Below, piece after piece: positions 1 through 38,953 of a stretch of DNA of 38,953 nucleotides. The number at the start of each line of letters is the position of its first letter. Within the stretch, counting starts at the first letter, position 1. Under the pieces are notes generated by a model. It ran no database searches. It was not told where the DNA came from and worked only from the letters and a program-made list of their open reading frames with translations. The stretch is taken from positions 1 through 38,953 of IMG/VR virus record IMGVR_UViG_3300020045_002563. One strand, 5' to 3'. The DNA comes from a virus (lineage: Duplodnaviria > Caudoviricetes). A program made the translations under genes and the position numbers.

Positions 1-121
1 GACAGCTTTTCCGGCACAGATATTCAGTTTGATTTGGAGTTCAGAAAAGGTGGAGCGCAGCGGGTACTGCTTATCGTTAGCGGAGACTTCGGCACCGTAT
101 CGCGCAGATCGCTACTAATCA
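1..121. repeat. Left copy of a perfect 121-bp terminal inverted repeat
   Basis: 1..121 is the exact reverse complement of 38833..38953; the first mismatch is at 122/38832. Confidence 0.97.
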
Positions 122-162
122 ACGTCACTGAAGGTCAGCAAGTAGGGGCGCTCAATGCCTGA
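1..162 (+). CDS. 3' fragment of a head-tail adaptor gene (P22 gp4 position), truncated by the window start
   Basis: Frame 1 is open from base 1 (DSFSGTDIQFDLEFRKGGAQRVLLIVSGDFGTVSRRSLLINVTEGQQVGALNA*). Its TGA at 160-162 overlaps the next ATG at 155. Identity is inferred only from position upstream of the gp10-like gene. Confidence 0.55.
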   Translation, partial: DSFSGTDIQFDLEFRKGGAQRVLLIVSGDFGTVSRRSLLINVTEGQQVGALNA

Positions 163-1558
163 AATCCAAGTTCCAATCGTCAGAGGCGACAAGACCAACA
201 GCCAAACGGATTACGCTGACCGGCTGCCAAAAAACATGATTGCCGTGCCGAAAGAAATTCGCGGCGCAACGGGCTATCTAATCAGCGCTGACGGGCTTAA
301 ATCATTCGCAACGGGCTTTGGCATTGACCGTGGCGGATTTTATAGCGACCGCAAAGCAAAGCACTGCCGAGTGAGTGGAGAGCGGTTTATCACATTGTCA
401 GCTGACGGTTCAGTGGTCGATATTGGTTCGATTCCCGGCATTGGTCGTGCATCGTTTGCGCAGTCGTTTAACAATCTGCTGACGGTAGCCAACGGTTCGG
501 CGTGGCTGTTTGATGGCACTACACTCACGCAGATAACCGACTTGGACCTAGGCAATCCAATCGACTGCTGCTGGATTGATGGTTACTTTTTTTACACAGA
601 CGGCGAGTTCATTTATCACTCTGACATTGCTGATGAATCACAAGTGGATCCGCTCGACTATGCAACTGCCGAGTTTATGCCGGACCGGTCAATCGGTGTT
701 ATGCAGACTCAGGATAACTTGGTGCTGGTGTTTGGCCGGTATTCGATGGAGTATTTCGTTAACCAAGCTAATGATAACTTTGCATTTAGCCGGGTTGCGC
801 AGAAATCTATTATGGCTGGCATCGTTGGCACTCATGCCAAGTGCCAATTGGGCGGGATGATTTTCATCCTTGGAGGCCGAAAAGACGAAACTGCATCGTT
901 TCATGTGGTGCAGGCAGGCGGCATTGAAAACCTGTCAACGCAGACAGTGGATGAGATATTTAACAGCTATACAGAAGCAGAATTGGCACTATCTATCCTT
1001 GAGTCACGCACCGATGAGCGCGATCAGCTTGTTATCGTGCGACTGCCGCGGCATACGCTGTTATATAACCATAAAGCGGCGCTGACTATCGGCAAGAATA
1101 ACGCGTGGTCTGTACTGAGTTATGGCGTTAGCAATGAGATTTGGTTGGGCGCTAACGGGGTGTTTGATCCAAGCATATCAAAGTGGGTTTACGGGTCTGC
1201 ATATGATTCTGGCATTTACACTCTGGACAAAACCAGCGCTGCACTAAACAACACTGCTGCTGAGTGCGAATTTAACACGCCATTAATCCCCGCCAAAAAC
1301 ATTCGCGTTGGTGACATCGAGCTCAACACTATTGCTGGCTACAACTCCAGCGAAGTGCGCATTTTTATGTCGGTTAGCTATGAGGGTGCGTTTGTCACCG
1401 GGGAGTATATTCAGGTTTATTCTGGTCCGCTGCAGTATGGCAGACCGCTAATTATCCGCCGCTCAGTTGGCTATGTGTCGCATGAATTCAGTTTGCAATT
1501 CCGCTGCGTCAGCAAAGACAAAATTAACGTCAGCAACTTGGTGATCAGTTATGGCTAA
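155..1558 (+). CDS. Tail hub / packaged-DNA stabilization protein (P22 gp10-like)
   Basis: 467 aa. The N-terminus (IQVPIVRGD..DYADRLPKNMIAVPKEI.GA.GYL) and DESQVDPLDYATAEFMPD resemble P22 gp10, and size and synteny fit. Confidence 0.88.
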   Translation: MPEIQVPIVRGDKTNSQTDYADRLPKNMIAVPKEIRGATGYLISADGLKSFATGFGIDRGGFYSDRKAKHCRVSGERFITLSADGSVVDIGSIPGIGRASFAQSFNNLLTVANGSAWLFDGTTLTQITDLDLGNPIDCCWIDGYFFYTDGEFIYHSDIADESQVDPLDYATAEFMPDRSIGVMQTQDNLVLVFGRYSMEYFVNQANDNFAFSRVAQKSIMAGIVGTHAKCQLGGMIFILGGRKDETASFHVVQAGGIENLSTQTVDEIFNSYTEAELALSILESRTDERDQLVIVRLPRHTLLYNHKAALTIGKNNAWSVLSYGVSNEIWLGANGVFDPSISKWVYGSAYDSGIYTLDKTSAALNNTAAECEFNTPLIPAKNIRVGDIELNTIAGYNSSEVRIFMSVSYEGAFVTGEYIQVYSGPLQYGRPLIIRRSVGYVSHEFSLQFRCVSKDKINVSNLVISYG

Positions 1559-2156
1559 ACTACCGAATCAGGTTGAGTATCTAGTCACAGAGTCTGATAT
1601 CAGGCAGCAGCTGCCTATGGTGCCTGACCGATTTGTCAAAGATTACGCAGCAATCAAGCAAAGCATCACCGGCAACATTAATCAGACCAATACCAACACT
1701 GAAACAATCGAAACGCTTGATGCCCGGCTTGATGTTGTGGAGGGCGAGATAGTTGTCATTAATGGCAGGTTGAATGCCGCAGAGAATGAGATTGACACTC
1801 TGCAAACTGACCTAACAGCACTGACCGGCGTTGTCGATACTCACATTGCATCAGAATCTGAGCATGGCGTCACGGGCAACAACGTCGGCACGGGCGACTA
1901 TTGCACCGCCGCCGTTGGCGGCGTTGTGCTTCTGGCTAGCGCTGTGGCTGATGCGACGACGTCTGCAGTGGTGCCACCTGCTGCGCTACCGGCCGCGGGT
2001 GCCGCATACGTACAGGCATACGCACAGAGCCAGACGGATGCCATTAACGCACTATCAACAGCTATGGCGCAGCTAGTCACCGACCTAAACGCAGTGACCA
2101 CACAATTAAACGCGCTGCTCGCATCTGAGCGCATTGCCAAGCAGTTGGCGCCATGA
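1551..2156 (+). CDS. Tail needle protein (P22 gp26-like, trimeric coiled coil)
   Basis: Heptad coiled coil (IETLDARLDVVEGEIVVINGRLNAAENEIDTLQTDL) directly after gp10-like gene; HGVTG.NVGT.DY and GGVVLLA motifs in the C-terminal half. Confidence 0.7.
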   Translation: MAKLPNQVEYLVTESDIRQQLPMVPDRFVKDYAAIKQSITGNINQTNTNTETIETLDARLDVVEGEIVVINGRLNAAENEIDTLQTDLTALTGVVDTHIASESEHGVTGNNVGTGDYCTAAVGGVVLLASAVADATTSAVVPPAALPAAGAAYVQAYAQSQTDAINALSTAMAQLVTDLNAVTTQLNALLASERIAKQLAP

Positions 2157-2500
2157 TCCGCCGCGCCGAGACTATGGACATTGCCTATTACCTGTCTCAG
2201 CGCGGACTGCCATCAGCGCCAACCAATGCCACTTGCTACGTGATTGAGCAGGGTGGGGAGTCAATGCTGGCGTGCTTGCGCAGCTTGGGTGGTGGCGTTG
2301 CTGAGGTGCATATCTGCTGCCCTAAACAGCATGCGCGCAAATCCCGCAGCATGTGCGTTGAGTTTTTGGCATTCATTAAGGCGCTTGGTTTTTTAATGGC
2401 AAAAACAGACGCATCAGACGAACACAGGTCGGCGCAAAACATGCTAATCAAGCTGGGGTTTGTGCGCTATAATAAATCAGATTTTATGAGGGCTTTATAA
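2153..2500 (+). CDS. GNAT-like virion-associated protein (P22 gp14 position)
   Basis: 115 aa with AEVHICC and a GNAT-type C-terminal motif (HRSAQNMLIKLGF); lies between needle and gp7-like genes. Confidence 0.6.
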   Translation: MIRRAETMDIAYYLSQRGLPSAPTNATCYVIEQGGESMLACLRSLGGGVAEVHICCPKQHARKSRSMCVEFLAFIKALGFLMAKTDASDEHRSAQNMLIKLGFVRYNKSDFMRAL

Positions 2501-3153
2501 TGGGCATTGTTACAGGTTTACTAGGCGGATCCATCCTGAGCGGCGCGCTAGGCAATCGGTCGGCAAAGGATGCCGCAAACGCACAAACTCAAGGAATAGA
2601 AAACGCAACAGCAGCACAGCTTGAGATGTTTAACAAGCAGTTGCAACTGATGCAGCCATACTCGCAAGCGGGTCAAACTGCATTGCCGGGGCTGCAAGCA
2701 ATGGCGGGTCAGCAGCAGTCGCCGTTTAGCTTTGACTATCAAGCGTACATGAATGGTCCAGAATATGCGGCATTACAGCAGCAATATGAAGGGTCGGCGC
2801 TGCGCAACCAGTCGGCAACCGGCGGATTGCGCTCGGGAGGCTCACAGGTTGCGCTTGCGTCCATTGCTCCACAACTGGCACAGCAAGGTCGGCAGAATGC
2901 CATGAATGAATACAGCCTTAATCAAGCCGGACAGATGGATCAATACAACCGATTAATGGGTCTTGCTGGCTTGGGTCTTGGCTCAGCTCAGCAATCAGCA
3001 TCAGCAGCCGGTCAATTCGGTCAGCAAGCTGGTAACAATGCCATGATGGCTGGCAATGCGATGGCTAATAAATACCAGCAATACGGTAATAATATGCAGT
3101 CAATGCTTGGCGATGTCGGCGCTGTCGGCATGCGCTTGTTTGGGGGGTTCTAA
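2500..3153 (+). CDS. DNA ejection protein (P22 gp7-like)
   Basis: G/A/Q-rich. YMNGPEYAAL...SATGGLRSGGSQVALASIAPQL resembles the gp7 ATGGL..../AIAPTL motif. Confidence 0.8.
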   Translation: MGIVTGLLGGSILSGALGNRSAKDAANAQTQGIENATAAQLEMFNKQLQLMQPYSQAGQTALPGLQAMAGQQQSPFSFDYQAYMNGPEYAALQQQYEGSALRNQSATGGLRSGGSQVALASIAPQLAQQGRQNAMNEYSLNQAGQMDQYNRLMGLAGLGLGSAQQSASAAGQFGQQAGNNAMMAGNAMANKYQQYGNNMQSMLGDVGAVGMRLFGGF

Positions 3154-4331
3154 TGAGCTTTTTGCAACGAGTGACGCAAGGTGTTCAAGGTCTGCAAGGT
3201 TTAGAAATGAACCAGATGGCTATGCAGCAACAGCAACAGCAGATTGACCAGCAAAAGCAAATGCAGCAGCGTGAATCTGAAGCTGAGCAGTTACTATCCC
3301 AATTCCAACAGGGCGGCGGAAAAGATTTTAATCTGCTTAACCAGGCTGTTTTAAAATCGCCAACTGCTAGCAAAAACGTATTGGCAACAATCGGACTGGC
3401 TGAAGAAGCGCAGAAGAAGCAAGCGGCATCGGACATCGTGAGCTTACTGCCAGCACTTGATGATCCGGCCACGTTTTCGCGCACCATGGCAGCACGTATT
3501 GCAGCAATAAAAGAGCGAGGCGGCAACCCGGCTGACTCCACCAGATTGGCGCAAGTCTATCAGGAGGAAGGCCCAGAAGCAGCACGCCGAGAACTGCAAA
3601 TGGTTGGCGCAGCATTGGCAAATGAGGGTTATTTGAAGCCGGAGGTTATTGGTATTGGTGCTGGCCCTGAACCGATGACAGCTTATCAAGCAGCATCAAC
3701 AGACCTCAGACAGCAAGAGCTGCAGCTGAAGGCGCTTGAGTCTCAGCAGAAAAACATGGAGCGCGCACTTCAGCGAGAAACCAATGATTTGAAAAAACAA
3801 GAACTGCAATTGCAGATTGACCGTAAAAAGCAAGAAATCGATCAGGTTAGCACCGACAAGCAAACCAAAAAGGTTGAGCGATCAGCAGAGTTGGAAAGCG
3901 CTAAGTTTGGTGTTGATAACATGCTGAATTCAGTTGAGCGGATCCTGAAGACGCCTGACAAAGTTTTGGCTCGCGCAACCGGTCCAATTGATGCGATGAC
4001 GCCAACACTGCGCCAAACTACGGCGGACTTTGAAGAGTTGGTATCAACACTTGGCAGCCAAGCTTTCCTTGCTCAAATCCCAAACATCAAAGGTATGGGC
4101 GCCTTGTCAAACGCCGAAGGTGATAAGCTGCAAACAGCGTTTCAGAACTTTAATTTACGGCAATCACCAGAGCAGCTGAAGGCAAACTTGCGCGAGGCTA
4201 AGCGGCTGCTGCTGAAAGGGAGAAGCACCATTAACAAGCGGTATAATTCGCCGGAAGATAAACCTGACGTTCCGCAGGCTGCGGAACCAACAGTTGACGA
4301 GCTGATCATCATGTACGGGAGCGGTCAATAA
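3153..4331 (+). CDS. DNA ejection protein (P22 gp20-like)
   Basis: Q-rich N-terminus, coiled coil, and KGMGALSNAEGDKL motif typical of the gp20 family; synteny fits. Confidence 0.78.
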   Translation: MSFLQRVTQGVQGLQGLEMNQMAMQQQQQQIDQQKQMQQRESEAEQLLSQFQQGGGKDFNLLNQAVLKSPTASKNVLATIGLAEEAQKKQAASDIVSLLPALDDPATFSRTMAARIAAIKERGGNPADSTRLAQVYQEEGPEAARRELQMVGAALANEGYLKPEVIGIGAGPEPMTAYQAASTDLRQQELQLKALESQQKNMERALQRETNDLKKQELQLQIDRKKQEIDQVSTDKQTKKVERSAELESAKFGVDNMLNSVERILKTPDKVLARATGPIDAMTPTLRQTTADFEELVSTLGSQAFLAQIPNIKGMGALSNAEGDKLQTAFQNFNLRQSPEQLKANLREAKRLLLKGRSTINKRYNSPEDKPDVPQAAEPTVDELIIMYGSGQ

Positions 4332-6163
4332 TGGCAGATGTAAAACAGTTAGAAGCCGCACTGATAAACGCACACAAAGCGGGAGACAAAAGAGCGGCAA
4401 CAGTTCTGGCTTCCGAAATAAAGCGCATGCGCAGCGCAGAGTTGCCACCAGTATATTCACAAACCGGTGAAGTAATGCCGGTTAACACTCCGCAGCCTAA
4501 GCGCGATTTATCGCTTGCCGAGCAAGCTGTTGGCGCTGGCGAAGCCGCGCTAGCAACAATCACAGGAGCAACGTCTGGAGCTGCTGGATATGCTGGTGGT
4601 GCATTGCGTGGTCTTGGTAATCAGTTGATTGGCGATGCCACCTCTCAGGATGCTATGCGCTCAGCCGAGCAAGGCGCGGAGATGCTAACCTATGCGCCGC
4701 GCACAGAAGCCGGTCAGCGCATGATTCAGGCTGTCGGCGAAGCTGCATCGGTGTTGCCGCCGGTGATTGCAGGTATTACGCCATTACAAGCGCAAGGTGC
4801 AGCAAGTGCTGCCAAAGCGACGGCGGGAGCGGTGCGTGGGATGGAAATGCCGCAAACTGCGCAGCGTGGGGACTTTGCCGCAAGAAGCGGCGGCGCTGCT
4901 GAGATCCCAGCTGACCAGCAGCGGCGAAATCTAGCCAATGAACTACCGGTGCCGCTTGGTGACAAGCTAACAAAAGGCATGGCAACGCAGGACTTTGAAA
5001 CGCAAAACTTTGAGCGCGAGACCGCAAAAAATCCAGAGTTAGGAGCGCCAATTCGTGAGCGAGTAGACGACCTAACGGCTGGCATTAATCAAAATCTTGA
5101 CGAAATGCTATCACTCACCGGCTCAAGGTTGCCTGAAACAGCGTGGCAACTAGAGACAGGTAATAAAGTTATCCAAGCGCTAAAAAAAGGCTACGACGCA
5201 GAAACCAAAAAAGTAGATGCAGCTTATAAGGTTGCCCGCCAGCGTGGTGAGACACAGGCGCAATTGCCGGTTGAAAATATTAATGAAATATCCTCATTTG
5301 TAAACGCCAACAGAGCCAAGCGCACAAATGCGCCAGTGCTAGATGGTTTTGTGAGAGAGGTTGAAGTGCAAGAGCTTGGCGGCGGCCGCCTTGATGATGG
5401 ATCGTTTTATTTAAAACCGATGACTATCGAGCAATCAGAAACGCTTAGGCAGCAAGTAAACAGACTTACAGATAAAACCAAAGGCGAAGACATTTATTAT
5501 GCAGGTCAGATAAAAAAGCTGATTGATAAAGCGCAAGACGATGCGGGAGGTCAGGCATTCAAATCTGCGCGAAAAATGCGCGGACAGTTAGCTGGTAAAT
5601 ATGAAAACTTAGCCATCATTGACAAGCTGCTTGATACTCAAGGTAATTACGCCGACCAACGGATCGCATCAGAGCAGGTGTTTAACAAGGCTATTTTAAA
5701 CGGCTCAGTTGAAGATGTGACAAACCTTCGCCGGGTTCTGTCAACAGCTGGCGAGGAGGGGCTAGAAGCGCTGCAGGAGGTGCGCGCGGCAGCTATTCGG
5801 CATATTCGAGATGAAGCCACTAGAAACTTAGGGTCATTACCAGATGGCACACCAAGGATAAGCCCGAAAGGCATGGACAACGCCATCAAGTCTTTGGATA
5901 AAAATGGGAAGCTTGATAAATTATTTGGCAAAACCAGCGCTCAATCTCTGCGCATCCTAAACGATGTTACAAAAGATATTTTTGTTGCGCAGCCTAACGC
6001 CGTCAACACCTCAAACACAGCGGCAAACGTCATGGCAGCCCTTGATTTCATGGCAACTGCTTCCATTGGTGTGCCGGCTCCTATCCTTACCACTTTAAGG
6101 CTTGGCGCTAAGCGCGCGAAAGATGCTAAAATCAAGAAAAAGGTTAAGGAGTCACTGGAATGA
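4331..6163 (+). CDS. Large DNA ejection protein (P22 gp16 position)
   Basis: 610 aa, helical and Ala-rich with a C-terminal NTSNTA motif; third ejection-gene position. Confidence 0.68.
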   Translation: MADVKQLEAALINAHKAGDKRAATVLASEIKRMRSAELPPVYSQTGEVMPVNTPQPKRDLSLAEQAVGAGEAALATITGATSGAAGYAGGALRGLGNQLIGDATSQDAMRSAEQGAEMLTYAPRTEAGQRMIQAVGEAASVLPPVIAGITPLQAQGAASAAKATAGAVRGMEMPQTAQRGDFAARSGGAAEIPADQQRRNLANELPVPLGDKLTKGMATQDFETQNFERETAKNPELGAPIRERVDDLTAGINQNLDEMLSLTGSRLPETAWQLETGNKVIQALKKGYDAETKKVDAAYKVARQRGETQAQLPVENINEISSFVNANRAKRTNAPVLDGFVREVEVQELGGGRLDDGSFYLKPMTIEQSETLRQQVNRLTDKTKGEDIYYAGQIKKLIDKAQDDAGGQAFKSARKMRGQLAGKYENLAIIDKLLDTQGNYADQRIASEQVFNKAILNGSVEDVTNLRRVLSTAGEEGLEALQEVRAAAIRHIRDEATRNLGSLPDGTPRISPKGMDNAIKSLDKNGKLDKLFGKTSAQSLRILNDVTKDIFVAQPNAVNTSNTAANVMAALDFMATASIGVPAPILTTLRLGAKRAKDAKIKKKVKESLE

Positions 6164-6231
6164 TTTCATCATTCGCGGCCATCGCTTGCTTGGTGTGGTT
6201 TTGGCATGTAACTGATTATTTTAATAAGTAG
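6160..6231 (+). CDS. Putative 23-aa hydrophobic peptide (MISSFAAIACLVWFWHVTDYFNK)
   Basis: ATGA overlap with the upstream stop and AAGGAG RBS at 6146-6151; fills the gap before tailspike 1. Confidence 0.4.
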   Translation: MISSFAAIACLVWFWHVTDYFNK

Positions 6232-6239
6232 GGCAACCA

Positions 6240-8039
6240 ATGACACAAACACTACAAAACCCGTTTCAATACTGGGGCAATCCAAACAAAGCCGCTCCGG
6301 TCAGTCTTGGCCTGCTTTACGTCGGCTTGATTGATGAAGATCCAGAGCCAGAGCTTAATCAGGTCGATGTTTTCGCAGTGCAGCCAGACGGAACAGAGTT
6401 GCAAATCAGCCAACCGGTGTCTTTGCTTGCTGGCGGAATCCCGTCGTTTAATGGCTCACCCGTGCAGCTTAAAATCAATACCGGCGTTGTGTCTGTTAAA
6501 GTACTAGGCGCAGGCAATGAACAGCCTTACTACACGCCGCGCTATGAGCAATACGCCGGCTTAGTGACCATTGACGCGCTGGCTGACATTAACAGCACTA
6601 TTGTGATTGCCGGTCAGGTTGCAACAAAGCTATTCACCGTGTTTGACACTGTAGCTCAGATGGTGGCTGGCATTACTCCAGCATACGTCGGGCGCCGCGT
6701 TAATTGGTTGGGTTATTACGCTGTTAGTGATGGTGGCGGCGGGTGGGGCATCGTTAAGTCAGGCGCACACACTCACGACGGCGGAAAAATTATCAGCGTT
6801 TCTGGCTCTGTTTATGTTGAGCAAAACATTAACGGATTTGCGCTTGATGTTCGCAAGTATGGGGTGCGCGGTAATGGCATCACAAACGACACTGTTCAAA
6901 TGCAGCGCTGCTTAGAAAGTGGTAACAAGAATATCTGCGCTCCTGAAGGTGTTTATATTTTTGATGACCTGACCATCCCTGATTGGGTGACAATTGAAGG
7001 TGTAGGCTATCAACCTGGAGTCGGTGGCGGTGATCGAACTACAGAATTCAGATTTAACAAAACCGACATCGGCAATGCTATCACTCTTGGCTCTAGTCCA
7101 GTGTTTAGAAACATTTTATTCATCAACACCGGCGGCACTTACGACGAGCTGACAAAAACGCTATCTGGAACTCTGTCAGGCTGCATAAAATTATCTGATA
7201 ATGCCGTCATCGAACAGTGCGCGTTTTTACTATGGCGCGACCCAATCAGGACGGGCGCAAACACGTTTTATCTCAATACAGATTTGGTTATCTTTAACAG
7301 GTGCACAAACGGTTACATTGCAGAGGGCACAAGCCCGTACAATATTAATATTAACCGGCCGCAATCTGCACTGACAGAAACGTTTATTGCTGGCATTGGA
7401 GATTTTACCCCGCGCAACATTAAAATCAGTGGCGGCTCAATTGAAGGCTACACCACCGTTGCGGCAAGATTCATTGACCTGTCAATCTTTGGCACCTATT
7501 TTGAGTCCGAGCCGGAGCGCACAGTAACAGAGGCGATCAGTCCGCAGCTTGATGGATCAACCGTGTCAATTTACGGCGCGTTGATTTTTATGAACGAAAC
7601 AGACCGTTTTGTAAACGCATCAGGGCTGAGCAACGTCGGCATTACATCCAGCGGTAACACGTTCAGCGGCGCTGCAGAGTCAGGTGCAATCTGCTATTAT
7701 TTGCCGGACTCTGGCTCTATCAACCTGTCAGGCGACACTATCGACGCTTCAATCATGGATGCTGTTTTGTATGTTGACAGCGTGGTGCCAGCTGCGGCGC
7801 TGGGTGGCATCAGAATGCCAAATTTATACGGCGCGAATGCTCAGGTGGCATACTCAAATATAACCTTTACTGGTCAGCGCGGATCGCTTGGTGGGGTATT
7901 GACTGCAGAGCCTGCAGTAAAGGTAAGTGGCCAAATGTTTTTGGCGGACGGTGACACATGGGATCCGCTCGCCATCGGCGATAATAAGCCCTACTATGTC
8001 ATGTGGCGATTTGATGCTTGGGGTCCAGTCAGCGGTTAA
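6240..8039 (+). CDS. Tailspike 1: P22-type head-binding domain plus pectate-lyase-like beta-helix
   Basis: N-terminal LYVGLIDEDP..NQVDVF..QISQPVSL.AGG.P.FNG resembles the P22 tailspike head-binding domain. GYYAVSDGGGG and VRKYGVRGNGITNDT are typical beta-helix entry motifs. Confidence 0.85.
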   Translation: MTQTLQNPFQYWGNPNKAAPVSLGLLYVGLIDEDPEPELNQVDVFAVQPDGTELQISQPVSLLAGGIPSFNGSPVQLKINTGVVSVKVLGAGNEQPYYTPRYEQYAGLVTIDALADINSTIVIAGQVATKLFTVFDTVAQMVAGITPAYVGRRVNWLGYYAVSDGGGGWGIVKSGAHTHDGGKIISVSGSVYVEQNINGFALDVRKYGVRGNGITNDTVQMQRCLESGNKNICAPEGVYIFDDLTIPDWVTIEGVGYQPGVGGGDRTTEFRFNKTDIGNAITLGSSPVFRNILFINTGGTYDELTKTLSGTLSGCIKLSDNAVIEQCAFLLWRDPIRTGANTFYLNTDLVIFNRCTNGYIAEGTSPYNININRPQSALTETFIAGIGDFTPRNIKISGGSIEGYTTVAARFIDLSIFGTYFESEPERTVTEAISPQLDGSTVSIYGALIFMNETDRFVNASGLSNVGITSSGNTFSGAAESGAICYYLPDSGSINLSGDTIDASIMDAVLYVDSVVPAAALGGIRMPNLYGANAQVAYSNITFTGQRGSLGGVLTAEPAVKVSGQMFLADGDTWDPLAIGDNKPYYVMWRFDAWGPVSG

Positions 8040-8056
8040 TTCAAAAAGGATAAAAA

Positions 8057-10753
8057 ATGTTACTAATTCAACAACCTTCGATGCAGTGGGTTAACCCTAG
8101 CAAAAACGTGCCGGTTTTTGGCGGCAGCATGTATTTTGGGTTGCCAAATACTGACCCGAAAATTCTGGCAAACCGGATTGAGGTTTATTACTTCGACCAA
8201 CTTGGCAATCAGCAGGTACTGCCGCAGCCGGTAAAACTCTCTGACTCTGGTGTGCCGACTTATCTTGGTGCGCCGGTTGAGGTTTATTCCAACTCTACTT
8301 GCTCTATTCGGGTGGATGATCGGCAAGGATTTGAGCTGTATTTGATTGAAGAGTATGCGCTACGCAGCTCTGAGGTTGTTGGCGTTGACAGCCTAAAAAG
8401 TTTACCTACTGCTGACTTTGCTGCCGGGCAGTATAGCGTTACAGGTTTTTACGCTGGCTCAACCATTGGTGGCGGGGTGTTTATTTGGGATGCGTCACGC
8501 AGCAAGGCAGATCACAATGGCGGCACTGTGATTACTCCTGAGGCGTTGACTGCGTGGGACGGTACGCAGGCTGATTTAGCTACCATGCTTGATTGGGTTG
8601 GTGCCGGCAGTGGGTGTTATGTCAAGCAAGGCGTAGAATTAATTGATTTCTACACGTTCGGGGCTGTTGATAATGCGGTAATTGACATATCGATAGAGGC
8701 TGCACTTGCTGAAATGTCTCGCACAGCTTTACCGATAATCCAGTATTCTGGATATTTCAAAGCGTCTCGCACAATATCGCATGTCGGCGCAGTAGATTTT
8801 GACACTATCGGTGCAACCATTGAATTTTTAGATGGTCGGATAGAGTTTCACAACGCTGAAAACGAGCATCAGGAAATTGTGTCGTACACCAACACTTTTT
8901 TGTCATTTGTTGACCGGCCAGACATCGAAGTTGCAGGTGTCCGTGGATGCAAAATATATCTGACAGACGGCGATCATGGATTTGAAGTAAACGACGTGAT
9001 AAAAGTCATGTCGCCAGATGTGTACCCTTGGATCCGCTCTACGTTTGTTGCTAAAAAAGGCGAATTCGGCTGTGTAATTAACGTAGTTGACAACGAGGTG
9101 TGGATTGACAAGCAACTGGAAACTGGTTACACAACCATTACAAAACTTAACCAAGTAAAATGCAAAATACATGGTCAGTTTATTAACAAGCAGGAAGACA
9201 CCAAGCTTTCGATCGACATGTGCAACATCCGGTCCTATGTAAATGTTGACATCAAACTTCTGTCGCTAGAGTCGTTTTACACCCTATGCTATATAGGCGG
9301 CTGTTTTGGTGGCACTGTCAATATCACGGCTGCAAATTTCAGAAACTTCGATCCAGACAGCGCAAGGTTTGGCTATGGAGTGGTTGACCAAAACTGTGAG
9401 GGCATTCAGTTTAATATCTACTGCAAACAAATCAGACATGGTTACACAACAACCCATGGCGGCACATCTACTGGTCAGCATGCTTATGGGCAGCCGAGAT
9501 ATTCGACGATCACAGGTCAGGGCATTAGCTGCATTACGCCGTTTGATACCCACGTGTCAGGCGATAGTTTAACGTTTTTAAACTGCTATTCTTTGTATAG
9601 CATTGGCTCGGGGTTCAGCAATCGATCCGCTAAAACAGCGTACATAAACTGCCATACTGTTGGCAATGGTGATACTGGTTTTTTCATTTTTAACGCAGAG
9701 CCTATTGGAGTGGTGGAGGGTAGGCTCGGCCTTATTACGTTTCAAGGCTGCTCTGCTAAATTACATCGCAGAGCAATCAGGGCTGACTATACAAACGCTG
9801 AGGATGAAAAGTACAACGCAGCATTCAGATACAACATAGCTGTAAACAACTGCAATTTTGATTTAAATGTGTTTTCTGATGCATTTTTGCTCAGGAATAC
9901 CACTGCAAACATTAGCATAACTAGTGTGACTAATATGGATCCTGCAAGTTCCGTCATGCCTGAAACAGCAACTGAAGAAAACCCAGTAAATCTGCGAGCA
10001 TTTTTTGACCTGAAAAACTGCGATGTTAATCTGAATAATGTGTCACTAACAGTTGATACTGCAACCAATATCGTACCGTTTAAGGTTGAAACGGACAGGA
10101 CTTTAGACGCCACCGCTGACACCATCGTTCAAGCAGATGATTTAGAGTTAAATAGCGAAGCGTTTAATTCTTTTGCCAGCTTAGTGTATTCTGGCTTAAT
10201 GCAGGGGCAGTTCGGAACTTACGATTATGTGACAGGGCTTGATTACACGTTTTTAAATATTGACAATCTGAAATTAAAAACAAAAATAATTTCAACAATT
10301 ATGCAAAATGATGTAGCTGCACATTACACTTCATCAAGTGCAGACAGGGTTGCAGGTTGCGTGATAACGGCTAAAAACGTGATCCGTAACTCTCCAAGAC
10401 TTAACGGATCAGGAAGCTTTGAGGGGTTGAGCTTCCAAAACCCAGCAGACAACCTGACGCCAAATTATGCGCTAAACTTAAACAACGTTTACCTTCAGCA
10501 TTTGTTTGTTAGATTAATACCGACCAACTACGGCGGCGCAGGTACTGCAACAATTACTGTAAACAGTATAACTAACAGCGCTGGAAGAATGGCGCAAGGC
10601 ATGATTTTAGAGTTTGTGAACGCAGCAAGTGCTGGAACAACCGGGTTGATTGTGATTAGTGCGCCTGAGGTATCGGCATCGTCTGGAAGTATTCCAGCAG
10701 GTGAGAGCTATAAAATGTTTTTTGACGGCGCTTTGTGGCGACCATTCGTTTAA
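8057..10753 (+). CDS. Tailspike 2: P22-type head-binding domain plus long beta-helix receptor-binding region
   Basis: N-terminal MYFGLPNTDP..ANRIEVY..QVLPQPVKLSDSGVP.YLG, then GFYAGSTIGGGVF.WD..SKADHNGGTVI; repeated beta-helix-type motifs (FDTH, TFLNC, AYINC). Confidence 0.85.
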   Translation: MLLIQQPSMQWVNPSKNVPVFGGSMYFGLPNTDPKILANRIEVYYFDQLGNQQVLPQPVKLSDSGVPTYLGAPVEVYSNSTCSIRVDDRQGFELYLIEEYALRSSEVVGVDSLKSLPTADFAAGQYSVTGFYAGSTIGGGVFIWDASRSKADHNGGTVITPEALTAWDGTQADLATMLDWVGAGSGCYVKQGVELIDFYTFGAVDNAVIDISIEAALAEMSRTALPIIQYSGYFKASRTISHVGAVDFDTIGATIEFLDGRIEFHNAENEHQEIVSYTNTFLSFVDRPDIEVAGVRGCKIYLTDGDHGFEVNDVIKVMSPDVYPWIRSTFVAKKGEFGCVINVVDNEVWIDKQLETGYTTITKLNQVKCKIHGQFINKQEDTKLSIDMCNIRSYVNVDIKLLSLESFYTLCYIGGCFGGTVNITAANFRNFDPDSARFGYGVVDQNCEGIQFNIYCKQIRHGYTTTHGGTSTGQHAYGQPRYSTITGQGISCITPFDTHVSGDSLTFLNCYSLYSIGSGFSNRSAKTAYINCHTVGNGDTGFFIFNAEPIGVVEGRLGLITFQGCSAKLHRRAIRADYTNAEDEKYNAAFRYNIAVNNCNFDLNVFSDAFLLRNTTANISITSVTNMDPASSVMPETATEENPVNLRAFFDLKNCDVNLNNVSLTVDTATNIVPFKVETDRTLDATADTIVQADDLELNSEAFNSFASLVYSGLMQGQFGTYDYVTGLDYTFLNIDNLKLKTKIISTIMQNDVAAHYTSSSADRVAGCVITAKNVIRNSPRLNGSGSFEGLSFQNPADNLTPNYALNLNNVYLQHLFVRLIPTNYGGAGTATITVNSITNSAGRMAQGMILEFVNAASAGTTGLIVISAPEVSASSGSIPAGESYKMFFDGALWRPFV

Positions 10754-10766
10754 TAAGGGCACAATC

Positions 10767-10874
10767 ATGTGGCAAGCAAACAACCAAGCAAAAGACTACG
10801 CAATTTTTATTTTAAAAGTGTTAGCGCTTGTCGCGCTTTCGGTGGCTGTAAACTTTATGGTGCTGAGCCGATGA
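10767..10874 (+). CDS. 35-aa single-TM peptide heading the lysis cassette (MWQANNQAKDYAIFILKVLALVALSVAVNFMVLSR)
   Basis: AAGGG RBS upstream of ATG 10767; its stop overlaps the endolysin ATG (ATGA at 10871). Confidence 0.55.
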   Translation: MWQANNQAKDYAIFILKVLALVALSVAVNFMVLSR

Positions 10875-11314
10875 AATTCTCACAAGCAAAAGCCTTCGTA
10901 GCAGAAACAATGCTCGACCAAGGCGTCCACTCTGACGCAGCACTAAACATGCTGCTGATGATTGCTGCGCATGAGTCGCTGGGGTTTAAATTCCGGCGGC
11001 AGATTGGCGGAGGGCCTGCGCTTGGCGTGTTTCAGATGGAGCCGCCAACGCACGATGACGTCTGGCGGCGCAGTCGGTCAATCCAGAGAAATGCTAAGCG
11101 GTGCGGCTATACTCAGTATTCAAGGCGGCTTGAAACGGACGACCGCTATGCTGTGTTTATGGCGCGGCATAAGCTAATGCTGGACCCTAATCCACTGCCG
11201 ACTGAGCTGCAATCCATGGCTGAGTGGTGCAAGAAACACTGGAACGGGCCCGGCAAAGCGACGCCTGAAGAATACTTGCGTGATTATCAGCTTTGGCAGG
11301 ATGGTGGATTATGA
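10871..11314 (+). CDS. Endolysin, lysozyme-like/SLT superfamily
   Basis: AAHES (catalytic Glu) and GGGPALGVFQMEPPTH motifs; adjacent to a holin. Start moved from 10769 to the ATGA-coupled ATG at 10871. Confidence 0.75.
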   Translation: MKFSQAKAFVAETMLDQGVHSDAALNMLLMIAAHESLGFKFRRQIGGGPALGVFQMEPPTHDDVWRRSRSIQRNAKRCGYTQYSRRLETDDRYAVFMARHKLMLDPNPLPTELQSMAEWCKKHWNGPGKATPEEYLRDYQLWQDGGL

Positions 11315-11754
11315 GCTTTGACCCGCTAACGGCGCTGCTTGACATTGGCAAAACCGCCATAGAAAAAATATGGCCAGACCCGACGAAGCGCGCTGAAGAA
11401 CTGAGAAAGCTGGAAGAATTGCGGCAGGCTGGCGACATTGCCAAGCTGAATGCCGAAGTTTCTTTGATGCTCGGGCAGATTGAGATCAACAAGGTCGAAG
11501 CTTCGCACCCGTCCATATTCGTTGCTGGAGCGCGCCCAGCTGTGATGTGGATTGGCGCATTTGGCTTGGCTTACGCTTCAATCATTGATCCGCTGATGAG
11601 GTTTGTTGCCGCTGTGATATTCCACTATAACGGCAACTTCCCTGAGGTAAATACAGAAATCACGATGCAAGTTCTGTTTGGCGTGTTGGGCCTTGGCGCG
11701 TACAGGACATACGAAAAAACCAAGGAAGTTCAAACCGACAGAACGTCGCGCTGA
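11311..11754 (+). CDS. Holin (3TM gene-transfer-agent holin family-like)
   Basis: IEKIWPDP..EINKVEASHPSIFVAGARPAVMWIG..GVLGLGAYRTYEK is the characteristic GTA 3TM holin pattern. Confidence 0.82.
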   Translation: MSFDPLTALLDIGKTAIEKIWPDPTKRAEELRKLEELRQAGDIAKLNAEVSLMLGQIEINKVEASHPSIFVAGARPAVMWIGAFGLAYASIIDPLMRFVAAVIFHYNGNFPEVNTEITMQVLFGVLGLGAYRTYEKTKEVQTDRTSR

Positions 11755-12158
11755 TACTTATAATAAGTCGCCAAACTCAAGCCTGTCATCGCACAGGCTT
11801 CTGTTTTCAACATCCCTGCAGCCACTAGCCGCCGAGTTTCAGCGAGTCTCGCTTGTGCAGCAGCTTGCGTTTTACTAACCGGCGCAGCCATTGACAGCTC
11901 CTTACGAATAGCAAAAACCATTTGTTTTGTGCATCCTGTTTTATCGCAAATCATCGCCGTTGAGTAGCTGCCGGCTGTTAGTAGTTCCCGCACCTGTGAA
12001 AGCTGCCGGTTTCTGACTGCTGCACGCGACCTAACTTCAACACCCGCTGCTGTGCATATTGCCAACACTTGCAATGCTGTGAGGTTAAATTTGTAGCCAA
12101 TCTGGCTTGCCCACAAGCCTTCCTTGGCTAAGGCTGTGATTAGGTCGTTGTCTTGCAT
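11730..12158 (-). CDS. Protein with three tandem HTH-like motifs
   Basis: ASQIGYKFNLTALQV, TAMICDKTGCTKQMV and KTEACAMTGLSLATYY each fit an HTH pattern; likely start MQDND at 12158. Confidence 0.6.
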   Translation of the reverse strand: MQDNDLITALAKEGLWASQIGYKFNLTALQVLAICTAAGVEVRSRAAVRNRQLSQVRELLTAGSYSTAMICDKTGCTKQMVFAIRKELSMAAPVSKTQAAAQARLAETRRLVAAGMLKTEACAMTGLSLATYYKYQRDVLSV

Positions 12159-12451
12159 GCGCGTTTGCAGTCCATAATGACGTTTCTGACATAGCCGTAA
12201 CTGCACCCAGCCCTGACCGCAATGGCGTGGTAATCGTCAACGCCTTTTTCAATCAGCTGGATAATTTTCAGCTGCATTGTGTTGCGCGGTTTCTCGCCTT
12301 TCAGGTTTGCGTACATGCGCTTTAACCGGCTGTAATGACTGCGCACATTCGCCAGCTCTCGGTTTGTTTTATCAAGTTTTTCCTGCAAAGCATTCGCACG
12401 ATGATATGCGTCGATCATTTCTGCGTAGGTTGGCATCTCTATAGCAGCCAT
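12140..12451 (-). CDS. Coiled-coil plus C-terminal HTH protein
   Basis: LQEKLDKTNRELANVR coiled coil and YHAIAVRAGCSYGYVRNV HTH; GGAG precedes ATG 12451. Confidence 0.55.
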   Translation of the reverse strand: MAAIEMPTYAEMIDAYHRANALQEKLDKTNRELANVRSHYSRLKRMYANLKGEKPRNTMQLKIIQLIEKGVDDYHAIAVRAGCSYGYVRNVIMDCKRACKTTT

Positions 12452-12567
12452 ATCAGGACTCCAATCAATCCGCAGCACGTTGCTATCCATGCTGCTTGTG
12501 TGAGTTTATAGCGCCGGTATGCTCGGCGCTGTTGTTGTTTTGTTTGCCAGTAGGTAGGACGGATCAT
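12439..12567 (-). CDS. 42-aa peptide with basic N-terminus and C-terminal TM segment
   Basis: MIRPTYWQTKQQQRRAYRRYKLTQAAWIATCCGLIGVLIWLL; ATGA-coupled to the upstream stop. Confidence 0.45.
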   Translation of the reverse strand: MIRPTYWQTKQQQRRAYRRYKLTQAAWIATCCGLIGVLIWLL

Positions 12568-12965
12568 TCTTTATCCTGCAGCACTAAAATCAGACAGCAG
12601 GCTATGGCACGCTGTGGGTTGTCGTGTGAAAACTCGTAGTGAGCACCAATAATTTCTCCATAGTTCCGCATGGTTTCACTGTACGCTATAAATCTGTGCT
12701 CACAATCAATCACGGCCCCGTTATCTAGAAACACCCAGTGCTCAACAGCCAGCGGCATGATGTCGTCCCAGTTGCGGCAGTAGTCAATCCCAAATTCTAC
12801 AAAATTTCCGTGTTTGAATTGCCTTTTCTCGACATGAACGGCGCTATCTGATTGGCTTGGATATTCTCCGGTTCCGATAATTTTAGTATAAGGCTGCAGG
12901 CTTGCAATGGCTTTGTTAACATCAAAATCACTCATCAAATCCAGCTGTTCGCGCGTATATTTCAT
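12564..12965 (-). CDS. NinX/DUF2591-like phage protein
   Basis: MSDFDVNKAIA, DYCRNWDDIMPL and DNPQRAIACCLI motifs. Confidence 0.65.
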   Translation of the reverse strand: MKYTREQLDLMSDFDVNKAIASLQPYTKIIGTGEYPSQSDSAVHVEKRQFKHGNFVEFGIDYCRNWDDIMPLAVEHWVFLDNGAVIDCEHRFIAYSETMRNYGEIIGAHYEFSHDNPQRAIACCLILVLQDKE

Positions 12966-13162
12966 GCTAAAACATCCTCCAAAACTTTAACCAACTCCGC
13001 ATGCTTGCGGTGAATAAAATCCTGATTAGGCAGCGCATAGCCATTGTTGTAGCTGCGCGCGACCACCTCTTGCTGTGTCTCACGGATTCGTATTAACACC
13101 CGGCTTGGGCGGCGCTTGATTGCGTATACGGCTTGTGGGTTAATCACAATACACGCTCCCAA
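12962..13162 (-). CDS. Hypothetical protein
   Basis: 66 aa, overlapping both neighbours in the leftward operon. Confidence 0.45.
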   Translation of the reverse strand: MGACIVINPQAVYAIKRRPSRVLIRIRETQQEVVARSYNNGYALPNQDFIHRKHAELVKVLEDVLA

Positions 13163-13611
13163 ATCACTTTTTCAACAAGCTCAACTCGTCTTTCATAATG
13201 AGCGCCGCATCTGGAGCATTTCTTTAATTCCAATTCCACTTTCACATCAAAATCGTGGGCAGCCTCTTTGTGTATGGCGCATAGTCCAATCGCCTTATAA
13301 TCTTCAATAAACTTCTCAGTAATATCTTCCCACTCTGCAATGTGGAAGTTTTCGCCGTGGAATGCAAAGCAAACTCTATCGCCTCGCTCCCTGCACACTG
13401 AATGAATCCTGTTACCAAGAAAGCTATTTCCAACCAACCTCCCGATCATCATTACTTTGTTTTCTTGATCATGACCGTTAAAGCTATTCCAAGTCGCCAA
13501 AATAACTCGATTTTCTCGCGGATGCTTTTTCAGCCACGCACACAACCCTTTGCTGTAAAAGTTGCCGCCTTTCAGTTTGTGATCAAACTCTTTAACCGTT
13601 AATCCGCTCAC
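13144..13611 (-). CDS. Hypothetical protein with C-terminal Cys/His motif (CAIH..H..CSRCG)
   Basis: 155 aa, coupled to the upstream ORF; possible Zn ribbon. Confidence 0.55.
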   Translation of the reverse strand: MSGLTVKEFDHKLKGGNFYSKGLCAWLKKHPRENRVILATWNSFNGHDQENKVMMIGRLVGNSFLGNRIHSVCRERGDRVCFAFHGENFHIAEWEDITEKFIEDYKAIGLCAIHKEAAHDFDVKVELELKKCSRCGAHYERRVELVEKVIWERVL

Positions 13612-13823
13612 AATACGCGCTCCCGAGCTGCAGCTAGTCGTAACACCTCAGCCATTGCTGGCAGTGACTGCATTTGTGCCAGCTCGGCGTTGTCGCCATA
13701 TGATAGCGATTGGTCGTACACAAAGCGCGATTGGCTCAGGCACCACTCGACGGCGCCGTATAACTCAAGGCGCGTTGATGAGCGCATGACGCTTGCTTTT
13801 GCTTCTGTTAGCCATTTAGCCAT
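13608..13823 (-). CDS. Hypothetical protein
   Basis: 71 aa, tightly coupled within the operon. Confidence 0.5.
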   Translation of the reverse strand: MAKWLTEAKASVMRSSTRLELYGAVEWCLSQSRFVYDQSLSYGDNAELAQMQSLPAMAEVLRLAAARERVL

Positions 13824-14208
13824 GGTTTAATAACTCCGGGTTTTGGTAGATGTTACCGATAATTTCCAATGCGTCATCTGTGTTTCTGTAAGCAAAATTG
13901 CCAAATCTAAACTTGTTATTTTTCTCAAGGTTAAAAGTGGCAAAAGTTAAATCTGGAGAAAATTCAACGACAGCCTTGCGAGGATTGTATTCTTCATATC
14001 CAGCAATATGACCCCATCTGACAATGTCGCCTTCGTAAATTTCCTCACCGGTTACATCGTGAAGGCCGGTGAATTGGCAGTGTATTGGGTTGGTTTGCTG
14101 ATTTGTTACTGGGCCGGTAAATAACAACCTTTTAATATCACTGCTTGGCAAAAACCCCCAGTAATGCCAGCGATCACCAACAAGCTGCCTGTACTTGATT
14201 GCGCTCAT
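13816..14208 (-). CDS. YopX family protein
   Basis: CQFTGLHDVTGEEIYEGDIV and LEIIGNIYQNPELL are the YopX signature motifs. Confidence 0.88.
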   Translation of the reverse strand: MSAIKYRQLVGDRWHYWGFLPSSDIKRLLFTGPVTNQQTNPIHCQFTGLHDVTGEEIYEGDIVRWGHIAGYEEYNPRKAVVEFSPDLTFATFNLEKNNKFRFGNFAYRNTDDALEIIGNIYQNPELLNHG

Positions 14209-14378
14209 TCAATCGCCTCCACTTGCTGAGCCGCATCAACCGGCGCCGGATAATCGTTGGCTGTTACTGCTGCCATCATTAGGTAAACAAAAGTGAACAG
14301 GCTTGCAAGACCAAAAAGCGACCAAGCGATGCCGATGAAAAAACGGCAGCATGGAGGACGGCGGCGGCGATTAATCAT
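14205..14378 (-). CDS. 57-aa membrane peptide
   Basis: MINRRRRPPCCRFFIGIAWSLFGLASLFTFVYLMMAAV...; overlaps both neighbours, with GGAG upstream. Confidence 0.45.
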   Translation of the reverse strand: MINRRRRPPCCRFFIGIAWSLFGLASLFTFVYLMMAAVTANDYPAPVDAAQQVEAIE

Positions 14379-14727
14379 TGATCATCTCCTCGAGTTTGTT
14401 GATTGTGGTTTGCAGTTCGCCAGCATTAAGCGGCGCGTGGTCTGCGATGTTGGTGCGATACTCTATTTCTGAGTCGTAGTAGTACACGCTGTAAAAGCTG
14501 CCTTCTGCCACGTCTGCGATGTACGTGTCGAGCTTCACAGATAAACCAAGCTTAATAGACAACTCATAACAAAGCCGCTGCACGTCCGCCAGCAGGTCTG
14601 CAACTTGTGGGCAGCCTCCTAGCTCGATTAATGCCGCCAAGCGCTCACGGCGCTGCAGGGGCCACTTTTTGACGGTGGTGTACGGGCGGTTGCATGCCGC
14701 TGCTATTTGTTTTGTGGTTGGTTTCAT
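14371..14727 (-). CDS. Hypothetical protein with N-terminal HTH-like segment
   Basis: MKPTTKQIAAACNRPYTTVKKW; GAGG RBS upstream of ATG 14727. Confidence 0.55.
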   Translation of the reverse strand: MKPTTKQIAAACNRPYTTVKKWPLQRRERLAALIELGGCPQVADLLADVQRLCYELSIKLGLSVKLDTYIADVAEGSFYSVYYYDSEIEYRTNIADHAPLNAGELQTTINKLEEMIND

Positions 14728-14729
14728 TT

Positions 14730-15278
14730 TTATTCCTCTGCGTGCGCATCGCACAATGCGATAACTGCCGATTTGTATTTAGACCAAAACTCTAACGCTG
14801 AATCGGACATTGATTTTATTTTTTTATCGTCAAACAATTTCCATTCTGAAATTAAGTGCACTTGGCAGCCAATTCGCAGATGTCGAGTTGTTATAGTTAC
14901 GTCCCACTCAAGATTTAAAACAAATAAAGGCGTCTTTGTAAGTTTTTCGCCGTACAGGTTAGCGCCGCTCAGGTTGGCGCCGTACAGGTCAGCGCCGCTC
15001 AGGTCAGCGCCGCTCAGGTCAGCGCCGCTCAGGTTGGCGCCGCTCAGGTTGGCGCCGTACAGGTTAGCGCCGTACAGGTCAGCGCCGCTCAGGTTAGCAC
15101 CGTACAGGTTGGCGCCGTACAGGTCAGCGCCGCTCAGGTCAGCGCCGCTCAGGTTGGCGCCGTACAGGTCAGCGTCGGAGCTGATTGCTAATTTTAAGGT
15201 GATTAAAATTGAGTTATTTTCTTGCTCATGACTAAAAATGACTGAGCCTGTAAATCTGTTTTTTATTTCAATTTTCAT
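14730..15278 (-). CDS. Pentapeptide-repeat protein
   Basis: 15 A(D/N)L(S/Y)G repeats, with the usual IKNRFTG N-terminus and IGCQ.H C-terminal motif; AGGAG RBS. Confidence 0.92.
14949..15173 (-). repeat. 15 tandem 15-bp coding repeats
   Basis: Near-identical units such as CCG(TA/CT)CAGGT(C/T)(A/G)GCG read on the + strand, encoding the pentapeptides. Confidence 0.95.
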
Positions 15279-15329
15279 TTTGTTCTCCTGGTTGTTGCCG
15301 GTTGGCGACCGGCGACGCGTTGTTTGCTA

Positions 15330-15515
15330 TTATGCTTTGCAATCCAACATTGGCTCTGGAGCGCCGTATGTTGCCTGAAATACAGTTGGCGTTAGCGCAG
15401 CTACTTCAGCCTCTATTTTCTCGATTGCAGCGTTTAACTCTATAATTCTAGATTTAGATGGCTTTTTGCCGGTCATTTCAGCAACAAGTGCTTTTCTTAA
15501 TTCTGCGTTTGTCAT
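15330..15515 (-). CDS. Hypothetical protein
   Basis: 61 aa, first ORF downstream of the leftward promoter at 15560-15588. Confidence 0.55.
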   Translation of the reverse strand: MTNAELRKALVAEMTGKKPSKSRIIELNAAIEKIEAEVAALTPTVFQATYGAPEPMLDCKA

Positions 15516-15559
15516 CTTTTGTGCTCACTTAGCGGCACCATGCCGCTGTTCATGAGTTA

Positions 15560-15614
15560 AAGATAGCGCACTGACCGCTAACGGTCAAGCTATTATTTGC
15601 TGGTCAGAGGAGTT
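15560..15614 (-). promoter_or_regulatory. Leftward sigma70 promoter with upstream FadR-box-like site
   Basis: Minus strand TTGACC (15588-15583), 17 bp, TATCTT (15565-15560); 17-mer TGCTGGTCAGAGGAGTT at 15598-15614. Confidence 0.7.
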
Positions 15615-15641
15615 TAAGAAAAGGCGCGGTTAAGCGCAATT

Positions 15642-15851
15642 TTAATCTCTTGATTTGTGAGTCCACCTGCTTAGCGTATTTATGCCAAGCTTTAGCTTTC
15701 TGCATCCAAACGGAGCTTTAAGGGCAAGAGCCAGCTTCTCAAGCGCCAAACCTATTGCGTACGGCAAACCAAGAACGACTAGCCAGAAAATCAAGTATGG
15801 CAATATCAGCCACCAGCGCCAATTATTAATTGTTTGTTTTTTGATTTTCAT
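15642..15851 (-). CDS. Small membrane protein
   Basis: Hydrophobic segment WWLILPYLIFWLVVLGLPYAIGLAL. Confidence 0.5.
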   Translation of the reverse strand: MKIKKQTINNWRWWLILPYLIFWLVVLGLPYAIGLALEKLALALKAPFGCRKLKLGINTLSRWTHKSRD

Positions 15852-16434
15852 CGACCAGTTCCTTTGTCAATTCTTCAGCCCACAAGCTCATGTAACTAAC
15901 ACCATCAAGCAAGCTGTCATGATGCAGCCTATCCGGGCTGCTGTACTGCCGGACTAGCTTGACCATTGTCAGTAGTAAACAAACATCACTGCCGGTTAAG
16001 TCTTTTCCGGTAGCGGCATTAAACGCATCAGCAGCCGCTTTAAAGCTGCGCTCACCTGCCCCGCTGGCGTCGTACTGCTTGCCGCGCTCAGATTGCACAG
16101 CGGCGCAGGCATTGAGAAATTCGATGGCTGTTTTTGGTTCTGTTGGCTCAAGTGCTGGATAGTGACCTAAGTCATCATCCGTCCTGTTTCTGCCAATATT
16201 GTTGATCCGCTCGTCGGTTTCTGGCCATTCTGTTGAAGTCAACGAAATGGTTGGGCGCAAAGATTCTATTGTTATTTCATCTTCTCTGAATGCAACACCC
16301 TTGCCGAACGCAAAGCGTTCACCACTGACAGCGTATTGATAGCCATTATTAAAAACAAACACAGGTTTACCAGCAGCGCCAACATATCCAAAAGCTACCG
16401 CATCTTTTGGCGCATCATTCCAATCTATTGCCAT
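15826..16434 (-). CDS. DUF6378-like (MazG/dUTPase-like all-alpha) domain protein with an N-terminal phage domain
   Basis: ERGKQYD..ERSF..AADAFNA..G..LT..DVCLLLTMVKLVRQ..HHDSLLDGVSY fits DUF6378. Confidence 0.7.
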   Translation of the reverse strand: MAIDWNDAPKDAVAFGYVGAAGKPVFVFNNGYQYAVSGERFAFGKGVAFREDEITIESLRPTISLTSTEWPETDERINNIGRNRTDDDLGHYPALEPTEPKTAIEFLNACAAVQSERGKQYDASGAGERSFKAAADAFNAATGKDLTGSDVCLLLTMVKLVRQYSSPDRLHHDSLLDGVSYMSLWAEELTKELVDENQKTNN

Positions 16435-16586
16435 GATTTCAACCCCATTTTGATTCGCTTCAAATTCATCTTACACGCCATCTTAATGGCATCCTCTACA
16501 TCTTTCTCGTTCGGCTCGTCACGATTGCGCTCAAGGCATAGCTGCTGCGCTGTGATTAGCTCGAATTCGGTTGGTGGTAGGTTCAT
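16425..16586 (-). CDS. Hypothetical 53-aa protein
   Basis: MNLPPTEFELITAQQLCLERNRDEPNEKDVEDAIKMAC...; ATGA-coupled to the upstream ORF. Confidence 0.45.
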   Translation of the reverse strand: MNLPPTEFELITAQQLCLERNRDEPNEKDVEDAIKMACKMNLKRIKMGLKSWQ

Positions 16587-16807
16587 GGCGCTTTCTCATT
16601 AATGAATTCACACATGGCATTGAATGAGGTTTTATTGCCATCGGGATCAATACCTACATTCCTGCAAAACATTCTTGCTGTGCCACTTCCGCAACCAAAT
16701 AACTCGCTGTATAGCTGCGCGTTTAGCATTGCTTTTTTGCGCTTAATCAAGCGCCTTGCATTTGCCATGATTAGCGCTTTTTCTTTTAATTCCACATTAA
16801 ACTCCAA
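16583..16807 (-). CDS. Hypothetical protein
   Basis: Basic ORF of up to 74 aa downstream of the ssb hairpin; true start uncertain. Confidence 0.45.
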   Translation of the reverse strand: MEFNVELKEKALIMANARRLIKRKKAMLNAQLYSELFGCGSGTARMFCRNVGIDPDGNKTSFNAMCEFINEKAP

Positions 16808-16823
16808 AGCGCCCGAAGGCGCT
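16806..16823 (-). terminator. Hairpin / weak intrinsic terminator downstream of ssb
   Basis: AGCGCC-TTCG-GGCGCT followed by a short T tail on the minus strand. Confidence 0.45.
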
Positions 16824-17012
16824 GCTAGTTAATTAAATGCAGTGCAACAAACGCTTGCAGCTTAACCCGATTGGATCAAACGGAATATCTGGATCGAAGT
16901 CAGGCACTCCACCACCTGATTGCTGCGCTTGTCCGTAAGTCGGATTAGGCTGATTCTGATAGCCTTGCTGCATCGGCTGACCAATCTGCGGCTAATAATG
17001 TGCTGGCGGTTG

Positions 17013-17414
17013 CTAGCGTGGCTGATTGTATGACTGCTGCGGTTGTTGTGGCTGAGCAGGCTGAGCTGATTGTTGCGGCTGCGGTGCTGGCGCTTGTTGT
17101 GGCGCATTAACAAAGCCTAACTTAGCATCAAGCAATTCAATCGACAGGCTCAAGCCGTTTTGACCTTGAAACTGGCGGATCTTCTGCTTATCGCCTGAGA
17201 CTTCAACGACTGCGCCTTCGACCAATGCTTGCTGGTAGAATTGCACTTGCGCCGGAGCTTTGGCGAAAATTACAGCTTCATAATTTGTCCAAGCATCTGA
17301 TTTGGCTTCCCGGTCATAAAATTTAACACCTAAGCGAATGCCGAAGCCTGTTGATTCACCCGCTTGAAATTGCGTTGCGGCTTTGTTTAGTTTGCCGACG
17401 ATTGTTGTACTCAT
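17013..17414 (-). CDS. ssb: Single-stranded DNA-binding protein
   Basis: OB-fold-like N-terminus (TTIVGKL..GIRLGVKFYDRE..WTNYEAVIF..LVEGAVVEVSG) and Q/P-rich linker; follows the exonuclease. Confidence 0.8.
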   Translation of the reverse strand: MSTTIVGKLNKAATQFQAGESTGFGIRLGVKFYDREAKSDAWTNYEAVIFAKAPAQVQFYQQALVEGAVVEVSGDKQKIRQFQGQNGLSLSIELLDAKLGFVNAPQQAPAPQPQQSAQPAQPQQPQQSYNQPR

Positions 17415-18133
17415 TAGATTTTACTCCGTTGTTGTTTTAAATAATCCCAATGCTGACCGAATGTTACGCCTAACTTTTCAAGTGCTGCGTCAAGGTCGGC
17501 GATAAATTGTGGCACCGCATCGCGCAATGTCGCCTGCTTTTTATCGTCTGGATATGTCTCTGTATAGTGCAAGTTGTTTGCGCCTAAGATCACTCTTGGG
17601 TCATAGGTGCAAAAAATATGCTTTTCGCAGCCAGTGCCAAAGATTTGAAATTGCCGCTGCCATTGCCATTCCGGCTTAACTTTATCAAATGCAGCGTGCT
17701 TGATGTGATTAGTGCCATCAAACGGCGCTTTGATTTCGCAGCATACATTGCCAAAAACACCATCAGGACTAACAGCAATTCGCATTGATTGATCTTTGTA
17801 TGTCAGTGGAATTTCTTTAATGTCAGCAAAGCCAAGCGCAGCAGAAAGAGCTGTTCTTGCTTCCGGCTCGTATAACTTACCCCAATCAGTTTGCTTAAAG
17901 TTTGATTCATCGCCTGAATTGCAATTGACAATATCAGAGATAAGCTCGGACATATAAGTTGCGCGTCCATCGGTATCTTTGCCAGCAACAATCTTATCTG
18001 CCTTTGATGCTGTCAAAACGCCTAGGCGCATGATTTTCCATTCAAGCGAGCCTTGCTCTATAGTTGTCGGATCAAATCCAAAAACATTTTCCATTGATTT
18101 AAGCTGCGCCATTGCGCGGTTATAAATGCTCAT
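17414..18133 (-). CDS. YqaJ / lambda-exonuclease family recombination nuclease
   Basis: EQGSLEW..MRLGVLTAS, WGKLYEPEAR, VSPDG, EIKAP, QxQ and YDPR motifs. Confidence 0.88.
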   Translation of the reverse strand: MSIYNRAMAQLKSMENVFGFDPTTIEQGSLEWKIMRLGVLTASKADKIVAGKDTDGRATYMSELISDIVNCNSGDESNFKQTDWGKLYEPEARTALSAALGFADIKEIPLTYKDQSMRIAVSPDGVFGNVCCEIKAPFDGTNHIKHAAFDKVKPEWQWQRQFQIFGTGCEKHIFCTYDPRVILGANNLHYTETYPDDKKQATLRDAVPQFIADLDAALEKLGVTFGQHWDYLKQQRSKI

Positions 18134-18996
18134 TTCTTTTGCCCTAAAGTTTTAATTGCTGATTGAGCTTGTTGCTCGGTTAGTTGACAAATTGATTCGA
18201 CTTTAAGCCAAGCCATCATCTTTGGCTTTTGCTCATCGGCCAATCCGTTGAAGTAATCTGTTAGCCATGCCTCTGACTCTAAACTGATTGGCGTTACATC
18301 GCGCGCAGGATCTTCTTTATTGATACCTTCCCCGCCTTCTGTGTTTAGGTATTCAATAGCATTGTGCAGGCGATCAACTTTAGGCCACATTTTAGCAGCT
18401 CGCTTAACTACGGTTTTGCGGCACATTTCCTCGAAGTCGGTGAACCACGGGCCTTTATTCTGCTTGCCGGACTCGCTGCGGGCTTTAACCGCCAGCAATT
18501 GCTCGATACTCATTTCTTCGGTCAGGTAAGCTCCTGTGGAAGTACGAACAACGCAATAAGCGCCAACTAACTCGCCACGATTGCCAAAGGCGTTGTATTT
18601 GTGCAGAGGTGCTTGGTCAATACCTTGGTTTTCATATGTATCATTTGCATACACAAGCTTAGACTGTCCGAACTCGATTGATCCGGTTGACATAGCCAGG
18701 TGCAGCAAGCCCATGTAAGAAATATCAAGGCAAATCGCACCGCCCCGGGGAACTAGGTAAGCATTCTTGCTGGCAGGGTTTAAGCTAACGCCAATTGCGG
18801 CAGCATTACGTAAAGCATTCTGAACTGACACAGGGTTTTTCTGTGCAACGCCTAAAGCATAGGTATTGGCAGACAGCAACTGCATTGCATAATTAGCTTC
18901 AGCAGGCCAGTTTACCGCATTGTGCGCTGTAATTAATTGCAGACATTCAGGCTCTACGCCTTTCACCATGTCTGGAATTGTCATTAAGTTATTCAT
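18130..18996 (-). CDS. recT: RecT/Red-beta family single-strand annealing protein
   Basis: AAAIGVSLNP..AYLVPR..LDISYMGL, GELVGAYC and PW.TDFEEMCRKTVVKRAAKMWP; GGAG RBS before ATG 18996. Confidence 0.88.
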   Translation of the reverse strand: MNNLMTIPDMVKGVEPECLQLITAHNAVNWPAEANYAMQLLSANTYALGVAQKNPVSVQNALRNAAAIGVSLNPASKNAYLVPRGGAICLDISYMGLLHLAMSTGSIEFGQSKLVYANDTYENQGIDQAPLHKYNAFGNRGELVGAYCVVRTSTGAYLTEEMSIEQLLAVKARSESGKQNKGPWFTDFEEMCRKTVVKRAAKMWPKVDRLHNAIEYLNTEGGEGINKEDPARDVTPISLESEAWLTDYFNGLADEQKPKMMAWLKVESICQLTEQQAQSAIKTLGQKK

Positions 18997-19024
18997 TTCA
19001 TTCTCCACGTTGTTGGTAATGGGT

Positions 19025-19074
19025 AATGTAATGCAAAACTTGCAACTCGTCAAGAGGAGTGTTATATTTTGCAT
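19025..19074. promoter_or_regulatory. Overlapping divergent sigma70 promoters with an inverted repeat
   Basis: Plus strand: TTGCAA (19040-45), 17 bp, TATATT (19063-68) with extended TG. Minus strand: TTGACG (19053-48), 17 bp, TACATT (19030-25). ATGCAAAA (19031-38) and TTTTGCAT (19067-74) are inverted. Confidence 0.72.
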
Positions 19075-19098
19075 GTCAATTAATTAGAGGGTAACAAA

Positions 19099-19590
19099 AT
19101 GACAGATTTAGTAATGATCACCGATGGTCAGCCAACTGCAAACTCTAAAGCGATTGGGGATTTTTTTTGCAAGAACCACAGACACGTTTTAGAAGCAATT
19201 AAAAACTTGGAATGCTCAGAGAGTTTTAGAGAGTCGAATTTTCGACTGTCCTCCTATCGCTCAGCTCAAAACAAGATTTTACCATGTTACGAAATGACGA
19301 AAGATGGATTTTGCTTTTTAGCGATGGGCTTTACCGGTAAAGAGGCGGCGAAATGGAAAGAGGCATACATTAGCGCGTTTAACCAGATGGAGGCCATCAT
19401 TAAATCAAGCGGCGGAATGATGGAACAGATCAACCAGGCGATTAGCATCATGGAGCAAGACAAAGACGTAGCAAGCAAATGCGGGAAAGGACTTGTTGCA
19501 TGGAAGAAAGTTAAGAAAGAGCACGTAAAACAAATTGAGCGCCTAAAAGACGCTGCACAGTTAACGCTCGGCTTCAAGATGGGTGAGTAG
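19099..19590 (+). CDS. rha: Rha family phage regulatory protein
   Basis: NSKAIGDFF.KNHRHVLEAIKNL..YEMTKDGF.FLAMGFTGKEAAKWKEAYISAFNQME is the Rha signature. Confidence 0.92.
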   Translation: MTDLVMITDGQPTANSKAIGDFFCKNHRHVLEAIKNLECSESFRESNFRLSSYRSAQNKILPCYEMTKDGFCFLAMGFTGKEAAKWKEAYISAFNQMEAIIKSSGGMMEQINQAISIMEQDKDVASKCGKGLVAWKKVKKEHVKQIERLKDAAQLTLGFKMGE

Positions 19591-19592
19591 CT

Positions 19593-20393
19593 ATGTCGGG
19601 CTGGATAAAGCTACATAGGGGTATATTTGACCACTGGATTGCAGGCGATCCAGAATATTTGTGCGTGTGGTTACGGATGCTGACAGACGCAAATTTTGAA
19701 GATAAAAAGCACCTGTTTAACGGTGCTCTTATTGAGATAAAAAGAGGTCAAATTATATTTGGTCTTGAGGCTTGGAGCGCTAAAACTGGTGTGACAATTT
19801 CGAAGCTGAGAAGGCTTCTTGACATGTTAGAAAAAGATAGAATGATCGACAGGCAAAAAACAAACAAATACTCTTTAATATCAATACTTAACTACTCTTT
19901 ATATCAAGACGACGACAGGCAAAACGCAAGCAAAACGCAAGCAGACGACAAGCAAACGGCAACACCTAAAGAATTAAAGAATATAAGAAGTAAAGAATTA
20001 AAAGATCTTGTCGATTCTGTCGAATCGCCTGATTTAGTTAGCAAGAAGAAAAAGCCGAAACCAACTGCGTTTGATGACTTAACAGTCAGCTACCAAGAAA
20101 GAGCTTTCAACGTGTTTTGGAAGGAAGTTGAGAAAAAGAAATCAGCTAAGGCGGATGCTCTAAAGGCGTTTCTTGAGTTGACAAAAGATCTGGACAACGA
20201 AAAGGTTGATTTTGCCTTAAACGTTATCTGTCACTGGTACGATTTGTATTTGGCTGAAGATGAGTCAAGATTGCTTCCTGAAAACAAAAAATACCTAAAA
20301 GGCGCTGGCGTTTGGATGAGAGAAAAGCCATGGCAGGCAGACAAAGAAGCGCTGGCTAAATTTAAGGCTGATTATTATGGAGAGCAGCAGTGA
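19593..20393 (+). CDS. Replication initiator (lambda O analogue)
   Basis: MSGWIKLHR..IKRGQ winged-helix N-terminus, internal iterons, and position directly upstream of the helicase. Confidence 0.8.
   Translation: MSGWIKLHRGIFDHWIAGDPEYLCVWLRMLTDANFEDKKHLFNGALIEIKRGQIIFGLEAWSAKTGVTISKLRRLLDMLEKDRMIDRQKTNKYSLISILNYSLYQDDDRQNASKTQADDKQTATPKELKNIRSKELKDLVDSVESPDLVSKKKKPKPTAFDDLTVSYQERAFNVFWKEVEKKKSAKADALKAFLELTKDLDNEKVDFALNVICHWYDLYLAEDESRLLPENKKYLKGAGVWMREKPWQADKEALAKFKADYYGEQQ
19916..20002 (+). other. Putative replication origin: four 11-bp iterons plus AT-rich tract
   Basis: CAGGCAAAACG, CAAGCAAAACG, CAAGCAGACGA and CAAGCAAACGG (19916-19959), then TAAAGAATTAAA twice (19967, 19991). Confidence 0.7.
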
Positions 20394-21769
20394 ACGTTGA
20401 AACACTAACAAACCTAATGGCTGAGCGGTCAGTGATTGGATCGATGATGATCAACGGCGGAAGCGACGCGGCGACATTTGCGCTTGATCTTCTGCTGGAG
20501 ACTGATTTTTACTTTCGAGATTCCAGAATTGCATGGAAAGCCATTGCAGCGGTAAGCCAGTCGAGCAATCCAATTGATCTGATTACAGTGACGGACTACA
20601 TAGATTCGCACGGGCTAAACCTTGAGTTTCACGCCGTGGCAGCTATGTGCAATGAGACACCAAGCCAAGCAAATTTGAAACGGTATTCCGAGTTGGTAAA
20701 GCAATCATCTGTTTTGCGGGCCGCTTACACTTCTTGCCTAAACGCTGCCGATCAAATTAACGACAGCGGCGACCCTGACGAAAGGCTTTCCAAAGCCATG
20801 CAGACGCTTTCAGTTATTGGTCAAAGCTCAGCTACCGGAACTGATGCTGTATGCGCTTCTGATGTACTGAGCGAGGTTTTGGATGACATGACGGCAGCCA
20901 TGATGAATGACTGCAAAGTAAATGGATATAAAACAGGGTTTGAAAACTTAGATCGGCTGATTCCGGCGCTTGAGCCTGGCGATTTTATGATCCTTGCCGC
21001 ACGGCCATCTATGGGGAAAACCACTTTAGCAATGAATATTGCAGAAAACGTGGCTTACTTAAACGAGAAGCGCGGCAGGGTTTTGTTTTTCTCTTTGGAA
21101 ATGCCGAAAAAACAACTAATGCAGCGATCGATGTCTCGGCTTGGCTCTGTGCCAGCAGCAGCTATCAGGAACGGCTCGGCGCTTACTGATGACAAGATGG
21201 CTGGAGGAATTTCAGAGGCCATGAGAATAATCAAAGAAAACGCCGGAAACTTTTTAATTGACGATCGCGGCGGCTTGCATATTTCGCAAATGCGAGCGAA
21301 GGCAAAGCGGGTAAAAATGAAATACGGCGCAATTGCCTTGATTGTTGTTGACTACATTCAGATCGCGAAAGGTGACGGCGAAAACCAAAATATCAAAGTT
21401 GGCTCAATTTCATCCGGTCTGAAAGAAATGGCAAAAGAAATTGGATGCGCTGTCATTGCACTGTCACAGCTAAAAAGGATTAAAGGAGGCAAACCGACAC
21501 TGGAGGATTTGCGAGACTCAGGAAGTTTGGAGCAAGACTGTGATATCGGAATGTTTTTGCATGATGATGACTACGAAGGCGATCGCGGCGCGCATTCATT
21601 AACCGAGGCTTTGATTGCAAAGCAGCGAAACGGTCCAATTGGAGAGACATTCTTGCAGCCTGAGCTACACCTAAACAGGTTTGCAGACACCAATCGATTG
21701 CCAGCGGCAAATGGCGAGCCTGACAACAAATACGAAGGCAAGAAGCGCTACAGCGCAAGAGGTGAATAA
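20390..21769 (+). CDS. dnaB: Replicative DNA helicase, DnaB family
   Basis: AARPSMGKT Walker A, FSLEM, IVVDYIQ, LSQL, DLRDSGSLEQD and AKQRNGP motifs. Confidence 0.96.
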   Translation: MNVETLTNLMAERSVIGSMMINGGSDAATFALDLLLETDFYFRDSRIAWKAIAAVSQSSNPIDLITVTDYIDSHGLNLEFHAVAAMCNETPSQANLKRYSELVKQSSVLRAAYTSCLNAADQINDSGDPDERLSKAMQTLSVIGQSSATGTDAVCASDVLSEVLDDMTAAMMNDCKVNGYKTGFENLDRLIPALEPGDFMILAARPSMGKTTLAMNIAENVAYLNEKRGRVLFFSLEMPKKQLMQRSMSRLGSVPAAAIRNGSALTDDKMAGGISEAMRIIKENAGNFLIDDRGGLHISQMRAKAKRVKMKYGAIALIVVDYIQIAKGDGENQNIKVGSISSGLKEMAKEIGCAVIALSQLKRIKGGKPTLEDLRDSGSLEQDCDIGMFLHDDDYEGDRGAHSLTEALIAKQRNGPIGETFLQPELHLNRFADTNRLPAANGEPDNKYEGKKRYSARGE

Positions 21770-21927
21770 TGAGCTTTATTCCAGTAACCAACAACGAGAT
21801 CCCAGAACCGCCGATGCAGCTTGTGCGGGTGATTCTGGCTAACTATCGGAGGCATACTATTTGCGCCCGATTTGCTAAAAACCTTAGTTCGCCAGTTACG
21901 GCTTATAAAATTGTTAGGAGAGGATGA
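21769..21927 (+). CDS. Hypothetical 52-aa protein
   Basis: TAATG coupling to dnaB; open to TGA at 21925. Confidence 0.45.
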   Translation: MSFIPVTNNEIPEPPMQLVRVILANYRRHTICARFAKNLSSPVTAYKIVRRG

Positions 21928-22094
21928 TGAAAATAATACAGAAGAATCAATTTTATGTGGTCCCCTACAACTTTAACGGACTGGTGTTGTTTGCTGTTGA
22001 GGATGTTAAAGAATACATAGAGAAATACTGCAACACAAAAGAAGACGCATTAAATTTTATAGAAAGACTTTGCGATGGCGATATTTATGGATAA
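21924..22094 (+). CDS. Hypothetical ~56-aa protein
   Basis: AGGAG RBS, ATGA coupling, and overlap with the ninB start. Confidence 0.45.
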   Translation: MMKIIQKNQFYVVPYNFNGLVLFAVEDVKEYIEKYCNTKEDALNFIERLCDGDIYG

Positions 22095-22473
22095 GTACAA
22101 ACAAATAATCAGCAGCCGATCCAACTTAGTTCAGGCGTTTAGATATGCTGAGTCTTTTGGTTATGAGCTGCCTTACGTTATTGAGGTAAGGCCATTAACA
22201 AGAACAATTGAGCAAAACGCGAAGTTGTGGGCATTGCTTGGCGAGATATCAGAGCAAGTTAACTGGCATGGCCAAAAGCTTTCCAGTGAGGACTGGAAGC
22301 ATGTATTTAGCGCCGCATTAAACCAGCAAAGGGTAGTGCCAAATATCGACAGCACTGGCTTTGTGGTTCTTGGTAAGTCAACCAGCAAAATGAGCGTGGC
22401 CGAAATGATGGATATGATTGAACTGATCCACGCATTTGGCGCGCAGCGTGGGGTTAAATTTAAAGATGCCTAA
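22087..22473 (+). CDS. ninB: NinB (Orf) recombination protein
   Basis: RTIEQNAKLWALLGEISEQVNWHG.KL..EDWK.VF and G.STSKMSV.EM..MIE.I.AFGAQRGV.F. Confidence 0.92.
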   Translation: MDKYKQIISSRSNLVQAFRYAESFGYELPYVIEVRPLTRTIEQNAKLWALLGEISEQVNWHGQKLSSEDWKHVFSAALNQQRVVPNIDSTGFVVLGKSTSKMSVAEMMDMIELIHAFGAQRGVKFKDA

Positions 22474-23023
22474 GTGCAAGTTCTGCAAAAAGCCAGCAAG
22501 TAACAGATTTGGGTTGCACACGTTTTGCGATACAGAGTGCGCTTATCAGTTTGCGATCGCGGCAAAGGAAAAGTCAGCATCAAAAAAGCAAAAGGAGTTT
22601 AACGCAGAGACTCGGCGGAGGAAGGTTGCGCTAAAGAGTCGCAGCGATTGGCTGAAAGAGCTGCAAACGGTGTTTAATAAATTTATCCGACTGAGGGATG
22701 ATAAATTGCCTTGCGTTAGCTGTGGTCGATTCCATGAGGGTCAGTGGCATGCAGGGCATTATCTTTCAGTCGGAGCGCATCCAGAGCTTAGATTTAATCC
22801 AATTAACGTGTGGCGTCAGTGTATGCCTTGCAATTCGCACCTGTCAGGCAACCAAGTTAATTACAGAATTGAGCTAATCAAGAGAATCGGGCTTGATAAA
22901 GTTGAATGGTTGGAAGGGCCACACGAGCCACTAAAGCTGACTATTGAAGAAATAAAAACATTGATTGCTGAGTACAAAATGAAGATTAAAGCACACTCCT
23001 CCGACCAGCAAAAAACACCTTGA
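22466..23023 (+). CDS. ninG: NinG (Rap) endonuclease
   Basis: N-terminal Cys cluster, FNKFIRLRD..PCVSCG..WHAGHY.SVGAHPELRF...N...QC..CN.HLSGN. Confidence 0.93.
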   Translation: MPKCKFCKKPASNRFGLHTFCDTECAYQFAIAAKEKSASKKQKEFNAETRRRKVALKSRSDWLKELQTVFNKFIRLRDDKLPCVSCGRFHEGQWHAGHYLSVGAHPELRFNPINVWRQCMPCNSHLSGNQVNYRIELIKRIGLDKVEWLEGPHEPLKLTIEEIKTLIAEYKMKIKAHSSDQQKTP

Positions 23024-23048
23024 CCAATAGCGGGCAGTGGTCAACAAT
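22994..23048 (+). promoter_or_regulatory. Rightward promoter with upstream FadR-box-like site
   Basis: CACTCCTCCGACCAGCA (22994-23010), TTGACC (23020-25), 17 bp, AACAAT (23043-48); 37/44 identical to the 15.6-kb promoter. Confidence 0.6.
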
Positions 23049-23087
23049 ACAGACACAGCGAGTTGCTTGATGATTAGGGGTTGAGAA

Positions 23088-23327
23088 ATGAAAAACGGAG
23101 ACTTTCCGGCAATGCCAGCCAAGACACAATATCCGCTAACTTTTGCGGAGACCGTGGAGATTCAGATGGTGGATCACTTTTGCTCAGGTCTGACCAAGCG
23201 CGAAATGTTCGCCATGGCAGCTATGCAGGGTATTTTAGCAAATAGTAGCAACAGCATGAGTTATGCGGCGCGTGACGCAGTGTTGATGGCTGATGAGTTG
23301 CTTTCAGAACTGGAGCTCACCAAATGA
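23088..23327 (+). CDS. Conserved small phage protein
   Basis: GLTKREMFAMAAMQG..A...AV..AD.LL is a widespread phage motif. Confidence 0.75.
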   Translation: MKNGDFPAMPAKTQYPLTFAETVEIQMVDHFCSGLTKREMFAMAAMQGILANSSNSMSYAARDAVLMADELLSELELTK

Positions 23328-23626
23328 AAAAGATGAGTGAAGTTTTTAAGTTGCCTAGCAATGTTCTGGTGAATTTAGATAATGAATTGCATGATGATCG
23401 AGGTCGCTTACTGGCTGAGTTCAGCAGCAGACAGTACGCAAAAGCAGCTTCCCACGCAATAAACCATGTTGACGCGCTGGCGGATGCTTTGGAGTTAATT
23501 GTGAATGATTATAATTCATACCGTGCGGTCAATGAAATTGACATGACGGATGATCATTGCGCCAAACTACATCAAAAAATGATTAATGCAGACAAGGCAC
23601 TAGCCGCCTATCGTGGTGATAAATGA
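23324..23626 (+). CDS. Hypothetical protein
   Basis: 100 aa, ATGA-coupled. Confidence 0.6.
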   Translation: MKKMSEVFKLPSNVLVNLDNELHDDRGRLLAEFSSRQYAKAASHAINHVDALADALELIVNDYNSYRAVNEIDMTDDHCAKLHQKMINADKALAAYRGDK

Positions 23627-23784
23627 CCTCCGGCCTACACTACCAACTTAAGCAGCGCGTCAAAAACGGCTACGTTAAGCTGGGTGAGCTCAGACCTAAC
23701 AGTCGGGCGATTGCTCAGCGCTTGCTGGCAGCCGGGGAGATGTATTTGGATCAACGTGGGTATTTGCGCTTAAACGAAATTTAA
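23623..23784 (+). CDS. Hypothetical 53-aa protein
   Basis: MTSGLHYQLKQRVKNGYVKLGELRPNSRAIAQRLLAAGEMYLDQRGYLRLNEI; ATGA-coupled. Confidence 0.45.
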   Translation: MTSGLHYQLKQRVKNGYVKLGELRPNSRAIAQRLLAAGEMYLDQRGYLRLNEI

Positions 23785-23792
23785 TTGGAGAT

Positions 23793-23984
23793 TTGATGAT
23801 GACCAGAGAAGAATTTAACAGGATGAGATTTTTCGCAGGCATGAATGTTATGTACAAAGATGAAAAGTACGGCATTGAGTCTGTGAATTTCACTGAGGGG
23901 CTACTTGGATTGAGAGAGGGGCTTGATAGCGAAGAAGATGATTTAACTTGGGTTCGATGCGAATCCGTGGAGTTATTGCCATGA
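23793..23984 (+). CDS. Hypothetical small beta-rich protein
   Basis: GGAG RBS, ~62 aa. Confidence 0.55.
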   Translation: MMMTREEFNRMRFFAGMNVMYKDEKYGIESVNFTEGLLGLREGLDSEEDDLTWVRCESVELLP

Positions 23985-24271
23985 GCTACGACGATTGGAA
24001 GCAAACCGACCAACTCGGTGAACAAATGGCAGCCTACGAAGCCAATCGCGCTGCATTATCCGCTCAAATCAAAGCAGGACTCAAGCTTAGCGACTATCTG
24101 ACTGAAATAGAGGTAGATGCCAGCATGGACACTAAAGTCTGCCAGAGCATCACCAAAGCGTTTTTAACGGGTGCAGATTGCGGAGCTATCCTGCACGCAT
24201 ACGCCGACCAGTGGCTGAGCGACCATGCAGACAGGTTGGCGCTGGCTCAGTTGCAGGGTATTGATGATTAA
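23981..24271 (+). CDS. Hypothetical protein
   Basis: Starts MSYDDWK at the ATGA overlap, with GGAG upstream. Confidence 0.55.
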   Translation: MSYDDWKQTDQLGEQMAAYEANRAALSAQIKAGLKLSDYLTEIEVDASMDTKVCQSITKAFLTGADCGAILHAYADQWLSDHADRLALAQLQGIDD

Positions 24272-24272
24272 G

Positions 24273-24301
24273 TTGCAATCCGGCAATCCTTAAACTACTA
24301 T
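24273..24301 (+). promoter_or_regulatory. Sigma70 promoter
   Basis: TTGCAA (24273-78), 17 bp, TACTAT (24296-24301). Confidence 0.62.
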
Positions 24302-24367
24302 TAACTTCCGCGCTAGAACCTTACCCGCCATAGAGATATGGCTCCATTTTTAATAGGAGCCAATAAA

Positions 24368-25357
24368 ATGAACCACGTCGTTAGCTTTTCACTTGGAAAA
24401 ACATCCGCATGCATGTCAATAATGACGCAGCAGATGCAGGGCGTTTATAAGTGCATTTCCATTATGGAAAGCTGCCTAAAGTCAGGTGAAATACAAGGTA
24501 GCGTTGAGTATATCTTGATGGATACATCGTGGGAACATCCGCTGAGTTATGATTTTGGTAGGGCGTTAGAAAAAAAGCTTGGTATAAAAATAACAGTATT
24601 GCGCGGAGACTTTAATCAGGATCTTGGAGAGGGCCACAGCTATACGGTTCACGATTTAAAAAACATTACAACAACGCCCCTGCAAGGCGGCGCATTCTAC
24701 GGCATGGTTAAAAAATACGGAGTGCCAACAGTCATGACTCCGTGGTGTACTAGCAGGATGAAGGAAGAGACGCACGACAAATACTGTGATAACAAGTATG
24801 GAAAAGGTAACTATGTCACATGGCTTGGTATGAGAGTTGACGAGCCAAAGAGATTGAAGAACGTCGGTAAAAGCCCATTGTTGCGATACTTTTCAGAAAT
24901 ATCAGACATGACAAAAGCAGACGTTAACGATTTCTGGTCTGACATGGATTTTAATTTAGAAATACCGCCATTCCTTGGCAACTGCGTTTTTTGCGTAAAG
25001 AAATCAAAAAACAAAATAGCATTGGCGGTAAGGAGGGAGCCTGAACTTGCCAAGCAATGGCAGAAACTGATTGATGATGCTCCAGATATCAAGTTCCTAA
25101 CTCTAAAGAAAAATAAAGACGGTCAGATTGATTTTGTTTCTCAGGCCAGTGGAGAGCCCGATGAAATTGTTATTTCTGCCAAATCCGCAATGTACAGGGG
25201 GTACAGAAGCTTTGGTGATATTATAAAAATGTTTGAGCAGTGGAGCGATCAAGATATTGAAGATTCCATCAGGAGCATGAAAGACGGCGACTCAGATGGA
25301 TGTGGCGAGTCATGCGAACCGAATCTTAACAATCAACTAGATTGGGTAGGCGAATGA
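24368..25357 (+). CDS. PAPS-reductase-like PP-loop ATPase (adenine nucleotide alpha-hydrolase family)
   Basis: VVSFSLGKTSA PP-loop, MDTSWEH, WCTSRMK, WLGMRVDE, GNCVFC and C-terminal CGESCE; AGGAG RBS before ATG 24368. Confidence 0.8.
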   Translation: MNHVVSFSLGKTSACMSIMTQQMQGVYKCISIMESCLKSGEIQGSVEYILMDTSWEHPLSYDFGRALEKKLGIKITVLRGDFNQDLGEGHSYTVHDLKNITTTPLQGGAFYGMVKKYGVPTVMTPWCTSRMKEETHDKYCDNKYGKGNYVTWLGMRVDEPKRLKNVGKSPLLRYFSEISDMTKADVNDFWSDMDFNLEIPPFLGNCVFCVKKSKNKIALAVRREPELAKQWQKLIDDAPDIKFLTLKKNKDGQIDFVSQASGEPDEIVISAKSAMYRGYRSFGDIIKMFEQWSDQDIEDSIRSMKDGDSDGCGESCEPNLNNQLDWVGE

Positions 25358-25572
25358 CAACAAACACCGAAGCCCTAACAATCTGCCTAGCCCGCCGACT
25401 AGCAATACAGCACAAAGAGCCACAACAAGCGGCAATAGTTCAAACAGCAGCCAGGATGTTGGAGCAATCGACCGACGAGCAAACTAGGAGCGCCTGCCTT
25501 GATTTGATTGCAGCAACTCCGGCCGAGCGACAGCGCATTGTTGCGTTTGCTGAGGCGATACTTTTGACGTAA
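25354..25572 (+). CDS. Hypothetical protein
   Basis: ATGA-coupled, 72 aa. Confidence 0.5.
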   Translation: MTTNTEALTICLARRLAIQHKEPQQAAIVQTAARMLEQSTDEQTRSACLDLIAATPAERQRIVAFAEAILLT

Positions 25573-25610
25573 CTGGTCAGCTTTGTTCAGCGCCGCAACG
25601 GTGGTAATGT
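25571..25610 (+). promoter_or_regulatory. FadR-box-like site overlapping -35 plus extended -10
   Basis: AACTGGTCAGCTTTGTT (25571-87), 17 bp, TG-G-TAATGT (25605-10). Confidence 0.5.
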
Positions 25611-25632
25611 GGCGTTTTATTTGGAGGTGAGT

Positions 25633-25863
25633 ATGGGTTGGATTAGTGTTGATGAGCAAATGCCAACTGTTGGCGATAATGGTTGCGTCAGGGCGTTAGC
25701 GTTTTGTCAATCAAACAAATACGTTGGAGAAATGGAGTATACATTCCCACAATATGCAAAAACAGAAAATGGTAAAGCGCCTCGCTGCCAGCGAGGCGGC
25801 CGAATTAGACATTGGGCAGTCACCCACTGGATGCCACTACCACCAGCCCCGGTGACAGAATGA
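25633..25863 (+). CDS. DUF551-like protein
   Basis: WISVDEQMP...VTHWMPLPPAP signature; GGAGGT RBS. Confidence 0.85.
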   Translation: MGWISVDEQMPTVGDNGCVRALAFCQSNKYVGEMEYTFPQYAKTENGKAPRCQRGGRIRHWAVTHWMPLPPAPVTE

Positions 25864-26039
25864 GCAACCCCGGAGCATGGAAACTAACGCCGCTAACACC
25901 ATGCAGCGTTGAGCGAGTAGTGCGCGAGCTAGACGAGGCGTTCAGTCGTGCAAATCCAAAACACAAGCGGGTTAAGTCGCCCGCTGAACAGTTTGACGAT
26001 AGCCACGCGGAGTGGCTGATTAATGGGAGAGAATGTTAA
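25860..26039 (+). CDS. Hypothetical protein
   Basis: ATGA-coupled, 59 aa. Confidence 0.45.
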   Translation: MSNPGAWKLTPLTPCSVERVVRELDEAFSRANPKHKRVKSPAEQFDDSHAEWLINGREC

Positions 26040-26227
26040 TGGAAATAGTATGTTTAGGCGGTAAAATTGCTCTTACGCTGGTTTATTTGAGTTTATCGTT
26101 TATGTTTGTGTGCAATACATTTGGGTTTTCAACTAGCGATAACATTAAGACCTTTGTGGTTGCTTGCTTCTTTGGCGGCGTCGCAGTTGGAGTGGCTTCA
26201 ATAATTGCATTGGTGTGGACGCTATGA
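26033..26227 (+). CDS. Small two-TM membrane protein
   Basis: Two hydrophobic segments; GGAG RBS. Confidence 0.55.
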   Translation: MLMEIVCLGGKIALTLVYLSLSFMFVCNTFGFSTSDNIKTFVVACFFGGVAVGVASIIALVWTL

Positions 26228-26397
26228 AACTATTCAAACTAGCCTGCACAACACGAGCAGGTGATTTTATCGAAACAGAGACCAGCGCAACCAACATGAC
26301 CGGCGCAATCGAGGCGTTTATTTATGAGCTTGGACTGATGCATAGCACGTACATGGATGATGTTGTTGAGTTGGATATTTCGGAGGTGCAGCTATGA
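26224..26397 (+). CDS. Hypothetical protein
   Basis: MKLFKLACTTRAGDFIE...; ATGA-coupled at both ends. Confidence 0.5.
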   Translation: MKLFKLACTTRAGDFIETETSATNMTGAIEAFIYELGLMHSTYMDDVVELDISEVQL

Positions 26398-27032
26398 ACG
26401 ACATCATAAACCAACAGCGCGAACGCATAGCCGAACTTGAGCGCGAAAAGGCTGAGTTGGTGGCGCAGGTTGAGGTGCTGCGTGGAGCGCTAAAATGCTT
26501 ATCTTTTGAGGCTCAAATCAGCGGTGGTGTTGCAGGAAGAAATGAATCTTTAATTTATGCAGTTGATTTTGCTCATAAAGTTTTGGTTAAAGTAACACCA
26601 ACCCAATGCCTAAACCAAATCATTAAAGATTACGTCATGGGTATGGTTGTTTCTGTTGATGTATCAATTTCAGAAGAAACTGCTTACAAAAGAATTTTCG
26701 CAAAAATTATTGAGCCTATGGAGTGTAGTGGGGTTAAAAACGATATTGTGCTTTTGTCGGAAGCCAGCAAGCTATGTGTCGATGACTCTCGAATTAAGCA
26801 TCAGCTTGAGTTTCATGGTGAGAATAGAGATGCAATATGTTCTTGCGGCAAAGATCCATATCACTGGGCGCATCCAGCTGATAGTGTCGATTTTGATAAA
26901 TACCTAAGCCAAATCAAGGTAGAAGCTGGTCGTGCTGGGTATGTTCAGGCAATACACGATTTAGGCTATAAGGATTCGCGTTTAACTGATAGGGCCAACA
27001 AATACGCCGAGCGCGTAGCTAAGGGGGAGTGA
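26394..27032 (+). CDS. Mosaic Ea22/Ead-like accessory protein
   Basis: N-terminal coiled coil (QRERIAELEREKAELVAQVEVLR) typical of lambdoid Ea22-like mosaics; GGAGGT RBS. Confidence 0.55.
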   Translation: MNDIINQQRERIAELEREKAELVAQVEVLRGALKCLSFEAQISGGVAGRNESLIYAVDFAHKVLVKVTPTQCLNQIIKDYVMGMVVSVDVSISEETAYKRIFAKIIEPMECSGVKNDIVLLSEASKLCVDDSRIKHQLEFHGENRDAICSCGKDPYHWAHPADSVDFDKYLSQIKVEAGRAGYVQAIHDLGYKDSRLTDRANKYAERVAKGE

Positions 27033-27259
27033 TGGATAAGCGTGATTTTAAAATTCTTTGGCGCGATGCCCAGCACGGCAGAAGCTGCATAGGAGTTGAG
27101 TGTCCTTTTTGCAAAATGGAGTCAACTGTTTACATTTGGTCTTTGTGTGGCGGAGGCAAGCGCTGCGAAAATAAAAAATGCGACGCTAAATTTGATAAGT
27201 TTGGCGGTGCTGTTTTGGTTTGCAGAAAGAAGACAAACAACAGGAAGTCAAAATCATGA
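27029..27259 (+). CDS. Zn-ribbon protein
   Basis: CPFC..WSLCGGGKRC....C motif. Confidence 0.6.
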   Translation: MMDKRDFKILWRDAQHGRSCIGVECPFCKMESTVYIWSLCGGGKRCENKKCDAKFDKFGGAVLVCRKKTNNRKSKS

Positions 27260-27495
27260 ACAAATCACAAAAAGAGTTTGAGGCGTGGGCTAAAGATAAG
27301 CTTTGCCTCGATAAACGACATGACGGAACTTACGAGTGGCAATCTACGTTATCAGCATGGCTAGGTTGGCAAGCCTCCCGGCAAGCGCTGGTTTTTGAGT
27401 TGCCATCATCGCTAGAGCTTTACAACTCGCCAGCAAATGAAGTGCTTGAAGCTGTTCAGGATGCACCTGATGCAGCAGGAGTGAGATACAAATGA
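27256..27495 (+). CDS. Conserved small phage protein
   Basis: EFEAW...Y....AW.GWQASR is a common phage motif. Confidence 0.65.
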   Translation: MNKSQKEFEAWAKDKLCLDKRHDGTYEWQSTLSAWLGWQASRQALVFELPSSLELYNSPANEVLEAVQDAPDAAGVRYK

Positions 27496-27617
27496 AGCCG
27501 ATCGGTAAGTATGGCTTGTTATTTTCGCTATGCTGTATCGGCTTTTTATTTTTCGGCGCGTGGATTCAGGCGCTAATAATGCTGCCGTTTGCCATTCTTT
27601 GTTGGTCGGACAACTAG
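27492..27617 (+). CDS. 41-aa hydrophobic peptide
   Basis: MKPIGKYGLLFSLCCIGFLFFGAWIQALIMLPFAILCWSDN; ATGA-coupled and ends at a terminator. Confidence 0.45.
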   Translation: MKPIGKYGLLFSLCCIGFLFFGAWIQALIMLPFAILCWSDN

Positions 27618-27638
27618 CCGCCAATAAGCGGCTTTTTT
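27616..27638 (+). terminator. Intrinsic terminator ending the early right arm
   Basis: AGCCGC-CAATAA-GCGGCT-TTTTT. Confidence 0.75.
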
Positions 27639-27678
27639 CATTGCGCAATATGGGCTATACTATGCCAATGATTAACAA

Positions 27679-28137
27679 ATGGCAGTTAACGATTGCAACA
27701 TGACATTCACATCCGATAGACAGCCAGACCCGGAAGACCGCTCAAAGCGCGGCTTAGGTCAAAAAACACTTATGCTCGCAGCCATCGAAGAAGAAACCGG
27801 CGGCGACGAAAAAGAGTTTTTGAAAAAAGTTATTCGCATTGGCTTAGGCAATAACGACACAGGCCAGCCGCCAATCCCCATGCTGCTCAGCGAGGCAATG
27901 AAGCGCATACAGCCGCCACTAAAGCCTTCCGGAGAAAAGGTCAAGCTCAACATCCCAGCATCAGCAAAGCCGCTTGAGAAGTGCGAAATCATCCTCAGTT
28001 ACGTGTTTGATGGTACAATTAGCCCAGACCAAGGCCAGATGCTTGTCGGCATGGTCAAAGACACGCTACAAATCCAAGAATCAACCGAACTAATCCAGCG
28101 CCTTGAAGCTATCGAAGCTGCGCTAAAGGGGAAATAA
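27679..28137 (+). CDS. terS: Putative terminase small subunit (DUF5681-like)
   Basis: FTSDRQP..KRG N-terminus, PPLKP, G.ISPD.G..L and ELIQRLEAIE C-terminal helix, typical of this TerS class; TATACT at 27656 upstream. Confidence 0.62.
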   Translation: MAVNDCNMTFTSDRQPDPEDRSKRGLGQKTLMLAAIEEETGGDEKEFLKKVIRIGLGNNDTGQPPIPMLLSEAMKRIQPPLKPSGEKVKLNIPASAKPLEKCEIILSYVFDGTISPDQGQMLVGMVKDTLQIQESTELIQRLEAIEAALKGK

Positions 28138-28138
28138 T

Positions 28139-29656
28139 ATGCCAGTCATTAATCAAGGCGTGCGCGAAATCGTAACGCTGCAAGTAGGTCAGCCAATCTT
28201 TGTCACTTCAACCGGGTCAGCTGCGTTTACGTATGACCAAGAGCTAGTCAGCTCGCCGCGCACAGTCGCATCAGATAGCGGCGAAGTGCGCATCGGGCCA
28301 TTTGAAATTCAGGTGGATGTTACTATCAATCCGGTTGTTGGGTCGGTATCTTACAGCTACCACCCTAGCGAGTTCAAGTCAAGTGCATCAACCACCATTG
28401 ATGTATCAGAGGCTTTAAGTCAGCTGGCGTTGCCTGTTGGCGCTCAAAGCGTATTATTATTCGGAGATAGCTTTTCCGATGCTCAACAGTCGCAAAATCC
28501 GGTATATCTAAATGAATGTTTATACATCTCATGTTGGCGATTCGTGTTTGGTCGATACGGCTCTAACCTGTACATCAAAGCCAATGAATCACAAGCTGGT
28601 GCCAACGTTGACGATTTAGAGTTGAGATATCCATCAGCACTACAGTCGCTAACAGACTGGGTTTTTATGGACATCGGGCAAAACGATTTTTATAACAACT
28701 TCACTGCAGATTATGTTGCTGCAAAAATGCAAAAGTTCGTTAGTGGGTTTTTGAATCAAGGCCGGAAAGTGATCGTGCTTGGCTGTTTTCCTCAAGTAAC
28801 GACACGCGCAAGCTTTACTGCTGCGCGCAGCCTGGAATCTCAAAAGTACAACAAAATCATGTTTCAATGGGCGCGCACGCAACGCGGAGTTTATTTCATT
28901 GATACGTTCTCATTTGCTGCAGATTGGGCAGACACAACAAACGGCGGTGCATTAACATCAATGTTTAGCACGGATGGTATTCACTTGTCCGTAGTAGGTA
29001 CGATTGCGACTGCTGACGCTGTGTGTAAAGTGCTTGACCGGTACACGCCAAGAAATCCTGACTTATACTTAGGGCAGCTAAATCCAACGGTAATGAATGT
29101 CGCCGAATCGGTGATGTTTGGCACGGCAGGCACCAACGGCACCGGATCCACTGGTCAAGTTGCTAGCGGGTGGACTGCAAGTCGCTCAGCTGGCGCCAAC
29201 GGGGCCATAGTTGCTAGTAAAATTACGCCAGTTGGTCAGCGTCTAACTATTACCTTAAGCGCAACAAACGGTGATAGCACATTCAGATTCTTCAACGGCA
29301 TGAACTCCGGATTAACGGCTATTGTCGGACAGTCTGCAGTAAGTCGCACAAAAATGCGCATCAGAACAACATCGGGTAAGGCTTATTTAAAACAAATGTC
29401 CACCCGCATGTTCTGGACTGATGGAGTTACAAACTTCAACCAGTACAATGGGCGCGTTCAGGGTAGCTTTTCAGGGCTTGGTGACGAGTCTTTTGATACT
29501 GACCTGATCGTGCTTGATACATATCCGCTAGCCGTAACCACAACTGCGTCAGGGTCGTCTGGTTATTACTTTGAAATAGAAATTAACTCAACAGCCGGCG
29601 CAGTGATTGAAATAGACATTTATTCGGTTGATGTTTATGCTCAACCTACTGTTTAG
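28139..29656 (+). CDS. SGNH/GDSL hydrolase with N-terminal beta domain and C-terminal jelly-roll-like domain
   Basis: All four SGNH blocks: FGDS, QAG, GQND and DGIH. The C-terminal half is G/S/T-rich and beta-rich. Confidence 0.82.
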   Translation: MPVINQGVREIVTLQVGQPIFVTSTGSAAFTYDQELVSSPRTVASDSGEVRIGPFEIQVDVTINPVVGSVSYSYHPSEFKSSASTTIDVSEALSQLALPVGAQSVLLFGDSFSDAQQSQNPVYLNECLYISCWRFVFGRYGSNLYIKANESQAGANVDDLELRYPSALQSLTDWVFMDIGQNDFYNNFTADYVAAKMQKFVSGFLNQGRKVIVLGCFPQVTTRASFTAARSLESQKYNKIMFQWARTQRGVYFIDTFSFAADWADTTNGGALTSMFSTDGIHLSVVGTIATADAVCKVLDRYTPRNPDLYLGQLNPTVMNVAESVMFGTAGTNGTGSTGQVASGWTASRSAGANGAIVASKITPVGQRLTITLSATNGDSTFRFFNGMNSGLTAIVGQSAVSRTKMRIRTTSGKAYLKQMSTRMFWTDGVTNFNQYNGRVQGSFSGLGDESFDTDLIVLDTYPLAVTTTASGSSGYYFEIEINSTAGAVIEIDIYSVDVYAQPTV

Positions 29657-29673
29657 TTGGTAGATCGCAAAAC

Positions 29674-29697
29674 AAAGCCCCAAACAAGGGGCTTTTT
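29674..29697 (+). terminator. Intrinsic terminator
   Basis: AAAGCCCC-AAACAA-GGGGCTTTTT. Confidence 0.85.
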
Positions 29698-29747
29698 ATT
29701 GCCGCCTAATCACCCGAGGGGGTGGACTCGAAGAAGTCGCAGATTGA

Positions 29748-29788
29748 CACTGGTCGGACTAGTCAAAAGCGATAGATTGAGTTAGGAT
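29748..29788 (+). promoter_or_regulatory. Near-palindromic FadR-box-like operator and promoter of the RNA region
   Basis: CACTGGTCGGACTAGTC (29748-64) overlaps TTGACA (29744-49); 18 bp downstream is TAGGAT (29783-88). Confidence 0.6.
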
Positions 29789-30017
29789 TGTTTTGTTGAT
29801 ACCGCTGCAAAGACTAATAATCTGTTGCAGGGACAGCCGAAGCCCATCGTTAACGGGCGCTAAAAATCGCGCAAACAGCCAGCGCAACAAGTTATAAGAT
29901 GGCTGATAGAATCTGGGTGGTTTATGTAATAACGCAAGCGTTGGCCGCATAGCGCATAACGTGGCAAGAGAGCAAGTCGAGAATTTATGATCATTAGTTT
30001 TAAAAATTGACAAGTTG

Positions 30018-30076
30018 CCGCAGACGCGGTGCAGTTTATTGGTTTGGTGTTTTTGTGGTTCGATTCCACACTGTGG
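30018..30076 (+). pseudogene. tRNA-like remnant (acceptor-like stem plus T-arm only)
   Basis: CCGCAG pairs with CTGTGG; T-arm GTGG-TTCGATT-CCAC; no recognisable D or anticodon arm. Confidence 0.4.
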
Positions 30077-30084
30077 GTAATCCA

Positions 30085-30139
30085 GTTATTGTTTGGCTAG
30101 CAGATAGATAAGCTGCGCTGGTTCGAATCCAGAATAACG
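30085..30139 (+). pseudogene. Minimal tRNA-like element
   Basis: GTTATT/AATAAC outer stem, GCAG..CTGC hairpin, and T-arm CTGG-TTCGAAT-CCAG. Confidence 0.45.
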
Positions 30140-30223
30140 TAAAAGCCTGCAGAATGGCAGAAACACCAAAACCAATGAGCAGCAGTCTGACAGGAGTTGC
30201 GCTGGTAGTCTCAGATTTATAAC

Positions 30224-30293
30224 GCAGGTTCGCTTAATGGTAGAGCCGATGTGAATACACATCAGAATGGGTTCGATTCCCGTAACTTGCACC
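30224..30293 (+). pseudogene. Degenerate tRNA (cloverleaf with non-canonical anticodon loop)
   Basis: Acceptor GCAGGTT/AACTTGC, D arm GCTT..AATGGTA..GAGC, GATGT-GAATAC-ACATC (6-nt loop), T-arm ATGGG-TTCGATT-CCCGT; ends ACC-T. Confidence 0.65.
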
Positions 30294-30299
30294 TTATGC

Positions 30300-30378
30300 G
30301 CCTCTTAAGCTAATGCGGTAATAGCAACCGGCTCATAACCGGCAGGACAGGGTTCGACCCCCCCCCGGAGAGGCACCA
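30300..30378 (+). tRNA. tRNA with CAU anticodon (Met or lysidine-Ile2), aberrant T-arm
   Basis: Acceptor GCCTCTT/GAGAGGC plus ACCA, D arm GCTA..TAGC, anticodon loop CTCATAA (CAT 30334-36), GGTTCGA; C9 run in the T-arm. Confidence 0.8.
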
Positions 30379-30574
30379 CATAACGCACGGCGTTTGGCAA
30401 CAATGGCGGATAACACGATTCAGAGTAGCAGCTCTCGAACTGCGGAGTGCCTAACGTGTTTGAAATTGTTCGCAGGCGGGGTTTTTACCGGTTATCCGGG
30501 TTTCGCCCTTCTCACTCAGGCAGCTGATTACTGAAGCCGACCAAGCAGCCATAATAAGATTCATGCTTCACTTC

Positions 30575-30599
30575 ACCCGCTTCGGCGGGTTTTCTTTTT
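30575..30599 (+). terminator. Intrinsic terminator closing the RNA region
   Basis: ACCCGC-TTCG-GCGGGT-TTTCTTTTT. Confidence 0.88.
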
Positions 30600-30603
30600 G
30601 TGC

Positions 30604-30643
30604 CACTGGTCGGATATGTTATTGCCATCAGCTGTGGTAGTTT
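30604..30643 (+). promoter_or_regulatory. FadR-box-like site overlapping -35 plus extended -10
   Basis: CACTGGTCGGATATGTT (30604-20), 17 bp, TG-G-TAGTTT (30638-43), immediately after a terminator. Confidence 0.6.
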
Positions 30644-30673
30644 TGCGGCTGGTTATTAATTGGAGATATTGAG

Positions 30674-31603
30674 ATGAAAAACGAATTGTTGGATAAGGCG
30701 GTTGTTGAGTTGGATGGGGTTTTTCCAGATAGCTCTCAGAGCGATACTCATAATATTGACTTATCAAGCATTAATGTAGGCCATTATTTTTCTGCAAATG
30801 ATTGTCTTTTTGTTAGGACTTTGCCTGTTTTTGGTTTTGTATGTTCAGCAGCCCAATTCACCCAGCGCGCCAAAGAGCTAGGCTTCATCAACGGCTATCG
30901 CTGGGGCGTAGAGTATCAGACTGATGGCAAGCGGCCTGAGTTGGCGGATGATGTTGAGGTTGAAATAACTCAGCATGACGGCTTTGTAATGTGCCACCAA
31001 TGTAGATATATTCGCTTTGAGCATGTTGCTGAATTCAAAATCACCGATCAACGCTACAAGCCAGCAGACACGAGCTACCTAGATAAGCCGGAAAGCTCCA
31101 CGCATAGCGCGGAAAGCTCCCGTGATAATGATGCGGATTGGTACGACCACGATAACCAGAAGGCTTTGCGTTTGCCGCCGGTTGGTACTGAGTGTCAATA
31201 CGCGCTGAATGGCGGGAGTATTTATTGGGATTGCGAAGTAATCAGCCATCACCGCTTAGTTATTAAATGCCCTCACTTGGCAGGTGATAGCGGAGAAGGT
31301 CTGCAAGTAATTGGCTGTGACATAGAATTCCGCCCACTAGACCACGCCACGCGCAAAGCTGAACTGGAGCGCCAATCCGAAAAAGAGTCGCTTAAAGAGC
31401 AGTTAATGTCAGTTGTTGAAAAAATTGATTATGACCATGATTTGTTTCGAGAGGTTCTTTCTGAAATTGGCTATTTGCGACAAGCTGAAGGAGATTCCAG
31501 CCTTAACAAAGCCGAAGCCGAGAAAAAACGGGTTGATGGTTGGCAGCCGCCAAGTGGACTTTTCGGCACTGGCTACTTGCGCATGCCATTCAACAAATAC
31601 TAA
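30674..31603 (+). CDS. Mosaic hypothetical phage protein
   Basis: 309 aa with GGAG RBS; contains an LPPVGTECQY..FRPL module common in phage accessory proteins. Confidence 0.7.
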   Translation: MKNELLDKAVVELDGVFPDSSQSDTHNIDLSSINVGHYFSANDCLFVRTLPVFGFVCSAAQFTQRAKELGFINGYRWGVEYQTDGKRPELADDVEVEITQHDGFVMCHQCRYIRFEHVAEFKITDQRYKPADTSYLDKPESSTHSAESSRDNDADWYDHDNQKALRLPPVGTECQYALNGGSIYWDCEVISHHRLVIKCPHLAGDSGEGLQVIGCDIEFRPLDHATRKAELERQSEKESLKEQLMSVVEKIDYDHDLFREVLSEIGYLRQAEGDSSLNKAEAEKKRVDGWQPPSGLFGTGYLRMPFNKY

Positions 31604-31632
31604 ACTAACCAGGCTAACATAGGAGATAAGCA

Positions 31633-31701
31633 ATGGCAGGAACAAAGCAAAAACCGCGCAAGCCAAAAGGCAGCGGTAGCAAACCAAATGACCGCAAGTG
31701 A
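31633..31701 (+). CDS. 22-aa Lys/Arg-rich peptide (MAGTKQKPRKPKGSGSKPNDRK)
   Basis: AGGAG RBS at 31621, ATG 31633; stop lies inside the start of the next gene. Confidence 0.55.
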   Translation: MAGTKQKPRKPKGSGSKPNDRK

Positions 31702-32110
31702 CATAGATATCATCAAGGTGGCCGCGTTTGCGGCTGCCATTCTAATTAACCGACAAGCCGTCATATTACTAGCCGCTCACCTGCTTTGGGAGCTAATGTT
31801 CCTGCTTCCACTATCCGACTTTTGGACCACCATTACAGCCGCCGCCATCTACTCAACGGCAGCCGCGCTATACGTCAAAATGAAATCAGAACTTAGGTAC
31901 ACTATGCTGTGTATTGCTGGCTTATACTACCTCGGTGCCATTGATGCGTTTTTGTTTCCCACAACTGAAACGCTGTATTACAATTCAATCAGTTATTTCA
32001 TAAGCGCGATGGATTTGTACGCGCTGCTCATAGTTTGCAACGGAGGGCGCACAGGTGCTGGAATTGTTCGCCCTTTTGCTTTTTGGCTTTTTCGGCTACA
32101 ATCGCTATAA
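31688..32110 (+). CDS. Multi-pass membrane protein
   Basis: 140 aa, almost entirely hydrophobic, about 4 TM segments. Confidence 0.7.
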   Translation: MTASDIDIIKVAAFAAAILINRQAVILLAAHLLWELMFLLPLSDFWTTITAAAIYSTAAALYVKMKSELRYTMLCIAGLYYLGAIDAFLFPTTETLYYNSISYFISAMDLYALLIVCNGGRTGAGIVRPFAFWLFRLQSL

Positions 32111-32207
32111 AGCAGCTCAAAAACTTTGTAGGCGGGAAATATTACGTGGACTTAGGCACAAAAAACGCATGGCACGACTTAGCCGCAACAGTGATACCGA
32201 TGCTTGA
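32055..32207 (+). CDS. 50-aa N-terminal-TM peptide with basic tail
   Basis: GGAGG at 32042, GTG 32055: MLELFALLLFGFFGYNRYKAAQKLCRREILRGLRHKKRMARLSRNSDTDA; stop overlaps ATG 32200. Confidence 0.45.
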   Translation: MLELFALLLFGFFGYNRYKAAQKLCRREILRGLRHKKRMARLSRNSDTDA

Positions 32208-32463
32208 CTCAGCTCAGTACAAGGTTTATACGTGGTTTGTCGGCCTATCAGCGGGGTATCAAATCAGCGCAAGCAAGCCTGAGTGGCTGCCTGAGTGGGT
32301 TCAACCTGTTATGCTTCAACTGCATGAAATATCGTGGCTTGAATCACTAACGGCGTGGGGCGTAATTATGCTGGCGGTTGAGCGCACATTTGCAGCAATT
32401 ATCAGGTTTAATCAGTGGCGACGCGAGCGGCAGCTTGCTAAACGCCGAGCGCGCACAGTCTAA
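32200..32463 (+). CDS. Small membrane protein with basic C-terminus (holin-like)
   Basis: Two hydrophobic segments followed by RFNQWRRERQLAKRRARTV; abuts terL. An alternative GTG start lies at 32146. Confidence 0.55.
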   Translation: MLDSAQYKVYTWFVGLSAGYQISASKPEWLPEWVQPVMLQLHEISWLESLTAWGVIMLAVERTFAAIIRFNQWRRERQLAKRRARTV

Positions 32464-34146
32464 ATGAAACGCCTAACAGCCGCAAAGCTGGATGCTGTTG
32501 AAAGTCTTGTCACTAAAAAGTCAGAACGCACTTATCAAACCGTTTTCGGCATCGTTTGCCCGAAATCCGGCTTTCTTTACTCTCTGAAATACGATTCAGG
32601 CGACTGGATCAAGACTCTTGAGACACCAGACGTTTACATTGCCGCCAAGCTTGAGCGGGTTCTGAAGAGCAAAAAGCGCTTTATCGGTGTATTCGGTGGG
32701 CGCGGCTCAGGTAAGTCAGTTCAGTTGCACGATATCGCCATAGCTGGCGTTAAAGACCTTGGAGATAAGGTGTACTGCTTGCGGGAGTTCCAGAACTCGC
32801 TGGAAGATTCCGTCCACTCACTTATCACCAAAGAGTGCGACCGGCTAAAGTTTGAAGGGTTTAGCACCCAAAACAACATCATCTTCCATGAGTCGGGCGG
32901 TGAGTTTAAATTCAAAGGCTTGGCGCGCAATCCAGCGTCTATTAAGTCAGCCCACGGATTCCGGCGCTTTATCGTTGAAGAAGCGCAGACCATCAGCGAT
33001 GAATCACTCAAGCACCTGACACCAACAGCGCGAAATGAAGCCAAGGCAGGCTTGCCGGTCAAGTTTAATGACGCTCCAGAACAGGAAGAAGAACTGTACG
33101 CGCTGAAAAACGTACAGTTGATATTCATTGCCAACCCGGCATCATCTGCGGACCCGCTCAGCAAAAAGTTTATCACGCCCTTCCAAGAGCATTTAGACCG
33201 TGATGGATTCTATGAGGATGATCTCCACCTAATCGTCATTATGAACTACGACGATAATCCATGGTTTGAAGATTCAGGACTGGAAGCTGAGCGCGCACAT
33301 GATGAAGCAAACCTGCCTCCAGCAACTTACAAGCACATATGGGGCGGCGGATTTAACGACCATGTTGATAACGCCCTAATACCTACCGAATGGTTTAACG
33401 CTGCCATTGATGCGCATATCAAGCTTGGGTTTGACAAAAAAGGTTCAATCATCACGGCTCACGACCCATCAGACCAAGGCCCAGATCCAAAAGGTCAGTG
33501 CATCCGGCATGGTTCAGTGATTACTTCAATCCGTGAAATCATGCACCAGGATGCGTTTGACGGCTGCACCACGGCACTTAATGAAGCATTTGACGCCAAG
33601 GCTGATCAATTCGGTTGGGATGGTGACGGACTAGGCGCGACATTGCGCAATCACATCACAAACGTGTCGGCTGGTAAGCGATTGCAGCTGTTTATGTTCA
33701 AAGGCTCTGAAAGCGTAGACAATCCCGATGCGGTGTATTCTTTTGAGAATAAAGGCGTTCCAATTCGCGACCCTAAGACCAACAAAGACACGTTTAAGAA
33801 CAAGCGTAGCCAATATTACTGGGCTTTGCGCGATCGGTTTTACAACACTTACCGGGCAGTCGTGCGCGGCGAGTATATCGACCCAGACCAGATGATCAGC
33901 TTATCGACTGACGGCATTGAAAACATCGACAAGCTGCGCTCTGAGGTTTGTCGCATACCACTGAAGCCAAACAATAACGGCTACATTCAAATAATGAGCA
34001 AAATTGAAATGAAAGCCCTGAAGATACCATCCCCGAACATGGCAGACGCGCTGATGATGTCGTTTGCAAACCCTGCTATAATAACGCAAAATACAAGTCA
34101 ACCGCAGTTCAGGCCACAGCCTTTACGAGTCATGGGGCGCAGATGA
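32464..34146 (+). CDS. terL: Terminase large subunit
   Basis: Walker A GGRGSGKS, Walker B FIVEEAQ, FIANP coupling motif, nuclease AHDPS..D and SPNMADALMM. Confidence 0.95.
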   Translation: MKRLTAAKLDAVESLVTKKSERTYQTVFGIVCPKSGFLYSLKYDSGDWIKTLETPDVYIAAKLERVLKSKKRFIGVFGGRGSGKSVQLHDIAIAGVKDLGDKVYCLREFQNSLEDSVHSLITKECDRLKFEGFSTQNNIIFHESGGEFKFKGLARNPASIKSAHGFRRFIVEEAQTISDESLKHLTPTARNEAKAGLPVKFNDAPEQEEELYALKNVQLIFIANPASSADPLSKKFITPFQEHLDRDGFYEDDLHLIVIMNYDDNPWFEDSGLEAERAHDEANLPPATYKHIWGGGFNDHVDNALIPTEWFNAAIDAHIKLGFDKKGSIITAHDPSDQGPDPKGQCIRHGSVITSIREIMHQDAFDGCTTALNEAFDAKADQFGWDGDGLGATLRNHITNVSAGKRLQLFMFKGSESVDNPDAVYSFENKGVPIRDPKTNKDTFKNKRSQYYWALRDRFYNTYRAVVRGEYIDPDQMISLSTDGIENIDKLRSEVCRIPLKPNNNGYIQIMSKIEMKALKIPSPNMADALMMSFANPAIITQNTSQPQFRPQPLRVMGRR

Positions 34147-36212
34147 AAAAGTTAGAATTTGACAAAATTAATAAAATGTTCAGCTGTGACTACACTCACA
34201 ACATGGTTACGCGTGAACGTGCAGCGGCTGACAATACGTTTTTCTGGATAACCCACTGGGACGACTCACTGCTGAGCGATAGCCAGCTGCAGTACCGCGG
34301 CGAGTTCGACTTATTGCGCAAAGCATTCAGAGACATCATGTCAGACCTTCGTGCTAACCCAGTTCAAGCTGACTTTGAACCGGTTGATGGCGCTGGGCCA
34401 GATGAAGCTGATTTGATTGATGGGCTGTACCGCACAGATTGCCGCAAGAACACCAGTAAGGAAGCCTTCGACTACGCATCTATTGAACAGGTCGTGTGCG
34501 GGCTTGGCGGATGGCGCTTATGTACTGAATACGAATCTGACAATATGGGAACGCGCAATCAAATCATTGTGCGAAAGCCCATCTATGAATTTAATAACTG
34601 CGTATTCTTTGACAGCAACGCCAAGCGCATTGACAAGTCAGACGCCAAGCGATGCACGGTGCTTACCGCGTACAGTGTCGAAGGTTACTGCGATTTAGTC
34701 GAAGAGATGACAGGCGAGCGGCCAGACGAATCGTCAGCCGGCAGCAGCTTTGCAACTCCGGAAGATGGCTATTCGTTCCCGTGGATCAACACATCAGGAA
34801 CTAACACCATCATATGGGTTGGCGAGTTTTATCACCGCTATAAAGCCAAGGTTCGGATCCAATACCTGCAAGACCCGCTTGGTGAGCTGCAAGTTTATAT
34901 GCAAGAGCAGGGCAAAAAAGCCGGTGAAGTTGATGAAGAAATGTTGACTGCCGGATTTGTGCTGCAGGAAGAAAAAGAAGTCAATCAGTGGGTTGTTGAT
35001 AAATACCTACTGAGCGGCGACGGCATCATTGGCAAGCCTGAGCGCATTGCAGGCAAGCACATTCCGGTCGTACCTGAGTACGGGGACCGCGCATACATTC
35101 AGGGCGTTGAGCATTATGAAGGCATTGTAAAAGCAGCCAAAGACCCGCAGATGCTGCGAGATTTCGCCATGTCATATCTGGCAGACATTGTTGGACGTTC
35201 GCCACGGGTAAAGCCGGTGTACTACGCCGAGCAAATTCAAGGCTATGAGTACATGTACAGCGAGACGGGCGCGGATAACAATTATCCTTACCTGTTGCAG
35301 AACAGGATAGCCGCTGACGGCTCACCGTTGCCGCTTGGGCCTATTGCCGCAACACCTGAGCAGCCAGTACCAACTGCCTTAAGCCAGCTCATGGGCGAGG
35401 TGCGCATGGCGGTTGAAGATGTAGCTAATCCGGGCTTACCAAACAGCATTAGCGACCCGGACTTGTCAGGCAAAGCTCTTAACACTTTGGTCGCTCAGTT
35501 TGACCAGCAAAGCATGGTGTTTCAGGAAAACAGGAAGTATGCCATTCGCCGAGATGCCGAGATTTACGCCTCAATCGCATCTGAGATTCTGGACGTACCG
35601 CGCAAGGTTATCGCAACGTCAGCAGACGGCAACCGCAAAGAGGTCAATGTCATGCAGTCGGTGATCGACATTGACACTGGAAAGATTAAAGTGCTGAACG
35701 ATTTGCGATTTTCTCAGTTTGAAGTTTACGCCGACGTCAGCAAGCCATATTCAACAAGCCGCCAAGAAGCGCGAGATGCGCTCATGGAGCAGTTAAGCAC
35801 AGCGCTAAGCACTGACCCGCAACTGGCGCAGATTATCCAACTGAAGTTGCTGCGTTTGCAGGATGGTCAGGACATGCAAGACCTTCGCGATTGGGCAGGC
35901 GTACAGCTTGTACTGCGCGGCATCCGCAAGCCTGAAACCGACGAAGAAAAACAAGCAGTGGCAGACGCTCAGGCGCAACAAGGCGAGCAACAAGATCCAA
36001 ACATGGCTCTTGCCATGGCTGAACAGATGAAGGCTGAAAACGGAGCAATCAAGAACCAGATTGATGAGTTCCGTGCTCAGACTGACCGAATGGCTGTTAT
36101 GGTTGACGCAGAAAAAGCGGGCGCCGACATTAATTACAAGCAGCTGCAAGGGCGCTCATTGATGGTCAATGATGCGGTTAAACTAAGGGGTAGTGCAAAT
36201 GGCATGCAGTAA
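34143..36212 (+). CDS. Portal protein (P22 gp1-like)
   Basis: 689 aa with YRGEFD, FFDSNAKRIDKSDAKRC, HIPVVPEYG, EGIV..AKDPQ motifs; follows terL. Confidence 0.93.
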   Translation: MKKLEFDKINKMFSCDYTHNMVTRERAAADNTFFWITHWDDSLLSDSQLQYRGEFDLLRKAFRDIMSDLRANPVQADFEPVDGAGPDEADLIDGLYRTDCRKNTSKEAFDYASIEQVVCGLGGWRLCTEYESDNMGTRNQIIVRKPIYEFNNCVFFDSNAKRIDKSDAKRCTVLTAYSVEGYCDLVEEMTGERPDESSAGSSFATPEDGYSFPWINTSGTNTIIWVGEFYHRYKAKVRIQYLQDPLGELQVYMQEQGKKAGEVDEEMLTAGFVLQEEKEVNQWVVDKYLLSGDGIIGKPERIAGKHIPVVPEYGDRAYIQGVEHYEGIVKAAKDPQMLRDFAMSYLADIVGRSPRVKPVYYAEQIQGYEYMYSETGADNNYPYLLQNRIAADGSPLPLGPIAATPEQPVPTALSQLMGEVRMAVEDVANPGLPNSISDPDLSGKALNTLVAQFDQQSMVFQENRKYAIRRDAEIYASIASEILDVPRKVIATSADGNRKEVNVMQSVIDIDTGKIKVLNDLRFSQFEVYADVSKPYSTSRQEARDALMEQLSTALSTDPQLAQIIQLKLLRLQDGQDMQDLRDWAGVQLVLRGIRKPETDEEKQAVADAQAQQGEQQDPNMALAMAEQMKAENGAIKNQIDEFRAQTDRMAVMVDAEKAGADINYKQLQGRSLMVNDAVKLRGSANGMQ

Positions 36213-36255
36213 GACCAAGAAGAAAGGCGGAACTAAGCCGCCTAAAATGAAGTGA
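36199..36255 (+). CDS. 18-aa Lys-rich peptide (MACSKTKKKGGTKPPKMK)
   Basis: AAGGGG RBS at 36185-90, overlaps the portal stop, and ends just before a terminator. Confidence 0.45.
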   Translation: MACSKTKKKGGTKPPKMK

Positions 36256-36259
36256 AGTC

Positions 36260-36281
36260 AAGCCCCGTTATGGGGCTTTTT
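36260..36281 (+). terminator. Intrinsic terminator after portal
   Basis: AAGCCCC-GTTAT-GGGGCTT-TTT. Confidence 0.85.
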
Positions 36282-36283
36282 CT

Positions 36284-36330
36284 TGCTCATCCGACCACCG
36301 CTTGACACTCCAGCCATTCACGCCGATAAT
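36284..36330 (+). promoter_or_regulatory. Strong sigma70 promoter for scaffold/coat with abutting FadR-box-like site
   Basis: TGCTCATCCGACCACCG (36284-36300), TTGACA (36302-07), 17 bp, GATAAT (36325-30). Confidence 0.75.
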
Positions 36331-36417
36331 AGTTATCACGTACAGCATAAACGGCAATTATGCTGCCTTACCATGTGGGCTTCACTGGGTTTATCGTTTC
36401 ATAGCGAGCAACAAATT

Positions 36418-37389
36418 ATGATTGAACAATCTCTGGATGAATTAAAAGCCGAAAATCAGGCTGAGGAAACTGGATTATTACCAGTTGTCACGCAGGATGA
36501 TGAAGTCGAAGATCAAAACGTCAAAGTCGAAGCGCAAGACGAAGGCGAAGGAGTTGAGGACTGGCTAAAAGACGACGACCAGACGTCGCAAAGTGTACCG
36601 CTAGCAAAGCATGTGCAAGTCAAGCACAAATTGCGCGCCCGGTTGGAAGATAAAGACTCAGAGCTGGAAGTGATGCGGCAGAAGTTGGCACGGTATGAAG
36701 CTGGCGCACAACCTCAACAAGTGCAGCAGAAAGCACCTGAACTGAAACTTCCTACCCTGTCGCAGTTTGACTACGACGAAGAGCAGTACAGCGCGGCAAT
36801 GGCTGAATACCAAGACAAGCTTGTCGATTACAAGTTGAGTCAGCGGATGGCATCAAGCCAACAGTCAGAGCAGCAACGTCAGGCGCAAGAGCGGCAACAG
36901 CAAGCGGTAGACGCACACTATGAACGTGCTGCGAAATTGATTGAATCAGCTGGCATTCCTGCTGAAAAGTACCAAGCGGCCGACACTGTTTTCCGCCGTG
37001 AATTGCACTCAGTAACCGGCAACGGTGATTTAGTTGCAGATCAAATCATTGCCAGACTTGGCGAGGGTGGAGAAAAGGTAACGTACCATTTGGGCGTCAA
37101 TCAGGCGGCAATGGCACAACTGAAACAGAAATTGCAAGAAGATCCATCCGGCATTTCAGCCGCTGTATTTATGGGTGAGCTTCGCGCAAAGTTTGGCTCG
37201 GCAGTAACAAATAAACTCAGCAAGGCACCGAAGCCCGATAACGCGCTGGAAGGTGACACAAACGCAACGCTGAACACTTCGAGTCTGAAGAAGCAGTATG
37301 ATGCTGCAACAAGGAGCGGGGACACAGCGAAGGCGTTTAAAATCCGACAGCAGGCGCGGGCAGCAGGCGCCAATCCTAATGAATGGTAA
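36418..37389 (+). CDS. Scaffolding protein (P22 gp8-like)
   Basis: Acidic N-terminus, coiled coils, and C-terminal helix-turn-helix coat-binding motif (LKKQYDAATRSGDTAKAFKIRQQ); lies between portal and coat. Confidence 0.85.
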   Translation: MIEQSLDELKAENQAEETGLLPVVTQDDEVEDQNVKVEAQDEGEGVEDWLKDDDQTSQSVPLAKHVQVKHKLRARLEDKDSELEVMRQKLARYEAGAQPQQVQQKAPELKLPTLSQFDYDEEQYSAAMAEYQDKLVDYKLSQRMASSQQSEQQRQAQERQQQAVDAHYERAAKLIESAGIPAEKYQAADTVFRRELHSVTGNGDLVADQIIARLGEGGEKVTYHLGVNQAAMAQLKQKLQEDPSGISAAVFMGELRAKFGSAVTNKLSKAPKPDNALEGDTNATLNTSSLKKQYDAATRSGDTAKAFKIRQQARAAGANPNEW

Positions 37390-37399
37390 GGGGTAACAC

Positions 37400-38680
37400 A
37401 TGGCAGCTTTAACCACTGGTAAACGTGCAGAGATTTTCTTTGAAAATTTCATCGAAACGCACGAAGAACAATCACAGCTTTTAGGCTTAGTTGACACGTT
37501 CAACGCTGGCAGCAGTGAATTACAAAACGCTGATAACGTCATTTGGCGCGGCGTACAACAAAACGCACCAGTCATTGATGGCTGGGATTTAACCGGTCAA
37601 GAGCAAGGAATTATTCAGGAAACTTATCCTGCATTTCTTGGCTTGCCGAAAAACGACCTGGTTCAATTACGCATCGACAACGTGCGTGACGCATCGTTTT
37701 GGATGGAACGCGGCAAAGAATCTGGCCGCAAACAAGTATCTGAACAGAACCGTCAAATCGGCGCGCTGATTAAAGATACTGGTTCACTGTTCTATCGCAC
37801 CAACACTACAAGCGGTTTTAACTTTGTAGCACAAGCTCAAGCTATCATGAACGAACGCCAGGCTATGGCAGATCAACGCCGGTTCATCATGAACGACCGC
37901 GACAACTTGGTTTACTCTACCGAGTTAGCCGGCCGTCAAACACTGCAAGGTCGCCCAGATAAAACGTGGGCAACTGGTCAAGTTGGTCAAAACATCGCAG
38001 AATTCGACGTGTACACCGGCAGTTACTTAGGTACTCTGGCTGGCGGAGCCGACCCTGCAACAACCGTCACTGCTAACGTATCGTTAAAGCCTGAAGGCGG
38101 CTCAGTAAGCGCCAACAAGCAAGTAGTAACCAACATCGACTACCGCGAAGGCGTGATCCCAGTTACCGCGTCTGCATCGTACAACGTAGGCGACATCGTT
38201 ACATTCAGCAATGCTGGCGTACCGGTTCAGTCTGTTGGCTTGCAAGACAAAACTGCAACTGGTCAGGCAATGACGTTCCGTATCGTTGAAAAAATCAGCG
38301 GCACCAGCGTTCGTGTATGGCCGAAGCCAATTGCAGCTGATGACCCAGCTCTGACGTTAACTGAAAAAGCGTACGCGAATATCAACACTCGCATTTTAAA
38401 CGCTGCAACAATGAACCGCCAGAACGTCGACGCATCTGCTCGTCCGTCTATCTTCTTTGACAAACAGTCAATTGAGGTGTTCCAAGGCGACATCCCGGCG
38501 AACATGTTTGCTGAGTTTGGCGGACAAAAAGTAATCCCGCACACCATGAAAAATGGTCAGCGTTATTACCTGCTGTATGATGCCAACAGCACCACCATGA
38601 ACGTACAGTTCCGACTGTTCACTTGGTACAGTGTGATCAACAAAAACCCATCAGCAAACGGTATTGCTGTTCGGTTCTAA
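37400..38680 (+). CDS. Major capsid protein (P22 gp5-like)
   Basis: 426 aa; IWR.VQQ.AP...GWDLT, TV..NV..KP and GD..TF motifs of the P22 coat family; strong codon bias and AAGGGG RBS. Confidence 0.92.
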   Translation: MAALTTGKRAEIFFENFIETHEEQSQLLGLVDTFNAGSSELQNADNVIWRGVQQNAPVIDGWDLTGQEQGIIQETYPAFLGLPKNDLVQLRIDNVRDASFWMERGKESGRKQVSEQNRQIGALIKDTGSLFYRTNTTSGFNFVAQAQAIMNERQAMADQRRFIMNDRDNLVYSTELAGRQTLQGRPDKTWATGQVGQNIAEFDVYTGSYLGTLAGGADPATTVTANVSLKPEGGSVSANKQVVTNIDYREGVIPVTASASYNVGDIVTFSNAGVPVQSVGLQDKTATGQAMTFRIVEKISGTSVRVWPKPIAADDPALTLTEKAYANINTRILNAATMNRQNVDASARPSIFFDKQSIEVFQGDIPANMFAEFGGQKVIPHTMKNGQRYYLLYDANSTTMNVQFRLFTWYSVINKNPSANGIAVRF

Positions 38681-38697
38681 GTCGTTACTGACTGAAT

Positions 38698-38724
38698 AAA
38701 AAAGCCCCTTGATTGGGGCTTTTT
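38698..38724. terminator. Bidirectional intrinsic terminator after coat
   Basis: AAAAAAGCCCC-TTGATT-GGGGCTTTTT between convergent ORFs. Confidence 0.88.
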
Positions 38725-38725
38725 A

Positions 38726-38832
38726 TTACTTAACCTTGTGGTTTTTCAGATCACCACACTTTGTGCATTGAAGAACATACAAATAGCCAATTGTTTTTCC
38801 AGTACTAACTCTAATTTCTTCACCTTCTTTTA
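38726..38832 (-). CDS. 3' fragment of a small Zn-ribbon-like gene, fused to the inverted repeat
   Basis: ...IKEGEEIRVSTGKTIGYLYVLQCTKCGDLKNHKVK*; only one CxxC remains and the upstream sequence is the inverted copy of 1..121. Confidence 0.5.
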
Positions 38833-38953
38833 TGATTAGTAGCGATCTGCGCGATACGGTGCCGAAGTCTCCGCTAACGATAAGCAGTACCCGCTGCGCT
38901 CCACCTTTTCTGAACTCCAAATCAAACTGAATATCTGTGCCGGAAAAGCTGTC
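38833..38953. repeat. Right copy of the 121-bp terminal inverted repeat
   Basis: Exact reverse complement of 1..121. Confidence 0.97.

Follow-up and report, generated by a model that had tools for sequence, protein, structure and literature searches.

The window, by which we mean the whole 38,953-nt stretch of phage DNA analysed here, contains P22-like head and tail genes together with lambdoid rec, rep and nin genes, and it lacks approximately 2 kb of the genome at an assembly fold-back, the gap falling between the coat and head-closure genes. A first-pass annotation had reported seven related 17-mers resembling FadR operators, each placed at a gene boundary beside promoter elements. All seven were found in the window, letter for letter, at the reported positions. 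Six were kept as promoter boxes, although the one at 22994 lies inside the last codons of ninG, and the seventh (27600) was discarded. The features are listed below; ranks are those obtained with an E. coli-trained FadR matrix, and classes give the number of nucleotides between the box and the -10 hexamer.

15598 to 15614, minus strand: FadR-type box, +32 class, 9 nt upstream of the -35, rank 5
15560 to 15588, minus strand: predicted sigma-70 promoter behind box 15598, TTGACC at 15588-15583 and TATCTT at 15565-15560, 9/12 matches
19025 to 19068, no single strand: divergent early promoters that overlap, one on the recT side and the other on the rha/rep/dnaB side
22994 to 23010, plus strand: FadR-type box, +32 class, in the last ninG codons, 9 nt before the -35, rank 10
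23020 to 23048, plus strand: predicted sigma-70 promoter behind box 22994, -35 TTGACC at 23020-23025 and -10 AACAAT at 23043-23048
25571 to 25587, plus strand: FadR-type box, +17 class, replacing the -35, rank 4
27600 to 27616, plus strand: weakest of the reported sites, not accepted, before a terminator and with no fitting plus-strand promoter, rank 20
29748 to 29764, plus strand: FadR-type box, 18 nt before -10 TAGGAT (29783-29788), rank 1
29790 to 30600, plus strand: non-coding unit with degenerate tRNA-like elements, ending at the terminator at 30575-30590
30604 to 30620, plus strand: FadR-type box, +17 class, immediately 3′ of a terminator, rank 2
36284 to 36300, plus strand: FadR-type box abutting a near-consensus promoter, TTGACA at 36302-36307 and GATAAT at 36325-36330, rank 3

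Six predicted promoters carry a 17-base FadR-type box, and at two of them a close relative has an ordinary -35 element instead, so the phage likely borrows a host lipid regulator to turn on many of its genes. Box 15598 heads a leftward accessory unit running from 15515 to 11730 (pentapeptide, YopX and three HTH-like ORFs), and its geometry recurs in L121 (at 3853), L042 (at 5076), G307, G308, G309 and G310. Box 22994 heads the genes from 23088 onward. Boxes 25571 and 30604 are followed by extended -10 elements (TG-n-TAATGT at 25605-25610 and TG-n-TAGTTT at 30638-30643), both weak, with 3/6 matches plus the extended TG, and both failing a strict -10 test. The former box heads the unit from 25634 to 27617, while the latter heads 30674 and probably also terL/portal. 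Box 29748 heads the non-coding region, where one tRNA-like element (30224-30291) scores above the Rfam tRNA cut-off, another (30300-30378) falls below it, and ARAGORN found no tRNA in 29790 to 30600. The promoter at box 36284 has 11/12 matches and serves the scaffold and coat genes. Two boxes had been described as closely following terminators, and this holds for 30604 (predicted terminator 30575-30590) and 36284 (predicted terminator 36260-36278).

The divergent early promoters (19025-19068) contain no FadR-type box and no cI or cro gene lies between them. The suggestion that boxes control early, packaging, RNA and capsid units was therefore narrowed at one point: the main early promoters have no box, so that "early" applies to internal early units only. 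The likely FadR targets, as read from box positions, are accessory, RNA and packaging units.

Motif identity and promoter geometry

The FadR matrix was rebuilt from genome sequence using 10 E. coli fad/fab upstream regions only. With it, boxes 29748, 30604, 36284, 25571 and 15598 took ranks 1-5 of 38,937 positions. As the proposed test of intergenic enrichment required, these top five matches are all non-coding, against a 6.9% non-coding share of the window (p=1.6e-6 at a cut-off of 9.5 that was picked after the ranks had been seen; 5/11 and p=5e-4 at 7.5). Five sites arose in 0/5000 shuffles of the non-coding DNA, and 0/2000 column-permuted matrices reached 5/5 non-coding.

Motif discovery gave the same answer. 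The de novo motif obtained from the non-coding DNA of five box-bearing phages, AACTGGTCAGACCAGTT, correlates with the E. coli matrix (r=0.96) and equals the FadR consensus given in PMC9329746. Its top four matches in 29.5 kb of E. coli DNA were the fadI site, two fadL sites and the fabB site, and the phage-derived matrix ranked box 22994 second in the window, 22994 itself being among its training sites. The E. coli sites that the first-pass annotation had cited were correct, fadH having a 13-nt core in common with 36284 and the fabA site matching as well (also in Table 2 of PMC4537474). Six of the seven 17-mers fit the 17-bp FadR palindrome consensus, 27600 being left out; the window sites differ from the nearest E. 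coli site at 4-5 positions and score below many sites of relatives.

Another host regulator of the GntR family with a related palindrome, such as PdhR, is a very improbable reader of these boxes. Hosts encode many GntR paralogues, the phage matrix gives the PdhR site of E. coli a score of 9.2, and some G308 boxes share that site's central bases; however, 9/10 E. coli FadR sites score higher (11.6-19.6), and of the two bases that mark the E. coli pdhR palindrome, T at position 3 occurs in 0/74 and A at position 8 in 4/74 phage half-sites. Moreover, bacterial matches to the pattern fall ahead of fabV, fadI, fadE and a thioesterase gene. In G162 the phage pattern was counted 10 times versus 11 for the reversed control, with two of the sites preceding fadI and fadE.

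Box-to-hexamer spacing was compiled for 49 sites in 12 box-bearing records, all -35 and -10 assignments being predictions, those of the -10 by a general weight matrix. The spacing was 17 nt in 18 sites, 32 in 8 and 42 in 7, while any other spacing to a -10-like hexamer occurred in at most 6 of the 49. Among 62 records not picked for boxes, a strict -10 lay at a host-like spacing in 17/38 strong matches versus a background of 15.6%, a count in which homologous sites are not independent; two coding matches (13632 and 20232) also fit this strict geometry. An IMG/VR scan returned 107 stretches at spacing 17 versus 60 at spacing 22.

Host promoters have comparable arrangements. At iclR and acpP the box is followed by 9 nt and TTGCA, like the phage +32 class, and at fabA and fabB it lies at +18. 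Predicted fabV promoters have it at +16/+17 in 7/26 scanned loci of a FadR-bearing family, and FadR scored over the cut-off in 5/5 tested genomes among those with such loci. The phage sites accordingly sit upstream of, or replace, the -35, and their distances to the predicted -10s are those seen at host promoters that FadR activates.

That the sites arose by chance or are relics without function is extremely improbable given their non-coding enrichment, their fixed spacing and the fact that they are conserved where flanking sequence has diverged and where reading frames differ. Such a reading would accommodate the genome-wide count, which alone is marginal (at least five sites in 3/300 shuffles), the close relatives that do without boxes, and site 27600. 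The last of these was rejected as an operator: it falls within the final codons of a membrane ORF of 41 aa (27492-27617) with a terminator just after it, and this position together with its weak score makes it probably a chance match.

Conservation, box exchange and the search for a phage regulator

Boxes are enriched at promoters and kept at orthologous positions, but they are absent from G311, G312 and two promoters of L002. The latter, a close strain, has canonical -35 hexamers at the orthologues of both the 29748 and the 30604 promoters. At the 29748 counterpart it has TTGCCA at 17 nt and no box, with the -10 and the following bases unchanged; at the 30604 counterpart it has TTGACT-16-TATATT, while L001 (at 150) retains the box despite changed flanks. 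This exchange of a box for a canonical -35 in a close strain points to an activator site. Box 36284 is kept in L001, L002 and L005 and is degenerate in L006, with coat identity to the window of 94% for L001 and 68% for L005. The ninG end carries a box in four relatives (G306 at +41, G307 at +17, G309 and G310 at +42) even though their C-terminal peptides differ, and in G311 and G312 it carries a plain -35 promoter instead.

The gene-sharing relatives G311 and G312 gave no match scoring 12 or more, and no excess over control was seen in five named phages (of Alishewanella, Rheinheimera, Pseudoalteromonas and Vibrio), indicating that a phage can live in this way without boxes. Nor did any match reach that threshold in distant coat relatives, Vibrio phage 1.275.O and Pseudomonas phage AH02. 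A search pattern modelled on the scaffold promoter matched 28 stretches, three from this phage group and the others with at most 9/16 agreement with the consensus.

The motif identity, position, fixed spacing, conservation and exchange with -35 hexamers are directly supported. From the fixed spacings and the natural box/-35 swaps we infer activation, which goes beyond the first-pass claim. We consider it probable that a host FadR dimer free of acyl-CoA binds the six boxes and activates the sigma-70 promoters of this phage, in which no Q, CI or GntR gene can be recognised.

It is unlikely that FadR binds but mainly represses or is titrated, with structural promoters being damped or with replicating phage DNA acting as a sink for FadR, which would relieve repression of host beta-oxidation and lower fatty-acid synthesis. 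Box 36284 does abut an 11/12 promoter needing no activator, and the box of the post-coat promoter lies in or on the core at L006:4462, L005:3717 and L001:11744, like repressed fad promoters described in PMC9329746. However, most boxes lie at a fixed distance upstream of -10s and are swapped with -35 hexamers, and a sink requires no fixed spacing. In L001 and L005, moreover, the post-coat box is also at +17 for a divergent promoter.

The first-pass annotation had seen no GntR protein, CI, Cro or Q, and domain searches of the window genome likewise gave no match to any of these, nor to an integrase or the Mor/Ogr family. No FadR/GntR domain was found in any of the six frames of the window or in 26 phage loci, where the best E value was 1.5 as against 1.8e-7 for a PdhR control. 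Because of the missing ~2 kb, absence of a regulator from that stretch is shown in the relative L001 only, whose counterpart segment contains no GntR domain. A 53-aa ORF at 23623 looked GntR-like by eye; it was rejected, having no Pfam match, only a designed-helix match in the PDB and Atlas matches below 0.9, and it is also present in box-less relatives. The DUF7740 protein (25354) gave no informative fold match.

A phage-encoded activator of late or middle genes that reads the boxes would meet the need, with Q absent, for some way to turn on internal units; candidates are the three encoded HTH-like ORFs (11730, 12140 and 14371), the 53-aa product, Rha, DUF7740 or a mini-FadR in the missing segment. 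Their distribution makes this quite improbable. The complete box-bearing genomes G306 and G307 are without homologues of the three HTH ORFs, while 11730, 14371 and 23623 all have homologues in G311 and G312, which have no boxes, so that 11730, suggested earlier as a rival binder, does not co-occur with boxes; Rha is present in box-less G311. DUF7740 is common to the three box-bearing genomes that are near-complete and is missing from G311-G313, but it has no HTH match, and searches did not find it in G309 and G310, which bear boxes but are incomplete. A mini-FadR is at odds with the L001 counterpart, and the phage motif reproduces FadR's own variants.

The host was approached through relatives and genome collections. 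The closest genome-collection relative, and the only close one, is L042, a contig of 5.5 kb from a MAG assigned by its label to Cellvibrionaceae; this MAG has no FadR_C match, and L042 may be mis-binned. The only named matches of ORF 30674 are Alishewanella phages, and DNA matches to Rheinheimera phages cover the pentapeptide repeat only. A RecT search of 401 genomes of the G162 family found no close match (two matches, 50% and 42%), and in a class-wide sample 4/300 genomes had FadR over the cut-off, with one genome unscored. A literature search on Rheinheimera and FadR found no paper.

Proposed control by host FadR and known systems

In published work, long-chain acyl-CoA takes FadR off DNA and FadR activates from upstream of the -35 (PMC9329746, PMC4537474), and the E. 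coli and Shewanella proteins can stand in for each other in vitro (PMC4537474). Where the spacing is +17/+18 (25571, 29748 and 30604), FadR would make up for a poor -35 by taking its place and touching RNA polymerase, the arrangement of fabA, fabB and fabV. Where it is +32 (15598 and 22994), FadR would work from an upstream position like that at iclR and acpP, with the A-rich gap a likely alpha-CTD site; the +42 class of relatives would place it one helical turn further out. The box adjoins or overlaps the core promoter at 36284 and, in relatives, at the post-coat promoter, and there the effect could be of either sign. The box-free divergent promoters would start genes for recombination and replication whatever the state of the host, while FadR-dependent units would be strongest at low long-chain acyl-CoA and weaker during host fatty-acid uptake.

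More tentatively, and with somewhat less than even confidence, a phage group without repressor or antiterminator may have replaced late/middle control with the host fatty-acid sensor. The acyl-CoA pool would then set gene output, and hence burst size or lysis timing; boxes and -35s would be interchangeable alleles, so that close strains differ in reading host lipid state; and replicating genomes might titrate FadR and thereby promote host fatty-acid breakdown.

A literature search for FadR at phage promoters found no report, subscription papers and supplements being outside its reach; for lambda, PMC4195576 gives a software-predicted 8-nt fadR element and nothing more. If the proposed activation is correct, the phage senses long-chain acyl-CoA through operators borrowed at many promoters and needs no sensor gene of its own, environmental lipid supply is tied to phage productivity, and a metabolic regulator joins the short list of host factors controlling phage transcription. 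The box/-35 swaps among close strains are natural controls.

Late control in P22 and the lambdoid phages works by Q antitermination, whereas Mu Mor/C and P2 Ogr are activators. The phage described here resembles these systems in its P22-like and lambdoid genes and in combining a weak -35 with an upstream activator site, but the site is that of a host protein and the phage has no Q, Mor or Ogr family match. Host factors act at other phage promoters, including IHF at lambda, LexA at some prophages and OxyR at Mu mom, where a host regulator is likewise used instead of or beside the phage's own. Those factors are architectural or stress-related and have one or a few sites, whereas here a metabolite sensor is predicted at six or more promoters.

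FadR-activated promoters of gammaproteobacteria (fabA/fabB in E. coli and Shewanella, iclR/acpP in E. coli) have the same 17-bp palindrome (r=0.96). The phage boxes lie 9 nt before the -35, as at iclR/acpP, or in place of it, as at fabA/fabB, although the common phage spacing is 17, like predicted fabV promoters, rather than the 18 of fabA/fabB, and the +42 class of relatives had no equivalent among the E. coli promoters fetched. Host FadR promoters serve lipid genes, whereas the phage boxes, where binding is predicted, serve accessory, RNA, packaging and capsid genes. The e14 prophage also links a phage element to FadR, in the opposite direction: its sRNA co293 regulates fadR (as cited in PMC12803456), while here FadR would regulate the phage. 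In enterohaemorrhagic E. coli, according to PMC7845647, FadR activates horizontally acquired genes at LEE1 in a fatty-acid-responsive manner; that system is a chromosomal island with one master promoter, whereas the phage has a set of promoters across its genome.

FadR-type boxes in the non-coding DNA

All seven 17-mers that the first-pass annotation had listed as FadR-operator-like boxes were found in the window. So as not to depend on a preset consensus, a palindromic Gibbs sampler (width 17, our choice) was used to learn a matrix from the DNA upstream of E. coli fad, fab, acc and iclR genes (ten regions), and it recovered the fadH and fabA sites that the annotation had cited. With this matrix, boxes 29748, 30604, 36284, 25571 and 15598 (named by start position) held genome ranks 1 to 5, box 22994 ranked 10 and box 27600 ranked 20. 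The top five were all non-coding, compared with 6.9% of positions (p=1.6e-6, the cut-off having been set after the ranks were known), and a lower cut-off gave 5 non-coding matches out of 11 (p=5e-4). Five matches were reached in none of 5000 shuffles of the non-coding DNA, and none of 2000 permuted matrices gave five-of-five non-coding. Enrichment by place was strong and the total count only marginal (3 of 300 whole-genome shuffles reached five), indicating that position carries the signal, as the annotation had argued.

Box 27600, considered weakest at the outset, did not hold up and was dropped as a site, lying inside the end of a 41-aa ORF with a terminator next; it had been classed as non-coding in the shuffle tests, and tests above its score are unaffected. 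The ORF itself (27492-27617) is unannotated and hydrophobic, and overlaps the preceding stop codon.

A de novo motif search, as the annotation had proposed, was performed on the non-coding DNA (24 kb) of the window together with four relatives that carry boxes. The top motif was AACTGGTCAGACCAGTT (r=0.96 against the E. coli matrix), identical to the FadR consensus in the available text of PMC9329746. When 29.5 kb of E. coli DNA was scanned with this motif, the four highest scores fell on the fadI site, two fadL sites and the fabB site; the site for PdhR, another GntR-family regulator, scored 9.2, under nine of the ten FadR sites.

Spacing between boxes and promoter elements

Boxes were classed by the distance in nucleotides to a predicted -10 (+17, +32 and so on).

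Boxes and predicted promoter elements in the window
15598 and 22994: 9 nt ahead of TTGACC, 32 nt ahead of a -10
25571 and 30604: 17 nt ahead of a -10-like hexamer, no good -35
29748: 18 nt ahead of a -10-like hexamer, no good -35
36284: adjoins a near-consensus promoter, +24

Among 49 sites in 12 box-bearing records, chosen without regard to spacing, the -10-like hexamer lay at 17 nt in 18, at 32 nt in 8 and at 42 nt in 7; no other spacing exceeded 6. Strong matches occurred in 14 of 62 records not chosen for boxes; there, 17 of 38 strong matches had a strict -10 at a distance of 16-18 or 31-32 nt, versus a 15.6% background, homologous sites not being independent. Within the window, boxes 25571, 30604 and 36284 failed this strict test and two coding matches passed it. 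In IMG/VR as a whole, 107 stretches had a perfect core and, 17 nt on, TAnnnT, versus 60 with this hexamer at 22 nt (86 versus 49 unique), the hexamer also standing at 17 nt in 7 of 49 sites of the 22-nt control; several contigs carried four or more such matches.

Host FadR promoters fall into the same spacing classes as the phage boxes. The iclR and acpP boxes lie 9 nt ahead of TTGCA, like the phage +32 class, those of fabA and fabB in the E. coli upstream regions are at +18 (as in Table 2 of PMC4537474), and fabV promoters in one bacterial family are at +16 (four) or +17 (three). In E. coli, accB has its box at +27 and fabI at +28, so the +24 of box 36284 has no exact host counterpart. According to the available text of PMC9329746, FadR is an activator when bound upstream of the -35 and a repressor when overlapping the -10/+1 region.

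Both +32 promoters (15572-15587 and 23020-23044) share a spacer motif, TAGCGG-CAGTG, and each has an inverted repeat taking in its own -35; this may be a second operator or a duplicated promoter.

Genome organization and related phages

The window, a whole IMG/VR virus record (G000, GC 47%), is that of a podovirus of the P22 type, with genes for terminase, portal, scaffold, coat, head closure, ejection proteins and tailspikes. Its early genes are lambdoid: recT, exonuclease and ssb run leftward, and rha, rep, dnaB, ninB and ninG rightward. Divergent promoters without a box lie at 19025-19068. They overlap each other in the recT-rha interval, which contains neither cI nor cro. The stretch 19025-19075 is flanked by an inverted repeat (TGCAAAA...TTTTGCA), is conserved in five relatives (G306-G309 and G311) and constitutes the second de novo motif; it may serve as an operator for a phage protein such as Rha.

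An inverted terminal repeat of 121 nt (1-121 and 38833-38953) has the look of a fold-back made in assembly, within the head-tail adaptor gene. Because the window starts in the last codons of this gene and the coat-to-head-closure interval of the relative L001 is ~2.5 kb, roughly 2 kb, including the tail gene promoter, is missing from a record listed as 100% complete. A GDSL/SGNH hydrolase gene (28139-29656) directly follows terS, and a PAPS-reductase-like gene (24368-25357) lies in the accessory block. About 800 nt at 29790-30600 are non-coding, with degenerate tRNA-like elements and no tRNA called by ARAGORN:

30224-30291: tRNA-like element, shortened anticodon loop
30300-30378: tRNA-like element, CAT anticodon and CCA end
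near 30055 and 30122: additional T-loop-like motifs

Conservation in related phages was a check also proposed at the outset. The scaffold-promoter box is retained in L001, L002 and L005 amid diverging flanks and is degenerate in L006. The ninG-end box is retained in G306 (+41), G307 (+17), G309 and G310 (both +42). The C-terminal peptides differ there, and the reading frame stands in two registers to the box, which indicates selection on the DNA.

The most telling result came from box replacement. In L002 (93% identity to the window over terL and portal), the 29748 promoter keeps its -10 and following bases while TTGCCA at 17 nt replaces the box, and TTGACT-16-TATATT stands after the terminator in place of box 30604. 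At the ninG end of G311 and G312 stands an ordinary TTGACC promoter, and neither record has a strong box at any position. Box and -35 are thus alternatives at the same promoter, an interchange expected of an activator site; the swap also shows that phages of this group can do without boxes. Boxes were not in excess in five named phages of Alishewanella, Rheinheimera, Pseudoalteromonas and Vibrio.

L001 carries a minus-strand gene cassette (10209-11744) between coat and adaptor, with related sites at L005:3717 and L006:4462. Its box stands at +17 to the promoter of the cassette and overlaps the core of the structural promoter that faces the other way; a single site could therefore activate in one direction and repress in the other.

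Candidate regulators and proposed control

No integrase, CI, Cro, Q, FadR or GntR-family match was found among the 61 ORFs or in six frames, in agreement with the first-pass annotation as to CI, Cro, Q and GntR. Neither the window, in six frames, nor any of 26 phage loci matched a FadR N-terminal profile (best E 1.5, against 1.8e-7 for the PdhR control), and PF00392 had no match in 15 records. The annotation had named a phage-encoded HTH protein as the rival binder, and the HTH-like ORFs do not follow box presence: the complete, box-bearing G306 and G307 lack all three of the window's, and the box-less G311 and G312 carry two of them plus the 53-aa ORF 23623. Among 562 window frames, only a lysozyme-like gene and DUF7740 (25354), neither with an HTH match, were common to G306 and G307 and absent from G311-G313. 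ORF 23623-23784 is kept in six relatives (36-51% identity) and resembles a short winged-helix fragment, with no family match.

Regarding the host, the only named matches of ORF 30674 were Alishewanella phages. The sole close relative among bacterial assemblies, L042 (JAGKWQ010000029.1; box at +31), is a 5.5-kb contig in a MAG labelled Cellvibrionaceae, in which no FadR_C match was found; this counts against FadR as the binder unless the contig is mis-binned, which is possible. L042 covers the early region of a phage and has, where rha would be, a gene that looks KilA-N-like by eye.

In the fadR-bearing bacterial genome G162, the phage pattern occurred at 10 sites versus 11 for the reversed control, two of the 10 directly preceding fadI and fadE. 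The box-plus-minus-10 pattern was found in 29 of 121 genomes of its family; 26 downstream ORFs scanned from 30 loci included seven fabV, one fadI and one thioesterase. The fabV boxes (loci L429, L431, L438, L439, L444, L445 and L451, one gammaproteobacterial family) lie 16-17 nt ahead of the -10, FadR was present in all five fabV genomes tested, and fabV is a predicted FadR regulon member in this family, a membership not found in our literature search. Two bacterial genomes (L248:1500 and L456) also have a FadR-type box upstream of sspA, the gene for stringent starvation protein A.

Judged by sequence, the FadR-type boxes are real, and we count motif, placement, spacing, conservation, swaps and the lack of a phage GntR protein as established. 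In the proposed scheme, the box-free promoters at 19025-19068 would start the rec and rep genes, and host FadR without bound acyl-CoA would switch on the internal accessory units (15598, 22994, 25571), the RNA unit (29748) and the unit that runs to terL and portal (30604); at the scaffold/coat promoter (36284) its modulating effect could be activation or repression. Long-chain acyl-CoA frees FadR from DNA (available text of PMC4537474), so fatty-acid import by the host would take FadR off the boxes and phage output would fall. This response may have been selected for, or FadR may merely be a usually available activator.

Taken separately, FadR operators are known, and so are host factors acting at phage promoters; activation of acquired genes by FadR is shown for LEE1 (PMC7845647). 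FadR-controlled phage promoters were not found in a literature search covering the main texts of freely accessible papers. New from this genome are the exchange of box and -35 in a close strain, the presence of both the iclR-type +32 class and the +42 class at one orthologous promoter, and fabV as the host match for +17, with no mini-FadR.
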